This document shows, piece after piece, positions 1 to 64,000 of a stretch of DNA of 64,000 bases. How positions within the stretch are numbered: the first letter of the stretch is position 1; the number at the start of each line of letters is the position of its first letter. The notes beneath the pieces are model-generated. The model was not told the DNA's origin. It saw nothing but the letters and a program-made list of their open reading frames with translations, and did not search any database. Source of the stretch: a virus (taxonomy: Duplodnaviria; Heunggongvirae; Uroviricota; Caudoviricetes); IMG/VR virus record IMGVR_UViG_3300045988_158233; one strand, written 5' to 3'. The translations under genes and the position numbers were made by a program.

Positions 1-24
1 GTCAGAGAGCGTCGTCAGCGAGGA

Positions 25-363
25 TTGTGTCACCGTACCTATCTCTTTCTTCTTCATTGGTATGAGCATTTAGTCTGCGACGATACACAAACCATTCCTG
101 GTGCTAAGATCTGGGCAGGGCCTCTCATGCGAACCGGCGATGTGCGTATATACAATGCCAAAACAGAAACGTTCGAGGATGTGTTAGGTGAGTACGGGAT
201 GGGGAAAGAAACCGGATTTTTGCCGTGGAACAGAGGATTGTTGCTTGATGCAGAGTTAAGCTCTTGGCTCCCAAACAAAGTGCAAGTTAACGTTCAGAAA
301 TTTATCGTACTTATCATCTCCCGCAAAACAAGAACTCCAGTAGGTTTATACCTAAAAGATTAA
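25..363 (+). CDS. hypothetical protein (possibly truncated at window edge)
   Basis: 112-aa ORF with no recognisable motif; followed by hairpin plus T-run. Confidence 0.3.
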   Translation: MCHRTYLFLLHWYEHLVCDDTQTIPGAKIWAGPLMRTGDVRIYNAKTETFEDVLGEYGMGKETGFLPWNRGLLLDAELSSWLPNKVQVNVQKFIVLIISRKTRTPVGLYLKD

Positions 364-368
364 AAATC

Positions 369-391
369 AGGCGACTTTGGTCGCCTTTTTG
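369..391 (+). terminator. rho-independent terminator-like hairpin
   Basis: aggcgac-tttg-gtcgcct followed by TTTTT. Confidence 0.5.
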
Positions 392-490
392 TTAACAGCC
401 ATTGATTCTCGCCTAAAAATTCTAAGGCAGCACCTACCATTTAACCTTTACACCACAGCCGTAGGCATTTAGGCTATATCACATATAAGA

Positions 491-503
491 AAACAAGTTG
501 TTT
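491..503. promoter_or_regulatory. AAACAA-N-TTGTTT palindrome (motif A) upstream of parA
   Basis: aaacaagttgttt about 35 bp upstream of parA ATG; same 13-bp palindrome recurs upstream of several other genes. Confidence 0.4.
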
Positions 504-538
504 CAGACGATAATTATATACGCAAAGGGAACTCTCCA

Positions 539-1207
539 ATGACCAAGATCTTTGTGGTTGGCGGCACAAAGGGCGGGCCTGGCAAATCCACCGTTGCCCA
601 GCAAATTGCCGTTTGCCTGAAAGTCAAAAAGAAGAAGAAGGTTTATATCACCGATATAGATATTCAGCGCACGACAACGAGCTGGTGTGAAGACCGTCGA
701 CAGAACGAAGATCTTGAGCTGATTCCTTTTGCATACGTTCAAGATGACATCATTAAGCACCTAAAATCGCTTCAGGGTAGAGCTGAGTATGTAGTGGTAG
801 ATGCTGGTGGCTTTGACTCCGAAATTCAGCGACAAGCGATGCTGATGGCCGACGTTATCATTATCCCGCTGCGTCCTAAGCGTCGTGATTTGAAATCTTT
901 ACGTGACATCGATCCTATTATCGACAATGTTCGCAATGTAAACGACAAAGTGAAAGTCCGCGCGGTCATGAACCAATGCCCGGCTTTGCCATCACAAGTG
1001 TCTCGCATTCTAGCGGCTAAAGAGATTGTCGAGACGTTTGGCATCGAGTCTGCGCCAGTCAATCTATATAACCGCAACGTCTATGATGATGCGGAAGAGT
1101 CTGGTCGTTCTATCTTTGAAATGACCGGTAGCGAGCGCGACAAAAAGGCGGAAGCCGAGTTTGAAGAATTTGTAGATTATCTGTTGAGTCTGGAGGAAGA
1201 AGAATAA
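539..1207 (+). CDS. parA: ParA-family partition ATPase
   Basis: Deviant Walker A GGTKGGPGKST near N-terminus, ~220 aa, followed by overlapping small gene (ATAATG). Confidence 0.8.
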   Translation: MTKIFVVGGTKGGPGKSTVAQQIAVCLKVKKKKKVYITDIDIQRTTTSWCEDRRQNEDLELIPFAYVQDDIIKHLKSLQGRAEYVVVDAGGFDSEIQRQAMLMADVIIIPLRPKRRDLKSLRDIDPIIDNVRNVNDKVKVRAVMNQCPALPSQVSRILAAKEIVETFGIESAPVNLYNRNVYDDAEESGRSIFEMTGSERDKKAEAEFEEFVDYLLSLEEEE

Positions 1208-1566
1208 TGTCCATGAAAATGGGTGACCTAGCAAAGCGCAAAGAGCCTGATGCACCGGCTAAGAACACAACTCCTTTGCGCCAACCAATCAGACCACAGG
1301 GACGCCCGACTCGTGGCAAAGAGAAAATTAAAAGCCGCACGATGTCACTGGAAGACGAATACTTCGAACTGCTGGAGATGATGAAGTTCATCCCTCGCTT
1401 CGAGAAGTTCACCCGTTCTGACGTGATTCGCGCAGCCATTTTCCATCTGGCAGAGAAGTCACCGCAGGAAATCGAGGACATCGTGAAACTTAACGAGGCG
1501 ATCACTGCTGCCGATGTCACGATGCGTACCGATGAAATTAAACGCGAGTTAATGAAGAAAGGTTGA
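1207..1566 (+). CDS. small partition-associated protein (ParG/ParB-like centromere binder), tentative
   Basis: 119 aa, translationally coupled to parA, basic disordered N-terminus then helical C-terminal half; typical position of type Ib partner. Confidence 0.45.
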   Translation: MSMKMGDLAKRKEPDAPAKNTTPLRQPIRPQGRPTRGKEKIKSRTMSLEDEYFELLEMMKFIPRFEKFTRSDVIRAAIFHLAEKSPQEIEDIVKLNEAITAADVTMRTDEIKRELMKKG

Positions 1567-1576
1567 TATAAATCTC

Positions 1577-1608
1577 TAAGGCTGGTCTGCATTGGACAGC
1601 CTTAGAAA
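1577..1608. terminator. hairpin between convergent genes
   Basis: ctaaggctg...cagccttag inverted repeat between + gene ending 1566 and - gene ending 1627. Confidence 0.4.
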
Positions 1609-1626
1609 TATTTCGTTCTATGAAAG

Positions 1627-2700
1627 CTATTCGTAGTTAAGCTCACCGAACAGACTGAACATCAAGTCACCATCCAAAATTTCAAAGGGCAACTCGACAT
1701 ACTCATCCTTATGTCTCGGAATTGCGTTGCCGTCGTTAGGGGCATTCTTGGTATAACCTTTTACATGTTTACCGTTTTCTTTTGTATACGGCAGCACGAC
1801 AATTCGACCGTGATTTTTTGAAATGATAGTTCCTTCTTTCCAGAGCGTATTGCCTCTTGAGGTGGTTTCGCTTTCGCTAGCAACTTTAACACTCCAACCT
1901 ACCTGATTTTTGTCCTCAAACCAGAAAACAAAGTTGCCAACAACCAGTACCTTTTGCCCATTCCTGAGAGCTTCATCCAGCATTCTTTTTACGCTGGCGA
2001 GTTGCAGTAACCGGTTAGCACGCGGCAGAAGCATTGAGCGAATAGTCGCTTTTGTTTTTCCCCAATGTGCAGCGCCTGATAAACCAAAACCTCTGGCTAT
2101 GCGTTCTTGGTAGCAGATCTTCGCTGTCTTAGCTTTGTTGTTATATGAACATTCCCAAGTGTTAGGAGCAACGAGTTGAAGTGAAACTTGGAATTTGGGA
2201 AGAAAAACAAAATGTAAGTAAGGCATCTCGCTTAGCACGTCAAAAAGGGGTTGACGCAAAGTTTCGTAATCTGGGTTAATTATTAACTCATTTAATGTCA
2301 CTCGCGGATCGTTGGCGTGTGCCTTAATTGCTTCGTTGAGCATTATATGCTCTTCATCCATGAGACGTGATTTGGCTTTGAGTGCTTTGTCAACTTTCAA
2401 ACGCAATGACTTCTTTTGAAACATAGATAGAGGAAGTTTTTCAATGTCAAAGCTCACGTTTTTATTCAGCTCTAATGCCGCTTTTCTTGCTTCAGGATAG
2501 TTATCGTAGTCGTCATCAAAAGCGTGGTTTGGCATACCACGATCAACATATCGCCGATACCAAGCAAGGGTTCCATCATTACGGAGTTTCAGACAGAACA
2601 TCGACCATTTATTCCGTTCATATTTAGGCTGAGGCCAAAAAGCCAGTTCGGGAAGGCCATATCCTGGAAGTCTATTCATGCGCATGGTGACAATATCCAC
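1627..2700 (-). CDS. hypothetical protein
   Basis: 357-aa ORF convergent with par genes; no motif recognised. Confidence 0.5.
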   Translation of the reverse strand: MDIVTMRMNRLPGYGLPELAFWPQPKYERNKWSMFCLKLRNDGTLAWYRRYVDRGMPNHAFDDDYDNYPEARKAALELNKNVSFDIEKLPLSMFQKKSLRLKVDKALKAKSRLMDEEHIMLNEAIKAHANDPRVTLNELIINPDYETLRQPLFDVLSEMPYLHFVFLPKFQVSLQLVAPNTWECSYNNKAKTAKICYQERIARGFGLSGAAHWGKTKATIRSMLLPRANRLLQLASVKRMLDEALRNGQKVLVVGNFVFWFEDKNQVGWSVKVASESETTSRGNTLWKEGTIISKNHGRIVVLPYTKENGKHVKGYTKNAPNDGNAIPRHKDEYVELPFEILDGDLMFSLFGELNYE

Positions 2701-2804
2701 GAGGCTAAAACACTGATTCTAACATGATCTCCCTTGATAAATCTGTCAATGACATAGCATCTGGGGTTGGAGTCAAATTATGTTGTTCTTGGTATCCATT
2801 AGGA

Positions 2805-2863
2805 GCCTGTTTCTGTATATAAATAATAAGTAACTTATTAAATATATACGGAAGCAGGTCTTT
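2805..2863 (+). repeat. long AT-rich-loop hairpin, copy 1 of a shared element
   Basis: arms gcctgtttctgtatat / atatacggaagcagg; near-identical arms at 49944..50003; contains TATAAATA. Confidence 0.45.
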
Positions 2864-2965
2864 TAAAAGACACCACCAGACCAACTCCCTTCCGTTTTCA
2901 CTTCCAAAAACTGACACCAGTCGCTATCATCCGCTCATTGTGATAAGTAAGTAACTACCTACCAG

Positions 2966-3715
2966 GTGAGCCACATGAGCCAAATCTTTTTCGATACCAT
3001 CGACAACGACCAGTACGACTTCATGACAGAGTGGAATACCGCTGTTATGGACAAGTGGGTCGCTGAAAACATTGGTTTGTCGCGCTGTAAAGACGAGGCT
3101 GAACTCTTCGAGACGAAGTGGTTTGATTACCGCGACATGCATCCTCTGATGGCCACCTGTCTATTTACGGAGGCATACAAACGTCAGTACTCAAATATCA
3201 TGCTGACGCACGGTCGCGAACACTTTGAAACAGCTCCGTTCACCACCGGGTTAAAACGCCTGCCTTATCAGGAGTTGTCGACTGCCAATAAAACGTCGCT
3301 ATGGAAAGCACGCCAGTTTGCTGACCGCTATTGCTGCTCATACGACTACTTTATCTCCACCGTTCTTTCCGCAGCTGCACGACGACTGTGGGACAAGCTG
3401 CCGCGTCCGCAGCATTTGTGGCAGCCAGAACTGATTGAGATATTTGAAGATAAATTAGCCAGACGCGCAACAACCCGTCTGGATGACTCTCTGGTTAGCT
3501 TTAAGCATATGGGAGACATGCAGTTCAACCCGATTCAGGAAAGCTATTTTGAGTGGATTCTGGAGCGTTTACGCGCCATCCCCCGCAGCAAGCGCATACG
3601 CGCAATTTTCTCCGCTATCTGGCTAATGGAAATCGTTCCAGAGCGCCTTATTTCCGCCCACTTTCCAGAAGAACTGGAAGAAGCACGGCGGTTTATTGAT
3701 CCCCTATCTAATTAA
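2966..3715 (+). CDS. hypothetical protein
   Basis: 249-aa ORF (GTG at 2966 or ATG at 2975). Confidence 0.5.
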   Translation: MSHMSQIFFDTIDNDQYDFMTEWNTAVMDKWVAENIGLSRCKDEAELFETKWFDYRDMHPLMATCLFTEAYKRQYSNIMLTHGREHFETAPFTTGLKRLPYQELSTANKTSLWKARQFADRYCCSYDYFISTVLSAAARRLWDKLPRPQHLWQPELIEIFEDKLARRATTRLDDSLVSFKHMGDMQFNPIQESYFEWILERLRAIPRSKRIRAIFSAIWLMEIVPERLISAHFPEELEEARRFIDPLSN

Positions 3716-3726
3716 CTAATACTAGA

Positions 3727-3739
3727 AAACAATTTGTTT
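3727..3739. promoter_or_regulatory. motif A palindrome AAACAA-T-TTGTTT
   Basis: aaacaatttgttt about 20 bp upstream of helicase ATG, followed by aaaggaaa RBS-like tract. Confidence 0.4.
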
Positions 3740-3758
3740 AAAAAACAAAGGAAAGCAC

Positions 3759-5099
3759 ATGACCGAACTTTGCCATACAGGACGCGGGCTGTCCGAAGAG
3801 TTTGATGAAGATTTCCAGAACAGACTGACGGCATATTTTTGTCGTGATCACGAGTTTCTTACTCGTGCGGGAGATCTGGTTGTGCCTAGCCAATTTGCCA
3901 ATGCGGCCAATGCCATATTGGTTAATATGGTTTCGGGCTATTACCGTATGTACAAGAGCGCGCCCTCTTCATCTGCAATTCTGGATATGCTTAAGCGTGC
4001 GAAACGCGATAAGACTATCCGTGAGGAACTATTCGCCGATGTTGTTGCTGCGTTTAAGCGCATCCTTGCAGAAAAATTGTCCGATACCTCGTACATGGTT
4101 GACCAGGTATCAACCTTCGCAAAAAGCGTAGCGTTTGATGATGCTCTGATTAAGGCTGCTGAACTGAAAGAGAAAGGCGACTTTCAGGGGGCGATGGCAA
4201 TCATGGCCAAGGTTCAGCAGATTGGATCGAACGAAGCGACCGGAATCTATGACTACTACACCTCCGCAAGTGAGCGATTGAAAGCGCGTGAATATGAGGC
4301 TTCAGAGGAGTATGTGCCAAACAGCATTACAACTGGACTCCCTCTGCTCGATAGGTTGTTGTACCAAAAAGGCTGGGCGAAGCGTGAAATGGTGCTCTTC
4401 ATGGGGTTCGCTAAATCCGGTAAATCGACCGCAATGGGTGAGTTTTCCATAAACGCAACGCTTGCTGGCTACAATGTTCTGTATCTCTCGCTGGAGGTTC
4501 ACACCACCATTTTATCCGACCGTTTTGATGCAAGATTGTCGGAGACAGAAATGTCCAAGCTAGTGGAACGGCGCGATGAGGTTCATCGTAAGTTGGCAGA
4601 GTTGGGAGCCACGAAGGGGATTGGTAGTTTGTGGGTGGTTGAGCGTCCGTCAGGAAGTATGTCACCGGCAGATCTGGACCGTATGCTTAACAGCATGAAA
4701 GCCAACGGCATGGTGCCTGACATGGTTGTTGTCGACTACGCAGATTTGATGCGTGCCAGTTATGACCTTCGTGATGATCGCGCCAACATTCGTAGTATCT
4801 ACACCGATTTACGTGCTCTTTATGACAAACATAACGTTGCTGGAATCACGGCATCGCAGACAAACCGTGAAGGTGGCGCGTCAGAAGTTGCCACAATGAT
4901 GCACGCCGCCGACAACATCGAAAAAGTACGTATTGCTGACCTGGTAATAACGATCAACAAAACCGAAGAAGAAGAAGCGAAAGGAGAGGCTCGTCTCTAC
5001 TTTGCTGGTTCACGTAACCAGCAGGGAGGGATCAGCATTCGCGTTAAACAAAACCTCGAACAAATGCGCTTCATTGAGCGAATCTTAGACGTTACCTAA
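3759..5099 (+). CDS. DnaB-family replicative DNA helicase (phage gp41-like)
   Basis: Walker A GFAKSGKST, Walker B VVVDYADL, SQTNREG motif, RecA-like C-terminal domain. Confidence 0.75.
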   Translation: MTELCHTGRGLSEEFDEDFQNRLTAYFCRDHEFLTRAGDLVVPSQFANAANAILVNMVSGYYRMYKSAPSSSAILDMLKRAKRDKTIREELFADVVAAFKRILAEKLSDTSYMVDQVSTFAKSVAFDDALIKAAELKEKGDFQGAMAIMAKVQQIGSNEATGIYDYYTSASERLKAREYEASEEYVPNSITTGLPLLDRLLYQKGWAKREMVLFMGFAKSGKSTAMGEFSINATLAGYNVLYLSLEVHTTILSDRFDARLSETEMSKLVERRDEVHRKLAELGATKGIGSLWVVERPSGSMSPADLDRMLNSMKANGMVPDMVVVDYADLMRASYDLRDDRANIRSIYTDLRALYDKHNVAGITASQTNREGGASEVATMMHAADNIEKVRIADLVITINKTEEEEAKGEARLYFAGSRNQQGGISIRVKQNLEQMRFIERILDVT

Positions 5100-5180
5100 A
5101 AAATAAGCGTGGAGAACACCTCCACGCTTGATTCATTGGTGAAACAACTTTTCTTTTGCCAAACCACAAAAGAAAAACAC

Positions 5181-6362
5181 ATGAGCCTTTATGTTATATC
5201 AACATTTAGGTTGGTCACAATATTGCCTGTTAAAAGTGGAATTATCGTGAGCGAGCTGAAAGAGCTAATTACCGAATTAGATTTTGAACAATGGTTGGAC
5301 ACTGAAGGTATCGTTTATCGACGTGGAGGCGTGAGTGCTCGCGGTCGTGAAGTGAATATCAAGGAGTGTCCGGTATGCGGCAGCTCCAACTGGAAGGTAT
5401 ATTTCAATCTGACCAGTGGCGTCGGCAAATGCTTCGCTGGTGATCATCCCGAAGAGATTCAGTTCAATAAGCTGGTCTTCCTCAAGCACTACAGCGGTAA
5501 ATCACGACGACAGTTCGAGGAATATGTGCAGAACGCTCTTCTTTCCCAGGGGTGGGCACCAAAGAAAGAAGAGATAGTGCTTACAAGCACAGTCGAGTTA
5601 GAGGGACCACTTGCACTCCCTCGTCATTACGAACTTCCTATAGATGGCCGTCTTCCAGACTATCTGGTTGAACGAAACATATCGCCTGAAATGGCAAAGT
5701 ATTTTGACCTACGATACTGCGTCGAAGGCAAGCACGCTTATGTAGATCCGTATACAGATCAGGTAAAAGGACAGATATTCGATATGCGAGTACTGATACC
5801 GGTTTACGATCTGGATGGGGTAATGAAGACATTTCAGGGACGAGACATTACCGGTACAGCAGACCGCCGCTACCTCTTTCCTATGCAGCTTCCAGCTTCA
5901 GGTAAGTTTCTCTACAACGGCCATAATGCAGTTGGCAAACAGACTGTAGTTGTCTGTGAGGGGGCGTTCGATGTTATGGGAGTTAAACGAGCTATTTTTG
6001 ACGAAGAAACATTACGTGATTACGTGGAACCAATAGGAACGTTCGGGATGCATCTATCTGGCAACACCACTCAGGATGCAGAAGATCAGCTGGGCGCGTT
6101 CCTGACGCTCAAGGCGCGTGGATTACGTAATGTGATCATGATGTGGGATAGTGAAAAGCAAGCTATACGCAACACTATGGCCGCAGCCAGGCGACTCACA
6201 AGTATTGGTCTTAATGTCAAAGTTGCGTGTTTGGGCGAGGAAGGACTCGACCCCGGCGATGCGACACCGGGGCAGATTATCAAAGCCTACTATTGCGCAA
6301 AACCTTATTCACGACAGCTTGAACTCTTAAGCAAGGTGAAAGGCATTGCAGCACTAGTTTGA
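5181..6362 (+). CDS. DNA primase (zinc-ribbon plus TOPRIM)
   Basis: CPVCGSS...C..GDH zinc motif, TOPRIM-like VVCEGAFDV and WDSE; start chosen at ATG after gaaaaacac; longer ORF starts 5109. Confidence 0.7.
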   Translation: MSLYVISTFRLVTILPVKSGIIVSELKELITELDFEQWLDTEGIVYRRGGVSARGREVNIKECPVCGSSNWKVYFNLTSGVGKCFAGDHPEEIQFNKLVFLKHYSGKSRRQFEEYVQNALLSQGWAPKKEEIVLTSTVELEGPLALPRHYELPIDGRLPDYLVERNISPEMAKYFDLRYCVEGKHAYVDPYTDQVKGQIFDMRVLIPVYDLDGVMKTFQGRDITGTADRRYLFPMQLPASGKFLYNGHNAVGKQTVVVCEGAFDVMGVKRAIFDEETLRDYVEPIGTFGMHLSGNTTQDAEDQLGAFLTLKARGLRNVIMMWDSEKQAIRNTMAAARRLTSIGLNVKVACLGEEGLDPGDATPGQIIKAYYCAKPYSRQLELLSKVKGIAALV

Positions 6363-7499
6363 ACCAGTATTAGTCACATACACATTGACCGAAAATGATT
6401 TAACTTCTGTATTGAAGTTGTCAGTCATTACCGCGAGGTAGGCATTCTTGGTATCTCTGAATTGCTTCAGGATGATTTGAACGTTATCGGTGCAAACAAA
6501 CGAGGTAGCCAGATTGCCTCCTTTCTCTGAAAAATCCTTCAGGAAGGTGCAGTCAACTTTGCCATCATTAGCGGTGAAGGTAGCATCATCACCCTGCCAG
6601 GTAAATGTAGCGTTAACGCCCTTATCAATGGATTTAGCAATAAGTCGCTGGGTGGCGGATTTTGTTTTGGCTTTGGAAGCCGGCGCTCGATATTTGCCGC
6701 TTTCTTTCAGTTCTGCAATGTAATCGCAGCCTCTTTTTTCTCCTTTATCGCAAGCAGTCTGATAAAGGTCGGCTGCTTTTTTATAGTCCTTTTTTACACC
6801 TTCCCCATTCTCATACATAATGCCAAGATTGGTTATGGCGTCGGCGTTTCCAAGTTCCGCTGCCTTTTTATACCACTTAACTGCTTCTGCATCATTGCGT
6901 TTAACGCCTAACCCATCATCGTATAGTATTCCTAATCCTATCATAGCTTCTGAACTGCCTTGGTCTGCCGCCTTTTTGTAATAAGTAAAAGCCTTTTTAT
7001 AATTCTTTTTAACGCCTTTACCATATTGGTAATACGCCCCAAGAACTGAAGTTGCTTTAACATACCCGGCATCAGAGGCTAGTTTGAAGTATTTAATGGC
7101 GAGTGCATGATCTACTTTACCAAGCATCCCCTTTTGATAAATAGCACCAAGATTGTTGTAGGCTCTACCTTCACGAGCATCCCCCGCAAGTTTGTAGTAC
7201 TCAACAGCTTTATTTAGGTCTTTATCTACACCCTCGCCAAATGTGTACATAACTCCAAGTGCATAATATGCTACTTTATCTCCCTTTTCTGCAGCTAGAT
7301 CAATCCACTTCTTGGCCTCAACTACATCCTTATCAAAACCATTGACACCATCAAAATAATTTGTACCTAACTCACTTTGTGCTGCGGTATCCCCTGCGGT
7401 AGCGGCTTCTATCAGCGTTTGTTTATTGTCTGCGTTAACGAATCCAGAGTTAAAAAGCAAAGTTAATGCCAGCAACGATGAAGATTTTATGTATTTCAT
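6354..7499 (-). CDS. secreted Sel1-repeat (TPR-like) protein
   Basis: N-terminal signal peptide MKYIKSSSLLALTLLFNSGFVNA, then repeated A..YY.LG..Y..G.GV.KD Sel1-type units. Confidence 0.75.
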   Translation of the reverse strand: MKYIKSSSLLALTLLFNSGFVNADNKQTLIEAATAGDTAAQSELGTNYFDGVNGFDKDVVEAKKWIDLAAEKGDKVAYYALGVMYTFGEGVDKDLNKAVEYYKLAGDAREGRAYNNLGAIYQKGMLGKVDHALAIKYFKLASDAGYVKATSVLGAYYQYGKGVKKNYKKAFTYYKKAADQGSSEAMIGLGILYDDGLGVKRNDAEAVKWYKKAAELGNADAITNLGIMYENGEGVKKDYKKAADLYQTACDKGEKRGCDYIAELKESGKYRAPASKAKTKSATQRLIAKSIDKGVNATFTWQGDDATFTANDGKVDCTFLKDFSEKGGNLATSFVCTDNVQIILKQFRDTKNAYLAVMTDNFNTEVKSFSVNVYVTNTGSN

Positions 7500-7732
7500 G
7501 TTTTTTTTTCTGTTGATATAGGATGAACAGTTTAGACGCGGCAAGCGTCAAGTGTGCGAAAAAGGGTACTTAAATTTAGTTAATATGTCAGCTTTGTTGA
7601 TTTAGTTTATGGTCGGTAAAGTTACTGGGAAACTAATAACCATAAGAAATAGTACGCCATTTAATTATTGTGGCACTGCTCGTGTTTTGATTAACTAATA
7701 CCTGCGATAAATATAAATAAAGGGAAGCCAAC

Positions 7733-8146
7733 ATGAGCAAAAATAAGCTGATTTTAACAGGAGCTTTATTGTCTTTGTTTGCTTTAGTGGGGTGTAAGCC
7801 TACAGACGAGAAGGCTATTGCTCTGGGCCAACAAGCAATTGCGGATGATATGAAAGATCCCACGTCGGTGATGTTTAGGAAAGATAAGTTTGTCAGGACT
7901 GATCATGACGATGGGAGTGTGACAGGCTTTGTGTGCGGAGAATTGAACGCCAAAAATGGCTTTGGTGCATACGTGGGCTATCACTCATATGTTGTTGAAC
8001 TCGAAATGAAACCAAAGGGCATGTTTTCGAAAGGGGTGGTATACAAAATCCTATCGAAGTCGTTGGCACCTAATGATCCTCATGACTTACAGCGTTATAA
8101 GCAGGTCTACAGAAAGATGTGCAACAGTGAGGCTGTAGCTCATTAA
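7733..8146 (+). CDS. putative lipoprotein
   Basis: Signal peptide with lipobox LVGC (MSKNKLILTGALLSLFALVGC). Confidence 0.6.
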   Translation: MSKNKLILTGALLSLFALVGCKPTDEKAIALGQQAIADDMKDPTSVMFRKDKFVRTDHDDGSVTGFVCGELNAKNGFGAYVGYHSYVVELEMKPKGMFSKGVVYKILSKSLAPNDPHDLQRYKQVYRKMCNSEAVAH

Positions 8147-8271
8147 TGGTGAATGCCGGGCAGACTATAAGCCCGGCATCTTCGTATAGGGAACTATTGC
8201 GCCTAAAATGATAAGTAGATACATACTTAGTTTTTTGTAAGAATACTTTCATCTGTTAGCTAGGAGTTGGT

Positions 8272-9048
8272 ATGAAAGACGAAATTCAGAAATTGGCCTG
8301 TGACATCATTGATAAAACAGGTTTAGAAATCAGCGAGGGCAGTCGACTAGACATCATTGGAAAGGCCGTCAATACAGCAATGAATCATATCGCTGCTCGT
8401 ATGGACGAGATCCCGCTACCAGGGTTGCCTTATCTGAAAGTTGAGTTACACGTATGGGGCGAACCTTCTTGTGCACGGCGTTCTGCATTAGTTGTTTTTA
8501 TTAGCAAAGAAAACCCGCTCAGTCTTAAAGTGCAGGTTGGAGCATGGCTTGATGGCAGAGTGATCTACACAAATACCGTTTTTTGTCTTTCAAACGACGA
8601 AACTATTGAAGCGGCCATTCAAGAAGCAGTTCTAGCAATGCGCAGCAGCGGTTTGATGAAGAATAACTACGAAGAGTACTTGCGTTCGATAAGTGGTGAA
8701 AAGACATTATCTCTGAAAGCAGATTTCGTTACCCCGAAAAATCTGTTGGAAGTTTTGATTAATAAAGGGGCTAATAGTGCCGTAAATGTAATCAGAGAGA
8801 GTGAATACGCGTCTCTTTGGGATATGTGCAAAAGCCAGTTGGATCTTGTGCATATCGTTGTTGATGCGGGGAAGGCTTGTGATGGCGTAATGGCGGAATT
8901 TGCTGGGAAGATGGTCAGGATTGCTAACGAATTACCGATGATTAAGCAAGAGGCTAAATCATACGCCACCAATCATGTCACAGAGCTTCTTGCCCCTTAT
9001 CGCTTAGAAAGCGATCAGCGCAAGATGATTAGCTGGGGAAGTTGGTAA
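8272..9048 (+). CDS. hypothetical protein
   Basis: 258-aa ORF. Confidence 0.5.
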   Translation: MKDEIQKLACDIIDKTGLEISEGSRLDIIGKAVNTAMNHIAARMDEIPLPGLPYLKVELHVWGEPSCARRSALVVFISKENPLSLKVQVGAWLDGRVIYTNTVFCLSNDETIEAAIQEAVLAMRSSGLMKNNYEEYLRSISGEKTLSLKADFVTPKNLLEVLINKGANSAVNVIRESEYASLWDMCKSQLDLVHIVVDAGKACDGVMAEFAGKMVRIANELPMIKQEAKSYATNHVTELLAPYRLESDQRKMISWGSW

Positions 9049-9115
9049 GCTCTCTGTGTGTCGTTTTTTACGCAAATAATGATAGGTAAGCACAAGATTA
9101 TTTCTGGCGGTAATT

Positions 9116-9586
9116 GTGAAAGCTGATTTGTCAAAAATCCCTTCTATTTCAGGAAATAACGGTTATTCACTTCGTTGTGAGGAAGTAAAGATAAACGGTG
9201 AGTCGGCATATTGCAGCTATTCCGTTTGCCAGCACACCATTCTTGCCTTCAAAGAAAACCGTCTTCCTCGAACTTCTTTCCAGTCGTGCGCAACCGCTAT
9301 TAAAGCAGGCAAATGCAAGGCGTTAAAAATGATGGTTGAAGAGATTCGTAAAGGAGAATCTCTGTATTTCGAAGATATGACCGCACTCATTAAGGAGGTT
9401 GAAGAACGGAATAAACAAGCCAGAACTATAAAACGAAAACGTGACAGTGTAACGATTAGTAGCATGGTTAAGAAGAGCGCCACATCACAAACAGCGATCA
9501 CTGACGTGTATGCGGCGTTGCTTGAAGAAACAACAAAAGAAACACATGAGCAAATCGATCAACATATGGAGGCAAAACAACAATGA
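9116..9586 (+). CDS. hypothetical protein (start uncertain)
   Basis: ORF with GTG start; stop overlaps ligase start. Confidence 0.35.
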   Translation: MKADLSKIPSISGNNGYSLRCEEVKINGESAYCSYSVCQHTILAFKENRLPRTSFQSCATAIKAGKCKALKMMVEEIRKGESLYFEDMTALIKEVEERNKQARTIKRKRDSVTISSMVKKSATSQTAITDVYAALLEETTKETHEQIDQHMEAKQQ

Positions 9587-10905
9587 AAAAGTTGATCGCA
9601 CTTAAGCATAAGCTGGACGAAATGAAAGCTATGGGAACCAATGCAAAAAAAGAGGCATTGGCCAACATGGATGACTTTGAACAAAGCATGGTTTCATTGA
9701 TGCTCAACCCTTTCATCCGTTTTGGGGTAAAGAAATACAAAGTGGCAGAGCCGCTTAGTGAGTCCGTCCCAAGTGACGAAAAAGCCATTGATGTACTGAA
9801 TAAGCTGGCCTCTCGCGAGCTGACGGGGAACGCAGCAATAGCAGCTGTTGAGTCTATCGTGGCGTCAATGTGCGCCGATGGGCAGGACGTGTTCCGTCGT
9901 TTCCTCTTAAAAGACCCGAAAGCAGGTGTTGGGATTAGCCTATGCAACAAGGTTTTTGAAAATCCCATTCCGAAATTCGAGGTGCAGCTGGCGTCACCGT
10001 ATAAAGAAAAAGGCGACAAATACCCCTTCAAGCCAAATCCTAAAGCAAAATGGCCGATGATTGGCAGTCTTAAGCTCGATGGTTTGCGAGTAATTTGCGA
10101 GGTTATTGTTGACGAGGAAGAGGTTAACTTCCTTTCTCGTACTGGTAATCCAATCACGTCTCTCGATCACCTAAAGCCAGCAATGCTCGAATTAGGCAAA
10201 CTTTCAGGCCACAAACACATCTTCTTCGATGGTGAAGGAACAGCCGGTTCATTTAACCAGTCTGTATCTGCATTGCGCAAAAAGAACGTGCAGGCAATTG
10301 GCGCTATTTATCATGTTTTCGACTTCTTCCTACCGGAATGGCGGGCACAGGCTAAATCCAAAGAGTATGCAAAGACAGGTATGAAGCTGAAAGAGCGCCT
10401 GGCTATGCTGGTGGCGTTGTTTAAAAACGATCGCAGTGAAGGCTACGCACAAGACATTCACCTGCATCCGTTCTATATCATCCATAGCCACGAAGATTTC
10501 ATCGAACGCTTCATGAAACGCCTAGACGATAACGAAGAAGGGGAGATGGGCAAAGATCCGAACTCTGTTTACGAGTTTAAACGTACCCGCAGCTGGTGGA
10601 AGTTAAAAGACGAAGATTCAGAAGATGGTGAAATTATCGACTTTGAGCCGGGCGACCCGGACTCTGGTTTTGCCAACACGCTTGGAAAAATTGTTATTCG
10701 CCTTGAAAACGGTGTGATTGTTCGTGCGAGCGGCATTAAGCATAAATATCTGGACGAGATCTGGAACAACAAAGAGAAGTACCGTGGTCGTATTGTCGAG
10801 GTTCATTGTCACGAGAAAACGCCGGATGGCAGCTTACGCCACCCACGACTGAAATGGCCGCGTTGCTTACGCGATACAGAAGATCGAATCGGAGATAAAG
10901 AATGA
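9583..10905 (+). CDS. ATP-dependent DNA ligase
   Basis: Adenylation motif KLDGLR (KxDG), C-terminal ...SLRHPRLKWPR... typical of ATP ligases. Confidence 0.75.
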   Translation: MKKLIALKHKLDEMKAMGTNAKKEALANMDDFEQSMVSLMLNPFIRFGVKKYKVAEPLSESVPSDEKAIDVLNKLASRELTGNAAIAAVESIVASMCADGQDVFRRFLLKDPKAGVGISLCNKVFENPIPKFEVQLASPYKEKGDKYPFKPNPKAKWPMIGSLKLDGLRVICEVIVDEEEVNFLSRTGNPITSLDHLKPAMLELGKLSGHKHIFFDGEGTAGSFNQSVSALRKKNVQAIGAIYHVFDFFLPEWRAQAKSKEYAKTGMKLKERLAMLVALFKNDRSEGYAQDIHLHPFYIIHSHEDFIERFMKRLDDNEEGEMGKDPNSVYEFKRTRSWWKLKDEDSEDGEIIDFEPGDPDSGFANTLGKIVIRLENGVIVRASGIKHKYLDEIWNNKEKYRGRIVEVHCHEKTPDGSLRHPRLKWPRCLRDTEDRIGDKE

Positions 10906-11081
10906 TGCTCGGCTGGATGATTGCATTTTTAGCAGTTGGTTTTTTCATAGGTATTGTGGTGATGTCCAGTTGCATCAATGACTACATTAAAAGCGGTGTT
11001 ATAGAAAGACGCGGTCGTATTTATCGCATTGTAGAAATAACCAACACCCAGAAGGAGATTAAGGATGATCGTATTAAGTAA
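10902..11081 (+). CDS. small membrane protein
   Basis: 59-aa ORF overlapping ligase stop (ATGA); hydrophobic helix WMIAFLAVGFFIGIVVM. Confidence 0.3.
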   Translation: MMLGWMIAFLAVGFFIGIVVMSSCINDYIKSGVIERRGRIYRIVEITNTQKEIKDDRIK

Positions 11082-11280
11082 ACGGGAGAAGGAAACGCTT
11101 CATGAAATCAGTAAGTGGCCGGAGTTCCCTGAGTACTGGAAGCCTAAAACGCGAGCTAAGTTAGAGCGTTTAGGGTTGGTTGCAAACGTTTCTGAAACGT
11201 GGTGTTCGGCCAACTACCAGTTAACTGATAAAGGGAAAGTATTGCTACAGCAATTAGTAGAATCAGGAGTGTTAAAATGA
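11065..11280 (+). CDS. hypothetical small protein
   Basis: 71-aa ORF. Confidence 0.4.
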   Translation: MIVLSKREKETLHEISKWPEFPEYWKPKTRAKLERLGLVANVSETWCSANYQLTDKGKVLLQQLVESGVLK

Positions 11281-11425
11281 TTCCATACATCTCATTAGCT
11301 TTTATGGGTGGCTTCCTTATCGGCTTCGGCATCTGTCGTGATTTAATTAAGCAGGAACTTAAAACCAAAACACTGTGCATCGGAAAGCGTGTGTATCGGG
11401 TAGTTCATGAAACAAAGGTGAAAAA

Positions 11426-11716
11426 ATGAGCAATTTAACTTCTTGGGAATGGTGGTTGGCCACCTATTTCTTAGCGGCCGGAGTCGCATTCGCCTTTTAC
11501 GTAGGTCAGTTAGTCGTAAAACTGTTGCTGATTAAATTTGCTAGTCATAAACGTATCGATGATGGTCTGTGGCGTCTTGGCACCCTGGTGGAAACTCGCT
11601 ACGGGCAACTTAAGGAGAACGAAACCATTACTATCCAGGCGAAACGATTCACTGCCACCATCACAAGAACACCTAGTCGTAGAGTGGCCTTGATCAAAAA
11701 AGTCACAACCGAATAA
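11426..11716 (+). CDS. small membrane protein
   Basis: 96-aa ORF with N-terminal hydrophobic helix. Confidence 0.4.
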   Translation: MSNLTSWEWWLATYFLAAGVAFAFYVGQLVVKLLLIKFASHKRIDDGLWRLGTLVETRYGQLKENETITIQAKRFTATITRTPSRRVALIKKVTTE

Positions 11717-11724
11717 AAACATCA

Positions 11725-11747
11725 CGATAAGTATTTACTTACTTATC
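11725..11747. promoter_or_regulatory. motif B palindrome (GATAAGTA-N6-TACTTATC)
   Basis: cgataagtatttacttacttatc directly after stop of 11426..11716. Confidence 0.4.
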
Positions 11748-11890
11748 TTTTATGTATAAGATGACTTTGTTTTCGTTGAGACGCGACTGTTTGAACTTAA
11801 ATACAAGTGCAAACGAAGAAGTCTATCTGGCAGTAGCCTAATAAGCCAAACACCAGCGAGGTCAGTTTCCAGCCTCGTTACCGAAATGGG

Positions 11891-12228
11891 ACACACTGAG
11901 CGAGTGTGATTGCAGAACGCAGGAGGGAACATTCATGTTCCCTCCGATGAAGTAACAGAATGGGCGGTTGGTATATTTTCAACTCCATATGACTCCCGGA
12001 TTCTTAGCCACTGACCGCCCATCCTGTTACGTCATTTTGTTCAATTATGTCGTTTATACTGGGTTAAAAAGCGGCGACGTAGCCCGGCTGGTATGGTTAG
12101 CCAGCACACAACGTTGAGGCCATTACATTTTTATCAATTCTAAGGTTCTATTCACAGAGATACCGGCGAGCGTTGATATGTAACATGTTGGGCAAACATT
12201 CAATCGGAGTAGTGGCCTCAACGTTGTG
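11891..12228 (+). other. structured non-coding region with three long inverted repeats
   Basis: 10-bp stem hairpin ggagggaaca-ttca-tgttccctcc (11922..11945); 17-bp arms at 11952..11968 / 12014..12030; 16-bp perfect arms at 12106..12122 / 12213..12228. Confidence 0.4.
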
Positions 12229-12491
12229 AAGACAGGATTGTTGTGTAGGTTTAACCACTGTTGCCATTGGTGCCTGTTTTCACAACAAATGATTCCATAC
12301 ATCACATTGTATAAATTACAAAGTAGGTGCTGTCCTCAAAAACATCATCTACTTAAAGATTTTGCCTACTATTGAGCGAAGTCGAAAGCGTCTGGCACTA
12401 ACGAAAAGTGCAAGTAGCGGTGCGTTTCCTGGCAGAAACTAAACCGTCGCGATTGGCACTGTTGAGTAATAAATACTGGCAGTGTCGAATT

Positions 12492-12566
12492 GATGGTGTA
12501 GCTCAGCGGTAGAGCAGTTGGCTGTTAACCAACTGGTCGGTGGTTCGAATCCACCCACCATCGCCA
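12492..12566 (+). tRNA. tRNA-Asn (GTT)
   Basis: Cloverleaf by eye: acceptor GATGGTG/CACCATC, anticodon loop CTGTTAA, T-loop TTCGAAT, 3' GCCA. Confidence 0.85.
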
Positions 12567-12571
12567 ATTTA

Positions 12572-12658
12572 GGAGAGTTAGTCCGTAGAGGTAGCGGGGT
12601 AGACTGTAAATCTACTGTCATTGCGACTCGGGTGGTTCGACTCCATCACTCCCCACCA
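12572..12658 (+). tRNA. tRNA-Tyr (GTA), class II
   Basis: Anticodon stem GTAGA/TCTAC with loop CTGTAAA, long variable arm, T-loop TTCGACT, 3' ACCA; one A-C mismatch in acceptor stem, D-arm imperfect. Confidence 0.65.
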
Positions 12659-12662
12659 AATT

Positions 12663-12738
12663 GCCGGTTTAGCTCAGTTGGTAGAGCGCCTGCCTTGTAA
12701 GCAGGATGTCAGCGGTTCGAGTCCGTTAACCGGCACCA
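12663..12738 (+). tRNA. tRNA-Thr (TGT)
   Basis: Acceptor GCCGGTT/AACCGGC, anticodon stem CCTGC/GCAGG with loop CTTGTAA, T-loop TTCGAGT, 3' ACCA. Confidence 0.85.
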
Positions 12739-12962
12739 ATACAACGATAAGATCATTACGGTTAATCGTCGTTCATGTGCACAATGACTGGTCGAAAGGT
12801 AGTGATCTTACCGTTGTGGTGGATTCGCAGACTGATGCGATAGCTTTCTTGGATGTTAGGGAAATGCGGCCGCAAATCTTCCCTTTCGCGAGCGGTGATC
12901 GTCCGTAGTCCTAATTGGCTGCACCGTATGCCGGAGATTCAGTACCGGCTATCACAACGGCC

Positions 12963-13049
12963 GGAGAGTAGGGAGCATGGTGCTCAAGCGGTCTTGAAAA
13001 CCGTCCCATTGCGCAAGCGATGATGGTTCGATTCCATTACTCTCCGCCA
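12963..13049 (+). tRNA. tRNA-Ser (TGA), class II
   Basis: Acceptor GGAGAGT/ACTCTCC perfect, anticodon loop CTTGAAA, long variable arm, T-loop TTCGATT, 3' GCCA. Confidence 0.75.
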
Positions 13050-13051
13050 GA

Positions 13052-13129
13052 CACAGCGTTGAGCGGTTTGGCCTTTTAATCAACTCGATTAAGACTCCGC
13101 TAACATAAACCAGACCGCTCAACGCTGTG
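13052..13129 (+). repeat. perfect 16-bp inverted repeat immediately after tRNA-Ser
   Basis: cacagcgttgagcggt ... accgctcaacgctgtg separated by 46 nt. Confidence 0.5.
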
Positions 13130-13234
13130 ATAGACAATTACGGCAGACGTTCTTAACCATAGCTTGCTAACATCCTAGCAACACTTTTTTTTCAGCGCAA
13201 AATTCAAAGGGGCTTCGGCCCCTTTTTGGCTGGG

Positions 13235-14455
13235 TTAATTAAAACCGAATGAATTAAGTTCTGCTTTGAATTTATCGACCATTTTTTCAACTTCGTTTAC
13301 AATTGCGTGAATCTCTTCGTCTTTTCTCGGATTAGAATTGAGGTCAAAATATGCCTTATATAAGGCATATTTTGACAAGCTTCCTTCAATATTTTCAGAG
13401 AAAATATTGGTACGACCATCAGTTAATAAGATATCAGCAGATCGGGAATTTAAATTATATTTATAGTAAATCTTTATTAGTCTGCTTATCTCTTTTTCAT
13501 TCTTGATTACCCTCTGTCTTTTACCAGCAATATTAAGACTCCAGCCTACATAACTAGTCAGATCGGAATTAAACTTACACACTTCCGCATCAGCTTTTTC
13601 CATATTTAGATTAATATTATTTCTCATGTGTAGCGGTAATTCGTTGAATTTTTGCTGTAAATGCTGTTTGCAGGGATTGTTGTAAGACCACAGAATTGCG
13701 AACGTAGCTCTTTGCATCCGGGTATTCAGATCGATGTTAAAGTTCTCACGATCACGAATCATTTCATCTACATAAAACTCTACAGCTTTTCGGTATTCTT
13801 TGTTAAAGATCTCGGTAACATACATTTCTAAATAATGGACTTTCGAGATTGCCTCATCAAAAAAAAGCTCACTCTCAAAGAAGTTGTATTTATTTAAGAG
13901 ATTAGAAAGTCTACTTAAGTCATAGGTTTTATTATTTTCAATATTAAGACCAAAAATGGCAATTAACAGACTTACTTTATGATTAATACTGCTACGTAAT
14001 TGAGCTATATAAATTCTCTTTTCATCTTCTGCTGATGACAGTAGATAAAACTCTTTATCTAAATAATTTAAAATTAGAATTATGTGATTTACATATTTAA
14101 TGTAAATAGGTTGTTTTGTTACATAATAATAAATGCTTTTGATGGAATTAATGCTCAATTTCGTATTAAACTCTTTGTCATTCAACAAAGTGTTATTTAC
14201 GTCCTCAAGTAATTTATCATGTTGCTCTAGTAATATTCCGTACCATTCCTTAAAAGAGGCTTTTTTCATTTCAAGAAGTGAATCTGCCGTTAATTGTGTT
14301 GCCTTCATTGCAGCTTTTGCACTATTTCTTGCCTCATAAGCAGCCCAAGCAGTAACAAAAGTAGCAAGTGAACCTATAGCCTCTTTGTATTCTTTAGCCA
14401 CATCCCAAAAAATAATAGTTATTACACACAATATGAGAATTAATATTAAAGGCAT
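13235..14455 (-). CDS. AT-rich membrane-anchored protein of unknown function (candidate accessory/exclusion gene)
   Basis: 406 aa, N-terminal TM helix LILILILCVITIIFW, rich in K/N/I/Y; markedly lower GC than neighbours; opposite strand to flanking genes. Confidence 0.6.
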   Translation of the reverse strand: MPLILILILCVITIIFWDVAKEYKEAIGSLATFVTAWAAYEARNSAKAAMKATQLTADSLLEMKKASFKEWYGILLEQHDKLLEDVNNTLLNDKEFNTKLSINSIKSIYYYVTKQPIYIKYVNHIILILNYLDKEFYLLSSAEDEKRIYIAQLRSSINHKVSLLIAIFGLNIENNKTYDLSRLSNLLNKYNFFESELFFDEAISKVHYLEMYVTEIFNKEYRKAVEFYVDEMIRDRENFNIDLNTRMQRATFAILWSYNNPCKQHLQQKFNELPLHMRNNINLNMEKADAEVCKFNSDLTSYVGWSLNIAGKRQRVIKNEKEISRLIKIYYKYNLNSRSADILLTDGRTNIFSENIEGSLSKYALYKAYFDLNSNPRKDEEIHAIVNEVEKMVDKFKAELNSFGFN

Positions 14456-14590
14456 GTTATCTATATCGTTAGTTAATTTTGAACATAAATGATACTTAGT
14501 CCACCGCTAAATTTCATCAAATTTGATAATTTTCTTGACGATCATGTCTCAAAATTATTTATACTTGGCATATTTGAGATATATAATAAT

Positions 14591-14610
14591 AGGTAATAAC
14601 ACACCTATCA
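14591..14610. promoter_or_regulatory. motif B-like palindrome ATAGGT-N8-ACCTAT
   Basis: ataggtaataacacacctat about 50 bp upstream of glutaredoxin ATG. Confidence 0.3.
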
Positions 14611-14661
14611 CATTTAAGCATCAACAAGATAAATTACGGACCCAGACCAGAAAGGAAACTA

Positions 14662-14910
14662 ATGAGAAATATACTTATCTACGGACGAGATAACTGCTCA
14701 TACTGCAAACGTGCGGTCGAGCTGGCGAAGAAACTAAAGGGACATGGCTACGGTGATTATGAGTACATCGACATCACCACTGCCGGTATCGATAAGGAAA
14801 AACTTAGCGAAATTGTTGGTAAACCGGTAGAGACTATCCCCCAGGTGCTGATCGATGGCCAGCCGATTGGCGGATACACAGAACTGGCTGCATACGTCAG
14901 CACCCTCTGA
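14662..14910 (+). CDS. glutaredoxin (NrdH/NrdC-like redoxin)
   Basis: 82 aa with CSYC active-site motif near N-terminus and thioredoxin-fold length; sits with RNR genes in element. Confidence 0.75.
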   Translation: MRNILIYGRDNCSYCKRAVELAKKLKGHGYGDYEYIDITTAGIDKEKLSEIVGKPVETIPQVLIDGQPIGGYTELAAYVSTL

Positions 14911-14916
14911 TTTTAA

Positions 14917-14938
14917 CGGCTCACAGGAGCCGTTTTTT
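14917..14938 (+). terminator. rho-independent terminator
   Basis: cggctc-acag-gagccg followed by TTTTTT. Confidence 0.6.
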
Positions 14939-15075
14939 ATTCCCACCAAACTCACACCTGTTTCCATTAAAATTCAAAAAACAACGCCTGAATGATTCCA
15001 TACCTACTATGTATGGAATCATTGCTGAAAATGAGTTACTTTTACTCTTGATCCTATAAGAATCTATGCCTAATA

Positions 15076-15095
15076 TACTGTTTACTTATACAGTG
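15076..15095. promoter_or_regulatory. LexA box (SOS operator) upstream of integrase
   Basis: TACTGT-ttacttat-ACAGTG fits CTGT-N8-ACAG consensus; about 27 bp upstream of int start. Confidence 0.6.
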
Positions 15096-15121
15096 CATCG
15101 GCGTAACTCGGTGATTGTCAT

Positions 15122-16225
15122 ATGAAAAATAGCTTTGACAGAGCACGCGCTGCGGAGAACACCTCAAAAGAGGCGATAGAGTATCTCGAAAGAGCATCTC
15201 AAATGCAGGCCGTTATGATCTCCCAGGTCAGCAATGACATGAGATTCTCGGACGCATTCATGTTATTCACTCGCTTATCTCTGCTGATAACCAGACGTCG
15301 GCCAGAGATCGCTGTTCATTGTATTTTGATACATGTTTTGCCGCACATTGCCGATGTAAAAGTAAGTGACATTAATAGGTTCATGGTGAACCAACTGGTC
15401 AACCCACTAATACTGGATGGCAAAATTGTTATGGGCCGCCGCGTTTTCTCTCTGATGAAGCAGTTCCTTAGCTGGTGCGCCTTCCAGGGGATGATAGACG
15501 TGTCACCGTTAAACGATATGTCACTTAACAAAGTTGCCGGTGGCGCAAAGCCCACACCTCGCGAGCGGAAGCTGACCGACGCAGAGGTATGGGTGTTCTG
15601 GAATATATGGGACTACTTCAATGTGTGTGCTGGTACAAAATGGGCGGCCAGGCTGTGTCTTGTATCAGCAAGACGACCTGACGAAGTACTGCGGGCTAAA
15701 AAAAGTGAGTTCAATCTTAAGCGTGGGGTTTGGAATCAAGGCAAGAGGAACAAATCTGCCCGTGAGCATTCTCTGCCTTTAAGCTCATTAATGCGCACTT
15801 GTATTGAAGAGTTGTTCGAATATGGTAAAGACAGCCAGTGGCTCGTGCCTTCGAATAAAAAAATCGGGAAAGACCTTCCTATGTCTAAAGTGGCAATAGC
15901 CCAGGCATTACGTCGTATTCTGGAACGACCAGAACTGATGGAGCTTGAGCCATTTACACCCCGAGATTTGCGCCGTACTGCGCGTAGTTACTTCCCAGCA
16001 TTAGGCATAAGCCAGGAGGTATCACGTAAAATCATGAACCACAGTCTTGAGGGGATAGATCGGGTCTACGACCGGCACGATTATATGGACGAGATGCGAG
16101 ACGCCTTAGAAAGTTTCTCGACGTACATCGCATCAATCGTAGAGCAACCGGATTTAGACGAAATTGACCACAAATTTAAGGGAGATCGTCTATCAACAGA
16201 GCTTATTCGTGTAAATTTTTCATAG
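15122..16225 (+). CDS. tyrosine recombinase / integrase (P4-type)
   Basis: Catalytic-region motifs LVSARRPDEV (R), HSLPL, TPRDLRRTARS, and C-terminal RVYDRHDYMDEMRDAL with tyrosine nucleophile. Confidence 0.75.
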   Translation: MKNSFDRARAAENTSKEAIEYLERASQMQAVMISQVSNDMRFSDAFMLFTRLSLLITRRRPEIAVHCILIHVLPHIADVKVSDINRFMVNQLVNPLILDGKIVMGRRVFSLMKQFLSWCAFQGMIDVSPLNDMSLNKVAGGAKPTPRERKLTDAEVWVFWNIWDYFNVCAGTKWAARLCLVSARRPDEVLRAKKSEFNLKRGVWNQGKRNKSAREHSLPLSSLMRTCIEELFEYGKDSQWLVPSNKKIGKDLPMSKVAIAQALRRILERPELMELEPFTPRDLRRTARSYFPALGISQEVSRKIMNHSLEGIDRVYDRHDYMDEMRDALESFSTYIASIVEQPDLDEIDHKFKGDRLSTELIRVNFS

Positions 16226-16606
16226 AGACTTTATGGCCTCAACAACCTTTTGTGATGCGCCTTTCTCTTTACCGAATCGCTCGTTATATGCAGCAAGAAC
16301 CTGTTTTTCGTCCTCGTTAAGAGGAGCAGTGCCTTCTTTGTATAAAAATGCTGCGAGTTCGGGTTGGCGTTCTTCCAGCACCATCATCATAAGACGACTT
16401 GGCTCAATACCCAGTGCCAGCGCCAGCGGACGAACCTTATCGATAGGCAAAGGAATTTTGCCGCTTTTAATTAAAGAAAGGTTGTTGGCGTTTTTATACC
16501 CAATTGTTTTGGCTATCTGGGCCTGGCTCATAGGTGAGGATTCAATCAACCCTGCGATAAAAGCAGCGTAGCGACTTTCTATAAATTCAATCTTGTTATC
16601 AGACAT
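16220..16606 (-). CDS. XRE-family helix-turn-helix transcriptional regulator
   Basis: HTH segment MSQAQIAKTIGYKNANNLSLIKSGK; 128 aa; 3' end overlaps integrase stop. Confidence 0.65.
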   Translation of the reverse strand: MSDNKIEFIESRYAAFIAGLIESSPMSQAQIAKTIGYKNANNLSLIKSGKIPLPIDKVRPLALALGIEPSRLMMMVLEERQPELAAFLYKEGTAPLNEDEKQVLAAYNERFGKEKGASQKVVEAIKSL

Positions 16607-16637
16607 GGTTACAACCTTTGCGCGTTCAATTCTCTCT

Positions 16638-16651
16638 GGTAAGTGCTTACC
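16638..16651. promoter_or_regulatory. motif B core palindrome GGTAAGTGCTTACC adjacent to regulator gene start
   Basis: Perfect palindrome 30-45 bp upstream of the XRE regulator ATG; same core at 39700..39720. Confidence 0.45.
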
Positions 16652-16857
16652 GATATTACATCAAAGGTTAGGGTTGTAAAGCTATTATCATTTTTTTCGA
16701 TAGGCACTTAAAAGACCGGTTAAAGGCCATTGCACGGAGAAAAATTAGCCCAAAACAGGTAAGAAAATCAACTTGCATATGATATGTATGTATTCAGTAT
16801 TGATACAAATTTTAGTAGTATTCCTTACCATAGTATAAGTTAGAATGGATTGATTGA

Positions 16858-17070
16858 ATGAACACCACTATTTCCAGCCTAATCGCTCTTGAGATCGGAC
16901 ACGTACAGAAATTAGCTGATGAGTGTGTAGCTGACATCCTCACCGATCTACCGAATGAGCAGATTCAGGTTGGTGTGAATGACACAACTGGATTTATATT
17001 CGAACTTAACAACAAACGCTTCACGCTTCTCAATACCGGCTCCGGGTCTTTAGCCGTCAGAATCTGTTAA
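16858..17070 (+). CDS. hypothetical small protein
   Basis: 70-aa ORF. Confidence 0.4.
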   Translation: MNTTISSLIALEIGHVQKLADECVADILTDLPNEQIQVGVNDTTGFIFELNNKRFTLLNTGSGSLAVRIC

Positions 17071-17168
17071 CCCCTCTTCTCCCTGCGCGAATGGCTTAGT
17101 TCCCTGTTCGCGCAGTGCTACATTAAACACACTAGTAAATAATTTGTTTTCATAACAAAGGATTAGCC

Positions 17169-19277
17169 ATGTCTAAAAAACGTTCCATCAAAGAGGTTCA
17201 GGACTTCCGTGACAGTGTAAAACGAGTAGTCGCTCTCCTTTCAGGTAAAAACATCCCTGTTGCAGAACGAGGGGACGACGCTTATGTACGCTATAACGAT
17301 GATGGAGAGCCAATTCTCGTAAACATCCCATCAATCCCGGATAACGCAACACCGGCATTGATGAATGCTGTGCGCGGATTTCTCGATCATGAGGTTGCTC
17401 ACATTTTGTTTACCGATATTCGTGTGTCCAACAAAATGAGAGAAAAAGGACGCGTTCCTTCCTGGTCGCTATGGAATGCCTTAGAAGACGTGTTCATCGA
17501 GCGAAAAATGGGTCAGGTCTTTAACGGAACAAGACGTAATCTGATGGCAACTCAGCGCCTTATAATCGAAAAAGTCTTTAAACCAAAGGCTTCAGAGGCT
17601 ATTGCTTATTGTGGCAAAGATCAGCGCGCGCTTTTTCTAAACTTCTTTCTCTGTCCGGTTGTAAGAGCCTGGGATGGCCAAGCACCGTTCGTAGATTTCA
17701 TGGATGAATATTGGCCTGTCATTGAGAAACCAATTTCATTATTAAAAGAACATGGTATCGATGTGGCCGTGCGTAACATGTCTTGCACCGAGGATTGTGT
17801 AAAGGTGGCTGCGACCATAGCTAAGATCCTCAAAGACACTGAAAGTGAAAGCAAAGGTAAGGAGTCAGCTCCGGGAAAAACTTCCGATCCTTCAGACGCT
17901 GACCAGACGGATGCCTCTGGAGAAAACAATGAAGACAACGAAGATCATGAGACACCCTCAGCGTTAGATAACCACAAATCTATCAAATCAGAATCACAGA
18001 GTAAGCACAAACATGATAATAACGACAGTGATGATTCAGATAATTCTGAATCATCAGAAACAATATTCGATGATACAGAAAATGATAAAGAGGTATCAGA
18101 TTCTGATGCTTCTGATAACGCGGTGTCAGAATCATTTACCGCTGACCACGAAAAAAGAAAAACGACAGAAGACGGCTCTTCAGATATTCCAACTCCGTCA
18201 AAAATGAGTCTGGAAGAGGCTTTAGAGGAGCTGGATAGCATAGAAGATGAAGTCGGAGGCATGACAGAAGATGCTCTATCCGAAACGATTAAAAGCGAGT
18301 TAACAGAAAGCTCGAAAAGCGAATACAGGCCATACAATCGCTCATACGACTTCATCGGCTCGATTGATCAGGCAGAAGCCCATATCAAACGGCTTATTAA
18401 AACATTCTCCGATATTGATTTAGGAGGATATCCAATCAGCCGCTATCGCATCGTTCCTGAAGGCAACCAGCTCTTCGACAAATATATTGAAAAGCATCTT
18501 TCGTCAGGTGTTTCGTCGACGCTGGCAAAAGACCTGGAGCGAGCAATAGCAAGCAGAAACAGAGTTCAGTTTATACCGGGCCAGCGTCGGGGGCGCATTC
18601 ATGGTTCTAGTATCTACAGATTAGCAATGAATGATGATCGCGTGTTTCGTAAAAAAGAAGAATCTAAAGCCGTTAACGCCTGTGTTCAACAAGTGATTGA
18701 TTTATCAGGTTCAATGAGTGGTATAACGATACAATTGGCTCTTGCAAGTGCATATACCATCGCCGATGCCCTTGATCGAATAAATGTTCCCAACATTATC
18801 ACCGGCTTCACTACATTTGGTAGTCATATGGCGGCAGGAGAACTTAAGGCTGTCAAGTATGAGTTCTCTCGCTTTGAATCTTTAATGCTACCTATCATCA
18901 AAAATTGGAATGAAAAGGTAAATTCTCGCGAAGTTCGCTCACGTATGGGGTGCGTAGGCTACACATTCCCACTTCTTAATAACGTGGATGGTGAAAGCAT
19001 AGCCAGCCTTGCATCGTTATTTTCCGGTCGCATGGAGGACAGGAAGATCATGCTTGTTCTGAGTGATGGCGCGCCGTGGGCTGTTGGGAGAGGTTTTGAC
19101 GCTCATTTGCGTTCGGTTGCGAAGCAAATTGAAACGCAGACTGACATTGATTTGATGGCAATTGGCATCATGACTGACGCACCGGAGAGATTTTACTCAA
19201 ATCATGCCCTGGTAACGAGCGTTGATAGTCTTGGTTCATCTGTAGTTACTGAACTATCTCGTATCATTTTAAAGTGA
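17169..19277 (+). CDS. vWA-domain protein with acidic linker (CobT-like)
   Basis: C-terminal von Willebrand A MIDAS motif DLSGSMSG and ...LVLSDGAPW; long D/E/S-rich middle region. Confidence 0.7.
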   Translation: MSKKRSIKEVQDFRDSVKRVVALLSGKNIPVAERGDDAYVRYNDDGEPILVNIPSIPDNATPALMNAVRGFLDHEVAHILFTDIRVSNKMREKGRVPSWSLWNALEDVFIERKMGQVFNGTRRNLMATQRLIIEKVFKPKASEAIAYCGKDQRALFLNFFLCPVVRAWDGQAPFVDFMDEYWPVIEKPISLLKEHGIDVAVRNMSCTEDCVKVAATIAKILKDTESESKGKESAPGKTSDPSDADQTDASGENNEDNEDHETPSALDNHKSIKSESQSKHKHDNNDSDDSDNSESSETIFDDTENDKEVSDSDASDNAVSESFTADHEKRKTTEDGSSDIPTPSKMSLEEALEELDSIEDEVGGMTEDALSETIKSELTESSKSEYRPYNRSYDFIGSIDQAEAHIKRLIKTFSDIDLGGYPISRYRIVPEGNQLFDKYIEKHLSSGVSSTLAKDLERAIASRNRVQFIPGQRRGRIHGSSIYRLAMNDDRVFRKKEESKAVNACVQQVIDLSGSMSGITIQLALASAYTIADALDRINVPNIITGFTTFGSHMAAGELKAVKYEFSRFESLMLPIIKNWNEKVNSREVRSRMGCVGYTFPLLNNVDGESIASLASLFSGRMEDRKIMLVLSDGAPWAVGRGFDAHLRSVAKQIETQTDIDLMAIGIMTDAPERFYSNHALVTSVDSLGSSVVTELSRIILK

Positions 19278-19291
19278 ACAAAACAGCCTTA

Positions 19292-19314
19292 ACGATAAGT
19301 AACCACTTACGATA
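19292..19314. promoter_or_regulatory. motif B-like palindrome
   Basis: cgataagtaaccacttacgatag between CobT-like stop and CobS-like start. Confidence 0.3.
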
Positions 19315-19372
19315 GATAATGATATATTTATATAAGAAGTTGAACGCTCATTAGAAAACAAAGGAAAAACGC

Positions 19373-20608
19373 ATGACTACTACTGCACTGCAAAATGAAA
19401 AAAATCCTTCTGATTACCTTGTTTGCAAGTGGTGCGGAAAATCATTTCACTATTTTAAGTCCCATGTAGCCAATGGTAATTGCGAGGGCATTCCTGAGTC
19501 AGTAAAAGATGCCGATCCTGACACCGTACTGAAAATGTACACAACACAGTTTCCAGATGAGCCAACGCTATCGAAAAAGGCACTTGATGCAATTCAAGCT
19601 AAACGTGCCGAGCAAAAAAGCGAAATGGCCAAATCATCTGGCGTGACCAGTAGCCCAGGCTACACAGGCACAGTTGAGTACAAGACAGATCTGGTCGCAG
19701 CTCACGAACTGCTAAATGTAACGGTGAAAGAACTCGGAACAAAACGTGGGACGCCGCTCATGGTTAGCGTCAACGTCAATACGCCGTTTCCAGAGTTCGT
19801 TCCAGAAGTGAAGAAGGGATACGTATATGGCGACTTCGAACTGATCAAAGACATTTTCATGATGCTTGAACTTGGCATACCTGGCTATTTGTGGGGTCAT
19901 GCAGGAACAGGCAAATCTTCATTGCCTACACAACTATGTGCTTTGCTCAATCGTCCGTTAATCCGTGCCCAACATACAGCATCAATGGAAGAGGCTCATG
20001 TTACGGGACAAATTCTGGCGCGTGATGGCTCTACGTATTTCGAGCCTGGCTTGCTTGCGCTCGCAATGAAGCATGGCTGGGTTTACCTCGCGGATGAATA
20101 CGACTTTGCGTTTCCACAGATTCTTGGCGTGTATCAGCCAGTGCTGGAAGGTGAAGCGTTGGTCATCAAAGAGGCGACTCCAGAATGGCGTCGCATTACT
20201 CCGCATGAACGGTTTGCTTTCATTGGCACTGGCAACACGAACGGATCTGGTGATGAAACCGGCTTGTACCAGGGTACAAACATCCAGAACGCCGCGAACT
20301 TTTCGCGTTTTGGCATCGTTTCGAATGTGAAATACATGAGCAAAGAGGCAGAGATCAACATGTTGATAAATGCCGGTATCGTGGATGAATACGCAGAAAA
20401 GATGGTTAAGTTTGCCGGTATCGTTCGCGATGGATACGAAGAACACCTTATCAGTCAGCCAATTGGCCCTCGTGAACTTTTGTTGTCGGCCAAGATTGGA
20501 ATGATGCGAGGCGACTTTGTGACAGGTATTGAGCGTTCTTTCATTAACAAACTCCCTTCAGCTTCTGCACAAGCGGCTCGTGAAGTTGTTCAAAAAATAT
20601 TTGGTTGA
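19373..20608 (+). CDS. MoxR/CobS-like AAA+ ATPase with N-terminal Cys-rich segment
   Basis: Walker A GHAGTGKSS, Walker B-like VYLADEYD, N-terminal CKWCG...C motif. Confidence 0.7.
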   Translation: MTTTALQNEKNPSDYLVCKWCGKSFHYFKSHVANGNCEGIPESVKDADPDTVLKMYTTQFPDEPTLSKKALDAIQAKRAEQKSEMAKSSGVTSSPGYTGTVEYKTDLVAAHELLNVTVKELGTKRGTPLMVSVNVNTPFPEFVPEVKKGYVYGDFELIKDIFMMLELGIPGYLWGHAGTGKSSLPTQLCALLNRPLIRAQHTASMEEAHVTGQILARDGSTYFEPGLLALAMKHGWVYLADEYDFAFPQILGVYQPVLEGEALVIKEATPEWRRITPHERFAFIGTGNTNGSGDETGLYQGTNIQNAANFSRFGIVSNVKYMSKEAEINMLINAGIVDEYAEKMVKFAGIVRDGYEEHLISQPIGPRELLLSAKIGMMRGDFVTGIERSFINKLPSASAQAAREVVQKIFG

Positions 20609-20814
20609 TCGTGCGTAAAGGATGTTTCGGCTCTCTTATCGCTGCTTCTGAAACTGGTAAGGCTTGTCTGGTGTGTCCAGACAAGCCCGATTGTCACCAA
20701 TCAGCAAAAGAAGTTGCGATTTCGATGCATGGGAAGTTCGTAGGCTTCCCCAATGACAAAATCAAAAAAACCAGAAAGGTAAAAACACATGAAGGCACTG
20801 ATGGTTCGAACTGA
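20605..20814 (+). CDS. small Cys-rich protein (doubtful)
   Basis: 69-aa ORF with C..CxxCPDKPDC; overlaps polymerase start by 26 bp. Confidence 0.25.
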   Translation: MIVRKGCFGSLIAASETGKACLVCPDKPDCHQSAKEVAISMHGKFVGFPNDKIKKTRKVKTHEGTDGSN

Positions 20815-23800
20815 CTTCTCACTTGGGGAGTCGGCTCTAAAAGCAGAAAACGCGGTGAAGATTGCCAGAGAAGCTGGCTACACCGCTGTAATTTCAGCAG
20901 ATAGCATGAATATTGCGAGCGTTATTCCACTACAACGTGCCGCTGGTGACGACATGGCGGTTATTTGTGGTGTGAAACTAAACATTGTTGATGATCCCAC
21001 ATACGAGCACCGGGCTAAACTTGCTAAAGAATCTATGAGATGTATGGAATCATTAGAGCGGGGACGTAACTACTCGTTTACCGCTCTAATTAAAAATGAG
21101 CAAGGATATCGCGACATCTGCGAACTAATGACGGTGGCCAACACACGAGAACAGTTCTACTTTGTACCGCGTCTCTCGCTCGAACAGTTGGTTTCTACAT
21201 ATGCCAAAGGCAACATCATCCTGCTCACTTCCGACATCGGTAGCGTGTTCCAACGCAACGATTTTGCAAAAATCATAAGCTCACTGATTACAGCGGGCGG
21301 GAAAGACAACTTCTATAGCGTGGTTTATCCGCACCCTACCCCATTCTACGACCAGATTAACGTCCGAGCGATGAAAGTAGCCAGCGCACTGAAAATAGAG
21401 CCAGTAGCGTTCTATCCCGCTTATTACGAATCGATCGACGATGCAGACATTAAAGACATTGCGCACATGGTTACGAACAACATAAAAATCGACCAGCCGC
21501 ATCGTCTGCGTATCCCCCACCAGCGAGATAACGCCGTCAATGGTCGCCGCCATCTCCTTGAGGCGCTTAAAGCCTTCTCCGTTCGCATGGATGTGCCGGT
21601 AACAGCTGCAATGGCCTCAACAACGCAGGACTCCATTATCGAAGCCTGTACATGGCGCTGGCATGAATTGCCACCAGCACTGCCCAAGATGGCAGACGAC
21701 GAGCCTGCAACGCTGATGAAACTGGCTGTTGCAGGGCTGCGCAAACGTCTTACCACAAAAGAGTTTGGCTACACACCACCGGCTTCTGAGAACAGGGTTT
21801 ATGTTGAGCGACTTAAGTACGAAATGGACACGCTTACTCGCCTGGGATTTTGTGGTTACTTCCTGATGGTACGCGATCTGATGAATCACAGCCGTGAAAC
21901 TGGCATTCCTGTCGGGCCTGGTCGTGGTTCCTCCGCTGGCTCTTTGGTGGCATGGTGCATAGGCATAACCAACGTCGACCCTATCCGTCACGGTCTTCTG
22001 TTTGAACGTTTCATCAACCCTGAGCGTCTCGACTTGCCAGATGCGGATTTGGACTTCAGCCAGGCACGTCGCCATGAGGTGATCGAGTATCTGAATGAAC
22101 GATACGGCGAAGATTACGTTGCGGGTATTCCGAACTTCACATATCTGGGCGCAGCCTCTGCACTACGTGACACCGCTCGTATTTATGGTGTGGAGTCCGC
22201 AGATATGGCGGTATCAAAAGAACTGAAGAACGTCGAGGATGATAGCCTTCCATTGGAAGAGCTGCGCGAACAACTGGCAAGTCTCGACAAATACGCGACA
22301 AAATATCCTGATGCATTCAATGCAGCCTGCAAGTTACAAAGCCTTATGCGTGGCTTTGGTAGACATGCGGCAGGGATGATCGTAGCAGGTGTTCCTCTGA
22401 CAGAACGTACACCGGTTGAGCGCCGTGGTGACGCGCGTTGTATCGCATTTGACAAGCGTTACTGCGAGGCTATGGGCCTAATTAAGCTGGACGTACTTGG
22501 CCTAGCAACTCTCGATTTGCTTGATAGTGCAAAACGCTACATTAAAGAGAACACAGGTGAAGATATCAATCTTGATGCCATTTCTCTTGAAGATCGCAAG
22601 GTGCTGGATGGTTTTGCTGCTGGGTACACTCAAGGTGTTTTCCAGCTTGAATCAGGCCCAATGCGCAAGCTGCTTAAAGATTTAGGTGGTGGAATTGAGC
22701 CAATGAGCTTTAAAACGGTCGTCGCTACGACTGCGCTCTTCCGGCCGGGGCCAATTCAGTCAGGCATGTTGGATGACTATGTTTCTGTCGCCAAAGGCTT
22801 TATGACGCCGGAATCATTACACCCCGTTCTTGATGAACTTACCGCGGAAACAAATGGCGTGATTCTCTATCAGGAACAGACGATGAACGCGACTCGATTG
22901 CTTGCCGGCTTCACAATGGCTGAAGCTGACGCTGTGCGTTCCGCAATCGGTAAGAAGAACATGGAAAAAATGAAGAGCATGGGCGAGAAGTTCATCGTTC
23001 AGGCTCAAGCTGGCTGGATAGACGTTGAGCTGGAAGATGGCACTACACAGCGCATTCACCGTGCGGAACATTTTAAATGCGAAGACGGAACTCTGAAAAC
23101 TGTCGAAGAGGCACTTGAGCACGGCGCAAAACTACCTATAAACGCAGTACGCGTTACAGCGTCACATCCAGGGCTATCAGAGATGAAAGCGAAGGAGATC
23201 TGGACCGCATTCGAAAAAAATGGTGCCTACCAGTTCAACAAATCACACTCTGTTGCTTACTCCTTGATCAGTTATCAATCTATGTGGTTGAAAACTCATT
23301 ATCCCGCAGAGTTTTTCGCTGCTGCTCTCACTATTCTTGGCGAAGATAAACACCAGGGGCTGGTTAAAGATGCGCTGACCTATGGTATTCGCGTATTGCC
23401 ACCAGACGTTAACGTGTCATCCAACCGAATCGAGATCCGCACGCTTGAAGATGGCAGCCAGGTGCTGTATGCGCCCTTCTCTGCTGTGAAGGGGTGTTCT
23501 GAGAATGGCTGCCAAGCCATCATGAGAGCGCGAGAAAAAGTTGGCGGCAAATTCGAGTCACTGGCGCAATTCGAAGAAGCTGTCGAGAAACGTGCCTGTA
23601 ATAGTCGAGTGCGCGAATCGCTGCAAAAAGTAGGGGCGTTTGCATCCATCGAGCCAGGTAGTCTGCCAGCAACTGATCCAGAGCGCCTACGCGACCAGGC
23701 TGAATTGATGGGAAACCTTGTCATAGACGCAGTTAAAGCCTCACGTCCGTTTGAGATGAACTCCAAACGTTCGGCTGAGATTAACGTGCTCATGACACGG

Positions 23801-24307
23801 ATGGCGGCTGAAATGGGCTTAGGTGATGAACTAATCCGCCCCAGCATTGGTATTAAGCCGAAAATCATGATCATTCTGGACAATGCGAACGGCAATGATG
23901 CTCGAACCGGTTACTTTATGGAGAACGGATACGACGATTTTAAGGCCAAGCTATTGACGGCTGGAGATTTACGCATGGGCGATCTGTATGTCACAGGCGT
24001 TTGCAAAAAGGTGAAAGACAAAGAAAAGGACTACACCAAAGACGAGATCGGCCAGTTCACCGACTTTATGCGTGAAGAGATCAATCTGGTACGTCCGACC
24101 TATGTGCTGACGTGTGGCAGCCGGGCGACGTCGCTCTTCAACAACAAGATCAAACCATCCGACCTGGTTGGACGCAAAGAGTATCTGCCGGAGCTAGATG
24201 TGACTGTTTTCTACGGATTTAACCCGAATATTTTGTACTTTCGCCCAGAGGAAGGCGAAAAGCTGGAAGCAATTCTTGCAGAGGTAGCGGAGACTATTAG
24301 CAAATGA
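20789..24307 (+). CDS. DnaE-family (Pol III alpha-like) DNA polymerase
   Basis: 1172 aa; palm motifs GYFLMVRDL...GIPVGPGRGSSAGSLVAWCIGIT..DP....LLFERFINPER and ..FDK......GLIKLDVLGL..; N-terminal PHP region lacks His residues. Confidence 0.85.
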   Translation: MKALMVRTDFSLGESALKAENAVKIAREAGYTAVISADSMNIASVIPLQRAAGDDMAVICGVKLNIVDDPTYEHRAKLAKESMRCMESLERGRNYSFTALIKNEQGYRDICELMTVANTREQFYFVPRLSLEQLVSTYAKGNIILLTSDIGSVFQRNDFAKIISSLITAGGKDNFYSVVYPHPTPFYDQINVRAMKVASALKIEPVAFYPAYYESIDDADIKDIAHMVTNNIKIDQPHRLRIPHQRDNAVNGRRHLLEALKAFSVRMDVPVTAAMASTTQDSIIEACTWRWHELPPALPKMADDEPATLMKLAVAGLRKRLTTKEFGYTPPASENRVYVERLKYEMDTLTRLGFCGYFLMVRDLMNHSRETGIPVGPGRGSSAGSLVAWCIGITNVDPIRHGLLFERFINPERLDLPDADLDFSQARRHEVIEYLNERYGEDYVAGIPNFTYLGAASALRDTARIYGVESADMAVSKELKNVEDDSLPLEELREQLASLDKYATKYPDAFNAACKLQSLMRGFGRHAAGMIVAGVPLTERTPVERRGDARCIAFDKRYCEAMGLIKLDVLGLATLDLLDSAKRYIKENTGEDINLDAISLEDRKVLDGFAAGYTQGVFQLESGPMRKLLKDLGGGIEPMSFKTVVATTALFRPGPIQSGMLDDYVSVAKGFMTPESLHPVLDELTAETNGVILYQEQTMNATRLLAGFTMAEADAVRSAIGKKNMEKMKSMGEKFIVQAQAGWIDVELEDGTTQRIHRAEHFKCEDGTLKTVEEALEHGAKLPINAVRVTASHPGLSEMKAKEIWTAFEKNGAYQFNKSHSVAYSLISYQSMWLKTHYPAEFFAAALTILGEDKHQGLVKDALTYGIRVLPPDVNVSSNRIEIRTLEDGSQVLYAPFSAVKGCSENGCQAIMRAREKVGGKFESLAQFEEAVEKRACNSRVRESLQKVGAFASIEPGSLPATDPERLRDQAELMGNLVIDAVKASRPFEMNSKRSAEINVLMTRMAAEMGLGDELIRPSIGIKPKIMIILDNANGNDARTGYFMENGYDDFKAKLLTAGDLRMGDLYVTGVCKKVKDKEKDYTKDEIGQFTDFMREEINLVRPTYVLTCGSRATSLFNNKIKPSDLVGRKEYLPELDVTVFYGFNPNILYFRPEEGEKLEAILAEVAETISK

Positions 24308-24455
24308 ACAAAGAGAACACCATGAAGGTGGCCAGAGAGAAAAGAGTTTATGGAAGTAAACAAGATTGGCGATGTAAGACAGTACAGGCTGAAGTGCCAA
24401 ACCAGAGTCTCGCTATCCAACATTCTTGGTAAGAAGGTCGCTTAATATAATAAAC

Positions 24456-24481
24456 AGGCCCGTTATATAACGGGCCTTTTA
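24456..24481. terminator. bidirectional terminator hairpin
   Basis: aggcccg-ttatataa-cgggcct followed by TTTT; between DnaE (+) and convergent minus-strand gene. Confidence 0.6.
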
Positions 24482-24482
24482 G

Positions 24483-25463
24483 TTAACAAATTCTATTATT
24501 AACTAGTATAGTATGGAGTTTATTATTTATAGGGGAATACGGATCGAAATCACTCATCATGACACTATTTGATTCGCACGCCTGTTCAAAGGCATACATA
24601 ATTATAGGCATATAGCGCTCATGACATTTTTTAAGTGATTTAACTTCCTCTGATAGATACTCTAGTCGATTGTTACCTCTAATAGCCAATTCCACCTCAT
24701 CATATGAGTACAACAAATCGTTTAAATCACAGAAAAAATTAAAATTTGGTAGTCCATGTTTTAAATCCCCGTCCACAATTGTTTCTTCAAAGAATTCCCC
24801 TAATGCAGTAATGTTTCTCTCAATACCTTCGCATCGTTCAATGATCTTCAGATCTTCACTAGATAGCCATAATCTAAGCCATTTCTCTCTATCCCTTGGA
24901 GATTTCAGATATTGGTCTTCGTTAAATGTTACTGATGTACTTCCTGAGTTATTGTAATCCGCTGTACTTGATAACGATGCGATGGTTTGTTTGTCTAAAT
25001 GCCGCCAGTAAATATCTGGCTCTTCATGCTTATTATCTTCGTTTAGACAAATTAAAACGATCACTATAGGGAAATCGCATTCCCCCCAATACTTTAAATT
25101 TTTATAGGGGATCTGTACTCCTAGACTACTACTCATTGTGCGTGAGGTGGTTTTTACCTGAACGCCAATAAACATACCGGTAGAAAGTTCATTTTCATAG
25201 ATTTCAACCTGTGCATCCAACCCCATATCAATATCCAGCAGTCGACAAGGCCATTTGAAATAACGGGAAATCCAATAAGCAAATAAGTACTCACCAGCGT
25301 GTCCTTCTGCACTGGTCTTCGGATATGTCATGCCTTCAGTTTTATTTTTTTCTGCTGCTGACCTCGCAGACTTAACTTTTGGGGGTGGGGACAGTTCTTT
25401 AGTCGGCACAGGCTTTTCTGCTTTTGCTTGATTGTTAGCTTTATTCATTGATTTTATTCTCAC
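24483..25463 (-). CDS. AT-rich protein with PD-(D/E)xK-like nuclease-fold motif (DUF4365-like, tentative)
   Basis: 326 aa; motif GHAGEYLFAYW...DIDMGLDAQVEIY......GVQVKTT; low GC; opposite strand to neighbours. Confidence 0.55.
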   Translation of the reverse strand: MRIKSMNKANNQAKAEKPVPTKELSPPPKVKSARSAAEKNKTEGMTYPKTSAEGHAGEYLFAYWISRYFKWPCRLLDIDMGLDAQVEIYENELSTGMFIGVQVKTTSRTMSSSLGVQIPYKNLKYWGECDFPIVIVLICLNEDNKHEEPDIYWRHLDKQTIASLSSTADYNNSGSTSVTFNEDQYLKSPRDREKWLRLWLSSEDLKIIERCEGIERNITALGEFFEETIVDGDLKHGLPNFNFFCDLNDLLYSYDEVELAIRGNNRLEYLSEEVKSLKKCHERYMPIIMYAFEQACESNSVMMSDFDPYSPINNKLHTILVNNRIC

Positions 25464-25591
25464 TTTGTTCTGTTCGCTTTATGCCCTGATTCTGCCCTTT
25501 AGCTCCCATACTGTCTACCGCTAATCATAGCAGTAAAGCTCTTTTTATTTGATATAATCAAATACACAAAATTAAGTTGGAACCTATCAAA

Positions 25592-26023
25592 ATGAGTGCA
25601 GATATCTACGAAAAAATAATGTCCGATCTTGAATTCGACCGCGACAATCTGGAGGAAGTCTGGCGTCAGCAACCGCGCTTGTTGATGGAGTATGGCTCAA
25701 AACTCGCTCATGCAGAAAGAAGTGTCGCAGAGGCAAAACTTAACCTTGAAGCTGTTGAAGCAAAGCTATACGACACAGAGCGTAAGAACTTGAGTATGAA
25801 CGGCATTAAGTTCAACGAGTCTGTACTGGACGCTAAGGTTAAAACAAACCCACAGTATCTATCTAAACGTCAGAAGTTGGATGACGCACGGCACATAGCA
25901 GACATATACAAACATGCTGTCGCCGCCTTTTCGCATCGCCGAGACATGATCGTTCAGGCGTCAAAGATGGCCATCGTTGAATTAGAGCGATTAGGCTCTG
26001 AACGCTTTATTACTCCCCGTTAA
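25592..26023 (+). CDS. hypothetical protein
   Basis: 143 aa from ATG; helical; longer ORF begins at TTG 25577. Confidence 0.45.
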   Translation: MSADIYEKIMSDLEFDRDNLEEVWRQQPRLLMEYGSKLAHAERSVAEAKLNLEAVEAKLYDTERKNLSMNGIKFNESVLDAKVKTNPQYLSKRQKLDDARHIADIYKHAVAAFSHRRDMIVQASKMAIVELERLGSERFITPR

Positions 26024-26028
26024 TTTTT

Positions 26029-26057
26029 GATAGATAATAAGTAAGTACTGATCTATC
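26029..26057. promoter_or_regulatory. motif B-like palindrome
   Basis: gatagat-aataagtaagtactg-atctatc. Confidence 0.35.
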
Positions 26058-26140
26058 ATTTAACAGCTCGAAAGAGCCACGAATGAACGAAAGCCCAACG
26101 CGCATAGCGCCATCGGCCAAATCACAACAAGGAGAAACAC

Positions 26141-27169
26141 ATGTCTAAGACATTACTTGATTTGCTTAACAAAACTCGTGAAGACATTGCCGCCAAACGT
26201 GGTAACAACGTTGATCTGACTCGCTTAAAAGACGGCGTTAACTATATCCGCATCTTCCCGAATAAAGACGACCCAAACGGTAAGTTCTTCCAGACTTTCG
26301 GTATGCACTACGTTAAGTATCAGAACGAGGAAGGTAAAGAAGCAACCAACGCTTATATTTGTGAGCAACATACTCACGGTCGCGCTTGTCAGCTATGCGA
26401 AATGGTGATGGAAGGTCGCGCTCGTCACAAGGGTAACAAAGCAATGGAAGAACGCATCGGTCAAATGCGTGCCACTCCTCGCTACCTGGTCAACGGCATT
26501 CTTTCTGCTCGTGAGGATTTCGCAGATGCTGAGAAATGCCAGTTAATCGAGCTGCCGTCTACTGTATTCGATGATATCTGCAAAGCAATCACCGAAGACA
26601 TCGCTGATGATATCGGCAATCCACTGAGCAAAGAGGAAGGCTACGCATTCCTGATTAAACGTACTGGCTCTGGTCGCGATACCAAATATGACGTCTCGCC
26701 TAAGCGTAAAGTCTACAAAGGCGATATCGAAGATAAATTCTGGAACACCCAGCATGATCTGATCGCATACGCAAATCAGGCTGATGAAACTCGTCTTCTG
26801 TCGACAGTTCGCACTATGGGTCGTCTGATTGGCATCGCTGCACCAACTGCCGCAGCATCTGCACCAGCAATTTCCTCAACCGCGAAAACATCGGCTGCGG
26901 CACTACCTGGATTTGGCTCTGTCACTGGTCATACAGAAGGAGCGACGGCTGTAGCAACCGCGCACACACCGGCTTCTGAACCAACCAGTCTGGTTGATGA
27001 AGAAATCCTCCGTGCCGTTGAAACTGAATTTAAACCAGAGGCAAGTTCCGCTGCCGTTGCCGTATCAGTCAAAGAGTCTGAAGCAGTCGCAGCGACATCT
27101 GTAGCAACCGCATCTGCGACGGAAGATGAAGGTCTGGATGACCTACTGAGAGAGCTGGACTCTCTGTAA
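26141..27169 (+). CDS. single-stranded DNA-binding protein, gp32-like (tentative)
   Basis: Zn-type motif CEQHTHGRACQLC, Ala/Ser/Thr-rich linker and acidic C-terminal tail EDEGLDDLLRELDSL. Confidence 0.5.
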   Translation: MSKTLLDLLNKTREDIAAKRGNNVDLTRLKDGVNYIRIFPNKDDPNGKFFQTFGMHYVKYQNEEGKEATNAYICEQHTHGRACQLCEMVMEGRARHKGNKAMEERIGQMRATPRYLVNGILSAREDFADAEKCQLIELPSTVFDDICKAITEDIADDIGNPLSKEEGYAFLIKRTGSGRDTKYDVSPKRKVYKGDIEDKFWNTQHDLIAYANQADETRLLSTVRTMGRLIGIAAPTAAASAPAISSTAKTSAAALPGFGSVTGHTEGATAVATAHTPASEPTSLVDEEILRAVETEFKPEASSAAVAVSVKESEAVAATSVATASATEDEGLDDLLRELDSL

Positions 27170-27178
27170 TCCCATTAC

Positions 27179-28174
27179 GTGACCAGTAAGGCGTCTACGG
27201 ACGCCTTACTTTTTGGAAGGAATGTACCGGTGAATTATCTCTTCGTAGATGGCAATAGCCTGGGTTATTACCACCAACAATCTGACAAATTGCACAACGG
27301 CGAAATGGAAGTACAGGCTGCTTTCGGCTTTGTTAAGAACGTCCGTCGTTATGCCTCCATCCTCCATGCCCGACCTATGATTCTTTGGGATGGATTTAGT
27401 GACAAGCGTCGCGACTTTTACCCGGACTACAAAGCAAATCGCGACGACGATCCTGATATGAAAAAGATGAAGGAAGGCTTTGCTATCCAGAAGCCATACA
27501 TCCTCAAAATGATGACCGCGCTTGGAGTTACCCAACTCATTGCAAAAGATGCAGAAGCGGATGATCTGGCCGGGCTGCTGGTATCCCGCATGGCACCGCA
27601 GCCAACCGTTGAACACATCTATCTGTTAACAGGCGATAGCGACTGGCTTCAGTTAGTTCGTGAAAACGTAAGCTGGGTAAGCCTGCGTGAAGACGCCAAA
27701 AACAAGCAGGTTAATTTTGAGCAATTTGCGGAGCTGACAGGATTCGCCACGCCTCGCGCATTTTTGGAAGCAAAAGCATTACAAGGCGATAACTCGGACA
27801 ACATTAGCGGTGTTGGTGGCATTGGTGCTGGCGGTGCGAAAGAGCTGCTGCATGAATGGGGAAGTGTCGCAACGATGGTACGCGGCATCAACGACGGCTC
27901 AATCGTGGTTAATAAAGGGCGTCATAAGACCGCCTTCAACAAACTAGCGAAGAATGCCTTCAACGAGAAAACAGGCTGTCGAATGCTCGAAGCGTTCAAG
28001 AGAAACATCACGCTAATGAACCTGATTGAGACGAAGTTTCCGCCTACCGAAATCGAAACAATCAAAGGCAATCGTGACGTGAAAGCATTCGAGCAACTGT
28101 GCTACGAGCTGAATTTCCGTTCGTTCCTTGAAGACCTTGAAGTGTTTGTTCTTCCATTCGAAAGGTATTGCTAA
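27179..28174 (+). CDS. 5'-3' exonuclease / flap endonuclease (T4 RNase H-like)
   Basis: FEN motifs LFVDGNSL, YKANRD, LTGDSD, QGDNSDNISGVGGIG; a hairpin plus T-run overlies 27186..27214 so true start may be GTG 27230. Confidence 0.75.
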   Translation: MTSKASTDALLFGRNVPVNYLFVDGNSLGYYHQQSDKLHNGEMEVQAAFGFVKNVRRYASILHARPMILWDGFSDKRRDFYPDYKANRDDDPDMKKMKEGFAIQKPYILKMMTALGVTQLIAKDAEADDLAGLLVSRMAPQPTVEHIYLLTGDSDWLQLVRENVSWVSLREDAKNKQVNFEQFAELTGFATPRAFLEAKALQGDNSDNISGVGGIGAGGAKELLHEWGSVATMVRGINDGSIVVNKGRHKTAFNKLAKNAFNEKTGCRMLEAFKRNITLMNLIETKFPPTEIETIKGNRDVKAFEQLCYELNFRSFLEDLEVFVLPFERYC

Positions 28175-28440
28175 TGCTTAAATCGATTATCAATGGCGCT
28201 ACAACCACCCCTGCCCAACTGGCAAAAGAGATTGTCTTTTATCACGGTGAGTACGCTGTCATCGCACTGCCGTCAATTCTAGGCGCTGCCGGAATGAAAG
28301 CGACAGATCGCGAGTTTGGATTAGTCAGCGAGCAGGTCGTAAAAATCCTCGCTCGTGTATCCAGACTCCTTAACCACGATGCGATTGTATTCGATGAATC
28401 CGCCGCTTTAAAACGAATCAACGAAACAAAAGGAGCCTGA
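28168..28440 (+). CDS. hypothetical small protein
   Basis: 90-aa ORF between FEN and RecA-like genes. Confidence 0.35.
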   Translation: MLMLKSIINGATTTPAQLAKEIVFYHGEYAVIALPSILGAAGMKATDREFGLVSEQVVKILARVSRLLNHDAIVFDESAALKRINETKGA

Positions 28441-28442
28441 TC

Positions 28443-29516
28443 ATGGCAAAAGGAAAATCCGCACTGGCACTTGCTCTGAAAAAGAAAATCGGTAGCAACG
28501 ACGAAATTCAGAAAGTAACTCATTGGATTGATACAGGCTTTCCACCGTTAAACAAAGCTATTTCTGGTCGTTACGATGGCGGCTTCCCATGTGGTCGTAT
28601 CGTCGAAGTATTCGGTCCTCCAAGTGCAGGGAAAACGTTCCTTGCAACAGCAGCGATGATCTCCGCTCAAAAACAAGATGGTCTGGCGGTATTCCTCGAT
28701 CATGAAAACAGTTTTGACGTTGGCCTGGCTGTAGCCAATGGCCTGAACGCAGATGAGGATGACGGTCAGTGGGTATACAAGCAGCCAGATACCTTCGAAG
28801 ACTCTGTAGAGTTGATCGGCACAATACTTAAATTGGTTCGTGATGAAGAGCTTATCCCCGAATCAGCACCTATCTGTATCGTGGCTGACTCTCTTGCGTC
28901 TATGGTTCCGAACTCCAAAGCTGAGAAGTTCGAAAAGATGGCTGAAGGCACTGCCAAAGACAAAGATCAGCTAAACATGAACGACAATACGGCACTGGCT
29001 CGTGCGACGAGTGCGAACTTCCCTACTCTGGCTTTGTGGGCACGCAAATACAACGCCTGCATCATCTTCTTGAATCAGGTTCGCACAAAAATCGGTGTAA
29101 TGTTTGGCGACCCTACTACGTCGCCAGGTGGAGATTCACCGAAGTTCTACGCTTCTGTACGTATCCGTCTTGGTGCATCGGTGATGAAGGATGGTAAAGA
29201 GAAGATCGGCCAGGACGTAGGCGCAGAATGCATCAAAAACAAAGTTGCACCACCGTATGGCAAATGCACCTGGAAATTCTACTTCGATCCTACTCGTGGC
29301 CTCGACGTTATCGAATCGCTCGTCGAGTACATGCTGGAAGAAGGATACCTGCCAAAGAACGCCAGCGGGCGAGTTGAAATTGGTGACAAGAAATACACCA
29401 AATCGCAGATCGTCGAGATGTATCGGGAGAAGCCACTGGCTGAAATCATTGCGGCTTTGCAGGCAATCGACGACCGAAGAGCAAAAGACAACCCCACCGA
29501 GTCAGTAGAAGAGTAA
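28443..29516 (+). CDS. RecA-family recombinase
   Basis: Walker A GPPSAGKT, Walker B ICIVADSLASM, and conserved FLNQVRTKIGVMFGDPTTSPGG..PKFYASVRIRLG. Confidence 0.8.
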   Translation: MAKGKSALALALKKKIGSNDEIQKVTHWIDTGFPPLNKAISGRYDGGFPCGRIVEVFGPPSAGKTFLATAAMISAQKQDGLAVFLDHENSFDVGLAVANGLNADEDDGQWVYKQPDTFEDSVELIGTILKLVRDEELIPESAPICIVADSLASMVPNSKAEKFEKMAEGTAKDKDQLNMNDNTALARATSANFPTLALWARKYNACIIFLNQVRTKIGVMFGDPTTSPGGDSPKFYASVRIRLGASVMKDGKEKIGQDVGAECIKNKVAPPYGKCTWKFYFDPTRGLDVIESLVEYMLEEGYLPKNASGRVEIGDKKYTKSQIVEMYREKPLAEIIAALQAIDDRRAKDNPTESVEE

Positions 29517-29522
29517 ACACAA

Positions 29523-29550
29523 GGCGTCCACAGGACGCCTTTTTTATCTC
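29523..29550 (+). terminator. rho-independent terminator
   Basis: aggcgtcc-acag-gacgcct followed by TTTTTT. Confidence 0.6.
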
Positions 29551-29557
29551 TTGAAAA

Positions 29558-29576
29558 TATATAAGTACTTACTTAT
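29558..29576. promoter_or_regulatory. motif B-like palindrome
   Basis: atataagtacttacttat. Confidence 0.35.
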
Positions 29577-29608
29577 TATTTTCGCATAACAACCACATAG
29601 GAAAACAC

Positions 29609-29809
29609 ATGATCAAAATCTATCTATTGGCAGTAGCCACAGGCCTTTCAGTGGCTCTCATCTACGGTTTACTGGTTCCGTCGCTGATTTCTACCAAGAG
29701 TGATTTAGCCGTCATGTTTGGAGTTATCGTTGGTTTTGGTGCTCCTGTAATCGGTCTTATTGCTGGTCGTAAGTTTATCAACTCATTAATCAAAGCAAAG
29801 GGGAAATAA
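29609..29809 (+). CDS. small membrane protein
   Basis: 66 aa, two hydrophobic helices. Confidence 0.4.
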   Translation: MIKIYLLAVATGLSVALIYGLLVPSLISTKSDLAVMFGVIVGFGAPVIGLIAGRKFINSLIKAKGK

Positions 29810-29812
29810 GTA

Positions 29813-30643
29813 ATGAAGAAAGGTTTACTTGCAGTTGCTCTGGCGGCTATTTGCACAATGGGTCTTACTGGCTGCGATCGCGTGGAGCCTGGATACGTTG
29901 GCATCAAAGTAAACAAATTAGGTGAAGACAAAGGGATTGGTGAAGTGGTTGGCGTTGGTCGCCAATGGACAGGTCTTAACACCGAACTTTACGTATTCCC
30001 GACCTTCAAACAAATGAAGACCTACGACGAGCCGTTCACATTCCAGATGAGTGACGGTACTGCTATTGGTCACAAAATTGGCGTTGCGTATCTGGTTAAT
30101 CGTGACAAGGTAACGACGGTGTTCCAGACCTATCGCAAAGGCGTAGACGATATCACCGAATCAGATCTGCGTCAGAAAATTGCCGACTCTCTAAACCGTT
30201 TGGCCAGCCGTATGACCACTGACTCATTTATCGACGGTGGTAAGGCACAATTGCTGGACAACGCACTGAAAGATATTCAGAAAGAGATGTCTCCGGTTGG
30301 TATTGAGGTACTGAGCCTGTCATGGGTTGGAAAGCCTGATTACCCAAAAACTGTCATTGAATCTATTAACGCCAAAGTAACGGCTAACCAGCGTACTCTG
30401 CAACGTCAGCAGGAAGTTGAACAACGTAAAGCTGAGGCGAATATGCTACGTGAACAGGCTAATGGTGAAGCTGATGCTATCCGTGCTCGTGCGCAAGCAG
30501 AAGCAGACGCCATTCGTCTGCGCGGTGAAGCTCTGCGTCAAAACCCGAACGTTATGGAACTGGAAGCCATCAATAAATGGAATGGCCAGTTACCGCAGTA
30601 CATGACTCAAGGGGCTAACACTCCTTTCATTACAGTGAAATAA
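29813..30643 (+). CDS. SPFH/band-7 (prohibitin-like) lipoprotein
   Basis: Lipobox LTGC signal; band-7 core followed by Ala/Glu/Arg-rich coiled coil (EADAIRARAQAEADAIRLRGEA). Confidence 0.7.
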   Translation: MKKGLLAVALAAICTMGLTGCDRVEPGYVGIKVNKLGEDKGIGEVVGVGRQWTGLNTELYVFPTFKQMKTYDEPFTFQMSDGTAIGHKIGVAYLVNRDKVTTVFQTYRKGVDDITESDLRQKIADSLNRLASRMTTDSFIDGGKAQLLDNALKDIQKEMSPVGIEVLSLSWVGKPDYPKTVIESINAKVTANQRTLQRQQEVEQRKAEANMLREQANGEADAIRARAQAEADAIRLRGEALRQNPNVMELEAINKWNGQLPQYMTQGANTPFITVK

Positions 30644-30658
30644 CTCCCCTAAAAAGTT

Positions 30659-30686
30659 CAGGCGTCCAGTTGGACGCCTTTTTTAT
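30659..30686 (+). terminator. rho-independent terminator
   Basis: aggcgtcca-gttg-gacgcct followed by TTTTT. Confidence 0.6.
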
Positions 30687-30705
30687 CGCAATTATCTTAT
30701 TAAGA

Positions 30706-30718
30706 AAACAATTTGTTT
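30706..30718. promoter_or_regulatory. motif A palindrome
   Basis: aaacaatttgttt about 17 bp upstream of ATG at 30735. Confidence 0.4.
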
Positions 30719-30734
30719 AAAAGGATAAGAAAAC

Positions 30735-31160
30735 ATGGCAGCTATTAAGAAACTCTACGATGCCGCAAACGTGGCTCTGGATGTTATTGATGATGAAGTA
30801 GCAAAAGGCTTTCCTGAACCTGATTGGGCGCATCAGCTACGAAACGCTATCGCAGAAATGACCCCACCAGATCCAACCCCCGACGAGACAGACTGGCAGC
30901 GATTCATCCGTATGTACGCTCAGGAAATAGGTCCAACGCCAACGGCAGAGCAGGCAATGCTGCTGAAATACTTCAAAGAGGCGGGAGAGGATTTACCAAT
31001 TGATGACTCAGCATATTGGTTCCACTGCGCATGGCGTAAGTATGACGTGATATTCACACAAGGCATGGGAAGCAAAGATATGGTTGTGTGGCATCTACTC
31101 CATATAGACACAGCCGTTGACAGAGTTATTGAACAGTTTTTCCCTAAACAAGAAGATTGA
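30735..31160 (+). CDS. hypothetical protein
   Basis: 141-aa ORF. Confidence 0.45.
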   Translation: MAAIKKLYDAANVALDVIDDEVAKGFPEPDWAHQLRNAIAEMTPPDPTPDETDWQRFIRMYAQEIGPTPTAEQAMLLKYFKEAGEDLPIDDSAYWFHCAWRKYDVIFTQGMGSKDMVVWHLLHIDTAVDRVIEQFFPKQED

Positions 31161-31215
31161 TCGCCTATTCATAACTAACAAAATAAGTAAACACTAACCA
31201 CAAAAGGAAAAACAC

Positions 31216-31491
31216 ATGAGAGTTTTAGTTCGAATCGTTACCAGCACTGTCTATGACGTGTTTCCGCTTTTTATGGTCAAAGCCGATGGCCTTAACGACG
31301 AAGAAACTGACGCGCTGATCCAGCGTATTCTCGTTGAATATACAGGTCATGACGCTGATTCAGTGATGGTTGATGATGATGGTGTTTGTTGGCATAACGG
31401 CAACTGTTGGTACGTAGAAGAGACTCAACAAATCAGTGATGAAGATGCCGCACATCTTGAGCGTATTTTAAGCATCAGCACTTTTGAGTGA
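31216..31491 (+). CDS. hypothetical protein
   Basis: 91-aa ORF. Confidence 0.4.
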   Translation: MRVLVRIVTSTVYDVFPLFMVKADGLNDEETDALIQRILVEYTGHDADSVMVDDDGVCWHNGNCWYVEETQQISDEDAAHLERILSISTFE

Positions 31492-31706
31492 GTTTACAGT
31501 AAAATTTATATAAGTTAGTATCTACCTATCATGAAGATTTTTATTGAATACTTGTTACTCATCGTTTCAATAGCTTTTGCCATCGACTGCATTTTCACCG
31601 GTGTCATTCGTAAAGTCTTTTCCCCGGTGAACGACGTAGTCATAAACGCTTTGGCTATCGTGCTCGTATTTAATTCAGCATTTGATGTAATCAAAGAGGT
31701 GGCAGC

Positions 31707-32042
31707 ATGAAGGCCATCCCATTCGCGCTGTTGTTCCTTTCTTCGATCGTTGTGGCCGACACCACTGTTTATCAGTGTGAAATGTCTGTAGCCGACGTTA
31801 AGAATGGCGCTCTTACCGACGTCATAAAAGCACCATATGGCGCGATGGTCGTAGACAGCGGCGACCAGTTCTATGTTGTGCGAGACGATCGAGTATTGTC
31901 ATCCCCATATCTCACAAACCGTAATGGCAAATTAACCGGCGTCGGAGAAGACCACTTCGTATACAACAAATACAAGGGCTTCTATGGCGTTCACGCTTCT
32001 CAGCAAAGCTACCTTTTCGATGACTGCAAGGAGGTTGGATAA
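31707..32042 (+). CDS. small secreted protein
   Basis: N-terminal signal peptide MKAIPFALLFLSSIVVA. Confidence 0.45.
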   Translation: MKAIPFALLFLSSIVVADTTVYQCEMSVADVKNGALTDVIKAPYGAMVVDSGDQFYVVRDDRVLSSPYLTNRNGKLTGVGEDHFVYNKYKGFYGVHASQQSYLFDDCKEVG

Positions 32043-32254
32043 TGGCATTAACACTGGCAGGTCTGGAAATCGAGAAAACAAGCGGATACTGGCGTGCTAA
32101 GGGTTTCAAGCAGCCTGGCATTCTTGAGCGTCTGGAACGTGAAGATGGGTATATCGTCCACCAGCGGCGTGAATGGCGTATGTACGATCCAGAAACAGGA
32201 AAACTGACTACAAAAGCCGGAACACTTTGGGGTCTGTTGAAGAAAATACACTAA
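32042..32254 (+). CDS. hypothetical small protein
   Basis: 70-aa ORF overlapping previous stop. Confidence 0.35.
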   Translation: MALTLAGLEIEKTSGYWRAKGFKQPGILERLEREDGYIVHQRREWRMYDPETGKLTTKAGTLWGLLKKIH

Positions 32255-32302
32255 ATGCAAACTGACTGCGGCACGTTCCGCAGTCATATTTCATAGTCGT
32301 CA

Positions 32303-32834
32303 CCGCTGACAGCATACACAATCAACTGCCGCTGATAGCATATCGAGAGTCTATCTCACCGCTCACAGCATACTTTACTCGATTTTTTACCGCTGACAGC
32401 ATACTTAAGACATTGCATGAATAATGTGTACCGGTATGGGTATAACCAGAACAAAATTACCGCTGGCAGCATACGAAGGTCTGATATATGCCATTAATTA
32501 CCGCTGATAGCATATCCAAACAAAAATTCCTCAATAAAACACCGCTGACAGCATACGTTCTATCAGGGAGCAGCAGGCAATAAATACCTTTCACTACAAG
32601 TAATCAGCGCAATGGGAATAGAATGTTAGTGAGCGCAAACCTATATGGAATGCACTCTTCGAGGTTAGTAACCACTGGGGAGGTATAAAAGAGCATTGAG
32701 TGGTGATAGATGATTTACCGCTCACAGCATACGTTTATCTCACTATACCGCTGGTAGCATATCTTTAACCGTTCACAGCATACTTTTCAGAAAAATAGCC
32801 GCTGATAGCATACATTTCACCGCTGACAGCATAT
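32303..32834. repeat. iteron array downstream of repA (incA-like copy-control repeats)
   Basis: About 11 copies of CCGCTGACAGCATAC and variants (ccgctgatagcatat, ccgctcacagcatac, ccgctggcagcatac, ccgttcacagcatac) with irregular spacing. Confidence 0.8.
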
Positions 32835-33928
32835 CAAAGCAGTTTGAGACTATTGGAAAGGATCTCAATCATCTTGATATTTTCAGGCGTCAAATTCTGC
32901 GAAAGTTCAGTTATCTTGTTGATAATGTTCTGTTTAGCATCAATTTCCCCGGCTTTCTCATCTGGTTTTTTGGGTTCGATGTCTTCAGGTTTTGGCGGTG
33001 CGACTTTAAGTTTTGGATTGCGGCTGTGAATCTGGATATAGATCGACCGCCCTCGCTTAATCTCGCTGTATTCGAGATAGCCCAAATCTTGGAGAGCTTT
33101 TAAGCCGTTACGTATAGTCTGATTCTGCGAGCTTACATTCCTGCTACTCAAATTGAGTCGCGCACGCAATCGAGCAAGCGATACCGGCGCAGGCTTGGTT
33201 GGAAGACTTTCGATGAAGGTGTACAGAGCCTGTGCTGTTTCTTTGCGTGGTAGCTTATTGATAACCTTTAACTGCAAAAGAACCTTATGGTCAAAGCGAT
33301 ATAGTTCGGCCAGCTTCGGTTCTGCATAGAACACCACCGTATCTTTCTGCTCGTTGTAGTCCACGCTATTGATGAGGTGCACCATCAGAAGCGAGATCTT
33401 GTTAGAGCCGTCGACGTTCTTTTCTTCATACGTTCTCTGGAAAGACAGAGTTGTACGCATGATCTTCAAAAGACTGTTTGTAAGCCGGTCGCGGAGTGTT
33501 TTGCGGATCTGTGACGATGGATAGCCACAAAACTTCGCAAATTTCGTGATGCTTAACTCGACACGACCGTTAGGTTCGCCGTATTCTGCCAGCGAACGCA
33601 CAACGCCCACCCACGTTTTGAAATCATGATCCATGTCGAGACGAGGACCGGTTATCTTGATATCGGAATAGCCTTCAGAACGGGCTACTTCGAGCTGAAC
33701 AAGCTCCTTTGAAGCATCGATCTCATTTGGCTTGTTACGCTTGCTGTATTTTGTCCCCTTGAGCGTGGGCACGAACAATCCCAGCCGCATCAACGCAATT
33801 GGTTGGACTGTATTGTTGCTATTAGGGACAAGTTCCCCTGTGTACAATTCAAGGGAACCTTCTTCAAAGTTGTCGAGATTATCTTCTACTTCTTTGTTAT
33901 TTTTACCTTTTTTATTTTTTGTGGACAT
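32834..33928 (-). CDS. repA: iteron-binding replication initiator (RepA-like)
   Basis: Gene flanked on both sides by the same 15-bp iterons; start chosen at internal ATG (MSTKNKKGK) just downstream of the upstream iterons; basic N-terminus. Confidence 0.65.
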   Translation of the reverse strand: MSTKNKKGKNNKEVEDNLDNFEEGSLELYTGELVPNSNNTVQPIALMRLGLFVPTLKGTKYSKRNKPNEIDASKELVQLEVARSEGYSDIKITGPRLDMDHDFKTWVGVVRSLAEYGEPNGRVELSITKFAKFCGYPSSQIRKTLRDRLTNSLLKIMRTTLSFQRTYEEKNVDGSNKISLLMVHLINSVDYNEQKDTVVFYAEPKLAELYRFDHKVLLQLKVINKLPRKETAQALYTFIESLPTKPAPVSLARLRARLNLSSRNVSSQNQTIRNGLKALQDLGYLEYSEIKRGRSIYIQIHSRNPKLKVAPPKPEDIEPKKPDEKAGEIDAKQNIINKITELSQNLTPENIKMIEILSNSLKLL

Positions 33929-33949
33929 GTGGACACCTTTGTCATTCAA

Positions 33950-34050
33950 CCGCTGACAGCATACTTGATTTGCCGCTGACAGAATACCAAAAACAGTTGG
34001 CAGCATACGGTGAACCGCTGACAGACTATCAATTACCGCTGACAGCATAC
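33950..34050. repeat. iteron array upstream of repA (origin/incC-like)
   Basis: About 5 copies of CCGCTGACAGCATAC-type repeats between 33950 and 34050. Confidence 0.75.
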
Positions 34051-34087
34051 ATGAACATGGCTTCAGACCAGTCGTGGCGCGGCTTAC

Positions 34088-34165
34088 AGCGATCGGGGAT
34101 CTTATTTGATCTATACAAGGATCTATCTATGGATCTCTTTATTGGGATCTATCCTGTGGATATGT
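34088..34165. promoter_or_regulatory. GATC-rich origin segment with DnaA-box-like site
   Basis: Six GATC within 34091..34149 at 7-12 bp spacing, then TGTGGATAT (8/9 match to DnaA box TGTGGATAA). Confidence 0.55.
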
Positions 34166-34249
34166 GAATAATTAAAACAGGCATTTACTACCTTCGGCGC
34201 ACCTGGTGGGTTATCGTTGCCTCGGCTAACAATCACAGAAAAATGACAT

Positions 34250-34894
34250 ATGGATCTAAAACGCACGCGCTGGGTTCGTCGTCTTGAAGACGGCTCCTAC
34301 ACTATCGAATCAAATTCCAACCTGAATAAGCAGAAGTTGCTTTGTGACATCTGCGGTATAGCGGCGAAGTGCCCGATCTACGAAACCAGAATTAAACTTG
34401 ATAAGGCTGGTGTGAATTTTCATTTAAACAGTTGCATCAGGTACGTTCCATTACTCGCATTTCGTAAACCGATCATCGGATTGGATGCTCCCTACTTCAA
34501 CACACTCCGTTCAGGTGTGACGTGGCGAGATCGTTTATCACCAGACAAGCTGATTTGCCTCGTATCCGCAGACACAGGGAAAATCATCCGTTTTGGGAAA
34601 GTAGACAAGGTTTACTCAGGCCCAGTAGACGAAATGTTGCGGAAACACAGCCGGTTTAATCATCTCTGTATGGGTGGTGAGAAAATCGAGAAGGTAGAAG
34701 AAGTGATCCGCAAATCCTACGGACACTTTCTGACCAAAGATAGCCTGCTCACCGCAATCTACATCAGACATGTAAAACGTGAGTTCGACCTCGAATACCA
34801 CAGCGAAGAAGAGCTTAACCTTGTTGACCCACGTCCAAAAGCTGGCGTCATAAGCATAAACGCAGCGCGTAAAAAGCCCACTGACGCGCTGTAA
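34250..34894 (+). CDS. hypothetical protein
   Basis: 214-aa ORF next to origin. Confidence 0.5.
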   Translation: MDLKRTRWVRRLEDGSYTIESNSNLNKQKLLCDICGIAAKCPIYETRIKLDKAGVNFHLNSCIRYVPLLAFRKPIIGLDAPYFNTLRSGVTWRDRLSPDKLICLVSADTGKIIRFGKVDKVYSGPVDEMLRKHSRFNHLCMGGEKIEKVEEVIRKSYGHFLTKDSLLTAIYIRHVKREFDLEYHSEEELNLVDPRPKAGVISINAARKKPTDAL

Positions 34895-35017
34895 CCCTCC
34901 AGATCGTATATTGGCGTAGATAGAATCTACGCCCCCTCAAAATAGCTCTCATAGCGTTCTACAGTGATCCTGTCTTATTTTTAGTCATACAGACAAGCAA
35001 AGTTGCGCCACGATAAA

Positions 35018-35040
35018 TAGGTATATACTTACTTATAAAT
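35018..35040. promoter_or_regulatory. motif B-like palindrome
   Basis: ataggtatatacttacttat. Confidence 0.3.
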
Positions 35041-35148
35041 TTTGTATATTAAGGCGCTCGTTTCATTCCTAACATACCGTTATGCATAGTTGTTTACCTC
35101 CTCATTGCTCTTAGAATTTGTATCAAAATAACCACAAAGGAAAAATAC

Positions 35149-36234
35149 ATGACTTTGCCATACGGCGTCATTTCTGACTGCCACTACCACAAATGGGATG
35201 CGTTCTCCACGACGAACGCTGAGGGGCTTAACTCCAGACTTGAAATACAGTTGGAAGCAACGAAAGAAGCAGCCATCGCCATGAAGAAGGCCGGTTGTAA
35301 GTACATGTTGGTTGCCGGTGATACATTTCACGTCCGAGGAACTGTGTCCCCTTCTGTTTTGCATTACGTAACTGAAACGTACAAGTGGATTATCAACGAG
35401 CTTGATCTGACAGTAGTAATGCTGGCCGGTAATCACGATCTTGAAACCAACGATTCAGTATATAGCGCCAACGCAGCAGCATCGCTGAGTTCTATCGGCG
35501 TGGTAATCGTATGTGGCAAGCGCCCACACTCAATAAAAATTGGTGATGTGACTGTCCACCTGATTAGCTGGCGTAACAATCATGCGGAACTTATCAGCGA
35601 TCTGAAAGCATTACGTAAGAGCGTAGAAGGTGATAATCATGACGTTGTTATCCATACATCCATTAACAAAGCCATTCCAACAATGCCTGACGTCGGTATC
35701 GATGCGCAGGAGTTAAAGGATATCGGCTTTCGTCTCGTGCTTAGTGGGCATTACCACAACCACAAAGAGGTCATTCCTGGAGTTATCAGTGTCGGTGCAC
35801 TGACTCATCAAAATTGGGGAGATGTTGGATCTCTGGCTGGCTACATGATCGTAAACCCGGACGGCAGTTTCAGTCACTACGAAACCAGTGCGCCTAAATT
35901 CATTAACCTGGAAGATGATGTTGCTGATGACCAAATTCGCGGCAACTACGTGCGTTTCCGCGCCGTAATTGAGAACGATGAAGAAGGCATTAAGTACCAG
36001 AACATCCTCAAAACAATGGGTGCAAAAGGTGTCGTGTGCAACTTCATCCGTAAGTCATCAATGATGGAAGGGACAGCCAGCACAACTGAAACCAGCAAAA
36101 TCGATAGCCTAGGAGAGTCGGTATCTGCTTATTGCAAGATTGTCCACGATACTGACGGCGGATTTGATCTGAGCAAATTGGATATTTTGTGTCAGGAAAT
36201 CCTCACCGAAGCGGAGAGTTCGGAGGCTGTGTGA
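35149..36234 (+). CDS. SbcD/Mre11-like nuclease (calcineurin-like phosphoesterase)
   Basis: Phosphoesterase motifs DCHYH, GDTFH, GNHD, SGHYHNH. Confidence 0.75.
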   Translation: MTLPYGVISDCHYHKWDAFSTTNAEGLNSRLEIQLEATKEAAIAMKKAGCKYMLVAGDTFHVRGTVSPSVLHYVTETYKWIINELDLTVVMLAGNHDLETNDSVYSANAAASLSSIGVVIVCGKRPHSIKIGDVTVHLISWRNNHAELISDLKALRKSVEGDNHDVVIHTSINKAIPTMPDVGIDAQELKDIGFRLVLSGHYHNHKEVIPGVISVGALTHQNWGDVGSLAGYMIVNPDGSFSHYETSAPKFINLEDDVADDQIRGNYVRFRAVIENDEEGIKYQNILKTMGAKGVVCNFIRKSSMMEGTASTTETSKIDSLGESVSAYCKIVHDTDGGFDLSKLDILCQEILTEAESSEAV

Positions 36235-36463
36235 AGCAAAGTCGTTATGGGAGCTTTCGAGACTTTGCCATCACGATGAAAAGACTTGAACGAGGCCAGA
36301 CGGTGATGTTTCACAAGCCCTACCCGCCACAAGGAAATCCCGTAGCGTTTTATCTTGGAAGGTTAACAAGAAAAGGCGTATTGAGGCGCAGATCCTTCCC
36401 GGCGCATACGGAGTTCAGATTGAAAGAAGGCCAAAAGCTAACACACGGTATCAGAGGTGTTAT

Positions 36464-38380
36464 ATGAAGTTTTTAAAGCTCCAGGTTGAGAATTTTATGG
36501 CTATCGCCAGCGCGGAGGTCGAGTTAGATCAGCGTGGTTTAGTGCTCATTCAGGGTGTTAATAGTGATGATAGTTCCGCATCAAGTAATGGCTCTGGAAA
36601 GTCAACTCTAATGAATAGCCTGATGTGGTGTCTTTATGGCGAAACAGCTCATGGTGTGAAGGGTGACGATGTGTTGTCTACCGACCATGAAAAGAACTGT
36701 CGTGTTGCAGTAACCATCGAGGATGAAGGCAAGAGATACGCAATCATTCGTCACCGTAAACACAAAGAGTTCAAAAATCGTCTTATCGTTCGTGGTGAAG
36801 ATGGCGATATGACGAAAGGCAAAGATGCGCTGACGCAGGAGTTCGTCGAGCGTCTGATCGGTGCATCTAAAGAGGTTTTCATGGCTTCCATCTATGCGAG
36901 CCAAGAAGCTATGCCAGATTTACCTGGAATGTCCGACAAAAACCTCAAAACCATCGTAGAAGAAGCCGCTGGCGTTGACAGACTGACACGCGCCTACGCT
37001 ATTGCTCGTGAGCGAGCTAATGCAGCTGCCGCACGTATGGATGTGGTTAAAACCAAATTGGAGTCGACAATCTCGACCATTGAGGCAACACAGTCAGAAA
37101 TTGAGTCAGCGAAAGCCTCCTCTGAATCATGGGAGCAAGAGCGTTCTAAACGTTATGACGATGCCCTGGCTGGGCTGGCCAGTGCCGAAGTTGAGTTAAC
37201 GGAAGTTGAACTTGAGATCCGCACTCTTCCCGAACAGATACGTGATACCGAGAAGGCAATCGAAAGTGAGCGCAAAAAGTTAGCCTCAAAAGAAGAACAT
37301 GACGCCAAGTTGCTCAAAGTTCGTGGTGCGATAACTGATATTCGGGCAAGCATCAAAGCTACAGAAAATAGTCAGGCTGATGCAATGAACCGCGCGCGTA
37401 ATTTTAAGACCAAAGCAGAAGAGGTTGGTACTAAAGTGGGATCACCATGCCCTACTTGTGGCAAAGCCTACTGCGAAGAAGATCTATCAACGGTGAAGGA
37501 GAATTTCATTGAACAAGCACGTCAGGAAATTGGTCAGGCGAAGACACTTGCAGAGGCAATGGCTAAACACAAAACGAATCTTGAGAAAGCGTTAAGCATT
37601 GAGTCTGCCCTTGTTAAAACGACACCTGATGTAACGGCTATCATTGCCCGGATTGAAGAGCTTACGAAACAACTCTCATCTTTGCGTCATCGTGAGAAGG
37701 AGGTTGTTGCTATTGAGTCTCTTGTGACTCGTGCTCGTACTGAGGTCGATCGTATATCAAAAGAGATTAATCCGTTTATTGCTCTTATCGCCAGACACGA
37801 AGATAACTTGGTATCCAGTAAGTCTACCTTCAAGTCCTTAAAAGATGAGTTGAAGGCTATTCAGGAACAAACGTTGCTATTGGAAAAAGCTCGTCAGGTC
37901 TACTCTCCTGCCGGGGTGCGTTCTCATATTTTGACGTCTGTTACGCCTTTCCTGAATACACGCACTGCCGAGTATCTCAATACGTTGTCTGACGGGAATA
38001 TTACTGCTGAGTGGTCGACGATGGATGTCACTAAAAAAGGTGAGTATCGCGACAAATTCAACATTAGTGTGCAGAAGAAAGGTTCAAGTAAGTCGTTCCA
38101 GACCCTCTCTGGTGGTGAGAAGCGGAAGGTTCGCATTGCGTGTTCTTTGGCATTGCAGGATCTGGTTAGTAACCGGGCGAGTAAAAACATCGATTTGTTT
38201 ATCGGCGACGAAATTGACGATGCACTCGATACAGCCGGTCTTGAACGCCTCATGGGTATTCTGGAGTCCAAAGCTCGCGAGCGAGGTACTGTGCTGATTA
38301 TCTCCCATAAAGAGATGAAGTCATGGTTCCGGGAAACTATTACGCTGGAAGTTAAAGAGGGGCGCAGCTATGTCGTTTAA
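36464..38380 (+). CDS. SbcC/Rad50-like ATPase
   Basis: Walker A GSGKST, long coiled coil with CPTCGKAYC zinc hook, signature LSGGEKRK and Walker B DLFIGDEID. Confidence 0.8.
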   Translation: MKFLKLQVENFMAIASAEVELDQRGLVLIQGVNSDDSSASSNGSGKSTLMNSLMWCLYGETAHGVKGDDVLSTDHEKNCRVAVTIEDEGKRYAIIRHRKHKEFKNRLIVRGEDGDMTKGKDALTQEFVERLIGASKEVFMASIYASQEAMPDLPGMSDKNLKTIVEEAAGVDRLTRAYAIARERANAAAARMDVVKTKLESTISTIEATQSEIESAKASSESWEQERSKRYDDALAGLASAEVELTEVELEIRTLPEQIRDTEKAIESERKKLASKEEHDAKLLKVRGAITDIRASIKATENSQADAMNRARNFKTKAEEVGTKVGSPCPTCGKAYCEEDLSTVKENFIEQARQEIGQAKTLAEAMAKHKTNLEKALSIESALVKTTPDVTAIIARIEELTKQLSSLRHREKEVVAIESLVTRARTEVDRISKEINPFIALIARHEDNLVSSKSTFKSLKDELKAIQEQTLLLEKARQVYSPAGVRSHILTSVTPFLNTRTAEYLNTLSDGNITAEWSTMDVTKKGEYRDKFNISVQKKGSSKSFQTLSGGEKRKVRIACSLALQDLVSNRASKNIDLFIGDEIDDALDTAGLERLMGILESKARERGTVLIISHKEMKSWFRETITLEVKEGRSYVV

Positions 38381-39113
38381 ATTAAGCCGCTCGCAGTTTT
38401 TGCAGGTATTTGCAGTGATGCAGTCGATAAAACTGATCAATGGGCATACTTCCAATGGTGCGGCTCCACGTATTCTGTGGGGCAGCAACAATATTGACGG
38501 AGTACAATTCGCCGCGTTGCTTGGTCTAATATCCGAGACGCCATTGATGCAAAGTTTGAAATCACTACCACCTGGATGTATTGCGCCGATCCTGATTAAT
38601 CCTTTTGTTGAGGGGGGATATCTTCCCAACGTCGGGCCTGGGTTTATTGCATCCCATGAAACTGAAGATCTTAACATTAATAGCGAAGGGTTCTTTGGGG
38701 GAATGGGTGCGCATCACTGTATGGCTTTCACGAACCTTATTCGACTTGCCAATAAGCGGGTGGATAGTTTGGCATCGCCAGGTGATGCTTTTACTGGTTT
38801 CCTTATCCAAAGGAGGGATAAAAAGTACAGTGCGGACAAACTACAGTTTGTTGGTAAGTATGGAGAAATGGTAGAAATCGAACTTCAGCTCCCTCATGTT
38901 TTAGCAAACGATAGTGCAGACAGTCGGAGGCTGTTGGGCATCATGCGTCATTTCATAGCAAGTGGTGTTAAACATGCCGCAGATAAACGTGTCACGCAGG
39001 AAAATGAGTATTCAGACTTTGCAAACTATCCCCAACCAACGTTGCAAACGGCAATAGTAGCCAATTCGTTGGAGGCGAGATTATTGGAAAACCCTATATG
39101 GGGAACATGGTAA
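38370..39113 (+). CDS. hypothetical protein
   Basis: 247-aa ORF overlapping SbcC stop. Confidence 0.45.
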   Translation: MSFKLSRSQFLQVFAVMQSIKLINGHTSNGAAPRILWGSNNIDGVQFAALLGLISETPLMQSLKSLPPGCIAPILINPFVEGGYLPNVGPGFIASHETEDLNINSEGFFGGMGAHHCMAFTNLIRLANKRVDSLASPGDAFTGFLIQRRDKKYSADKLQFVGKYGEMVEIELQLPHVLANDSADSRRLLGIMRHFIASGVKHAADKRVTQENEYSDFANYPQPTLQTAIVANSLEARLLENPIWGTW

Positions 39114-39122
39114 GGAGACTAT

Positions 39123-39692
39123 ATGAGTAAAAAAATCAGCGTAGTTGGTGTTGATCCCTCAATGAGCAACTTTGGGCTTGCTGTGGGCACTTTAGACCTT
39201 GAGACGGACGAACTTGAGATTCACGGCCTTACTCTTGTTGAGACTAAAGCGGGGAGTAACAAAAAGACCGTTCGTGTGAACAGTGACGATCTGCGCCGAG
39301 CCAGTGAAATATGGCGTGTTGCGAAGCCAATCATTGATAAGGCAAATATGGTTTTTTGTGAGCTACCGGTTGGGAGCCAAAACTCTCGTTCGCAGACGTC
39401 TTACGGTATTTGTATCGGTGTACTTGCGTGTGTGGATAAGCCATTGATCCAGGTTACTCCAAACGAAATCAAGCATTTTGTCGGCAATAAACTTACTACA
39501 TCGAAAGAAGAGATTATCCAGTGGGCTACGAAAAAACACCCTAAAGCACCGTGGCTGCGTCGTAAGCAATCTGGACAGGATGTTCTCGTGAACAAAAACG
39601 AACATTTGGCTGATGCGGTGGCTGCCATCCATACCGGTATGCAAACAGATCAGTTCCGCCAGGTGCGCGATGTTCTTAAGTCTCTCATTTGA
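39123..39692 (+). CDS. RuvC-like Holliday junction resolvase (tentative)
   Basis: N-terminal VVGVDPSMSNFGLAV, CELP and C-terminal EHLADAVAAIH resemble RuvC catalytic motifs. Confidence 0.55.
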   Translation: MSKKISVVGVDPSMSNFGLAVGTLDLETDELEIHGLTLVETKAGSNKKTVRVNSDDLRRASEIWRVAKPIIDKANMVFCELPVGSQNSRSQTSYGICIGVLACVDKPLIQVTPNEIKHFVGNKLTTSKEEIIQWATKKHPKAPWLRRKQSGQDVLVNKNEHLADAVAAIHTGMQTDQFRQVRDVLKSLI

Positions 39693-39699
39693 TTTCATT

Positions 39700-39720
39700 G
39701 ATAGGTAAGTGCTTATCTAT
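39700..39720. promoter_or_regulatory. motif B palindrome upstream of nrdA
   Basis: gataggtaagtgcttatctat about 45 bp upstream of nrdA ATG. Confidence 0.4.
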
Positions 39721-39765
39721 TAACATGAGCCACTATATTTAGTGGCCCTCTTTATTTGGTGATAC

Positions 39766-42125
39766 ATGATAAGCATCGTAAAACGTAACGGCCAAACAGA
39801 GCCGTTATCCGAAGAAAAATACAACCGCGTCGTAATGTATGGCGTAGAAGGCATTCGTGGTGTAAGCGCATCCGCTGTAGCAATGGGAGCTGCGGCCAGC
39901 ATTTTTGATGGGATTACCACCAGCCAGTTGCATGAGGCTTTGGTTAAATCTGCCGCTGATTTGATCTCACCAGAAGCACCAAATTACTCACAGGTGGCTG
40001 CCCGCCTGAACATTTTTAAAATCCGCAAAGATGCCTTCGGTCGTTACGACTATCCGAACTTCTACCAACACATTGTCAAGAACGTTAACAAGGGCGTTTA
40101 TGACAAGGATTTGCTGACACATTATTCGTTTGAAGAGATCGAAGAACTCGGCAATTACATTAAGCCGAAACGTGACGATCTTTTTGGCTATGCAGCTACG
40201 GTGCAGTTGCAAAGCAAATACCTCGTTCAAAACCGTGTTACTGGTGAGATTCATGAGGGGCCGCAACATATCTATATGCTGGTAGGCATGTGTCTGTTCC
40301 AGAATTGGGAAGACGACTGCGCTGGCAAAACACGTATGGAGATGGTCAAAGGTTTCTATGACGTTACAAGTACGTTCAAACTGTCTCTGCCCACACCAAT
40401 CATGGCCGGCGTCCGTACTCCAACCCGTCAGTTCTCCAGTTGTGTGCTGATTGAGTCTGGCGATAGTCTGAAAGGGATTAGTGCAGCTTCAGCCGCAATT
40501 ATCGACTACGTTTCACGTCGTGCTGGAATTGGTATTGGTTTTGGCCGTATCCGTGCGCTGGGCAGCGAGATCCGCAATGGTGAAGCCACCCATACTGGAG
40601 TTATTCCATTCCTGAAGCATTTCCAGACGGCTGTTAAATCTTGTTCGCAAGGTGGTGTTCGTGGTGGCGCAGCAACAGCGTTTTACCCGATCTGGCATCT
40701 TGAAGTTGAAAGTCTGCTGGTGGTGAAAAATAACCGTGGTATTGATGAAAACCGCGTTCGCCATCTTGATTACGGCGTCATGAGTAACCGTCTAATGTAC
40801 CGTCGACTCGTCAGAAGCGAGAACATCACTCTGTTCAGCCCGCATGATGTGCCTGATATGTACGAAGCCTTCTTCACAGACCAGGAGCTGTTTGAAAAGC
40901 TGTACCATAAATACGAAGCCGATGATTCAATTCGCAAGAAGTCAGTACCTGCCATTGAGCTGTTCTCATCTCTGATGCAGGAACGAGCGTCCACGGGCCG
41001 AATTTATATTGCGAACGTCGATCATATTAATGAGCATGGCGCTTTCATTCCTGCTCTTGCACCTGTTCGCCAGTCAAACCTGTGTATGGAGATCACCCTA
41101 CCCACCCGTCCACTGGCATTTACCGACGACCCGAACGGTGAGATCGCGCTATGCACTTTATCCGCTTTTAACCTCGGAGCCATCCGTTCACTGGAGTCTC
41201 TTAAAGAGGTGGCGTTCTATGCCGTTGCTGCACTGGATTCGTTACTGGATTATCAAGACTATCCGATGGAGGCAGGCCGAGTTGCCCGCCACTCAAAGTT
41301 GCTTATCCGATGGAGGCAGCCGAAGTGCCTGCCAAAGCTCGTCGTAGCTTGGGAATTGGTGTAACCAACTTTGCTTATTACCTGGCAAAGAATGGCGTTC
41401 GTTATTCTGATACCGCTGGCAATAAACTGGTGCATGAAACGTTCGAAGCTATCCAGTATTACCTTCTTGATGCCAGCTGCCGACTTGCTGAAGCAAAAGG
41501 TGAGTGTGACTGGTTTGAGCAGACCAAATACGCAATTGGTCAGTTGCCGATCGACCATTACCGTTCTTCATTAGACGAAAGTGGCGAAACCAACTTTGAG
41601 TTAAAGATGCCGTGGGAAGAACTGCGTGAACGTATTGCAAAATACGGCCTTCGCAACTCCACTCTGACGGCACAAATGCCATGCGAGACTTCCAGCCAGA
41701 TCACTAATTCCACCAACGGCATCGAACCGCCTCGTGGCCCGGTGTCAGTGAAATCTTCTAAGGACGGCATCGTCAAGATGGTCGTGCCTGAGTTTGAAAA
41801 ACTGAAGGAACAGTATGAATACCTGTGGGATATGCCGGACAACCGCGGCTATCTGACAAAGGTGGCGATCATCCAGAAGTTCTTTGACCAGGCTATTTCG
41901 GCCAATACCAACTATGACCCTTCTCGCTTTGAAGGCGATAAAGTCCCAATGATGACGCTACTGTCAGATTTGCTTCTCGCCTACAAGATGGGAGTTAAAA
42001 CGCTTTACTACCACAACACCAGAGATGGTGCAGGAAAGCGTGATGACGACGAACCGCAGAATCCACTGGCGCAAGCTGTAGCCGTCGAGCCAGAAGATGA
42101 GTGCGACGGAGCCTGCAAAATCTGA
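39766..42125 (+). pseudogene. nrdA: class Ia ribonucleotide reductase alpha subunit, reading frame interrupted near 41276..41319
   Basis: Two ORFs (39766..41364 and 41310..42125) together align to full-length NrdA; 44-nt segment flanked by 16-bp direct repeats causes the frame change. Confidence 0.8.
41276..41319 (+). repeat. 44-nt insert within nrdA bounded by 16-bp direct repeat
   Basis: tatccgatggaggcag at 41260..41275 and again at 41304..41319; intervening unique 28 nt gccgagttgcccgccactcaaagttgct. Confidence 0.8.
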
Positions 42126-42130
42126 CATAT

Positions 42131-42149
42131 GGTGGGGGATATCCCCACC
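42131..42149 (+). terminator. GC-rich hairpin after nrdA
   Basis: ggtgggggatatccccacc followed by T-rich tract. Confidence 0.5.
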
Positions 42150-42187
42150 TTCTCTTTGATTTGTAAGCCTTGTTTAAACACATAAGA

Positions 42188-42200
42188 TAACAACTTGTTT
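42188..42200. promoter_or_regulatory. motif A palindrome (1 mismatch) upstream of nrdB
   Basis: taacaacttgttt; a second half-site ttgtttaaac at 42170. Confidence 0.35.
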
Positions 42201-42231
42201 AAACGCACCAAAAAAGAAAAAGGAAAAACAC

Positions 42232-43374
42232 ATGTCATATTCAACGTTCCGTTTGGGTGCTAATGATGCAACCAAAGAGCCTATGTTCCTCGGACAATCT
42301 GTCAACGTGGCACGTTACGATCAGCAAAAATACCGTGATTTTGAAAAGTTGATTGAACGTCAATTGTCTTTCTTCTGGCGGCCGGAAGAAGTTGATATTT
42401 CGAGCGATCGTATCGACTTCAACACGAAGCTGCGGGACCACGAACGTCACATTTTTCTGAGCAATCTCCGTTATCAAACGTTACTCGATTCAGTTCAGGG
42501 ACGTAGTCCAAATGCAACGCTGCTGCCGCTTATCTCTATTCCTGAACTGGAAACGTGGGTTGAAACGTGGTCTTTCTCTGAGACTATCCATAGCCGCAGC
42601 TACACCCACATTATTCGTGGCATGGTGGACGATCCGAGCATTGTTTTTGACGGTATTGTTACGGATGAAGAAATCATCAACCGAGCGATCAGTATCTCTG
42701 CTGAATATGACAGGCTTTATGGGATGACCTGCGAGCGCCAGTCGTTAGGTGAGAAGGAGTTTGAACGTCTGTACGTAAATGAATATGGCTGGGAGCCATA
42801 CCCTTTGCACCGTCAGCTTTTCCGCACGTTGGTGTCCATTAATGCGCTTGAGGCGATCCGTTTCTATGTAAGTTTTGCATGTACGTTTGCCTTTGGCGAA
42901 CGGAAGTTGCTTGAGGGTAACACCAAAATTATGCGCTTTATTGCCCGTGATGAAGCTCTGCATTGCGAAGGAACTGAACGCATGATCCGCTTCATGCGTA
43001 CCGGTCGCGAAGGTTTATTGTGGAAAGAGATTGCTGCTGATGAAGAAAACGTCATTTACGACACCATGAAATCAGTCGCCGAACAAGAAATGAACTGGGC
43101 AGACTATCTCTTCAAAGACGGTTCGATGATTGGTTTAAACGCGGATATTCTCAAAACCTATGTAAAATACCGCACCAATCTGGCTATGAATCGTCTTGGC
43201 CTGAAGGCTTTATTTCCAGAGGTTACCACCGATCCGCTGGTCTGGATGAACAAGTGGTTGTTAACCGACACACTGCAAATTGCACCACAAGAGGCAGAGC
43301 AAAGCACATATCTGGTAGGTCAGATCGATTCTACCGTGGATAAGGCTTCTCTAAGCCAGTTTGCTGACCTGTAA
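42232..43374 (+). CDS. nrdB: class Ia ribonucleotide reductase beta subunit
   Basis: 380 aa; diiron/tyrosyl-radical region ...[15 protein letters not shown]... and [11 protein letters not shown]. Confidence 0.85.
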
Positions 43375-43451
43375 ACCGATACAAAGCATTATGTGGCCTG
43401 GCAACGCTGGGCCACAATGGATCACAAGAATTAAGAAGGAACAAAACTAGC

Positions 43452-44321
43452 ATGAACTTTACCAAACTGACTGACCACCTGAAACTTGCCACCGATCGAC
43501 TCATTGGATTTAAGCCAGAACCATATGAGTTGCATGAAGGTCATGGTGTAGCTACTGAAAGTATTTACAAGATGGTCGATCAGTTTCATGAACTCTTCCA
43601 GCATCCGAGACGCGTTATGCCGACACCAGAGCTGCTTCGTCTCCGTGCAAGCCTGATTCATGAAGAAGCTGTAGTGGAAGGTATTCCAGCCGCAATGAAT
43701 GGGGATATTGAGCAACTGCTGGATGCAATGGCCGACTTTTTATACGTTGGTGTTGGTACGATGGTCGCCATCAAAGGTGGTATTTCTACCGGCATGACCT
43801 ATTACACGCAGGAACAGAGCATTGATCGCTTTATGCAGACAATTTTTGTGCCCGGTAACACTGTTTTCGATGATATGGCAATGCCATTTCAGGAAGCTCG
43901 TGAGGCGTCATGTATGCTCGAAGAGCTGGCAGATAAACTTGAGAACAAGACTGTTAAGGATTCTGAGCTGATTCAGGAACTGCGCCGTGTCATGAACAAA
44001 ATCTATGTGGCGTGCATGATGACCTATCGACTGGCTGATTTCCTCGGTATCAATGTAGTCGAGCTGGTTGGCGAAATTCATCGGTCTAACATGACAAAAT
44101 TATGGCCTGCTGATGTCGAGGAACGTCGCCAGGCTGTGGCCAACTGCAAATACGACTCTTCAGACCTGGGATTTCGCCATGCTGATGGTACCGATAAGAT
44201 GATCGGTTTTCGAATTTCCGATGGAAAGATTCTGAAGTCTCCAACCTATAGTGATGTCGATTTATCCTCCTTTGTTGAGCAAGCTAAAGCCTCAGCAATG
44301 TACGGAATGATCAAAAAATAA
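43452..44321 (+). CDS. hypothetical protein (possibly MazG-like NTP pyrophosphohydrolase)
   Basis: Acidic helical motifs HEEAVVEG...GDIEQLLDAMADFLY; location within nucleotide-metabolism cluster. Confidence 0.35.
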   Translation: MNFTKLTDHLKLATDRLIGFKPEPYELHEGHGVATESIYKMVDQFHELFQHPRRVMPTPELLRLRASLIHEEAVVEGIPAAMNGDIEQLLDAMADFLYVGVGTMVAIKGGISTGMTYYTQEQSIDRFMQTIFVPGNTVFDDMAMPFQEAREASCMLEELADKLENKTVKDSELIQELRRVMNKIYVACMMTYRLADFLGINVVELVGEIHRSNMTKLWPADVEERRQAVANCKYDSSDLGFRHADGTDKMIGFRISDGKILKSPTYSDVDLSSFVEQAKASAMYGMIKK

Positions 44322-44464
44322 TTGTAGGTAGTTATCTATCTATGTATATTGTGTTAGCGCGTTAAATTCCTGAAACAACTATTCGTTTTGGTGGCCTATG
44401 GCCACCATTTTTTTATCTATCTGGCCTTGTTCCCTCAATAAATGTAAACTCACGTAATGAATAA

Positions 44465-45595
44465 GTGGTTACTTATCTTTGTGAGGTTTTTGTGTCACTC
44501 CTTTTGAATCGTGAGCATACGAACGGTCAGGTAACAAACGCATCGTATGCAAAAGTTATTGAGACGGTGCTTAAAAGCGGCGTGCAGGCTGATGATCGCA
44601 CAGGCACTGGTACTTTAAGCACCTGCTACGTTCCCTCTTACTACATGCTTACTGGTGGGACTGTGCCGCTTATTTCTGGAAAGGCGGTAAATCTTAAGCC
44701 ACTGCTTGTCGAACTTGAGTGGTATCTGAAAGGCACGGGCAACATCCAATTTCTCAAGGATAACGGCGTTAAGATTTGGGATGCATGGGCCGATGAGAAT
44801 GGCGATTTGGGGCCAGTTTACGGTAAGCAGTGGCGTCGATGGGAAGATACCCGCATCGTGAGCCATAGTGAATATCTGAGCAAGATCGCTACTTTCCGTG
44901 AACGCGGGTACAAAGTCGAGGGATACCTAGGTATCAGTGAAGATCGCGTAGTGCTGTCCCGTGAAATCGATCAGCTACAGCGTATTGTCGATACACTGCG
45001 CACGAACCCTACCGATCGTCGCATCATGCTTAACGCATGGAACGTAGGCGAGCTTGAGGATATGAAACTGCCACCTTGCCACTTTGTCTTCTCTTTGTGG
45101 AGTCGTGAGCTTGATTTTGAAACCCGTTTAACGATGGCAACTGACATTGGTCTTCAACACAGTCGCCTCGGTTACGAGTCTATCTACACCAAGATGCTAT
45201 ACGATCTGGAGATGGACGGCAGTGTTACTGAAGCTGAACTGGATGAACTTGGAATCCCCAAACGCATCCTCAACTCCTGCCTCGTACAGCGTAGCGTAGA
45301 CACTTTTGTTGGTATGCCATTCAATATTGCTGGCTATGGCATTCTCACTCATTTTCTCGCGAAGATTACGGGTCACATGGCCGGTGCATTTGTGCATTTT
45401 GGCTTTGACGTGCATTTGTACAATAACCACATGGAAAGTGTGCGTGAGCTAATGCAACGACAGGCTCCAGAGCATTCAGATCCGGTCGTTATATTCCCTA
45501 ATGAATGGTCTGAGCTGGATGATTTCAAATGGGACGAGATTCTTATTCTTGGCTATGCCCCTCTACCGTGGATCAAGGTTCCAGTGGCGGTGTGA
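44465..45595 (+). CDS. thyA: thymidylate synthase
   Basis: DRTGTGTLS and catalytic LPPCHF motifs; no in-frame ATG, start GTG 44465 or GTG 44492. Confidence 0.8.
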   Translation: MVTYLCEVFVSLLLNREHTNGQVTNASYAKVIETVLKSGVQADDRTGTGTLSTCYVPSYYMLTGGTVPLISGKAVNLKPLLVELEWYLKGTGNIQFLKDNGVKIWDAWADENGDLGPVYGKQWRRWEDTRIVSHSEYLSKIATFRERGYKVEGYLGISEDRVVLSREIDQLQRIVDTLRTNPTDRRIMLNAWNVGELEDMKLPPCHFVFSLWSRELDFETRLTMATDIGLQHSRLGYESIYTKMLYDLEMDGSVTEAELDELGIPKRILNSCLVQRSVDTFVGMPFNIAGYGILTHFLAKITGHMAGAFVHFGFDVHLYNNHMESVRELMQRQAPEHSDPVVIFPNEWSELDDFKWDEILILGYAPLPWIKVPVAV

Positions 45596-45596
45596 T

Positions 45597-46010
45597 ATGG
45601 CAAGAGGTATGTATGTCTTATGCGAAATTGAAGGTGTGCTGGCAAATACCAGCCATCGTAAATCTGTATCTGACTCGGATGCAGGCCAATTCATTGCCGG
45701 TGATGAACTCATTTTCCCCACCAGCCGTATGTTGCGTGGTTTTGCTCGCTCAGGGGCTGAAGTGGTGCTTATCAGTAGCCGCTCTGAAACTCTTGAAGCG
45801 CCCACTAAACGATGGCTGAAAGATTTTGGTGTTGATTACGACTGGCTTCATCTCGTACCGAATAGCACTAGTTATGAGAAGCATATTAAGCGCACATTAG
45901 CGGAGCATAAAGGCGATCTGCTTATCGCTGCGCTGGTGCACGATCCTCGACTCCGTGCCGCTTTAGCTGACTCTCATCATAGACCGGTCATCTATGAGGT
46001 GAGCAAATGA
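45597..46010 (+). CDS. hypothetical protein
   Basis: 138 aa from ATG overlapping thyA stop (TGATATG). Confidence 0.4.
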   Translation: MARGMYVLCEIEGVLANTSHRKSVSDSDAGQFIAGDELIFPTSRMLRGFARSGAEVVLISSRSETLEAPTKRWLKDFGVDYDWLHLVPNSTSYEKHIKRTLAEHKGDLLIAALVHDPRLRAALADSHHRPVIYEVSK

Positions 46011-46483
46011 AGATGATAGCTGCTGTTGGCCGTAACTATGAGATCGGCATAGCGAACGAACTGCCCTGGCGTTGTTCTACCGATCTGAAGCTATTTAAGA
46101 GACTCACCAAAAACGCCACTGTCGTTATGGGGCGTAAAACGATGGAAAGTCTCAAACGCCCTCTTCCAGAGCGTCATAACCTCGTTTTGACGCGCTCTCA
46201 TGGCTTTGTACCAAATGGATTCTACCCTGCTGGTGTGGATGATGTGTTGCGATTACCAGAGCCTGTGTGGGTGATTGGCGGGAAACAAATTTACTCGCTA
46301 TTCATGCCGCATGTTGAAGAGATTTGGCTCTCCCACATCGACGTTGATGTGCCAAACGCCGATGCATTCTTCCCGGCAAGCATGATGCGTAATTTAGGCT
46401 TTGTGCCTGTTGAAACAGCTTATACCCAACGAGCCAGCGAGGAAGAGCCTGGCTTTTCGCAGATCGTATACAGAAGGTCGTAA
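46007..46483 (+). CDS. dihydrofolate reductase
   Basis: MIAAVGRNYEIGIANELPW, VVMGRKTMESL, VIGGKQIY. Confidence 0.8.
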   Translation: MKMIAAVGRNYEIGIANELPWRCSTDLKLFKRLTKNATVVMGRKTMESLKRPLPERHNLVLTRSHGFVPNGFYPAGVDDVLRLPEPVWVIGGKQIYSLFMPHVEEIWLSHIDVDVPNADAFFPASMMRNLGFVPVETAYTQRASEEEPGFSQIVYRRS

Positions 46484-47127
46484 TGGATTACCGGATTGGG
46501 ATCACTGGTGCTCAGGGCAGTGGGAAAACAACCCTGGCTAAATATATCGACAAACATTACGGAATCCCTTACGTGGATGCTGGTGTCGGAAGTTTGATGA
46601 GCCGCCTCGGTGTTCGAGTAGGTGAGTCTATGCCTCTATATGAGCGGCTTCAGATTCAAATGGAAATAGCAAAGCATATAGAGCTACTTACACGTGGTGT
46701 TGAAGGCTTTGTTATCGATCGCACACCTGCTGATGTTATGGCCTACACGTTGGATTTGGTCGGCCATACAAATGAAGATCGGTGTATTGAGTTAGCCCTC
46801 GATATCGAAAAGTTTTGCCACAAAACTGCTATTTCAAACTTTAACGCCATTGCTGGCCTACGCCCGGGGGTCTCTCTCTCAGAGCGAGATTACTTGCGGT
46901 CACAACGAGCATCATTAGACCGTCTGTATGTCGCTCGTATTGATGCGTTGATGTGCGGGGAACTGACAAAAATTCACCTGCATCCGCAAAGGGGAGATCT
47001 GCAAACCTTCGTCGTTTCCAACCGGTATCGCACAGTTGAAGCAAGAGCCAGATCAGTAATGAGAATGCTCGATAACGCGGTAGAAAAGATAGAAAACCGC
47101 TTCTGTGGCCGAGTTACCGTTCATTAG
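46483..47127 (+). CDS. P-loop nucleotide/nucleoside kinase (dNMP-kinase-like)
   Basis: Walker A GITGAQGSGKTT at N-terminus, ~210 aa, in nucleotide-metabolism operon. Confidence 0.5.
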   Translation: MDYRIGITGAQGSGKTTLAKYIDKHYGIPYVDAGVGSLMSRLGVRVGESMPLYERLQIQMEIAKHIELLTRGVEGFVIDRTPADVMAYTLDLVGHTNEDRCIELALDIEKFCHKTAISNFNAIAGLRPGVSLSERDYLRSQRASLDRLYVARIDALMCGELTKIHLHPQRGDLQTFVVSNRYRTVEARARSVMRMLDNAVEKIENRFCGRVTVH

Positions 47128-47188
47128 AAATTGTTCGCCTCTTCGACATTGCGACAATAAAACTCTCAAAATGGGTTAAGGATAAAAA

Positions 47189-47608
47189 ATGTTTAGTGAA
47201 CTGTTGCTTGAAGATGAACTGGATCGGAAAACAACAGAGGCTTTGATTCGTGTAGCGGACGAACATTCCCGGTCGCTTATGAGCGATCGAGAGGCTCGTC
47301 TGGCTATTCGTGCCATATTCGAAACTGTGCAGGGGCTTGTTGGCGCACAAGTAGGTGAAGCCATTAACATCGCCATGTCTCAGTTCAGTGAAGGCAGTAT
47401 AAAGCCTCTGTTTCCTATGCATTTGATGCTGGCTGGTGGCACGGTGCTTTACGTCTCTGTTTGTCTGGATAGCAACCAAATCAACATTCTCAACACGGCG
47501 TCAGGTAAGTGGAAAGATCCGGTTGTCTGTGAAACCAGTGAAGAAACTTTGAAAAAAGCGGCTCAATTTGTACGTAGCGCACTACTTAAGGGCGCTAAGA
47601 AGTTGTAA
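47189..47608 (+). CDS. hypothetical protein
   Basis: 139-aa ORF. Confidence 0.4.
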   Translation: MFSELLLEDELDRKTTEALIRVADEHSRSLMSDREARLAIRAIFETVQGLVGAQVGEAINIAMSQFSEGSIKPLFPMHLMLAGGTVLYVSVCLDSNQINILNTASGKWKDPVVCETSEETLKKAAQFVRSALLKGAKKL

Positions 47609-47617
47609 GGAGTTTTG

Positions 47618-48175
47618 ATGACAACGATTGTTGCAGGCATCGATATCGAGTCTACGGGGCTGGATTTCCTTTCTGGTCATAAAATTATTGAAATCGCAAT
47701 TACCCGCTATGAACTGGAGACACAGAGACATATTGATAGTCTGGAGATGCGTTTTAACCCTCGCAGGAACATAGATCCGAAAGCTCAAGCCGTTCATGGC
47801 ATTTCATTAGAACAGCTGGCAGCTGAACCTTTGTTGTCAAATCATGCCAGCGAAATTGGCGCTTATATGGAGGCATGTAGTGCGTGGGTTGCTCATAACG
47901 GCGAAGCGTTTGATATACCATTTATTAGACACGAGTTTTCAGGGTATGGAGTAAGACTGCCAGACGTTCCCGTTATAGATACTATGTTATCGGGATTGTG
48001 GGCCACAGAAGACGGCAAACGTCCTCGCCTTGAAGAATTGGCCTTCTCTCTTGGCTTTATATACGATCATACCAAAGCACATAGTGCCTTATATGACACA
48101 AACTTAATGATGCAATGCTTCTTTAAGGCACGTAATAAATACGGATTTTTTAAATTACCCTCTGAAATTGTGTAA
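47618..48175 (+). CDS. DnaQ-like 3'-5' exonuclease (DEDDh)
   Basis: Exo motifs GIDIESTG, HNGEAFDIPF, HSALYD; RBS aaggag before ATG 47618. Confidence 0.75.
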   Translation: MTTIVAGIDIESTGLDFLSGHKIIEIAITRYELETQRHIDSLEMRFNPRRNIDPKAQAVHGISLEQLAAEPLLSNHASEIGAYMEACSAWVAHNGEAFDIPFIRHEFSGYGVRLPDVPVIDTMLSGLWATEDGKRPRLEELAFSLGFIYDHTKAHSALYDTNLMMQCFFKARNKYGFFKLPSEIV

Positions 48176-48180
48176 AACAA

Positions 48181-48219
48181 AAGCCTGCTTTAAAGATAGT
48201 TTGAAGCAGGCTTTCTTTT
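48181..48219 (+). terminator. rho-independent terminator
   Basis: aagcctgcttt...aagcaggcttt inverted repeat then T-run. Confidence 0.6.
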
Positions 48220-48335
48220 AAAGAACAGTCGCCTTTCAATCATTTCCTGCCTGTATTTAATACTTTTCCGCCTGATAGGTTTAGTCAAAATGTAGCCATC
48301 GAAACGCAAATGCAACTAAACAGAAGGAGACTTAC

Positions 48336-49145
48336 ATGAGTTCGGTTGAAAATGTAATGACAAATGATGATCTGGATGAGCTGACAGCCATGTTGCAATC
48401 ACTTGATGAACCAGTAAAAAAAGCTGCACAGGTTGAAAATACTGATGATATTGACGATCTGCTTCTCGGCCTCGATGCTGGCGTAGCCATGAGTTCTGAT
48501 GATGTTGCCGAAGAACTGTTCAATGAAGAAAAAGTAGGTGATTTCAGCTCCGCTTTAAATGAGTTGGAATTAGCTCATGAGCCTATAAACGTAATTAACG
48601 CTGAAAGTGTTGAAGCTGCCGTAAACGAGCCAGAACAATTGGGATTTATTGAGGTTGAAGAGTGTGTTGAGGTTAATGAAGAATTAAAAGTTCAACAGTC
48701 AAATGATAGCAATACAAATAAAAAAGCTCGTACTGCAAGAGGTCCTCGTTTTACTTTAAGTGATAAAGATGATTCGTTTTTCAATAAAGCAGGCTTAGAA
48801 AAAGATATTTTCTTAGACGCTTACGATAACGCGCCTGTCAAAGCAAAGGATAAGATATTAAACCTTCTTAATTGGTTTAGCGGAGGTCCAGATATTAGTG
48901 TTTACACGGTAATTTCCATGAGACACCTTCTCACAGAAAAGAAGGCTACAAGTAATAGTATTAAGATTGCTTTAATGAGCAATCCAGAAAAACCGTATCC
49001 GCTTAACACTGCGTCAACTCAGGCTGGGCAAATGATGGCTGTATTTCCAGCTACAGGAATTGCCGTTAGAGACGGTGGAAATCTAACATTGAACGAAGAA
49101 TCACCGATCGTTAAGAAGTTTGTCGCGGAGTACACTATTGGATGA
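48336..49145 (+). CDS. acidic protein of unknown function
   Basis: 269 aa; N-terminal ~120 aa very rich in D/E. Confidence 0.45.
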   Translation: MSSVENVMTNDDLDELTAMLQSLDEPVKKAAQVENTDDIDDLLLGLDAGVAMSSDDVAEELFNEEKVGDFSSALNELELAHEPINVINAESVEAAVNEPEQLGFIEVEECVEVNEELKVQQSNDSNTNKKARTARGPRFTLSDKDDSFFNKAGLEKDIFLDAYDNAPVKAKDKILNLLNWFSGGPDISVYTVISMRHLLTEKKATSNSIKIALMSNPEKPYPLNTASTQAGQMMAVFPATGIAVRDGGNLTLNEESPIVKKFVAEYTIG

Positions 49146-49298
49146 CGTTCCCCTACTGAAAATAAAGCCCATAGAGAGCTTTATAGTGCTGGGTAAGCCA
49201 ATCACATACCCAGCACCACAAAAACGCGCCAGAGAGCTTCTCGTTTGCATTTCTGGCGCGTTTTATTTGATTGCCATACATAAAATCAAATGCAAAAA

Positions 49299-49318
49299 TA
49301 GGTAATCACTTACCTATT
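49299..49318. promoter_or_regulatory. motif B perfect palindrome ATAGGTAA-N4-TTACCTAT
   Basis: ataggtaatcacttacctat, 10-30 bp upstream of methyltransferase ATG. Confidence 0.45.
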
Positions 49319-49922
49319 GAGAAAGAAGATGATTGCAGCCGAAAAAATCAAAAAGCGAAAGCGCGACAACTCTCTTCGTGACCTCTGGAGAACACCTGAC
49401 TGGCTGTTTAATGCCATTCAACGTTATCTGGGAGTGACATTTGATGTTGACGTTGCCTGCAATAAGGACAATGCAAAGCTGCCTATTTTCATAGGCGTTG
49501 AGCGCGATGCTTTGAAATCTGAATGGGGGCAGCCAGGTACAATTGCCTTCCTCAATCCACCCTACTCCAAAATCTCCCCCTGGATTGATGCGGCTATACG
49601 TGAGCAGGCTCGCGGAGTTACAACAGTGATGCTAATTCCTCAATCCCTCGATACAAAGTGGTATGAGCGTGCAACAGAGTGTGCGAATGAGACGATTATT
49701 CTGTCTGGTGGCCGCGTAGCGTTTGTCGAGCCTGACGTCAATCTGGGTCAGGTAGAAGTAAACATCAACCCCGGTGGCAGTATGCTCGTTGTTTTTCGCG
49801 GATTCTGTCAGGACGCTGGGCACTCTATAAGCAAGATCCCTTTGGACGTCATGAAAAGTCTGGGAGGGTATGATCCTGCGAATGTGATCAGGAAAAAAAG
49901 ACCATCAAAGAAGGCTGCTTAG
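49317..49922 (+). CDS. phage-type DNA N6-adenine methyltransferase (Dam-like)
   Basis: FLNPPYS catalytic motif, ~200 aa; probable start ATG 49329. Confidence 0.7.
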   Translation: MRKKMIAAEKIKKRKRDNSLRDLWRTPDWLFNAIQRYLGVTFDVDVACNKDNAKLPIFIGVERDALKSEWGQPGTIAFLNPPYSKISPWIDAAIREQARGVTTVMLIPQSLDTKWYERATECANETIILSGGRVAFVEPDVNLGQVEVNINPGGSMLVVFRGFCQDAGHSISKIPLDVMKSLGGYDPANVIRKKRPSKKAA

Positions 49923-49943
49923 TTTGCTCTGGCGTCTGTAATT

Positions 49944-50003
49944 AGCCTGCTTCTGTATATATAAATAACTACATATTAATTATTAATATACGGAAGCAGG
50001 CTG
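49944..50003 (+). repeat. long AT-rich-loop hairpin, copy 2 of shared element
   Basis: arms agcctgcttctgtatat / atatacggaagcaggct; 3' arm identical to copy at 2843..2858. Confidence 0.45.
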
Positions 50004-50084
50004 TTTTGTATCAGAGACTCCCAGACCTGAACATCACTACAGAATCCACTAGAACCCCTTCCCAGACGCTTTAAAATCGATTTT

Positions 50085-50339
50085 ATGAACCACTTTAAGG
50101 AAACCAACATGTCATACCCGACTAATGTCGTTGCGCTCGTAGAGAGCGATTTTCTGGCCCAGGCTCGTGAAATGATGAAAGATCGTGAGCAGGCCTTCAA
50201 CTTGTACGAATGGGCAATTAAGTGCTTGCATCTTGGCGAGCATCGCGAACTTGTTGAACAGCTTTTAGGTGAGTTGATCAATGAGGTGTTTGCCTTGAAT
50301 GTTCAACTACATGGTAGAGAAAATAATCAATCACAATGA
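50085..50339 (+). CDS. hypothetical small protein
   Basis: ORF; probable start ATG 50109. Confidence 0.35.
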   Translation: MNHFKETNMSYPTNVVALVESDFLAQAREMMKDREQAFNLYEWAIKCLHLGEHRELVEQLLGELINEVFALNVQLHGRENNQSQ

Positions 50340-50860
50340 TAGATAAGTACAAACTATTCATAAAGTGAATTGTAAGTGCTAAGATCTGATAGTTTCCAGT
50401 CGTAGACTGGAGGCTCGATCTGATGGGTGGGGGTAAGCGTCACTGGCGTCAGGTTTAAAAAAGCTCACTACCAGCGTAGAACCGGTGCCGTTTAGGTGTC
50501 GGGGAAGGGGGAACCAAAGTGAGCAGAGACAAGGGTCACTTTATGATTGTCGAGTCTGGGGTGTTTCGAGAGGTTGAATCCAGTACTCCCCTTCATAAAG
50601 TGTGGGAAGATCTCGGTTCTGGGGTGCTGTCATCCATAACTTCCCAAGTCTAAGCTGGCAGTAGACTTAGACCATAGCTTTTCAGGTTATGAAACGACCA
50701 GGTTGGTGAGGAATTTTATACTCACCTCCCTGGGAGAGTATTACCTGAAAAGACAACCTCTCACTTCGTTCGAGGTGAACTTCACTCACTTCGTTCGTTC
50801 AGTTCAGGTTTATAAAAACCTGTTCTGGGAAGTAATTTGTTTATTTTAATAATTATTAAC
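50340..50860 (+). other. structured non-coding region (candidate ncRNA or secondary origin)
   Basis: ~520 bp without ORF of 60 aa or more; several stem-loops, direct repeat cacttcgttcg x2, ends in alternating Pu-Py palindromes cacgcgtgtgcgcacgcg. Confidence 0.3.
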
Positions 50861-50921
50861 ACGCACGCGTGTGCGCACGCGCGAGGAAAAAATCGGCGCG
50901 GCGCTTGATTCAGGAGTTTAT

Positions 50922-51515
50922 ATGACGACGAAGACACCAGCCCGATCGCAAGCAAAAACTCGCAAAAAAGACAAAAACAAAAATTCTCCCCGCACCAATC
51001 CCACAACGCCTGTCGTAGAGTTCAACCCCCAGCTTAAAACCGTGAAAATCTTTAGTGATGGCTCTTGCCTCAAAAATCCGGGTGGCCCGGGCGGTTACGG
51101 TATCGTTCTCCAGTATCGTGGTGAGGAACGCGAGTTCTCAGATGGTTTTCATAGCACCACCAATAACCGCATGGAGATGATGGGGGCACTTATCGGGCTG
51201 GAGCGTTTGAAATATCCATGCAACGTTATTTTGTACTCTGATAGCCAGTATCTGAAAAACGGCATGACACAGTGGATGAAATGGTGGAAACGTAATGGAT
51301 GGATGACTTCTGATAAAAAACCGGTAAAGAATGTTGATCTGTGGAAACGTCTGGATGAGGCCGCAAGTCGACATAATGTTCGCTGGAAGTGGGTTAAAGG
51401 TCACGCCGGGCATCGTGAAAATGAAATATGTGATCGACTCGCGAAGATCGCAGCTTTTTCCGCAGCCGATACGCCTCACAAGAAAGACATTGGTTTTATT
51501 TACAACAAGTGGTAA
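50922..51515 (+). CDS. rnhA: ribonuclease HI
   Basis: [43 protein letters not shown] match RNase HI catalytic motifs; basic N-terminal extension. Confidence 0.8.
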
Positions 51516-51533
51516 GTAAGTGTTTACCTATCA
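51512..51533. promoter_or_regulatory. motif B-like palindrome
   Basis: ggtaagtaagtgtttacctatc overlapping rnhA stop. Confidence 0.35.
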
Positions 51534-51608
51534 TATTAAATCATGTATCTTATCGGCGTCAGGATGACAATGTGTCGGTAAGACACAGTTCCAGGATGGA
51601 ACGAGAAA

Positions 51609-51630
51609 GGCGGCTGGCGATCGCCAGCCG
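51609..51630. other. 22-bp perfect GC-rich palindrome
   Basis: gcggctggcgatcgccagccgc. Confidence 0.5.
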
Positions 51631-51660
51631 CAACTCTTTCTGACACTGGATGGAGTCCAC

Positions 51661-52155
51661 ATGGCACGTCAAACCTATTTCACTTCTGCAACTAAACGTC
51701 CTCGTTCACTACGTCAAATTTTGGCCGAATTATTTAGCGGTCGTGTTCTGTCACGTCTTGATGAACTGGAGACTACCGTTCGGTTGCTGAATGAACGTTT
51801 AGATAAGCAAGCGTCAGTTGTTGCGAACGTGGGGGCGATTGTTACCTCTGGTTCTTCACACCAAGCGAAAAATGCACGGCCTTTAGTGAAGGAGAAAAAC
51901 AACAAGGACAGTTCGAATGGAAAATTTTCAAAGAAAGAGGCTGAAACCAATGGCCTACGTTCTCATTATAGTTTCACTGGCGACGGTAGCCGTTCCAGCC
52001 GGTCAGAGCCTTTTGATGCCGGATTCATCCATCACCACACCTCCGTCGACGACAATTACCACCACTCCAGTAGAGCGTCCTGTCACTCTGGATGGGATGA
52101 CGGTGGATGCGATACCTCAAGTTCATCCAGTTACTCAGGATCATGTTGTGACTAA
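51661..52155 (+). CDS. hypothetical protein with His/Cys-rich C-terminus (frame uncertain)
   Basis: 164-aa ORF; overlaps alternative-frame ORF 51917..52168 that encodes a hydrophobic helix. Confidence 0.3.
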   Translation: MARQTYFTSATKRPRSLRQILAELFSGRVLSRLDELETTVRLLNERLDKQASVVANVGAIVTSGSSHQAKNARPLVKEKNNKDSSNGKFSKKEAETNGLRSHYSFTGDGSRSSRSEPFDAGFIHHHTSVDDNYHHSSRASCHSGWDDGGCDTSSSSSYSGSCCD

Positions 52156-52164
52156 GGTGGTTGT

Positions 52165-52353
52165 ATGAACTGGCTTTCAAATCACTTTGGGAAAATTTGG
52201 CTGGCAATTCTGGCTCTCATGGCCGCCGGTTGGGTATCCAACATTATAAAACTCGTTTGCTCAGGTGATCTCCAGTTTCAGGCTGGCATGACCTTGGCTC
52301 GTGTAGTTGGGATTTTTATTTTTCCAGTCGGTTCGGTACTTGGTTATTTCTGA
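52165..52353 (+). CDS. small membrane protein
   Basis: 62 aa, two hydrophobic helices. Confidence 0.35.
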   Translation: MNWLSNHFGKIWLAILALMAAGWVSNIIKLVCSGDLQFQAGMTLARVVGIFIFPVGSVLGYF

Positions 52354-52409
52354 CGGTTGTTAGTGCATATGCATTGACCGTCTTTGCGTAAGCAATTTAT
52401 GTAACCAGA

Positions 52410-52422
52410 AAACAATTTGTTT
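52410..52422. promoter_or_regulatory. motif A palindrome
   Basis: aaacaatttgttt about 25 bp upstream of ATG 52447. Confidence 0.4.
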
Positions 52423-52446
52423 TGACAAATAGCAAAAGGAAAACAC

Positions 52447-52872
52447 ATGTTAGGTTTCTTCAAAAAGAAAACTCGTAAAGCTGTTATCGAAGTCAAAAAA
52501 ATGGAGAACCGTGATGCGGTTGAAGCCACCGTGTGGGGCGGGTACATGATCTCCTATGCCAACGGTACATGCGATGCAAAAGAAATTTCCATTCTTGAGA
52601 AAACAATTGCAGCTCTGCCTGCATTTTCTCCTTTTGCTGGTGAGATTGCCCAGATGAGCGCCAATATCCGCGCTCAATACGAAGCCTCACCGCGCCGTGC
52701 TAATGCCCAGGCTTTACGTGAGCTGGCGGATGTGGCCGGGACTGATGATGCAGTAGATGTACTGTGTCTGTGCCTTGATATTGCCGACCAGGACGGCATT
52801 GATGAACCAGAAGAGCAGGCGCTGAAAAAGATCGCCCAGGCGCTTCAGTTGTCACTGGATGCTTATCTCTAA
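52447..52872 (+). CDS. TerB-like domain protein (tentative)
   Basis: Two TerB-type acidic motifs: YANGTCDAKEISILEKTI and IADQDGIDEPEEQALKKIAQALQLS. Confidence 0.5.
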   Translation: MLGFFKKKTRKAVIEVKKMENRDAVEATVWGGYMISYANGTCDAKEISILEKTIAALPAFSPFAGEIAQMSANIRAQYEASPRRANAQALRELADVAGTDDAVDVLCLCLDIADQDGIDEPEEQALKKIAQALQLSLDAYL

Positions 52873-53138
52873 TGCTTGAGAGATTCCGGCTTGTGACCGT
52901 CATTGCTCTTCTGGTGATGGCGGTGTTGGTGGATTTTACGGGAAAGATGATGTCTGTCATTTCTGATGGCGTCCTCATTGGTCTGGCGATCTACTTCGCT
53001 TATCCGCTAGTCCGTAAAGCAACGTGTTAATGACAAGGGCCAAATGGCCCTTGTGTTTCGTTGACCGAAATAGAGAGTTTGCACCTTTACGTTTAGCTTG
53101 CTCCCCTTTTATGCCACATCACAATAAAGCCAATAAGA

Positions 53139-53151
53139 AAACAACTTGTTT
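53139..53151. promoter_or_regulatory. motif A palindrome
   Basis: aaacaacttgttt about 19 bp upstream of ATG 53170. Confidence 0.4.
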
Positions 53152-53169
53152 AAGCATTAGGAAAAACAC

Positions 53170-53739
53170 ATGTGCAAGAAATGCAAAGCGATAGCTGATG
53201 AACAAAACGCCTTATTCGAAGAAATGGATGCTAATGAACTGGTCAAAATGTTAGCCATTCTTCGAGGAATAGAAGACGTTTCCATATTTGAGAGAGTGGT
53301 TACAGCACTTAATTTTGAGTCCACCTTTGAAGAGCCAACTCAGGTTGTAGCTTTAGCACATCATTTCGGTGTTCATTATCTTGCTGAAAAAGAGCGCGCT
53401 GATAAGTTGCAGGCGACTTTGGATATGGTGAGCGAGACTCAACGAACTGATGACACTAACAAGAGTGAGGCGATTATTGCCAGCAAAGATCGTGAAATTG
53501 CTGGGCTTAAATCCTCTCTAACGATGTTGATGTCTGCGTTCAATCTTATGTCTTCTCAGGCGGGTTATAAAATGCCATCACTAAACAGCGATGATCCGAT
53601 GGCCGTTCGTCAGCTTTTGGGAGCAATGGCCGACCAACTCGACGACACAAAGAGTCGCCTTGAAGACATGATGCGTGAGTTAAGCCATCGACATAACCTC
53701 GCAACACAACCACACAAAGTCTTTCAAAGCTCTAATTGA
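53170..53739 (+). CDS. hypothetical protein
   Basis: 189-aa ORF, N-terminal CKKC. Confidence 0.45.
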   Translation: MCKKCKAIADEQNALFEEMDANELVKMLAILRGIEDVSIFERVVTALNFESTFEEPTQVVALAHHFGVHYLAEKERADKLQATLDMVSETQRTDDTNKSEAIIASKDREIAGLKSSLTMLMSAFNLMSSQAGYKMPSLNSDDPMAVRQLLGAMADQLDDTKSRLEDMMRELSHRHNLATQPHKVFQSSN

Positions 53740-53793
53740 TCTGATATGGCCGCATGATCGGCCATATTGTGTTGATAAAAACAAGGGTGAAAA

Positions 53794-54075
53794 ATGGCAT
53801 ACGGTACAGGGATTTACAACAATAAAGGAATTAACGTTACTGGCTTCCTTACACCTATTTTTTTTCTTGATCGATTTACGGCGTCATCAGGCTCTAAGAC
53901 GTACTCTAATCCGCCACCGGGTAAATCACTACATGCCGTGTGGTCATTAATGCCTCTTAACAACGACAACTACATCAATTTACCTGTTCCAAATGTTACT
54001 ATTAATGGAAATACGGTTAGTTGGTCAAATTTATATACGGGGCTTGGTTCTTACATATACACATACTGGGGATAA
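53794..54075 (+). CDS. hypothetical protein (low GC)
   Basis: 93 aa, Asn/Thr/Gly/Tyr-rich. Confidence 0.4.
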   Translation: MAYGTGIYNNKGINVTGFLTPIFFLDRFTASSGSKTYSNPPPGKSLHAVWSLMPLNNDNYINLPVPNVTINGNTVSWSNLYTGLGSYIYTYWG

Positions 54076-54077
54076 TT

Positions 54078-54692
54078 ATGTTCGGGATGTCAATTACTCA
54101 ATCAGATGGAAGTTTGTGGATGAGTCCAGAATTTACTCCGCAAAATCTGATTAATAAAGGGACAATGTCTACATCTAAAGGTTCTGTTTTTCAAACATCA
54201 ATCCCATCAAACAAATCATGTTTTTTTTTCATAAAAAGCAGTAATAAGGCGAACATGATGTTTATTCATGAGCATAGTAACGGATACAATGCTCTCAGAT
54301 TGCATCAGGTAAATGGTAGCCCCGGAACAATAACAGTTTATGCTTTTTCTGATATGGTGTTACCACATTCTGGCTATGGCATTGCCATGTATAACAGCGC
54401 AGGCGCAATGGTGTATCACGGTGAGATGATGCCCCTTGATGCGAAACTTATCACTATTTCTGACCCTCAATTTACAATAGATATGGGGTATCCATGTGCG
54501 GTAATGCCTGCTATGGTTGGAGTATATAACTATAGACGAACCGATTACGACAGACCTGTCTATGTAACAATGACAGGTGCAACTGGAAACCAAGTATATA
54601 ACGGTCAATGGTATTCCGGTAATGTCACATGGGATATTAAGAAGATTTATACAAACAAAATTCTGGTGATAAATACCTCCAAGTATGATTAG
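54078..54692 (+). CDS. hypothetical protein (low GC) containing T9 tract
   Basis: 204 aa from ATG 54078; T9 homopolymer at 54221..54229 in coding frame. Confidence 0.45.
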   Translation: MFGMSITQSDGSLWMSPEFTPQNLINKGTMSTSKGSVFQTSIPSNKSCFFFIKSSNKANMMFIHEHSNGYNALRLHQVNGSPGTITVYAFSDMVLPHSGYGIAMYNSAGAMVYHGEMMPLDAKLITISDPQFTIDMGYPCAVMPAMVGVYNYRRTDYDRPVYVTMTGATGNQVYNGQWYSGNVTWDIKKIYTNKILVINTSKYD

Positions 54693-54758
54693 CCAATGCC
54701 TTTATTTGAAGGATTGCCTGTTTATTTCTATTTAGTACCTTTTCATTTTTGAAATAAT

Positions 54759-54793
54759 TGCACCATTAAACAAATCACTTCTTAATGGTGCAA
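54759..54793. promoter_or_regulatory. 12-bp perfect inverted repeat spanning RBS/start region of methyltransferase gene
   Basis: ttgcaccattaa ... ttaatggtgcaa separated by 10 nt, ending 3 bp before ATG 54796. Confidence 0.45.
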
Positions 54794-54795
54794 TT

Positions 54796-56481
54796 ATGAA
54801 TACAGCCCTTTCCATCATCGACGATGCCAACTCAAACACTGCTATCGACTATCGGCAGGAAATGAACGTCATCCACGAAATTGTGGCCGAGTGCGAGAAA
54901 GAGATCGCCTTCATGTATCAGGTTCACGACTTCGTTTATGGCGACGAACGCCACAACATGATTAATCGCCTGCTGAGACTAAACCATCGACCAGATGAAG
55001 ATCGCTCGCGTTTAAATCGAGGTTGGTTGGATAAAGTCGATCTGGAATGGGTGAAACAGAATATTTGGGCCGAGTACTGGAGGAAGGTCACGGACATGAC
55101 TAACGTTTTGCTGATCATGCCAGCTTCCCGTCGAGATGAGTGGCGCGAGCAGTTTATAGAGGGCAAACAGGAAGTCATCAAAACTGACAGAACCGGCTAC
55201 CAGATGAAGGTTAAAGAGTTCGTTGGTGTACCGGAGTTCAAAGCAGAAACGGTCATACCCACGATGCTTAATTTGCTGAATGACAGGCACAAATATCTCT
55301 CTGAGCGCGTGTATGGCTTGTTTAAGGCGCTGAGTCCTGCGCACAAGACAAATAAGACAAACGGTTTCAGCGAGCGTCTGATAATCGCTGACTGCATTTC
55401 TGATTTCTGGCGGGACAGCGTTAGCGTGAACTATCGCAAAGAGGACTACATCGACGATCTGCGTGTCTTGCTTCATTTCTTCGCGCACAAAGAATTTATT
55501 ACCATCAACCGCACTGCTGAGGTGCTATCAGCTGCGTATCGGGCAAACGACTGCCAGACCGGTGACTGGATGAACGTCGATGGAAATCTGATGCGCGTGA
55601 AGATGTTCAAGAACGGCAACGTTCACTTTGAAATACATCCTGACGTGGCCTGGAAGTTGAATGAGGTGCTGGCTTACAGTATGCCTGCTGCAATTCCCGC
55701 GCCATGCCGAACTGCGCCAAAAACACGGGCACCAAAGCAGTTCGGGTTAATCCAGAAGACGATCTCCGTGCCGGTTCGCACTGCGCTTCGTGACGGGCGA
55801 TTTAGCAAAGACAAAGGCGTATGGTACTTCTCTGATTCAGCTCTCCAGAAGTCGCAGGTGGAAGAGCTTGAGCGCACACTGAGCTTCATTGGCGGCGTGC
55901 AGGAGAAAAAGCACTGGCAGTTCCCGTATGAGATCGGCCATACGCTAAATACGATTGTGGCTACCGGTTTAATACCGGATACAAAATCACACCAGTTCTA
56001 CCCTACCCCACGCTTGATTGCTGAGTACGTTGCCAGAGCCACTGAATTGAAGCCTGGTGAGAAGTTGTTGGAGCCTCAAGCCGGACGTGGGGATCTTCTG
56101 GCCTATATTAACGCCGATCTGGAAGATGTTACCTGCATAGAAATCGCACCTCTCTTCGCTGATATCCTGCGTGGAAAAGGGTATACGAACACGATTTGCT
56201 GCGACTTCATAAAGTGGTCTGAGGACAACGCAGGTTATCAGTTCGACAAAATCGTTATGAACCCGCCGTACTCGCTTGGTCGTCATAGAGAGCACACGCT
56301 GGCTGCGCTGGGGCATCTGAAAGTCGGCGGGCGTCTTGTAGCAGTATTGCCGGGCACTGCGCCAATACTGGACTGGATGACGATGGATAATTACGTTTAT
56401 GCCAGAGGGAAGTCGTTTACCAACGAGTTTGAAGACACAGGGATCACAGTCAGCGTATACGTTTTCAAACGCGTTAAATGA
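54796..56481 (+). CDS. DNA methyltransferase with ~380-aa N-terminal domain of unknown function
   Basis: C-terminal SAM motif LLEPQAGRGDL followed by catalytic VMNPPYS (amino-MTase). Confidence 0.65.
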   Translation: MNTALSIIDDANSNTAIDYRQEMNVIHEIVAECEKEIAFMYQVHDFVYGDERHNMINRLLRLNHRPDEDRSRLNRGWLDKVDLEWVKQNIWAEYWRKVTDMTNVLLIMPASRRDEWREQFIEGKQEVIKTDRTGYQMKVKEFVGVPEFKAETVIPTMLNLLNDRHKYLSERVYGLFKALSPAHKTNKTNGFSERLIIADCISDFWRDSVSVNYRKEDYIDDLRVLLHFFAHKEFITINRTAEVLSAAYRANDCQTGDWMNVDGNLMRVKMFKNGNVHFEIHPDVAWKLNEVLAYSMPAAIPAPCRTAPKTRAPKQFGLIQKTISVPVRTALRDGRFSKDKGVWYFSDSALQKSQVEELERTLSFIGGVQEKKHWQFPYEIGHTLNTIVATGLIPDTKSHQFYPTPRLIAEYVARATELKPGEKLLEPQAGRGDLLAYINADLEDVTCIEIAPLFADILRGKGYTNTICCDFIKWSEDNAGYQFDKIVMNPPYSLGRHREHTLAALGHLKVGGRLVAVLPGTAPILDWMTMDNYVYARGKSFTNEFEDTGITVSVYVFKRVK

Positions 56482-56501
56482 TAGGTAAATACTTACTTAA
56501 T
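56480..56501. promoter_or_regulatory. motif B-like palindrome
   Basis: gataggtaaatacttacttaat overlapping MTase stop. Confidence 0.35.
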
Positions 56502-56542
56502 TTGTGTAAGAATGTAATAACTAAACGATAAGAGAAAAACAC

Positions 56543-57247
56543 ATGAACAACCTCCAGTTAGAGCATTTTAACGTCACAGGCCATTCTGATTTTCCTTTCA
56601 AGTTTACATTGAAAGGTTATGCAGAGGATGCGGTAGGCCAGATCATTATTGATAAAGGCATCGTTAAGTTTGAGGGGGATTTTGATGAATCCGCGAAAAC
56701 ATTCATAGACTTCGTTGCCAAACGTTGGAGCGAGCAATGGAAAGACCTGGAAAAGCGCGCTAATGAGTTTGATCGGTTCATGGATGCAATGGATACAGCA
56801 AAAGAGGCTCTTGCTGCCGGGACTCCGTTAGATCTGGAGTCACTTTTCAACGGCGAAGTGGCCTCTGCGATGTTCGCCACCATGTTCGCGGGTGAGTTCG
56901 TCCGCAGCGGTGCCAAAAACTACCTTGAGCTGGATTACAACGTCCCTGCAATTGGCGATTTCGTCGTTACCATCCAACGCAAAGAAGGTAAGACGCCAGG
57001 TGAACGCGTCGCAGAGCTTGAGGCCGTTGTGGATCAGCGTAACGGAGAGTGTGACCGTTTGATCAACGAGCTTCATGCACTTCGGGAAGAAAGAATATGC
57101 GCGGGTAGTAATACACGTAATGCAGCGGATATCTACTTCCAGTTAGTTGAGGAATGCCAGATTCCACCAGGTGGCTCTCTTGTCGATTACGTCAGACATT
57201 TAATGGCGGAAGTTAACTCCAGCCATAAAGATGGTGAGGTGCGCTGA
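56543..57247 (+). CDS. hypothetical protein
   Basis: 234-aa ORF, first of tightly packed operon. Confidence 0.45.
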   Translation: MNNLQLEHFNVTGHSDFPFKFTLKGYAEDAVGQIIIDKGIVKFEGDFDESAKTFIDFVAKRWSEQWKDLEKRANEFDRFMDAMDTAKEALAAGTPLDLESLFNGEVASAMFATMFAGEFVRSGAKNYLELDYNVPAIGDFVVTIQRKEGKTPGERVAELEAVVDQRNGECDRLINELHALREERICAGSNTRNAADIYFQLVEECQIPPGGSLVDYVRHLMAEVNSSHKDGEVR

Positions 57248-57627
57248 TGTTTGGCATTGATGCACAGCGTATAGCCGCTTTTGCAAAAAGTCCTCTTGAT
57301 AATCCCTTGTCTCGTAGTGAGCAAATGGCGCTGGCAAGGCTTTTTCTTCACATTCAAAAACAGGCAGACGTTTTCAATAACATGCCTGATCAACCTATTC
57401 TGGATGGTCACATCCAGATGGTCATTAACAGTCATGAGAAAGGCTGGGCTGCAATCGTCCCCTGCACAATTACATACAAGTTGGCGAAAGAGGTTCAAGA
57501 GTTTCGAAAAGCCAGTGTCGAATCGGAGTCTACCAAAGCCGCAATAAACACTCTTATTCGCATGGGGTTCACATGGACCGGTGGAGCCTACTGGCAAGCA
57601 CCTCAACCCATTTTATCCGGCAATTAG
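57247..57627 (+). CDS. hypothetical protein
   Basis: 126-aa ORF overlapping previous stop. Confidence 0.4.
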   Translation: MFGIDAQRIAAFAKSPLDNPLSRSEQMALARLFLHIQKQADVFNNMPDQPILDGHIQMVINSHEKGWAAIVPCTITYKLAKEVQEFRKASVESESTKAAINTLIRMGFTWTGGAYWQAPQPILSGN

Positions 57628-57765
57628 GCGCTACAAATCCTTCTGCATGAATAAATAAAGGCCATAACTTATGTCCTTAAATAAATTGTTTTCTACCTTT
57701 TCTTATTTGTGAAAATAAACCAGCACTTGGTAGTGCTTATGTAACAGCAAAGAAGAGAAAAACAC

Positions 57766-58221
57766 ATGAGTAACAAAATCGAAAATCCCGTAGTTCTCAT
57801 TCACAAGCGCGAGAACCACGACTCCTATGCGGTGGCGATCACCAATGGGAGTCACGATTTTTACGATGGCCTGCTAATGGCCTCAGTGTCGCCTGATGAG
57901 GCAGACAACTCTTTTGCCGTCTTCGCTATGGTTGGTTACTACATGGCTGCCGAAATTGAGAAGTTGCGGGCGCAGAGAGACGCATTAGCGGCGGAGAATG
58001 CAGCCCTGAAAGAATCTGAGCGAGCATTCGATGCGATGTGTGCCGAGGAACACGGAGATAATTGGGTTAGCGAATTAACGGAGACTCCAGCAACCGATGC
58101 TTTTCTGGCTGAAGTACGTGCGCAGGGCGTGGAGATGTTTGCTGAGTGCGCATACACACTTGAACATCATGATCACGCAGTAGCTTTTGCCGCTGAGCTT
58201 CGTACAGGAGCTAAACAGTGA
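57766..58221 (+). CDS. hypothetical protein
   Basis: 151-aa ORF. Confidence 0.45.
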   Translation: MSNKIENPVVLIHKRENHDSYAVAITNGSHDFYDGLLMASVSPDEADNSFAVFAMVGYYMAAEIEKLRAQRDALAAENAALKESERAFDAMCAEEHGDNWVSELTETPATDAFLAEVRAQGVEMFAECAYTLEHHDHAVAFAAELRTGAKQ

Positions 58222-58784
58222 ATGAGATTTACTACCTGACGTTACGTGAACGTTATTCACCAAAACCAGCGCCTAAATGCTCTGTTTGTGGCGAGGAAAT
58301 GTCAATACAGCGCATATCTGGAGCACATGTTGTTTATGCCTGTTCCGGTGAGGGTGATGACGGATATTTTAAGATAGGGCGTACTTTTGCAGACGAACAT
58401 TATGAAAAATCACGCGTAACAGTAGTTGATGATAGTGATCCCGATGTGATTGCACTGCTGGACGAACTGGATAAAAGACAGCAACACATCCGACGTCTTG
58501 AGCAGGAGAACGTAGAGATGGCCCTAACGCTTGAGAAACTGCGTGTTGAGCTGGAGACCGTTAAACAGCGGGAAAAGGATCTGTTTATGGAAAATGTTCG
58601 ACTTAAGTCAGGTATAGCAGGTCTGATACACCTCGGTATTCGATATGCGGATGTCGAAGTCATGAAAATAGCTGGAGATGCCCAGCTTTCTACTCCCTGT
58701 ACTGACAGCATCATAAACAGTATTGCATCAGGCGTTTTCACCAAAGAGGGTCAGCATGATGAGAACAGTAGAAGTTCGCGCTGA
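58218..58784 (+). CDS. hypothetical protein with zinc-ribbon-like motif and coiled coil
   Basis: CSVCGEE...YACSGEGDDG, heptad-rich middle. Confidence 0.45.
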   Translation: MNEIYYLTLRERYSPKPAPKCSVCGEEMSIQRISGAHVVYACSGEGDDGYFKIGRTFADEHYEKSRVTVVDDSDPDVIALLDELDKRQQHIRRLEQENVEMALTLEKLRVELETVKQREKDLFMENVRLKSGIAGLIHLGIRYADVEVMKIAGDAQLSTPCTDSIINSIASGVFTKEGQHDENSRSSR

Positions 58785-58944
58785 AGATGTAACCCCAGGT
58801 GATGTGGTCATAACATCTAAAGGCAAACGATGTGCGGTTAAATCTTTCTGGATGAACGGTGAAAAAGTGACTCTGTTCGGTACGGATGGTTCCGAAACTG
58901 ATTATGACTACGACGAATTGCTTGTTGTTGAGAGAGCCACCTAA
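58756..58944 (+). CDS. hypothetical small protein
   Basis: 62 aa from ATG 58756. Confidence 0.35.
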   Translation: MMRTVEVRAEDVTPGDVVITSKGKRCAVKSFWMNGEKVTLFGTDGSETDYDYDELLVVERAT

Positions 58945-59480
58945 TGACCACCTTTACCAAAGAACAGTTAATCTCCCATGCACGCGAAAGCGTTAGTTAT
59001 CTGGAAGACTTGAAAGGACGTGTTAGTAAAGAAGGAGCGGACTGCAAAGTTGTTCATGAGATGGTTGAACGAGATCTAAAACTGGCTCGAATTGCACTGA
59101 CCTCACTGGAGGCAGAGCCAGTGGCGTGGCTGGTAACACTCACAAAAAACGATCAGGAATCAGTCTCTATTATTTACCGTGACTGTGCAGAGAAAGATAC
59201 ATGGGTTCGGATACATGAGTCACTCGGTTCTGTCGCACATGTTGCCCCGCTTTACATGGCGCAGCCAGAACCGTCGAAGGAGGAGAAAGGACGTTCAGTC
59301 ATCCAGGGTAAAGCCGATAATTCACCATTGCCGCGCTACCAGGTTATCGAATTAACAATGCTGGTTAAACAATTGGTCAGCCAACTGAAAAAAGCAAAAC
59401 CTGATTGCAAATTACCGGATAGGGCGATGGATTATCTTTTGCGGAACGGACTGCTAAGTGTGGAGGATGCCTTACGATGA
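58944..59480 (+). CDS. hypothetical protein
   Basis: 178-aa ORF overlapping neighbours. Confidence 0.45.
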   Translation: MTTFTKEQLISHARESVSYLEDLKGRVSKEGADCKVVHEMVERDLKLARIALTSLEAEPVAWLVTLTKNDQESVSIIYRDCAEKDTWVRIHESLGSVAHVAPLYMAQPEPSKEEKGRSVIQGKADNSPLPRYQVIELTMLVKQLVSQLKKAKPDCKLPDRAMDYLLRNGLLSVEDALR

Positions 59481-60064
59481 TTGAAATGACAAAAGAAGAA
59501 CTAACACAGGCAACAAAGGATTACGGAAAAAAGCACATCGCACATCGTATGGCGAATGTGTTACTGGCCTTGTCTGAACAAAAGCCATCTGCGTTTGTAA
59601 TGAAAGATGATTTGGCCGATCCGGCAATTGTTTCGACTCCGGCATATTTAGATATTGAGGATGCGGAACAAAAAACGATTGGGGATATTGTCGCGCTTTA
59701 TGCCGATCCCTTTCCTGTCATCGGCGACACTACTGCTCTTGTGGACGATATTTTAAACATTCTCGCGCTTCTTGAGGCTGGCGATTGGTCAGAACATTGC
59801 ACTAAAACGGAGTTAGGCGGTCGGCTTGAAAGAGAGATTACACAACTTATTGGTGATGCCCAAAATGATTTGTCACCTGAGCATCTCCCCTGCGATGTAG
59901 TCCTTGTGCCAGGGATGAGGATACACGAAGGCGTCAGAACGAAAACATTATTAACCGCATTACAGAGAAGAGCCGAACTAAGCTCGCGGATAAAGTTGAT
60001 GCCATCCAAAATATTTGATGTCGTCAAATTTACGCCATCGCAACATACTGAGAGAGATAAATGA
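59477..60064 (+). CDS. hypothetical protein
   Basis: 195-aa ORF. Confidence 0.45.
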   Translation: MIEMTKEELTQATKDYGKKHIAHRMANVLLALSEQKPSAFVMKDDLADPAIVSTPAYLDIEDAEQKTIGDIVALYADPFPVIGDTTALVDDILNILALLEAGDWSEHCTKTELGGRLEREITQLIGDAQNDLSPEHLPCDVVLVPGMRIHEGVRTKTLLTALQRRAELSSRIKLMPSKIFDVVKFTPSQHTERDK

Positions 60065-60693
60065 GCACGGTAGCGAAAGATCTCACAGAAGATATTCTCA
60101 ATGAAATTATTGCTGGTGCAAATACCTCGCTTGAGCAACTTCTTGCGTTAGCACTGAGAGCCGAACGTCGAGACAGAAATCGTTTTTATGAACGATTACC
60201 AGGGAAACGACCAGATAGATCAGATGAAGAAGGTTGCGATATAGACTACATGGAGCCTTCAGAGATTTATCAACTTGGTAAAGATGACGGCTGGAACGCT
60301 TATCACGATGCTGTGATGAAGTTGGATGAAAAAGTTAAACCTCTTTCTCGACCGGTAGATCACGGTTTCCGCGATAACTGCGAATGCTCTAGTTGCCAGA
60401 CCACGGCCCGTATTTGTTCCGAATTGACAGATAAGTCCAGCCTAATCTACGAAGTTAATGTAGGCGGTAATACATGGGTCGAATGCACAAGAGCTGCATA
60501 CGTAAGAGCAAAAGACAAGGGTGAATTAACCAGAGTTGTTGCCCATCACCCAAATAATGAGCTTAAAGATCACCAGATTAGAGAACTGGTGAATGAGTTG
60601 CGGGATATTGCGGTTCAGTACCACGGAACGCAGCAATTGCGGGAGAAAATTGCCAGAGCAGTGAACAACTCAATTAGATCAGAAAGTATGTAG
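60061..60693 (+). CDS. hypothetical protein
   Basis: 210-aa ORF with CECSSC motif. Confidence 0.45.
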   Translation: MSTVAKDLTEDILNEIIAGANTSLEQLLALALRAERRDRNRFYERLPGKRPDRSDEEGCDIDYMEPSEIYQLGKDDGWNAYHDAVMKLDEKVKPLSRPVDHGFRDNCECSSCQTTARICSELTDKSSLIYEVNVGGNTWVECTRAAYVRAKDKGELTRVVAHHPNNELKDHQIRELVNELRDIAVQYHGTQQLREKIARAVNNSIRSESM

Positions 60694-60900
60694 TCAATAC
60701 AATAAAATGGCCCCATTTGGATGGGGCCGGTAACAACTAGCATTATGGGCGCTGGTTGACGTACTCAATGATCGCTTCGATGATTGCGAACATAGGCGGC
60801 ACGATTTTGAAAAGTAAGTTAAGCACTATAGGCCTCACTTAGTTTTATCGCACCTAGCTGCAAATACCTTTGAGCTTGCCTTTGCAGTTGCAATATCTGT

Positions 60901-61093
60901 AGTCGCCAGATACTTACGGCACGATTTCGAGTTAAGGTAAGGTTTTAGAGTCACCAAAAACCTGGACTTAAATCTTCTTTGAGAACAACGATGTTTGGTA
61001 AATGGTCATTATTACCTAGCATGACGGCTCAACGTTTCTTGATGAATCCAGTACATTCGGTTAATCTTAGCTCAGTCGCCAGATACTTATGGC
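60901..61093. repeat. 20-bp direct repeat pair in non-coding region
   Basis: agtcgccagatacttacggc (60901..60920) and agtcgccagatacttatggc (61074..61093), 173 bp apart. Confidence 0.6.
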
Positions 61094-61126
61094 TCAGGAA
61101 CAGAGGCGCAAACTCTGTTTCCTTTT

Positions 61127-61160
61127 AAAAAGCCCAGCCTAGTCAACTGGGCTTTTTTAA
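61127..61160. terminator. bidirectional terminator-like hairpin
   Basis: aaaaagcccag-cctagtcaa-ctgggctttttt. Confidence 0.55.
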
Positions 61161-61453
61161 TGTCCGTTTTTAACCAAATGTACCCACAATACCGCAACAT
61201 CAGTGTCTTGCGAATTAAGATAGGATTTATAGAGACTATGTGCAAGTGCATAACTTTGTGGATAACTCGTAAAGGAAAAAGTGGTTTCCGCGGACATTAG
61301 TTCAGACAAGGAGTCTGGGAAAGTCAATGGGAAGTAAAAATTTGTTAAAAATAACGTTTGTTGGAATTGTATATATTTATGCCTTTCAATAGTTAGCATC
61401 TTATTAACATCTTTTTTAAGAGATAGAGTTCAAAAATATATAGCTTCAACATA

Positions 61454-61473
61454 TACTGTATGCATATACAGCA
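61454..61473. promoter_or_regulatory. LexA box upstream of umuD-prime-like gene
   Basis: tACTGTatgcatatACAGca = CTGT-N8-ACAG; 16 bp upstream of ATG, RBS aagagg between. Confidence 0.6.
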
Positions 61474-61489
61474 TTAAGAGGCGAGTATT

Positions 61490-61879
61490 ATGGGCTTCCC
61501 TTCTCCTGCGGCGGATTATGCTGAGAGCCGTATTTCTCTTGATCAGCAGATAATTAGACATCCTTCAGCGACCTACTTCATGAGGGCGGCTGATAGTCAT
61601 CATCGTGAGGGAATATTGCAGGGTGCATTGCTGGTGGTCGATTCCTCACTGACTCCTGTTGATGGATCTCTTCTTGTATGTGCTCTGGATGGGGAATATC
61701 GCGTAAAAAGATACCGGAAGTATCCACGTCAGCATCTGGAGGATTTAAGAACTGGTAAGAAGGAAGCATTGCCAAAGGATGATGATGGATGCACGGGCAG
61801 CAATGCCGTGTTTGGTGTGATCACTCACATTATCAACGACGCAAGAAGTGGCGAGTTTGATGATTGTCCTGTGATGTAG
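61490..61879 (+). CDS. UmuD-prime-like (HumD-like) S24 peptidase-family protein lacking the N-terminal arm
   Basis: Begins MGFPSPAADY (matches UmuD sequence from the Cys24-Gly25 cleavage site onward), retains DS (Ser nucleophile region) and VKR (Lys) positions. Confidence 0.7.
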   Translation: MGFPSPAADYAESRISLDQQIIRHPSATYFMRAADSHHREGILQGALLVVDSSLTPVDGSLLVCALDGEYRVKRYRKYPRQHLEDLRTGKKEALPKDDDGCTGSNAVFGVITHIINDARSGEFDDCPVM

Positions 61880-61891
61880 GAGAACTGTTTA

Positions 61892-61916
61892 GGTGGTGCA
61901 TTGCACCACCTTTTTA
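61892..61916 (+). terminator. rho-independent terminator
   Basis: ggtggtgca-t-tgcaccacc followed by TTTTT; abuts mrp stop codon. Confidence 0.6.
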
Positions 61917-63017
61917 TCACACTGCGCGGAATGCGATTTCGCCAGGTATTACTTCACCTTGCCAATACATTTGGGCAGCAACGCGATCTGCGAGGTCACG
62001 ATAAATAGCCGTAAATTCGCTATCTGGACGACTAATAACGGTTGGTGTTCCGTTATCCAGATCTTCACGAAGAGAGATATGAAGTGGCATTTGGCCTAAC
62101 AACTGCGTGTTGTATTTCTCGGCCAGTTTCTGTGCGCCACCGGTGCCAAAAATTGGCTCGTGATGACCGCAGTTACTGCAAATATGCACACTCATGTTTT
62201 CGACGATACCTAGTACCGGCACTTCGACTTTTTCGAACATCACAATGCCTTTCTTCGCATCGATCAGCGCGATGTCTTGCGGCGTAGTTACCACAACCGC
62301 ACCAGTTACAGGAATGTTCTGCGCCAGCGTCAATTGAATATCACCAGTGCCCGGCGGCATATCGAGAACGAGATAGTCCAGATCAGGCCACAGTGTTTCC
62401 TGCAACATCTGCATCAGCGCCTTGCTGGCCATCGGTCCACGCCACACCATTGCATTGTCGTCGGTGACCAGATAACCAATAGAGTTGGTTGCCAGGCCAT
62501 GAGACATGATAGGTGCCATGTGAGTACCGTCCGGTGAGGTTGGACGTTGGTTTTCCGCGCCCAGCATGGTTGGAATTGATGGACCATAGATATCGGCATC
62601 CAAAATACCAACTTTCGCACCTTCAGCAGCCAAAGCCAGTGCCAAGTTTACTGCTGTGGACGATTTGCCTACACCGCCCTTGCCTGAGCTTACGGCGATA
62701 ATATTCTTAACACCATTAATGCCTGGTTGGTTTTTGACGCGCTTAAGCGTGGCAATGTTGTACGACAGCTTCCAGTCAATAGCCTTTGCGCCAGTGATAC
62801 GGAGCAGATCACCACTACATTGCTCTTTCAGGTCTTCAAAAGGCTTATTCCACACGAAAGGCATGATTAGTTCGACATGCAGTGTGTCATCCATCAACGC
62901 AACATGGTGTAACGCTTTAAGCGTAGTCAGGTTGTGTTTCAGGGTTGGGTGCTGAAAATTAGCCAGCGTACCGGCTACCATTGCTCTCAGGGCATCCGGC
63001 GATTTGGACTCGCTCAT
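61917..63017 (-). CDS. apbC: iron-sulfur cluster carrier ATPase Mrp/ApbC
   Basis: Full-length match by eye to E. coli Mrp: deviant Walker A SGKGGVGKSST, CSNCGHH motif. Confidence 0.9.
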   Translation of the reverse strand: MSESKSPDALRAMVAGTLANFQHPTLKHNLTTLKALHHVALMDDTLHVELIMPFVWNKPFEDLKEQCSGDLLRITGAKAIDWKLSYNIATLKRVKNQPGINGVKNIIAVSSGKGGVGKSSTAVNLALALAAEGAKVGILDADIYGPSIPTMLGAENQRPTSPDGTHMAPIMSHGLATNSIGYLVTDDNAMVWRGPMASKALMQMLQETLWPDLDYLVLDMPPGTGDIQLTLAQNIPVTGAVVVTTPQDIALIDAKKGIVMFEKVEVPVLGIVENMSVHICSNCGHHEPIFGTGGAQKLAEKYNTQLLGQMPLHISLREDLDNGTPTVISRPDSEFTAIYRDLADRVAAQMYWQGEVIPGEIAFRAV

Positions 63018-63174
63018 CCCGTCTCCTTTATTTTAATTTGCGCAATTGTCGCCTTGTAGTGTACTCCAGCTACGACATTTAATCATTTATGAGAAATGCT
63101 GTTATCACATGGCAGACATAAGGCCATTTTGTTACTATCAAGCCCCTTTTCACTACAAAGAAGTAATGCCTACT

Positions 63175-64000
63175 ATGACCCAAGTCGCGAAGAAAATTCT
63201 GGTGACGTGCGCGCTGCCGTACGCTAACGGCTCAATCCACCTCGGCCATATGCTGGAGCACATCCAGGCTGATGTCTGGGTTCGTTACCAGCGAATGCGC
63301 GGCCACGAGGTTAATTTCATCTGTGCCGACGATGCCCACGGTACGCCGATCATGCTGAAAGCACAGCAGCTTGGTATCACACCGGAGCAGATGATTGGCG
63401 AAATGAGTCAGGAACACCAGACTGATTTCGCAGGCTTTAACATCAGCTATGACAACTATCACTCGACGCACAGCGAAGAGAACCGTCAGTTGTCTGAGCT
63501 TATCTATACTCGCCTGAAAGAGAACGGTTTTATTAAAAACCGCACTATCTCTCAGTTGTACGACCCGGAAAAAGGCATGTTCCTGCCGGATCGTTTTGTA
63601 AAAGGCACCTGCCCGAAATGTAAAGCGCCAGATCAATACGGCGATAACTGTGAAGTCTGCGGCGCAACATATAGCCCGACTGAATTGATCGAGCCGAAAT
63701 CGGTGGTTTCTGGCGCTACCCCGGTAATGCGTGATTCCGAACACTTCTTCTTTGATCTGCCTTCTTTCAGCGAAATGTTGCAGGCATGGACCCGCAGCGG
63801 CGCGTTGCAGGAGCAGGTGGCGAACAAAATGCAGGAATGGTTTGAATCCGGCCTGCAACAGTGGGATATCTCCCGAGATGCGCCTTACTTCGGTTTTGAA
63901 ATTCCGAACGCGCCGGGCAAATATTTCTACGTCTGGCTGGACGCGCCGATTGGCTACATGGGTTCCTTCAAGAATCTGTGCGACAAGCGCGGCGATACCA
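63175..64000 (+). CDS. metG: methionyl-tRNA synthetase (5' part; continues beyond window)
   Basis: N-terminus [35 protein letters not shown] with HLGH motif and zinc knuckle CPKC...CEVCG. Confidence 0.9.

Follow-up and report, generated by a model that had tools for sequence, protein, structure and literature searches.

What does a short palindrome do when it recurs just ahead of functionally different genes of one replicon: is it read as DNA or as RNA, and which protein could bind it? The question arises from a stretch of 64,000 nucleotides (hereafter the window), which belongs to an E. coli SSU5/pHCM2-like phage-plasmid.

The motif in the window and in related elements

The palindrome AAACAANTTGTTT occurs five times in exact form in the whole window (at 491, 3727, 30706, 52410 and 53139), while none was expected and none was found in any of 100 dinucleotide-preserving shuffles of the window, which served as the null for the motif counts. 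Allowing one mismatch adds the copies at 17137, 42188 and 57679, giving eight sites vs. 0.45 expected and a highest shuffle value of three. Matches with two mismatches are at chance level (5 observed vs. 4.0 +/- 2.0 expected) and, therefore, a degenerate copy upstream of the primase region, preceded by a terminator-like hairpin (5105-5129), is listed only as a possible site (Table 1). All eight sites are intergenic. The first-pass annotation had described a 13-bp palindrome 17-35 bp before start codons, followed by a characteristic leader. Every one of its positions was confirmed, seven of the eight sites agree with the distance (16-35 nt from the motif end to the ATG), and these seven are indeed followed by an A-rich leader with a GGA-type ribosome binding site (RBS). 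The dyad is also real, with halves of 6 bp in inverted orientation and 7 bp from centre to centre, but it is part of a longer, less symmetric motif than the one described: AGA precedes the palindrome at seven window sites (AGT at 17137), and at 57679 the complementary TCT stands after it. The true unit is the asymmetric 16-mer AGA-AAACAAnTTGTTT.

Table 1. Copies of the motif and genes of the par operon in the window. DUF7238 was matched on the Cyrano orthologue of ORF 30735-31160.
Feature	Position	Strand	Sequence or product	Mismatches	Context
Site 1	488..503	+	AGA-AAACAAGTTGTTT	0	35 nt before parA ATG at 539
Site 2	3724..3739	+	AGA-AAACAATTTGTTT	0	19 nt before DnaB-like helicase ATG at 3759
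Site 3	17134..17149	+	AGT-AAATAATTTGTTT	1	19 nt before CobT-like gene ATG at 17169
Site 4	30703..30718	+	AGA-AAACAATTTGTTT	0	16 nt before ORF 30735-31160 (DUF7238)
Site 5	42185..42200	+	AGA-TAACAACTTGTTT	1	31 nt before nrdB ATG at 42232
Site 6	52407..52422	+	AGA-AAACAATTTGTTT	0	24 nt before TciA/TerB-like ORF at 52447
Site 7	53136..53151	+	AGA-AAACAACTTGTTT	0	18 nt before ORF 53170-53739
Site 8	57679..57694	-	AAATAAATTGTTT-TCT	1	upstream inverted class; 74 nt before ATG 57766
Possible degenerate site	5142..5154	+	AAACAACTTTTCT	2	28 nt before ATG upstream of primase region
parA	539..1207	+	small Walker-type ParA, 222 aa		first gene of site 1 operon
Candidate binding protein	1207..1566	+	119-aa ORF		starts at parA stop

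A search for the motif in related elements, as proposed in the first-pass annotation, gave 17-20 sites in each of four relatives (Cyrano, SSU5 and two Klebsiella lineages), all of them intergenic and often at orthologous genes; no site is more than about 90 nt from a start codon. In the SSU5-like family, the site persists where its flanks have diverged, being the best-conserved block of otherwise diverged intergenic regions. Site 1 is kept in Cyrano, SSU5 and Klebsiella pJN2-26; of its sequence, only TTTAGGCTATA...TAAGAAAACAnnTTGTTT is left in the divergent Klebsiella lineage, where the parA upstream region is otherwise unrelated, and a distant lineage has 2-3 direct half-sites upstream of parA. 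The block TTAGAAAACAAnTTgTTTAA at site 2 is conserved in four genomes and the 25 bp upstream of it have diverged; this site was also found in the divergent Klebsiella lineage. The orthologues of site 3 in SSU5 and Klebsiella have the exact consensus, and site 5 is kept in SSU5 and pJN2-26 and lost from the divergent Klebsiella lineage. In the intergenic region of site 6, AAAACAAnTTGTTT is the sole block besides the RBS that is conserved across four lineages. In relatives the site is found, in addition, at the head of the terminase/structural operon and of many small accessory ORFs, so that the earlier assignment to early or replication genes was too narrow. The literature searched contained nothing on this motif, which apparently marks an undescribed regulon of about twenty transcription units.

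Position relative to promoters and level of action

The sites come after terminators, and either adjoin -10-like hexamers or stand 19 nt upstream of them. A strong terminator (30660-30679) ends 27 nt before site 4, terminators at 42131-42149 and 53033-53054 precede sites 5 and 7, respectively, and site 8 directly follows the hairpin ending the previous gene. Two position classes can be distinguished. Class 1 sites lie 11-40 nt before the start codon, which would correspond to about +1 to +20 of the transcript. Class 2 sites are found 51 bp further upstream, inverted and at a fixed distance of 19 nt from a GATAAT-like -10, where their TTGTTT half would overlap the predicted -35 position. At some promoters the two copies occur together, their AGA/TCT ends pointing towards the core promoter. 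In the window, seven of the eight sites are downstream of a -10-like hexamer (at site 7, CACAAT at 53120-53125, 10 nt upstream of the AGA), as are most of those in the E. coli and Salmonella elements, and about a third to half of the family sites are upstream of the -10 and inverted. Site 8 belongs to the latter: it stands 19 nt upstream of GAAAAT (57711-57716), the putative -10 of the ORF 57766 promoter, and would overlap its -35 region. The same arrangement, palindrome-TCTnCCTTTT-N-GA(T/A)AAT with 19-nt spacing, is also present in SSU5, Cyrano and both Klebsiella lineages. The operator for coordinated control that the first-pass annotation suggested at the start of the transcript thus fits the terminators, the -10/-35 positions and the conservation, although the start points themselves are predicted from the sequence.

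A scan for consensus sigma-70 promoters (TTGACA and TATAAT hexamers 16-18 nt apart) gave no hit upstream of any site, and sigma-70-type matches are depleted in the window (24 vs. 37.6, 22 vs. 29.2 and 11 vs. 32.0). Consensus sigma-70 promoters at the sites were rejected on account of the missing hits, and the promoters of the recurrent cassettes consist instead of GATAAT with TTGTTT 19 nt upstream. Many promoters of small ORFs are cassettes of this kind and plainly paralogous, with about 65 bp in common (palindrome-TCTACCTTTTnTTATTTGnGATAATAAnnCCAAnAAGA-palindrome; site 7 has the family form ...CACAATAAagCCAATAAGAAAACAA...), and upstream copies with a decayed left half retain CTTT(T/G) as a remnant at the -35 position. 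Both observations would suit a motif without dedicated regulator, that is, a promoter-plus-leader cassette spread by duplication and recombination, in which TTGTTT is -35-like and the A-rich part a leader or translation enhancer; a common Enterobacteriaceae host factor would likewise suit a motif that is unchanged across hosts of several genera. We consider this highly improbable, since the non-cassette promoters of parA, dnaB, cobT, nrdB and tciA share the 16-mer alone, and there it is the most conserved block, and neither a -35 hexamer nor an unstructured leader would have any use for strict dyad symmetry of both halves. In addition, we know of no enterobacterial regulator with this consensus.

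An RNA-level element had also been suggested. However, a hairpin formed by the palindrome would contribute no more than -0.7 kcal/mol, the seven leaders fold no better than shuffles (z from -0.7 to +1.3), the one-base variants are one-sided and never compensated, and an Rfam search of the window returned only three tRNAs, with no family matching the motif. A structured cis-regulatory RNA was therefore rejected. Together with the position of class 2 outside the leader, the negligible hairpin and the uncompensated variants indicate that the site works on DNA and not on RNA.

For the same reasons it is very unlikely that the A-rich/U-rich leader is bound by CYRAN_114, a FljA-family protein (Pfam Flag1_repress) encoded outside the window, which would repress translation as FljA is reported to do on fliC mRNA. 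The gene, which matches Pfam PF03614 (E 1e-80), was seen in every element checked; of 50,697 phage records, none but SSU5-like ones have it, and it is found in 835 plasmids, including 345 of Klebsiella and 62 of Yersinia (Y. pestis pMT1-type), hosts that are believed to be non-motile. Moreover, the proximal sites do lie in the predicted 5' leader, and the Salmonella fliC leader AGCCCAATAACATCAAGTTGTAATTGATAAGGAAAAGATC (a primer sequence in PMC3410353) has CCAATAA, CAAGTTGT and AAGGAAAA in common with the phage leaders, the last of these being an RBS that stands about as far from the ATG in both. FljA, however, is reported to act on RNA, preventing fliC mRNA translation (PMC2652032), whereas here the inverted sites upstream of the -10, a large share of the total, are outside leaders. 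The similarity to fliC is short, with only 7 specified bases in the shared core and a CCAA to CAAnTTG spacing that is 2 nt off. The phage-plasmid protein shares only about 35% identity with true FljA and is only 33-43% identical in a lineage that keeps the motif unchanged. In the lysogen its level is no more than about two times the background, and its gene may simply serve for conversion, directed against host flagellin.

The putative regulon and its candidate regulators

On balance, and with modest confidence, we favour the motif as an operator for an element-encoded dimeric regulator, which would co-regulate about 20 promoters (eight in the window). A dimeric DNA-binding protein from the element would bind the sites and control the units that they head, most likely as a repressor occluding RNA polymerase, and the replication, nucleotide-metabolism, packaging and accessory operons would be kept quiet during plasmid maintenance.

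The leading candidate for the binder, put forward tentatively, is the 119-aa product of 1207-1566, which may be a ParG/omega-like partner of the small ParA. This ParA lacks an N-terminal DNA-binding domain, and its near-identical Cyrano orthologue matched Pfam AAA_31, MipZ, CbiA and ParA. The 119-aa protein has a disordered basic N-terminal tail, followed by IKSRTMSLEDEY and FTRSDVIRAAI, a pattern that looks ribbon-helix-helix-like, as in ParG or omega, and a small Walker ParA directly followed by a small basic protein is the layout of type Ib par operons. No repeat array was found next to the par operon; a single 16-mer is present upstream of parA, and the sites are dispersed instead. Site 1 would allow the protein to autoregulate parA, and the dispersed sites would be its operators, perhaps doubling as scattered centromere sites. 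That a ParG/omega-like partner binds about 20 scattered single sites, serving at once as a distributed centromere and as silencing operators, seems to us less likely than not.

The positions of the class 2 copies could also be those of an activator. A palindrome at about -38 might be bound after induction by an element-encoded protein recruiting host RNA polymerase to promoters devoid of a -35, which would define a middle/late promoter class comparable to those of Mu C/Mor, P2 Ogr and P1 Lpa. The candidate would be CYRAN_123, a conserved, winged-helix-like protein of 88 aa whose gene lies just upstream of the small terminase gene, outside the window. Such promoters, with a GATAAT-like -10 but no consensus -35, would be missed by the sigma-70 scan, as they are, and the upstream class holds its 19-nt spacing strictly constant. 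CYRAN_123 is 78% identical between motif-sharing lineages and at background in the lysogen, where motif-headed genes are silent as well. This role is nevertheless unlikely: activation from downstream of a -10-like hexamer, where most sites of the window and of the E. coli/Salmonella elements are, is rare, non-cassette promoters differ in their spacing to the -10, and the parA promoter, which has a site, is active in the lysogen, yet CYRAN_123 is unexpressed.

A loading or operator site for CYRAN_119 or CYRAN_120, two ParB_N-domain proteins, is likewise highly improbable. It would work in the manner of KorB of RK2, which has 13-bp palindromic operators at many promoters or some way off from them. 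The format would be adequate (a 13-bp palindrome with a free central base, in about 20 dispersed copies at the -35 flank or nearby) and both proteins are 66% conserved between motif-sharing lineages. However, only the ParB N-terminal domain was detected in them and no DNA-binding domain was identified, their genes are at background in the lysogen, and their own promoter region is without a site. To our knowledge, the palindrome is also unrelated to known parS or OB consensus sequences.

Known systems with dispersed operators

In P1, the C1 repressor acts on many operators scattered over the plasmid prophage of about 100 kb, each overlapping the promoter of a lytic or replication function. The dimeric repressor proposed here would resemble it as one element-encoded protein with many dispersed, promoter-overlapping operators, but C1 binds as a monomer to an asymmetric 17-mer (ATTGCTCTAATAAATTT), whereas the motif is a 13-bp dyad with a one-sided extension of 3 bp, and its sites also head the packaging operon. 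KorA and KorB of RK2 (IncP) have 12-13-bp palindromic operators at many promoters, coordinating replication, maintenance and transfer; some of these operators are immediately upstream of the -35, and KorB can act at long range. RK2 and the present element both have short palindromic operators at a large number of their promoters, but proteins and sequence differ, and here the sites keep close to start codons.

The omega protein of pSM19035, a ribbon-helix-helix partner of a type Ib ParA ATPase, regulates several unrelated promoters, and the operator described here consists of two short units, like the omega diheptad. ParG of TP228 (parH) is another ribbon-helix-helix partner of such an ATPase (PMC3130281). 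The likeness lies in a small protein whose gene directly follows that of a small ParA and which combines a flexible basic N-terminal tail with a ribbon-helix-helix-like core, and the difference in the centromeres, known as arrays of 7-12 units beside the operon, whereas here single or paired dyads are spread over about 20 promoters and 100 kb. Neither protein has sequence similarity to the 1207-1566 product. A parallel in arrangement is N15, also a phage-plasmid, whose centromere consists of four inverted repeats (IR1-4), single palindromes at separate places of the genome, and whose bound protein can silence a nearby promoter (PMC7205306). In contrast, N15 has a type Ia SopA/SopB system (ParB-family) with a 16-bp GC-rich site in four copies (PMC7205306), while the element studied here has a small-type ParA and about 20 copies placed precisely within promoters.

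The literature searched contained nothing on the wiring of the lysogeny and lytic programmes of SSU5-like phage-plasmids, for which a conserved 16-bp site at the heads of about 20 transcription units provides a promoter map and a defined regulon. If the binder were the partition protein, the family would clearly exemplify the use of one set of sites for both segregation and gene silencing, and plasmid segregation would be directly coupled to the decision between lysogeny and lysis. SSU5-like phage-plasmids are common in clinical E. coli, Salmonella (pHCM2), Klebsiella, Enterobacter and Yersinia, and can carry resistance genes (PMC9600943, PMC12217456); pHCM2 of S. Typhi is a member of the family, which has genes in common with pMT1 of Y. 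pestis.

Conservation and composition of the site

The 13-bp palindrome of the AAACAA-N-TTGTTT type, which the first-pass annotation had placed just ahead of several ribosome-binding sites, is genuine, occurs far more often than chance allows and is conserved across the family; as a cis-regulatory DNA site it would define a regulon of some 20 promoters. Its presence in the window was confirmed at five exact and three one-mismatch positions, all of them intergenic (Table). No exact match to AAACAANTTGTTT was obtained in 100 dinucleotide-preserving shuffles, and the eight matches with up to one mismatch compare with 0.45 expected, while two-mismatch matches were at chance level in the window (5 vs. 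4.0 expected). Seven of the eight sites end 16-35 nt ahead of an ATG, which is itself preceded by an A-rich ribosome-binding site (RBS) of the GGA type. Since the dyad is preceded by AGA at seven sites (AGT at one of these seven), the true unit is the asymmetric 16-mer AGAAAACAAnTTGTTT, a site also written out as AGAAAACAATTTGTTT.

The first 20 kb of the window are 96-99% identical to E. coli plasmids of about 110 kb such as NZ_OW849379.1, about 97.8% identical to Escherichia phage Cyrano, which strain LF82 carries as a phage-plasmid, and about 80% identical to Salmonella phage SSU5. According to the annotation of the matching records, the window is the non-structural half of an SSU5/pHCM2-like phage-plasmid, with parA, genes for a DnaB-like helicase, a primase and a ligase, a tRNA cluster, an integrase with an HTH regulator, CobT/CobS-like genes, dnaE, recombination genes, repA, nrdAB, thyX, folA and many small ORFs. 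A search of related elements, proposed at the first pass, yielded 17-20 sites in each of four relatives: SSU5 (19), Cyrano (17), Klebsiella phage pJN2-26 (17) and a divergent Klebsiella plasmid lineage (20; NZ_CP027864, NZ_CP084809). At the DNA level the first three of these are about 76-80% identical to the window, and the divergent lineage is 69% (ParA) and 68% (DnaB) identical to it at the protein level. The site is kept at the orthologous genes parA, dnaB, cobT, nrdB, the TciA/TerB-like gene and ORF 53170, and in the relatives it also heads a series of small accessory ORFs and the small-terminase/structural operon, there sometimes as two copies 25 bp apart. In aligned orthologous upstream regions, the 16-mer stands out as a conserved island: AAAACAAnTTGTTT is invariant upstream of dnaB, cobT and tciA, where the surrounding 20-40 bp have diverged, and the parA upstream regions of the two major lineages have only TTTAGGCTATA...TAAGAAAACAnnTTGTTT in common. 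An exact-pattern scan of viral contigs returned mostly single chance matches and SSU5-like contigs, with no new lineage, and P0030 had no match in viral contigs.

Coordinates of the palindromic sites and of other features in the window and in related elements
Feature	Location	Strand	Remarks
Palindrome, exact	window 491, 3727, 30706, 52410, 53139		
Palindrome, one mismatch	window 17137, 42188		
Palindrome, one mismatch	window 57679		different class: complement TCT on the downstream side; after the hairpin ending the preceding gene; 19 nt upstream of GAAAAT; 74 nt before ATG at 57766
Strong intrinsic terminators	window 369-386, 30660-30679, 42131-42149, 53033-53054		25-105 nt upstream of four window sites
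Right half-site with following segment	window 3733-3751, 17143-17161, 52416-52440		TTGTTT, then AACAAAGGA or similar within 3-5 nt
Promoter cassette	window 57692-57718; SSU5 (L004) 38332-38369; loci L133, L134		about 65 bp
ORF after parA	window 1207-1566		119-aa product
tRNA cluster	window 12492-12735		three tRNA genes (Rfam)
tRNA region	window 12633-13072		93% identity to tRNA region of phages P7 and D6 (megablast)
Integrase	window 15122-16225	+	
HTH regulator	window 16220-16606	-	divergent from 70-aa ORF
70-aa ORF	window 16858-17070		
Palindrome GGTAAGTGCTTACC	window 16638-16651		integrase/HTH region
GGTAAG/CTTACC arms	window 16758, 16823		integrase/HTH intergenic region
nrdA, broken	window 39766-42125		overlapping ORFs 39766-41364 (532 aa) and 41310-42125 (271 aa)
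S24 peptidase	window 61490-61879		129 aa
FljA-family gene (CYRAN_114)	Cyrano 100780-101301 (L007:780-1301)	-	
FljA-family gene	NZ_OW849379.1 L132:21625-22140		
CYRAN_117	Cyrano 103221-103499	-	92 aa; after UvsW-like helicase

A promoter cassette, TCTnCCTTTTnTTATTTGnGA(T/A)AATAAnnCCAAnAAGA, recurs ahead of many small ORFs across the family, a sign that promoter and leader may have been spread together as modules, by duplication or recombination. In three leaders, the segment that follows the right half-site amounts to one more AACAA half-site, the third, joined directly to the RBS, and in the RNA folds UUGUUU pairs with this AACAA-RBS segment and not with the upstream AAACAA; it could serve as an extra protein subsite or as a weak RBS-sequestering pairing.

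Promoter context and mode of action

Proximal sites lie 11-40 nt and distal sites 53-89 nt before the start codon. Where both are present, they are 51 bp apart from centre to centre and mutually inverted, with TCT and AGA facing the core promoter, in the layout palindrome-TCTnCCTTTTnTTATTTGn-GATAAT-AAnnCCAAnA-AGA-palindrome; in all cases examined, 19 nt lie between the distal site and the GATAAT-like hexamer. Many promoters of the divergent Klebsiella lineage have the distal copy only, and their leader goes directly from CCAGAAAA to the RBS. Because of the terminators upstream of them, four of the window sites would head new transcription units. No consensus sigma-70 promoter was found at the sites in a scan of the window, and sigma-70 matches were strongly depleted relative to shuffles, with 11 vs. 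32.0 ± 6.3 between 40001 and 60000 and with 24 vs. 37.6 and 22 vs. 29.2 in the two parts of 1-40000 that made up the rest of the scan. In the cassette promoters GATAAT would be a good -10, and the only -35-like element is TTGTTT, 19 nt upstream. With GATAAT taken as the -10, transcription would be expected to start at the conserved CCA(A); the proximal dyad would then span about +7 to +19, and the distal one about -44 to -32. At the helicase promoter the dyad would cover the start itself, since AGA comes 1 nt after the end of the -10-like hexamer, which is TAGTAT, or TACGAT in relatives. Promoters of the phage RNA polymerase type and of the N4-like hairpin type were both rejected, as -10-like hexamers are present and the family annotations contain neither an RNA polymerase nor a large unassigned ORF.

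The first-pass annotation had proposed either an operator at the transcript start or an RNA-level element, and the second proposal was not supported. Any hairpin formed by the dyad would have a stem of no more than 5 bp, rich in A/U. In seven leaders, folding was no more favourable than in shuffled controls (z -0.7 to +1.3); only two of the folds contained the palindrome hairpin, at about -0.7 kcal/mol. The natural variants are all one-sided (C4 to T, G10 to A, T11 to G, A5 to T and others), the Rfam scan of the window returned three tRNAs only, and the distal class falls outside the leader. Therefore, we take double-stranded DNA to be the form in which the site is recognised; the dyad symmetry suggests that the protein is a dimer.

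One particular RNA mechanism had to be weighed, that of FljA. CYRAN_114 of Cyrano is an FljA-family protein (Pfam Flag1_repress, E 1e-80) with a sub-threshold Hfq-like match at residues 122-164; it is full length in every SSU5-like element checked but only 33-43% conserved in identity in the divergent lineage. Of 50,697 phage records, only SSU5-like ones contained it, and it is present in 835 plasmids, including hundreds from Klebsiella and Y. pestis. Both are regarded as non-motile, and the known target of this family, flagellin mRNA, should be absent from such hosts. FljA has been reported to block translation of the fliC mRNA (PMC2652032), and the Salmonella fliC leader, AGCCCAATAACATCAAGTTGTAATTGATAAGGAAAAGATC, as read from a published deletion primer (PMC3410353), has CCAATAA, CAAGTTGT and AAGGAAAA in common with phage leaders such as gCCAATAAGAAAACAACTTGTTTaagcattAGGAAAAacacATG (site 53139). 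However, this common core consists of seven specified bases only, the spacing in fliC and phage leaders differs by 2 nt, and the distal sites would be left unexplained, so that we regard an FljA-type mechanism at the motif leaders as improbable.

The sign of regulation was considered with the lysogen RNA-seq values available for every Cyrano gene from the LF82 study (PMC9928086, S1 table). Motif-headed genes are at background (median 9.8), with terS at 7, dnaB at 21, cobT at 8, CYRAN_58 at 6, nrdB at 13, tciA at 7 and CYRAN_87 at 7, the exception being the parA operon (parA 50, next gene 89, third 55). Such silence would be seen if a repressor were bound, but equally if an activator were absent. 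Repression is favoured because most sites lie downstream of the predicted -10, at distances that vary among the non-cassette promoters, and because both locations, one over the -35 and the other over or after +1, are classical for occlusion. Operator-mediated repression by an element-encoded dimer is the most likely mechanism, a reading that we hold with moderate confidence. The literature searched contained nothing on the motif or on the promoter architecture of SSU5-like elements. Among the closest functional likenesses are the dispersed C1 operators of P1 and the KorA/KorB regulon of RK2, neither of which matches the SSU5-like site in sequence. Omega of pSM19035 and ParG of TP228 (PMC3130281) are likewise alike in function and are not sequence members. 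The same applies to phage-plasmid N15 (PMC7205306), which has four separate centromere palindromes and whose bound SopB can silence a neighbouring promoter.

Candidate binding proteins

Conserved small proteins were screened as binders, including CYRAN_117, CYRAN_114, a pair of ParB_N proteins and CYRAN_123, all of them encoded outside the window. Our best candidate, put forward tentatively, is the ParG/omega-like product of ORF 1207-1566. This ORF is part of the operon that the site at 491 heads, shows expression in the lysogen and begins at the stop codon of a small ParA without a DNA-binding domain; the pair is therefore organised like a type Ib partition cassette. The repeat array beside the operon by which type Ib systems are defined is not present. 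Its disordered basic N-terminal tail, with an invariant MGDLAK, is followed by IKSRTMSLEDEY...FTRSDVIRAAI, which by its sequence would resemble the strand-helix-helix pattern of ParG, omega, CopG and Arc. RPQGRPTRGK..IKSRTMS(L/I)EDE and FTRSDVIRAAI are invariant across the motif-keeping lineages, the rest of the protein going down to 48% identity, a pattern such as might be expected of a protein bound to keep recognising about 20 sites. Searches of Pfam, PDB and Foldseek gave no match, and its profile retrieved only 18 relatives from 1.84 billion representative proteins, none with a changed DNA-reading strand with which co-variation could be tested.

A distant lineage of IMG/VR contigs of about 100-110 kb (loci L137-L143; represented by 2597490185_000004 and 2675903675_000001) has a ParA that is 54% identical, a DnaB that is 60% identical and a small protein with 35-45% identity. 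Within 20 kb at these loci the palindrome was not found, and dnaB is without a promoter of its own. The 170 bp upstream of parA contain two to three copies of a half-site, AAAA[CT]AA, in one orientation, a 20-30-fold enrichment that is inflated by the AT-rich intergenic composition and is therefore only suggestive; at one locus the sequence reads ATAAGAAAACAAT, exactly as in the left part of the SSU5-type site. This would tie the half-site to the parA cassette and is compatible with the flexible use of direct and inverted repeats by RHH proteins.

The HTH repressor beside the integrase was rejected as binder: its own divergent region has other palindromes and no motif copy, and SSU5, from which the module is absent, yet has 19 sites. 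The integrase/HTH module is expressed in the Cyrano lysogen and looks like a separate immunity or integration switch. CYRAN_117, an RHH-like protein, was made unlikely by strand residues that vary between genomes and by the lack of a detectable homologue in the divergent lineage, which keeps the motif. Its gene is among the best expressed in the lysogen (114 vs. a background of 9.8), and it may act as a repressor of the immunity type whose operators differ from lineage to lineage. The two ParB_N proteins (66% identical between lineages) and CYRAN_123, a winged-helix-like protein of 88 aa (78% identical), are at background in the lysogen. The S24 protein was also discarded as binder, as it consists of the peptidase domain only, UmuD/HumD-like, with no DNA-binding part. 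It is highly expressed in the Cyrano lysogen (148) and, since Cyrano is SOS-inducible, with ciprofloxacin as inducer, it may take part in induction. Finally, nrdA, which Cyrano, SSU5 and NZ_OW849379.1 have as one uninterrupted gene (about 771 aa), is split in the window by a frameshift near 41310-41364, which reflects either a pseudogene or a sequencing error.

Follow-up and report, generated by a model that had tools for sequence, protein, structure and literature searches.

A three-copy hairpin at gene-block boundaries of SSU5-type phage-plasmids

Genes and hairpins in the window

The window, a stretch of 64,000 nucleotides, is part of an E. coli SSU5-like phage-plasmid of ~110 kb. It contains two hairpins, copies A and B, whose coordinates are listed together with those of the surrounding features in Table 1. 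Copy A is located downstream of the ParA operon. The slot to its left is hypervariable, being occupied in the window by a gene on the opposite strand and in other relatives by unrelated genes. To the right of copy A follow a gene of unknown function and the helicase and primase genes. Copy B adjoins the 3′ end of a Dam-family methyltransferase gene; its arm begins 21 nt after the stop codon TAG (49920-49922) and the conserved CCTG 23 nt after it.

The initial annotation had described two near-identical hairpins and this description was confirmed, with arms of 15–17 nt and an all-A/T centre of 23–25 nt. The centre of copy A is itself palindromic, which gives arms of 26 nt with 85% complementarity and 1 nt in between. 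Two G.U wobbles in this copy are formed on the plus strand only. The arms of copy B are 94% complementary and 25 nt apart.

Table 1. Coordinates of the hairpins and of the neighbouring features in the window
Feature	Position	Strand	Remarks
phrog_22329 gene	1627..2700	-	lineage-specific cassette in the hypervariable slot left of copy A
Copy A core hairpin	2806..2858	+	left arm CCTGTTTCTGTATAT 2806-2820, palindromic A/T-only centre 2821-2843, right arm ATATACGGAAGCAGG 2844-2858
T-tract past copy A	2859..2869	+	TCTTTTAAAAG, four T in a row
Copy A downstream flank motif CCAGACC	2876..2882	+	possible upstream partner TCTGGGG at 2760-2766
phrog_2500 gene	2966..3715	+	unknown function; first gene past copy A
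DnaB-like helicase gene, then primase	3759-5099 (helicase)	+	follow the phrog_2500 gene
Short ordinary terminator	48175..48219	+	AGCCTGCTTTAAA gatag TTTGAAGCAGGCT, then TTCTTTT; 9-bp foot in common with copy B
Dam-family adenine methyltransferase gene	49317..49922	+	PF05869, E = 2.4e-37; ends just 5′ of copy B
Copy B core hairpin	49944..50002	+	left arm AGCCTGCTTCTGTATAT 49944-49960, A/T-only centre 49961-49985, right arm ATATACGGAAGCAGGCT 49986-50002
T-tract past copy B	50003..50012	+	GTTTTGTATC, given also as CTGTTTTGT; four T in a row
Copy B downstream flank motif CCCAGACC	50020..50027	+	second CCCAGAC at 50061-50067; degenerate upstream partner CTCTGG at 49927-49932

A search for further copies revealed a third one, copy C, just outside the window. 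It is present in the near-identical complete plasmid CP056300.1 directly 5′ of the small-terminase gene and downstream of an operon with ParB-N-domain and ABC-ATPase genes. This copy, the conserved flanking motifs CCAGACC and CCCAGACC and the conservation throughout the family had been missed by the initial annotation. The copies are sited where one gene block meets the next. Every copy begins ~22–24 nt past the stop codon of the gene before it and is oriented like its flanking genes (all three copies in CP056300.1 and in SSU5), and the next start codon is found ~85–115 nt downstream in all three classes A, B and C.

Read from 5′ to 3′ the element starts with (G/T)TCTGGGAG, followed after ~13–16 nt (more in some class A variants) by the 15-nt arm CCTGCTTCTGTATAT, a partly self-pairing all-A/T centre of ~21–27 nt, the arm ATATACGGAAGCAGG and, 13–30 nt further on, CTCCCAGAC. 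The core measures 53–57 bp. The inverted motifs GTCTGGGAG and CTCCCAGAC flank the copies and could extend the hairpin to 100–125 nt; when they are included the dyad symmetry spans ~100 bp.

Conservation and folding of the element

Three copies at the same three places are also found in Salmonella phage SSU5 and in two Kluyvera genomes, so that together with CP056300.1 four genomes carry three syntenic copies each. In total 800 plasmid records match the element. The arms are conserved among the relatives while the flanks diverge. The element is restricted to a single family of phage-plasmids, and its positions are fixed and syntenic in all genomes examined. Within the 64-kb window only the four arm positions of copies A and B match the arm sequence with zero or one mismatch, the remaining matches all having three mismatches, and none of 100 dinucleotide shuffles reached the observed arm count. 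The view that the hairpins are a functional element and not a product of chance therefore holds. Hairpins A and B are two of the three copies of a cis element peculiar to SSU5/pHCM2/pMT1-type phage-plasmids, for which we propose the name "boundary hairpin".

As RNA of the sense strand copy A folds with -31.9 kcal/mol (z = -8.4; antisense -21.8) and copy B with -30.4 kcal/mol (z = -6.6; antisense -27.0). Among 36 distinct variants the sense-strand cells that are not Watson-Crick pairs comprise 32 G.U and 5 C.A. However, the class B copies of Salmonella and Klebsiella have C.A mismatches on the sense strand and in two lineages (L047 and L151) the core is flipped, so that the argument from strandedness is not clean. 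Covariation is weak, with 91.7% of the cells paired compared with 89.5% in shuffles. In copy A of Raoultella three pairs are altered on both arms (G-C to C-G, U-A to A-U and A-U to U-A), and all three double-sided changes stem from this single sequence. This arm variant is, at least in part, common to copies A and C of Raoultella. Otherwise the arm sequence is nearly invariant over the three paralogues and over genera, which is not predicted by a pure structural constraint and suggests either gene conversion or a partner that recognises the sequence. This conservation exceeds what a terminator would need.

In the minimum-energy folds of class B and class C variants (-39 to -62 kcal/mol) an outer helix GTCTGGG(AG) / (CU)CCCAGAC is formed in addition, and the extended folds consist of helices of 16–18 bp, 5–7 bp and 7–11 bp. 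The 3′ strand of the outer helix is located 13–30 nt beyond the stem, past a termination point. In copy B of E. coli this helix is degenerate, and several copy A variants, that of the window among them, do not have it. Variation in the spacing of inner hairpin and distal motif is tolerated, and this fits a nucleic-acid fold more readily than protein sites arranged in a fixed array.

Transcription across the element and its possible function

The initial annotation had named a terminator among the possible functions and described a T-run behind each hairpin. T-tracts are indeed present at both, they are however modest with four consecutive T each. Of the first 9 nt, 4–7 are T past the stem in class A (14 distinct variants) and mostly 6 past the conserved CAGG foot in class B. 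Copy C is without a T-tract (2–4 T in the first 9 nt), and therefore canonical intrinsic termination cannot be the function common to all three copies. A simple terminator scan called neither site of the window, the loop exceeding 8 nt and the tail containing too few T. In support of termination, distant relatives that lack the canonical element nevertheless carry hairpins at the corresponding sites. In Morganella-type genomes (L132 and L135) site A is without the canonical element and carries a plain terminator, GGGAGCA..TGCTCC(C) with a T-run; at site C of a Klebsiella lineage (L141) there is a diverged hairpin followed by ATTTTTTGTGTTTTTTGG.

Published RNA-seq data of a lysogen of the related phage Cyrano (PMC9928086, S1 Table) give normalised counts of 49.8 for ParA, 89.1 for CYRAN_29 and 54.6 for CYRAN_30 upstream of copy A and of 6.2 for CYRAN_31 downstream of it; in the log2 columns the values fall from 10.42 to 2.56 and from 9.85 to 3.06. 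The counts, which are per gene and come from one relative in the lysogenic state only, hence drop 9-fold to >100-fold exactly across copy A. Both neighbour genes of copy B are at background in the same transcriptome (PMC9928086). For copy A the annotation as a terminator is thus supported by the gene-level step, for copy B it is plausible given its site after the Dam stop codon and its T-tract, and for copy C, where a T-tract is missing, it is not supported.

On balance we favour the reading that the element serves at module boundaries as an intrinsic terminator or insulator particular to this family. The transcribed inner hairpin, with about -30 kcal/mol and a G+C-rich foot, would bring about factor-independent termination, and the T-tract would complete the terminator in copies A and B. 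Copy A would then close the late/lysis/partition arc and hold the replication genes silent in the lysogen, and copy B would close the arc of replication and nucleotide metabolism. Since copy C has no T-tract it is expected to be read through and to be an intercistronic structure heading the late operon. Polymerases reading through would also transcribe the distal CCCAGAC strand, which by analogy to lambda sib/tI could pair with GTCTGGG to a structure of 100–125 nt, possibly a substrate of RNase III. A role as a regulatory RNA structure, also considered in the initial annotation, is possible. The element is useful for annotation and does not represent a new kind of biology.

The palindrome might instead act as double-stranded DNA and be a putative site for a protein encoded by the phage-plasmid, namely a repressor or insulator, an activator that would stand in for a -35 box by occupying -32 to -86 of the late promoter, or a dispersed centromere comparable to the sopC-type inverted repeats, four in number and scattered, of phage-plasmid N15. 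The ~100 bp dyad symmetry, the arms kept over paralogues and genera with the variant common to copies A and C of Raoultella, and the tolerated flipped cores and C.A mismatches agree with this reading, and changes on both arms are equally expected of a co-evolving dimer site. Copy C occupies the would-be -35 position, as its right foot ends 19 nt before a CCTAAT that is aligned with GATAAT, the -10 box in the promoter family of this genome, and is followed by two operator-like AAACAAGTTG(G/T)TT motifs; moreover copies A and C are both downstream of par-type operons. The yobI terminator with its LexA site is a precedent for a palindrome serving both as terminator stem and as transcription-factor site (Fletcher et al., bioRxiv 10.64898/2026.08.19.745784). 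Nevertheless we consider a protein site unlikely, for core and distal CCAGAC are separated by anything from 13 to 30 nt, the arm motif and CCAGAC are both missing from the parA promoter region, the expected binding place of a type Ib ParB, and no conserved -10 box is found past copies A and B. In addition a 15-bp half-site with ~40 bp between the half-site centres is unusual for a dimer, and palindromy nested to the very centre is more typical of a folded strand. Still less probable in our opinion is RNA processing or retroregulation as the main role, with the interrupted duplex of 100–125 nt as a putative RNase III site. Cleavage there would divide the polycistronic transcripts at each of the three module boundaries, in the manner of the T7 early region, or would destabilise the upstream message on read-through, as with lambda sib. 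The helices of the extended folds would fit and copy C, having no T-tract, must be read through; the T7 RNase III sites reportedly share sequence among themselves likewise. Against this, the outer helix is absent or degenerate in the copies named above, and plain termination likewise explains the steep drop across copy A.

The initial annotation had also suggested a T4-type late promoter embedded in the loop, since TATAAATA is present at 2818-2825 and 49960-49967. In a wider form of this reading the A/T-rich loop would house TATAAATA or a sigma-70 -10 box, and transcripts would start inside the hairpin and escape the terminator. Of the 36 distinct variants 32 have TATAAATA on the sense strand, the distance to the next start codon is similar in all three classes and promoter–terminator coupling is common in bacteria. 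Yet the loop of the Cyrano copy A lacks TATAAATA and has a perfect TATAAT, and in the lysogen the downstream gene CYRAN_31 does not rise above background. The two lineages mentioned have a flipped loop, the left flank of copy A, where a -35 box would be located, is hypervariable, and four of the five other TATAAATA sites of the window are on the minus strand while the annotated genes are mostly on the plus strand. The promoters of this genome are of the ordinary sigma-70 type (TTGAC-17-GATAAT), and in the coupled architecture the -10 box is located past the T-tract and not in the loop (Fletcher et al., bioRxiv 10.64898/2026.08.19.745784). We therefore regard the embedded promoter as very improbable. 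We give even less credence to a packaging site (pac or cos), a lytic replication origin or a functionless selfish palindromic repeat of the ERIC/MITE kind. Copy C is directly 5′ of the small-terminase gene, the SSU5 GenBank record opened inside copy C and the Cyrano record begins at essentially the same place (small-terminase gene at 135-767), but an assembly break at a three-copy palindrome accounts for these record starts, phage record PQ492289 simply begins at ATG, and three cut sites would fragment the genome. For an origin speak the helicase and primase genes that copy A precedes and the A/T-only centre that could melt easily, and for a selfish repeat the ERIC-like size and imperfect palindromy; three fixed syntenic positions in every genome examined, however, show that the element is not mobile, and no signature of terminal repeats or target duplication was seen.

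Comparison with known systems

Like Rho-independent terminators the element has a stable hairpin with a G+C-rich foot 22–24 nt past a stop codon in gene sense, a T-tract at copies A and B and a drop in transcripts across copy A. Unlike them it has a stem of 15–26 bp and an A/T-only centre of 21–27 nt, whereas terminator loops usually comprise 3–8 nt; a T-tract is missing from copy C, the core lies between conserved inverted motifs, and the sequence is kept at three loci and over genera, whereas ordinary terminators drift. With promoter-coupled terminators (Fletcher et al., bioRxiv 10.64898/2026.08.19.745784) copy C shares a right foot at the would-be -35 position and the -10-like CCTAAT, which however is without the key A at -11. 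Copies A and B have no comparable -10 box behind them, and the best candidate, copy C, is the very one that has no T-tract.

As with the sopC-like repeats IR1–IR4 of N15, a few identical inverted repeats are scattered among phage genes and two of them adjoin par-type operons. The N15 sites are short palindromes of ~16 bp bound by the type Ia SopB; the element in contrast has a core of 53–57 bp, its ParA is of the small type Ib and the motif is absent from the parA promoter. ERIC/IRU and other imperfect palindromes in enterobacterial intergenic regions resemble it in being ~100–125 nt long, imperfect and co-transcribed with neighbour genes, but the element has fixed and syntenic positions in one phage-plasmid family only and, to our knowledge, no similarity to the ERIC core.

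The RNase III sites in the early and late mRNAs of T7 are likewise several mutually similar intercistronic hairpins between functional gene blocks; transcription, however, does not end at them, and they are marked by a characteristic internal loop. In lambda sib/tI read-through extends a terminator hairpin, which thereby becomes an RNase III site. The element has no similarity in sequence to sib, which is present once and not in three copies, but in both systems an inner terminator hairpin is combined with a distal strand, here CCCAGAC 13–30 nt past the stem, which is present only in read-through transcripts and can pair with an upstream strand, here GTCTGGG, thereby lengthening the duplex.

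Three copies of the hairpin in an SSU5-like phage-plasmid

Both hairpins proposed in the initial annotation, here called copies A and B, were found at their positions with the sequence described for them (table). The stretch between the arms consists of A and T only and measures 23 nt in copy A and 25 nt in copy B. With a repeat finder copy A ranked as the longest inverted repeat within 80 nt in the window (26-nt arms, 85% complementary), and copy B was returned with 17-nt arms being 94% complementary. When the window was searched for the arm pattern with up to three mismatches allowed, these four arm positions were the only ones with 0-1 mismatch, and the observed match count was reached by none of 100 shuffles. 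Folded as sense-strand RNA, copy A gives -31.9 kcal/mol (z = -8.4) and copy B -30.4 kcal/mol (z = -6.6). The antisense strand of copy A folds far more weakly, at -21.8 kcal/mol, because two G.U pairs can form on that sense strand alone. The stem has a G+C-rich foot (CCTGC/GCAGG) and an A/T upper part and is as stable as expected for an intrinsic terminator. The loop is longer than the about 3-8 nt of a short-loop terminator, since 21-27 nt lie between the conserved arms and are partly self-paired; a simple terminator scan requiring a loop of 3-8 nt called neither hairpin. The T-runs said to follow the hairpins do exist on the plus strand but comprise just four T each. A simple promoter scan gave no sigma-70 promoter adjoining either hairpin, and an Rfam search of the whole window at the gathering threshold returned three consecutive tRNA genes and no family match for the hairpins.

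Sequence matches show that the window is part of an SSU5-like phage-plasmid of Escherichia coli. Nucleotides 432-6000 match the phages Cyrano, PhiR41_1 and CMS-2020a with about 98% identity over 72% of that stretch, and nucleotides 47000-53000 match the same three phages with 97-98% identity over the full length; for the Salmonella phage SSU5 and the Klebsiella relatives the match to these stretches is about 76-82%. Nucleotides 1500-3100 are 100% identical to the plasmid pRHBSTW-00849_2 (CP056300.1; 110,291 bp; IncFIB RepA), which was taken as stand-in for the whole genome. The window corresponds to the minus strand of CP056300.1, and most genes annotated there run in the window's plus direction.

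A profile constructed from five copies of the element was run on CP056300.1 and SSU5 and found exactly three sites in each, at identical positions in both genomes. Nothing further was found in these two genomes at E < 0.01 except two partial matches, which are the product of the artificial junction joining the ends of the SSU5 record. The third copy, C, is located outside the window in the same orientation as A and B, with a small gene on one side and the small- and large-terminase genes on the other. In window copy B, Cyrano copy A, CP056300.1 copy C and SSU5 copy A the element starts 22-24 nt past the stop codon of the co-directional gene before it.

Positions of the hairpin copies and of the other features discussed
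Feature	Record	Position	Strand	Sequence or context
Copy A, arms	window	2806-2820 / 2844-2858	+	CCTGTTTCTGTATAT / ATATACGGAAGCAGG; after ParA operon and variable cassette, before phrog_2500 gene, DnaB-like helicase and primase
Copy B, arms	window	49944-49960 / 49986-50002	+	AGCCTGCTTCTGTATAT / ATATACGGAAGCAGGCT; directly after Dam methyltransferase stop codon
Copy C	CP056300.1	64460-64514		directly before small terminase
Copy C in SSU5	NC_018843.1	103260-103299 joined to 1-20		
Small terminase of Cyrano	OV696614.1	135-767		
parA upstream region	window	260-540		
Distant outer-helix partner of copy A	window	2760-2766		TCTGGGG
Accessory-gene slot	window	1567-2805		between ParA/small-ParB operon and hairpin A
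Cassette gene	window	1627-2700	-	357 aa, phrog_22329
Promoter/operator cassettes	window	491-503; 3727-3739; 17137; 30706; 42188; 52410; 53139; 57679		first at parA, second at helicase
Ordinary intrinsic terminator	window	48175-48219		AGCCTGCTTTAAA gatag TTTGAAGCAGGCT, then TTCTTTT
Three tRNA genes	window	12492-12735		Rfam RF00005; 75.5, 38.1 and 74.9 bits
Stem-loop between hairpin C and small-terminase start	L004	14343-14400	-	AGAGCGC atggac GCGCTCT, then GTGTGTTTT
Perfect 40-bp palindrome	L136; L137	about 9837-9877; 4001-4049		CAGGTTAATGCTAATGTA cgca TACATTAGCATTAACCTG

Conservation of the element and of its surroundings

The element is present in 12 of 12 matching SSU5-like records of a phage collection searched by BLAST and in 800 plasmid records, 759 of them non-mobilizable, which span Klebsiella, Escherichia, Enterobacter, Yersinia, Salmonella, Citrobacter and Cronobacter. 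In IMG/VR a scan for the exact pattern yielded at least 120 loci. When one genome per species was scanned, two Kluyvera genomes were found to have three copies each, and Yersinia pestis (pMT1) and Buttiauxella to have one each. Two copies of the enterobacterial phage-plasmid element were also seen on contigs of a metagenome bin named 'Bacillota bacterium' (L146, L148), which are probably mis-binned.

By their flanking sequence 110 copies were assigned to classes A, B and C, the variants of the three sites. A motif [G/T]TCTGGGAG is located 13-16 nt 5' of the core (15-41 nt in class A) and a motif (C)CCAGA[C/A]C 13-30 nt 3' of it. In the minimum-energy folds of class B and C variants these flanks pair as an outer helix GTCTGGG(AG)/(CU)CCCAGAC, giving a structure of 100-125 nt with -39 to -62 kcal/mol. 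In E. coli copy B and several class A variants this outer helix is degenerate, and in copy A of the window it comes down to a distant motif 39 nt 5' of the core.

The left flank of copy A is wholly different between relatives: there are more than a dozen unrelated left flanks, the divergence beginning at the hairpin foot or just beyond the TCTGG motif. We therefore regard copy A as the fixed right border of an exchangeable accessory-gene slot, which is useful for annotating swapped-in cargo. In the window this slot, a hot spot of gene exchange, carries the minus-strand cassette gene of the table, whose protein has no Pfam match. At site A of the distant Klebsiella relative L136 a palindrome was considered as a co-evolved counterpart of the hairpin and dismissed, being unrelated and having arrived with the neighbouring cassette gene. 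This palindrome, found also in L137 and located 5' of a small hypothetical gene, matches 4146 plasmid records, mostly conjugative and many with 90-100% identity; in pHK17a, a plasmid of the IncF type, its place is near the IncFII-family repA.

Among 36 distinct variants the non-Watson-Crick cells of the stem, read on the sense strand, are 32 G.U and five C.A, and all five C.A cells come from class B copies in the Salmonella and Klebsiella lineages. The entire core is flipped in two lineages (L047, class B, and L151, class A), with loop and arm asymmetry inverted versus the flanks, as if by recombination between the element's own arms. The G.U asymmetry cannot serve as proof of a role as RNA, as it is weakened by these C.A cells and the flipped cores; and since the pattern used to fetch the variants also constrained the arms, we take it as a lean.

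More distant relatives were found via homologues of the flanking proteins. One of them (64% protein identity) retains the canonical arms with a different loop. At site A of a Raoultella element the arms are CCTGCTCCCCAT and ATGGGAAGCAGG, with three pairs changed on both sides, and the same lineage-specific left arm (CCTGCTCCTCAT) recurs at site C within a rearranged double element; copy B could not be located in this genome via the neighbouring small protein, which was not found there. Site A is taken up by an ordinary terminator in Morganella-type elements. In a Klebsiella lineage the hairpin of site C has diverged and is followed by a strong T-run, and the hairpins of the most distant genome are unrelated to the element. 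Thus these boundaries had a hairpin before the present sequence arose. Formal pair counting over 16 distinct arm pairs gave 91.7% paired cells and double-sided changes at three pairs, all from Raoultella, a result equalled in only 13-20 of 500 shuffles. This support for pairing is suggestive but weak, given how little the arms vary.

Transcription at the three boundaries

Per-gene normalised counts are available for the Cyrano prophage from a study of strain LF82 (PMC9928086). In the lysogen the genes before copy A have counts of 49.8 (ParA), 89.1 (CYRAN_29) and 54.6 (CYRAN_30), and those past it 6.2 (CYRAN_31), 21.1 (helicase) and 10.6 (primase); the log2 columns fall from 10.42 to 2.56 and from 9.85 to 3.06 across copy A (PMC9928086). 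These gene-level counts correspond to a 9-fold to over 100-fold drop. The intergenic stretch between CYRAN_30 and CYRAN_31 measures 193 nt, and hairpin A is the only terminator-like feature in the examined part of it. The genes on both sides of B and of C are at background, so this data set has no bearing on those two copies. In the first 9 nt past the stem class A has 4-7 T, class B mostly six and class C 2-4. Copies A and B fit a terminator with regard to hairpin, T-tract and place after a stop codon, and A additionally by the expression step. Copy C does not fit, and as it has no T-tract it is probably read through.

Other secondary structures were seen in the neighbourhood. Directly 3' of the 3'-5' exonuclease gene the window has an ordinary intrinsic terminator with a 9-bp foot identical to that of hairpin B; a counterpart with this foot was not found in SSU5. 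In L004 a second stem-loop lies between hairpin C and the small-terminase start, directly 5' of the small-terminase ribosome-binding site, and its place is occupied by a hairpin of other sequence in Raoultella and Klebsiella relatives (L139, L141).

The loops of A and B indeed contain TATAAATA, which had been taken for a possible embedded T4 late promoter. A promoter of this type would have TATAAATA conserved at -10 and facing the downstream gene. This interpretation is not supported, since TATAAATA is missing from Cyrano copy A and its orientation is flipped in L047. It stands on the sense strand in 32 of 36 variants, an excess expected from common descent with rare flips, and four of the five other TATAAATA sites of the window are on the non-coding strand. 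The loop of Cyrano copy A has a perfect TATAAT, yet the downstream gene is silent in the lysogen, and at copy A the position of the would-be -35 box is hypervariable.

The recognisable promoters of this genome are of the sigma-70 type. They form a clear family with TTGAC(g), 17 nt, GATAAT, about 10 nt and AGAAAACAANTTGTTT, followed by a ribosome-binding site and ATG; that the genome has promoters of this kind is a further point against a promoter in the hairpin loop. The search pattern has 48 matches on both strands of CP056300.1 and SSU5, about half of them in full context. The 13-bp palindrome of this cassette probably serves as operator for a global regulator that the phage-plasmid has. The arc from B to C is densely populated with these cassettes, and there are none inside the structural-gene arc from C to A. 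Copy C is the only copy adjoining something promoter-like: 19 nt past its stem there is a CCTAAT which aligns with the GATAAT of the family and lacks the critical A at -11, and two operator-like motifs lie between hairpin C and the small-terminase gene.

Possible functions: terminator, protein site or gate

The element is a conserved terminator-like boundary hairpin, richer than initially described, and a full-text literature search gave no description of it. It is best read as an intrinsic terminator or insulator which is specific to this family and is placed where long gene arcs end. Several other functions were considered and are not favoured. Dispersed centromeres of the N15 type would be expected to share their motif with the parA upstream region, which has neither the arm motif nor CCAGAC and carries a generic AAACAAGTTGTTT operator. 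A mobile palindromic repeat (MITE/ERIC-like) disagrees with the occurrence at the same three gene junctions in elements of E. coli, Salmonella and Kluyvera. A packaging site might be suspected because the linear SSU5 record opens inside hairpin C, where the loop meets the right arm, and the Cyrano record begins at practically the same point. Three cut sites, however, make no sense, and most likely these starts come from an assembly that broke at a palindrome present three times, rather than from a physical end of the genome; the record PQ492289, which seemed to start beside copy B, simply begins at an ATG. A comparison of the small terminase with the neighbouring ParB-N proteins for a shared DNA-binding domain found no similarity. 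Resemblances to attC, XerCD/dif and MotA boxes were compared by eye and dismissed for a mismatch in the core sequences or spacings that define these sites.

Three features are left unexplained by a plain terminator: conservation among the three paralogues and between several genera extends to the sequence itself and is not limited to the pairing, the Raoultella arm variant is common to paralogues, and the flanking motifs (CCAGAC) are conserved as sequence. Gene conversion between the copies or a sequence-specific partner would explain these three features, and therefore a protein site at the DNA level stays a serious rival of the terminator. Changes in both arms are compatible with a hairpin and with a co-evolving dimer site alike. 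It is conceivable, although we consider it rather unlikely, that the three palindromes are dedicated sites for a factor encoded by the phage-plasmid which opens or closes transcription at all three module boundaries at once; such a factor could be an antiterminator or processing factor that binds RNA, or a DNA-binding gatekeeper. If this were true, the element would form the cis half of a system, not described so far, that gates the change from lysogeny to lysis in an enterobacterial phage-plasmid family that is very common, and a proven protein partner would provide a handle on the plasmid/phage life switch in these elements.

Phage-plasmids of the SSU5/pHCM2/pMT1 type occur widely in E. coli, Klebsiella, Salmonella, Enterobacter and Yersinia pestis, and published reports describe resistance genes on them. 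The boundary hairpins together with the promoter/operator family provide a first map of transcription units with specific and testable predictions. We propose that the late arc runs from C to A, the replication arc from A to B and a promoter-rich regulatory arc from B to C.

Two known systems invite comparison with the terminator reading. In promoter-coupled terminators (Fletcher et al.) the -10 box is just past the T-tract and the stem DNA is the -35 box. Among the compared copies those of A and B have no conserved -10 box (A at -11, T at -7) behind them, and C is without a T-tract; hence A and B do not belong to this type and C resembles it loosely. The conserved distal strand of the element points to a longer duplex in read-through transcripts, and judging from the geometry this duplex could be processed by RNase III. 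The predicted folds would thereby follow the same logic as sib/tI of phage lambda, where read-through extends the terminator hairpin into a long duplex.

Follow-up and report, generated by a model that had tools for sequence, protein, structure and literature searches.

A phage RNA with a tmRNA-like tag frame, no detectable tRNA-like domain and predicted pairing to host tmRNA at the head of a tRNA array

Structured leader upstream of the phage tRNA genes

The sequence analysed here (the window) is a 64,000-nt stretch from the ~108-kb genome of a phage of the class Caudoviricetes. It contains four tRNA genes (Asn, Tyr, Thr, Ser) preceded on the same strand by a leader of about 770 nt, and the ORF 5' of this leader, which ends at 11716, matches phrog_4507 in a PHROG comparison. 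A preliminary description had presented the leader as free of ORFs, carrying three long inverted repeats and followed by a tRNA cluster. The ORFs found there are all ≤60 aa, none of the four tested matched a PHROG family, and the tRNA cluster does lie 3' of the leader (Table 1).

A repeat search recovered all three inverted repeats where they had been placed. The hairpin given as 11922..11945 has 11-nt arms (11922-11932/11935-11945) that are 100% complementary. The 17-bp arms of repeat 2 are a perfect core (11952-11968/12014-12030) inside 22-nt arms (11947-11968/12014-12035, 91%), and the perfect 16-bp core of repeat 3 belongs to full arms of 20 nt (12107-12126/12209-12228, 95%). By simple arithmetic, about 1e-4 perfect 16-nt inverted repeats are expected per 770 nt. 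The RNA 11769-12490 (722 nt) folds to -251 kcal/mol, compared with -194 ± 7 kcal/mol for dinucleotide shuffles (z = -7.9). In an alignment of seven SSU5-like relatives, the leader helices were paired in 96.6% of cases versus 31-50% when the partner strand was slid, 11 pairs were changed on both sides, and 0 of 500 shuffles were as good; the paired arms are thus conserved with compensatory changes. Given this rarity, the fold and the covariation, the repeats are not due to chance. A fourth stem (12229-12236/12273-12280) and two small hairpins, absent from the preliminary description, were also found.

In the seven relatives the base of the hairpin 1 stem is paired in 100% of cases, 3 of its pairs having changed in both strands; the upper stem and loop have been replaced. 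Repeat 2 has 18 of 22 pairs invariant and retains its A.G mismatch in all seven relatives; its stem length, the only basis for assigning it a role, makes it a candidate helix for RNase III-type processing or for stability. Repeat 3 is paired in 97.8% of cases, both partners having changed in 4 pairs. It belongs to a repeated type of unit, the "CACAAC-stem cassette", with similar stems in the window at 12736-12822 and 13052-13129; its core motifs CACAGA and ACAUGUUGGG are also present in Cba120. In its extended form, with arms 12223-12236/12273-12286, the next hairpin is in competition with the 3' arm of repeat 3. As for function, the three repeats probably serve as helices for processing or stability and as separate RNA cassettes of the same array.

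Table 1 Features of the leader and the downstream tRNA array, in window coordinates
Feature	Position	Strand	Description
Promoter-like site	11734..11762	+	TTTACT (11734-11739), 17-nt spacer, TAAGAT (11757-11762); predicted start at or near G11769
tmRNA-like module	11769-11929	+	just 5' of hairpin 1
5' arm	11769..11792	+	complementary to host ssrA, two predicted helices
Linker, resume-like context	11793..11808	+	A at -4, C at -5
Tag frame	11809..11844	+	GCA AAC GAA GAA GUC UAU CUG GCA GUA GCC UAA UAA = ANEEVYLAVA and two stops
Helix-5-like hairpin	11827..11856	+	CUGG (11827-11830)/CCAG (11853-11856) and inner UAGC/GCCA; stop codons in loop
Pseudoknot PK-a	11857..11891	+	stem 1 CGAGG (11857-11861)/CCUCG (11873-11877); stem 2 UUCCA (11867-11871)/UGGGA (11887-11891)
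Hairpin CACACU/AGUGUG	11892..11908	+	counterpart of PK-b stem 1 in other module types
Hairpin 1	11922..11945	+	11-bp perfect stem closing the tmRNA-like module
Repeat 2	11947..12035	+	22-bp stem, conserved A.G mismatch, variable 45-nt top
Conserved single-stranded stretch UUAUGUCGUUUA	12046-12057	+	invariant alignment columns
Small hairpin GGGUUA/UAGCCC	12061-12085	+	in both MFE and centroid folds
Small hairpin GCUGG/CCAGC	12087-12105	+	in both MFE and centroid folds
Repeat 3	12107..12228	+	20-bp stem (CACAACGUUGAGGCC...) around an 82-nt conserved core
Further hairpin AAGACAGG/CCUGUUUU	12229..12280	+	4 of 8 pairs changed on both sides
tRNA-Asn, tRNA-Tyr, tRNA-Thr, 224-nt structured spacer, tRNA-Ser	12492..13049	+	downstream part of the same array

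The preliminary description had suggested phage-encoded small RNAs or precursor-processing structures. This idea agrees with the conserved covarying stems, with their location on the tRNA strand and with their position 3' of a promoter-like site; what it overlooked is a tmRNA-like RNA at the 5' end of the leader.

A tmRNA-like module with a codon-like tag frame

Matches to the Rfam families beta_tmRNA and tmRNA_permuted are weak and confined to the tag stretch, with tmRNA covariance-model scores (10.5-26.3 bits) below the gathering thresholds of 47-84. For a Felix-like copy of the module, ARAGORN itself prints a "resume consensus" and the tag ANDNVFLAVA. The A at -4 is retained in every module type, and position -5 is U in all types except the window's E. 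coli subgroup, which has C; the equivalent nucleotides in E. coli ssrA are U85 and A86.

A comparison of the module copies yielded 32 distinct tag sequences encoding 18 peptides, each of 10 codons and all beginning AN[DE], and across phage groups the tags take the form AN[DE]xxx with endings in LAVA, LMAA or AAA. Codon entropy is highest at the third position (1.07, versus 0.59 and 0.52 at positions 1 and 2), and synonymous variants occur, with ANDDLMLMAA and ANDDVVLMAA each encoded by four sequences. TAA, TAG and TGA all occur as tag stops, and the remaining two frames are filled with stops. The tag frame, which has no start codon, evolves like translated codons.

The outer and inner stems of the helix-5-like hairpin are paired in 99% and 88% of alignment cells, and an E. 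coli prophage variant with the tag ANDDVVLMAA has CUGA/UCAG in helix 5, a change on both sides. PK-a covaries across module types in stem 1 (CGAGG/CCUCG, UGAGG/CCUCA, CAAGG/CCUUG, CAGGG/CCCUG) and in stem 2 (CCGA/UCGG, CCAG/CUGG, CCAA/UUGG). Pairing of the hairpin CACACU/AGUGUG is 100%, and 2 of its pairs have changed in both strands. The second stem of PK-b is weak or absent in the window type, so this pseudoknot is reduced to a hairpin, and in other types that stem is GCCCG/UGGGC, GCCCAC/GUGGGC, GCCCUGA/UCAGGGC or GGCGGGAG/CUCCCGCC. Taken as a set, helix 5 and the two pseudoknots reach 87% pairing, versus 29-41% with the partner slid, with 12 double-sided changes and 0 of 500 shuffles as good. 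No counterpart of PK1 was seen in the module.

Distribution, promoter and tRNA context of the module

Each locus carries a single copy of the module, and such loci are present in phage groups that are not related to one another, namely SSU5-like phage-plasmids (including Y. pestis pMT1), Felix O1-like phages, Vi1-like phages, HK620-like phages and lambdoid prophages, and siphoviruses of ~47 kb. With model R1, a single copy was detected in the window (141 bits, E 5e-28), and each of the 99 sources searched, window included, likewise had one. A pattern scan of genome contigs gave 81 matches, of which 5 were confirmed by the model and 76 were chance, the pattern being too degenerate. Among complete E. 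coli genomes, 135 of 5426 carry the ~1 kb PR' leader of an HK620-type prophage. In the literature searched we found no account of a tmRNA-like RNA without a tRNA domain, and the only passing mentions were ARAGORN-based "ssrA" entries in Felix O1 and Moogle.

A promoter-like site lies directly upstream of the module in three module types. That of the window agrees with 8 of 12 consensus positions and is conserved in SSU5-like relatives; it was missed by the promoter scan because an 8/12 match falls below the threshold. At the same position, Felix-like copies have TTGACA-17-TATAGT/TAAGAT and the ~47-kb siphoviruses TTGACA-17-TAGATT. All 633 of the 633 tRNAs in 151 module-bearing loci are on the strand of the module, at a median module-to-tRNA distance of 361 nt in the 61 loci with a downstream tRNA. 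No tRNA lies within 2.5 kb or more of 55 module-bearing loci, among them late leaders of HK620-type prophages. In lysogen RNA-seq of Cyrano, a phage-plasmid 98.9% identical, the ORF call over its tRNAs was 15-fold above the prophage background, which is indirect evidence that the leader may be transcribed.

No tRNA-like domain is detectable

The missing half of a tmRNA was sought in several ways. ARAGORN found no tmRNA in the window under default or relaxed settings; as candidates for a complete or permuted tmRNA, the relaxed settings gave only spurious calls with unrelated "tags", which were rejected. A scan for T arms and acceptor stems on both strands of the 64-kb window returned the four tRNAs only, and no acceptor piece of a two-piece tmRNA lies upstream of the module in the window. 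GUUUUCG was considered as a 5' acceptor strand and rejected, as no CGAAAAC-like 3' partner lies near a T arm or CCA in any group. RNAduplex searches within ±3 kb of ten loci gave no consistent site for a P2-like cis partner of the 5' domain, and none of 27 Felix-like loci encodes a phage complement to this domain. A tRNA-like domain is therefore not detectable. The tmRNA finders in current use take the tRNA-like domain as their anchor and therefore miss or mis-assemble RNAs of this class.

The 5' arm is complementary to host ssrA

The module begins with an arm complementary to the host tmRNA gene ssrA. In the window, GUUUUCGUUG (11769-11778) is predicted to pair with ssrA 95-104, covering tag codons 2-5, and GCGACUGUUU (11783-11792) with ssrA 82-91, covering the linker nucleotides U85 and A86 and the resume codon; a 4x3 internal loop separates the two predicted helices. 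The E. coli ssrA sequence was verified, and the Rosenbergiella and Pantoea genes were located through their smpB genes. The target is identical in the three hosts except for an additional A within the run of A residues that precedes the resume codon, and because it is invariant no host-side covariation is obtainable. An AUC triplet that had been predicted for Rosenbergiella ssrA proved wrong, the sequence having the E. coli-like target. In the predicted fold of ssrA, the target site (79-107, with the resume codon at position 90) is unpaired save for a 4-bp hairpin.

The strength of this complementarity varies with the module type. In the siphovirus, HK620, prophage and Vi1-like types, the arm is predicted to bind ssrA 54-108 at -42 to -49 kcal/mol, versus -27 to -33 kcal/mol for shuffles (z -4.4 to -6.1). 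Felix-like arms are marginal (z -1.7 to -2.0), with a U.U mismatch in the second block. For the window type, the RNAduplex energy of -26.3 kcal/mol on ssrA 81-105 is not better than that of shuffles (z -0.4), and its significance rests on a two-helix statistic together with homology to the other types: its 20 bp in two 10-bp helices on ssrA 82-104 were matched or beaten by 9 of 1000 shuffles (p ~0.009). As computed from sequence, the significance of the predicted arm-ssrA complementarity is very high for two module types and modest (p ~0.01) for that of the window. Smith-Waterman and ungapped-window scores of the arm were not discriminating; alignment scores are uninformative here because a U-rich arm meets an A-rich target.

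The motifs that are invariant in all module types, GUUUUCG and GCGAC, are precisely those predicted to pair with ssrA, and the three variants GCGGC, GUGAC and GCGAU would preserve the pairing through G.U. When a second anchor was looked for, the 3' halves of the same RNAs had no excess complementarity to ssrA (z +0.3 to -1.1).

Proposed role and alternative explanations

We tentatively propose, at a little short of an even chance, that the leader opens, at its 5' end, an untranslated array of conserved structured RNAs running into the tRNA genes, and that its first unit serves as a tmRNA-like coding piece which, by pairing with host tmRNA, either replaces the host tag or blocks it. Such an array would be driven by the promoter-like site, and its transcript would continue into the tRNA genes. 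From 5' to 3', the first unit (~11769-11929) comprises the arm complementary to host tmRNA, the resume-type context, the ANEEVYLAVA frame, the helix-5-like hairpin, a pseudoknot and a hairpin. The 5' arm would anneal to the single-stranded linker, the resume codon and the first codons of host SsrA, which would mask the host tag template and leave 9-17 nt between the duplex and the phage resume codon, bringing this codon beside the host tRNA-like domain and SmpB. Products of stalled ribosomes might then receive the phage-specified tag, not ANDENYALAA; at minimum, host tagging would be blocked. The repeats would be downstream helices of the one transcript, that is, the closing hairpin, a 22-bp possible RNase III-type site and a stem-enclosed RNA cassette. 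The 20-40 bp duplex could instead provoke RNase III cleavage of SsrA.

A wider form of the proposal, possible but somewhat doubtful, is that in phages of at least five unrelated lineages a trans-acting coding piece makes the intact host tmRNA a hybrid two-piece tmRNA, in which a phage-chosen tag (...LAVA/...LMAA) replaces the ClpXP tag. To our knowledge, there is no precedent for a ribosome reading an mRNA-like domain joined to tmRNA by base pairing alone at that site. The 8/12 promoter match, the missing PK1 and the doubtful second pseudoknot stem of the window type are points against our explanation, as are the duplex energy of the window type, the U.U mismatch and marginal z of the Felix-like arms, and the invariance of the host target.

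The RNA might act by antisense alone, as an inhibitor or decoy that pairs with SsrA or soaks up factors binding the mRNA-like domain, such as S1 or RNase R, so that host tagging is switched off and the tag frame is never decoded. The arm is indeed complementary to the resume region, antisense oligonucleotides to one tmRNA variant abolish >95% of its trans-translation in vitro (PMC7038980), and mycobacteriophage DS6A offers a mirror-image precedent, a tRNA-domain-only tmRNA that inhibits host tmRNA (PMC11915505). An inhibitor, however, needs neither an open 10-codon frame ending in TAA, TAG or TGA, nor synonymous-type variation, conservative replacements or an A at -4, and it leaves unexplained the pseudoknots and the helix 5 covariation that tracks changes in the tag. 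We regard pure inhibition as unlikely.

A self-sufficient phage tmRNA, either in one piece with an unrecognisable tRNA-like domain or in two pieces with the acceptor in an odd tRNA-like cassette of the array or elsewhere in the genome, seems distinctly improbable. ARAGORN calls a permuted tmRNA in Moogle, genome notes list an "ssrA" for Felix O1, Felix-like phages have a permuted tRNA-like junction, and T-arm-bearing units adjoin the module in Cba120, Carvaje and L093. Yet the tRNA-domain halves claimed for Moogle lie 290-570 nt upstream, with three real tRNA genes and a promoter between them and the tag, and the 64-kb window of the ~108-kb genome has no extra T arm. Neither the 5' end nor a P2-like strand has a conserved partner in any type, and the candidate acceptor stems, read by eye, all lack G3:U70.

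That the region is an ordinary leader of a tRNA operon, with stems for RNase III/E/P processing or against Rho and a tag-like stretch left as the fossil of a captured ssrA fragment, was the idea closest to the preliminary description. Its position upstream of the tRNAs, its orientation with them and the stem lengths of 20-24 bp would suit such a leader. A fossil, on the other hand, would not preserve the frame, the stops and the pseudoknot covariation across five unrelated phage groups, and the 55 loci without a nearby tRNA also speak against it; we give it little credence. A conventional small protein gene is hardly credible: in several types the resume codon is overlapped by a +1-frame ATG or GTG, but SSU5 and Klebsiella relatives have CTG at that start, a Shine-Dalgarno sequence is lacking, peptides of the +1 frame show no conservation, the conserved tag frame lacks a start codon, and no coding potential or PHROG match was found in the leader ORFs tested (n=4).

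Comparison with known systems

The module shares with bacterial tmRNA (SsrA, RF00023) a resume context with A at -4, a 10-codon AN(D/E) tag comparable to the enterobacterial ANDENYALAA, and a stop codon in the helix 5 loop followed by H-type pseudoknots. It differs in having no acceptor stem, T arm, CCA, P2 or PK1, in its length of ~160 nt versus 363, in a 5' end that is an arm complementary to host tmRNA, and in tags that mostly end LAVA or LMAA rather than ALAA. The two-piece tmRNAs of Alphaproteobacteria, Betaproteobacteria and cyanobacteria follow the same logic as the proposed hybrid, a separate coding piece held to the tRNA-like part by base pairing alone. There, however, a single gene supplies both pieces, which are joined by the acceptor stem and P2, whereas the partner of the phage RNA would be an intact host tmRNA and the site its linker and tag codons. 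With DS6A tmRNA the likeness is that of a phage-encoded partial tmRNA interfering with the host system, as proposed for the RNA here; DS6A has the tRNA-like domain without a tag frame and the present module a tag frame without the tRNA-like domain.

Structured non-coding RNAs co-transcribed with phage tRNAs, a description that would also suit the present RNA, include the T4 species 1 and 2 RNAs and the large ncRNAs GOLLD and ROOL. Apart from the weak tmRNA matches, the leader matched no Rfam family, GOLLD and ROOL included, and the likeness to the T4 stable RNAs, put forward in the preliminary description, is one of context only, beside tRNA genes. AgvB, an sRNA of 51-60 nt that depends on Hfq and has a terminator, targets GcvB (PMC4104026). 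The prophage anti-sRNAs AgvB and AsxR, downstream of PR', occupy the same late-leader location as the HK620-type copies and share the CACAACA motif and, as proposed here, pairing of a phage RNA with a core host RNA. In the present array, CACAAC lies for the most part inside 20-bp stems, where GUUGUG is its partner, and SsrA is the proposed target. No AgvB-like unit of 51-60 nt with a 3' terminator domain and an exposed CACAACA was found, and an AgvB-type anti-sRNA was rejected as its features do not fit and HK620-type loci gave no Rfam anti-sRNA match.

If the proposal holds, viruses would have a new route to seizing ribosome rescue together with the proteolytic fate of truncated proteins, or to switching these off, with trans-translation re-programmed by a virus through RNA-RNA pairing, and the RNA might offer a simple tool for changing tmRNA tags in trans. 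The module would also account for long "gene-free" stretches beside phage tRNA genes, among them the "unusual 2 kb region" of CBA120, the PR' leaders of HK620-type prophages and the segment upstream of caf1R on Y. pestis pMT1.

A tmRNA-like module at the head of the tRNA array

By similarity the region is part of an SSU5-like phage-plasmid, with 98–99% identity to the Escherichia phages CMS-2020a and Cyrano (pLF82). Distant BLAST matched 773 plasmid records, including those of Salmonella, Klebsiella, Enterobacter, Citrobacter and Y. pestis pMT1; about 200 of them span 80% or more of the leader. The final protein gene 5′ of the leader, phrog_4507, ends at 11716. The preliminary description, which reported an ORF-free leader with three inverted repeats, was right about the repeats, all recovered by a repeat search, and overlooked a tag-encoding element closely resembling the tag region of E. 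coli ssrA (ANDENYALAA). Rfam beta_tmRNA and tmRNA_permuted matches were confined to this tag stretch and far under threshold.

About 110 nt around the tag are common to unrelated phages at 74–78% identity in distant BLAST (Felix O1-like myoviruses, HK620/HK633, Klebsiella siphoviruses and one Aeromonas phage), and Vi1-like Ackermannviridae (CBA120, P46FS4) share a shorter stretch of ~37–65 nt at 75–89% identity. Two pattern scans found more copies in IMG/VR, and others lie in Pseudocitrobacter, Pantoea, Erwinia and Rosenbergiella genomes. Of 5426 complete E. coli genomes, 135 carry the module, unannotated, in lambdoid prophages, where it lies between Q/PR′ and the lysis genes. A covariance model of the diverse module sequences found a single copy in the window (141 bits) and exactly one per source in all 99 sources searched, window included. 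Across 151 module-bearing loci all 633 tRNAs are co-oriented with the module; since no tRNA lies within 2.5 kb in 55 module-bearing loci, its association with tRNA genes is not obligatory.

Coordinates of features in the window and in comparison loci
Source	Feature	Position	Details
Window	Promoter-like site		TTTACT-17-TAAGAT, upstream of module
Window	Covariance-model match	11765-11929
Window	Arm helix	11769-11778	with ssrA 95-104
Window	Arm helix	11783-11792	with ssrA 82-91
Window	Tag frame	11809-11844	GCA AAC GAA GAA GUC UAU CUG GCA GUA GCC UAA UAA (ANEEVYLAVA, two stops), just 5′ of hairpin 1
Window	Hairpin 1	11922-11945
Window	Repeat 2	11947-12035	22-bp stem
Window	UUAUGUCGUUUA	12046-12057
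Window	Repeat 3	12107-12228	20-bp stem
Window	CACAAC(A) site	12107-12113
Window	Fourth stem	12229-12280
Window	Second AAGU-GCA stretch	12399-12444	GCA AGU AGC GGU GCG UUU CCU GGC AGA AAC UAA
Window	tRNA-Asn, -Tyr, -Thr, -Ser	12492-13049	3′ of leader
Window	tRNA-Tyr	12572-12658
Window	tRNA-Thr/tRNA-Ser spacer	12739-12962	224 nt
Window	Spacer cassette stem	12736-12759/12799-12822	CACAAC stem
Window	Hairpin 3′ of tRNA-Ser	13052-13129	20 bp
Window	Last hairpin	13205-13232	3′ of preceding hairpin
CBA120 (L109)	Units	1183-1296, 1611-1705, 1705-1835, 2114-2246	within 2.1-kb gene-free region
pMT1 (L107)	tmRNA-like module and truncated array	1239-1720	tag ANEDTYLAVA
Michonne (L001)	Permuted junction	~905-985
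Cyrano (L286)	CYRAN_40	2420-2632	strand opposite to tRNAs

Coding selection on the tag

All tags have 10 codons and start with AN(D/E). The peptides include ANEEVYLAVA, ANEDTYLAVA, ANDNQYLAVA, ANDNVFLAVA, ANEEMYLAVA, ANDNTFLAVA and ANDEQFLAVA, as well as ANDDVVLMAA, ANDDLMLMAA, ANDSEVLMAA, ANDSEMRVAA, ANDTEFKAAA, ANDDLMLQAA and ANDDYKLAAA; most share the N-terminal AND..Y/F part with the host tag and differ from it at the end (LAVA or LMAA). The 32 distinct nucleotide sequences encode 18 peptides with no internal stop, and stops interrupt the two alternative frames in 20–25 of 27–28 variants. Entropy is 1.07 bits at third positions versus 0.59 at first and 0.52 at second, and TAA, TAG and TGA all serve as stops. 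By these sequence patterns, the tag frame is under coding selection. Neither a start codon nor a Shine-Dalgarno sequence accompanies the frame. Position -4 is invariably A; -5 carries U, or C in the E. coli subgroup that includes the window. U85 and A86, which set the reading frame of E. coli tmRNA, occupy the same two positions there. We infer that the tag frame would be decoded in the manner of trans-translation.

A further 10-codon stretch, near the 3′ end of the leader, resembles a tag probably by chance, as its frame is not open in SSU5 or Citrobacter relatives.

Conserved structure of the module and leader

Across 21 diverse modules, the proposed helices are 87% paired versus 29–41% when slid, with 12 pairs altered on both sides (0 of 500 shuffles as good). 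The helix-5-like hairpin holds the stop codon within its loop, and its 3′ strand tracks the change of tag end from LAVA to LMAA (CUGG/CCAG to CUGA/UCAG). In pseudoknot PK-a, stem 1 varies as CGAGG/CCUCG, UGAGG/CCUCA, CAAGG/CCUUG and CAGGG/CCCUG, and stem 2 as CCGA/UCGG, CCAG/CUGG and CCAA/UUGG; in PK-b, stem 1 varies as CGCAC/GUGUG, CGUAC/GUAUG and CGCAU/AUGUG, and stem 2 ranges from GCCCG/UGGGC to GGCGGGAG/CUCCCGCC. In the window type, PK-b appears cut down to a hairpin, followed by hairpin 1, which closes the tmRNA-like unit.

All three repeats are part of one predicted transcript with the module. RNA 11769-12490 folds at -251 kcal/mol versus -194 +/- 7 in shuffles (z -7.9). In an alignment of seven SSU5-like relatives (75–97% identical) the repeat arms are kept with compensatory changes: the leader helices are 96.6% paired versus 31–50% after sliding the 3′ partner by 1–3 columns, and 11 pairs changed on both sides (0 of 500 column shuffles as good). 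In hairpin 1 the base is retained and the upper part differs; the stem of repeat 2 is nearly invariant, with an A.G mismatch kept in 7/7 relatives; repeat 3 and the fourth stem have four compensated pairs each. Repeat 2, a 22-bp stem as long as typical RNase III sites, is a candidate processing helix. Repeat 3 is among several CACAAC...GUUGUG stems that surround variable RNA cores; T arms and NCC(A) ends give some of these cassettes a tRNA-like appearance.

Complementarity of the 5′ arm to host tmRNA

The sole motifs conserved across all 5′ domains, GUUUUCG(U) and GCGAC, complement E. coli ssrA, whose sequence was verified, at 98-104 (codons GAC GAA AAC) and 87-91 (A GUC|GC, across the resume codon), respectively. 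In the siphovirus, HK620, prophage and Vi1-like types, complementarity reaches ssrA 54-108, with local arm duplexes of -42 to -49 versus -27 to -33 kcal/mol in shuffles (z -4.4 to -6.1). The window type forms two perfect 10-bp helices separated by a 4x3 loop, a pairing equalled anywhere on ssrA by 9 of 1000 shuffles; its duplex energy alone is unexceptional (z -0.4). Felix-like arms, which contain a U.U mismatch, are marginal (z ~-2). No excess complementarity to ssrA was seen in the 3′ halves of the module RNAs, and the arm pairs much more poorly with the phage's own tag region. Arm inserts of variable length sit opposite the internal loop, and GCGGC, GUGAC and GCGAU, the three observed variants of the GCGAC block, all retain pairing via G.U. 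The target is unpaired in the predicted ssrA fold and the same in E. coli, Rosenbergiella and Pantoea save one extra A in the A-run; this near-identity explains the conservation of the arm and leaves no chance of host-side covariation. By its complementarity, the 5′ arm is a predicted antisense to host tmRNA.

The element UUAUGUCGUUUA does not vary among the SSU5-like relatives. It complements ssrA AAACGAC (92-98), which the two arm helices leave free between them, and might form a second ssrA contact.

Search for a tRNA-like domain

ARAGORN found no tmRNA in the window, CBA120, P46FS4, pIS4-A or the prophage loci, and when both strands of the 64-kb window were scanned for T arms and acceptors, the four tRNAs alone came up. 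Three module types have a sigma-70 promoter directly upstream of the module, so their RNA would start at or beside GUUUUCG. ARAGORN calls a 'permuted tmRNA*' in the Felix-like phage Moogle, which explains the remarks of 'ssrA' in the genome announcements of Moogle and Felix O1; we reject it as an artefact, its tRNA-domain halves lying 290–570 nt upstream, beyond three real tRNA genes and the promoter. The call draws on part of a permuted tRNA-like junction seen in Michonne and Moogle (L052), where the 3′ half precedes its 5′ counterpart, in the order T arm, ACCCUUC, G, CCA, AACA, GAAGGGU, UA, D arm.

A possible hybrid of phage RNA and host tmRNA

Because the tag frame behaves as translated, yet a tRNA-like domain is absent and an anti-ssrA arm is present, the simplest reconciliation, held tentatively at somewhat under an even chance, is a hybrid of phage RNA and host tmRNA. 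The phage RNA would anneal to the accessible SsrA linker, resume codon and first codons, presenting its own resume codon 9–17 nt past the duplex, comparable to the ~11 nt from PK1 to G90 in E. coli tmRNA. Annealing would also hide the host tag template; antisense oligonucleotides against a tmRNA abolished >95% of its activity in vitro (PMC7038980). Natural two-piece tmRNAs follow the same logic, and the phage case would join virus and host RNAs.

Pure inhibition of host tmRNA, for which the arm would speak and the coding pattern of the tag would not, we consider unlikely. A hidden tRNA-like domain encoded by the phage is doubtful after the searches of the 64-kb window and the other module loci. 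Slightly less probable still is a plain processing leader. A small ORF is scarcely credible, as the small ORFs of the leader have no family match.

Known forms are tmRNA, two-piece tmRNA and a phage tmRNA of the tRNA domain alone (PMC11915505). The searchable literature yielded no account of a tmRNA that has the message part alone and an anti-ssrA arm; such an RNA would escape tmRNA finders that rely on the tRNA domain. That pairing with host tmRNA swaps the tag template in trans, as a new mechanism, is a possibility we rate just below the hybrid itself.

Other elements of the array

The gene-free region of CBA120 contains a tmRNA-like module, a homologue of the window's repeat-3 cassette core and three T-arm-bearing tRNA-like units (two with encoded CCA) that ARAGORN leaves uncalled. 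The pMT1 array ends directly 3′ of the repeat-3 cassette, cut by caf1R of the F1 capsule locus. CACAAC(A) sites recur at cassette borders (also in loci L002 and L112), mostly paired with GUUGUG. The GcvB R1 seed has CACAACA as its consensus target, and the prophage anti-sRNA AgvB uses the same motif (PMC4104026); a connection of these sites to GcvB would be pure speculation.

In the phage tRNA-Tyr the acceptor stem contains an A3.C70 mismatch; the 5′ strand of this stem, GGAGAGU, recurs in tRNA-Ser. The structured tRNA-Thr/tRNA-Ser spacer holds a CACAAC-stem cassette, then GUGGUGGAUUCGCAGACUGAUGCG...GCCGGAGAUUCAGUACCGGCUAUCACAACGG, a unit shared with phages P7 and D6 and with late leaders of the HK620 type. 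The hairpin 3′ of tRNA-Ser carries CACAGCGUUGAG, common to repeat 3, and the GGGGCUUCGGCCCC hairpin beyond it, flanked by a T-run and an A-rich stretch, resembles a bidirectional terminator closing the array. In RNA-seq of LF82 lysogens, CYRAN_40 reportedly stood 15-fold over the prophage background; this ORF call overlies Cyrano tRNA-Thr and tRNA-Ser, and its signal probably reflects transcription of the tRNA array in the plasmid state.
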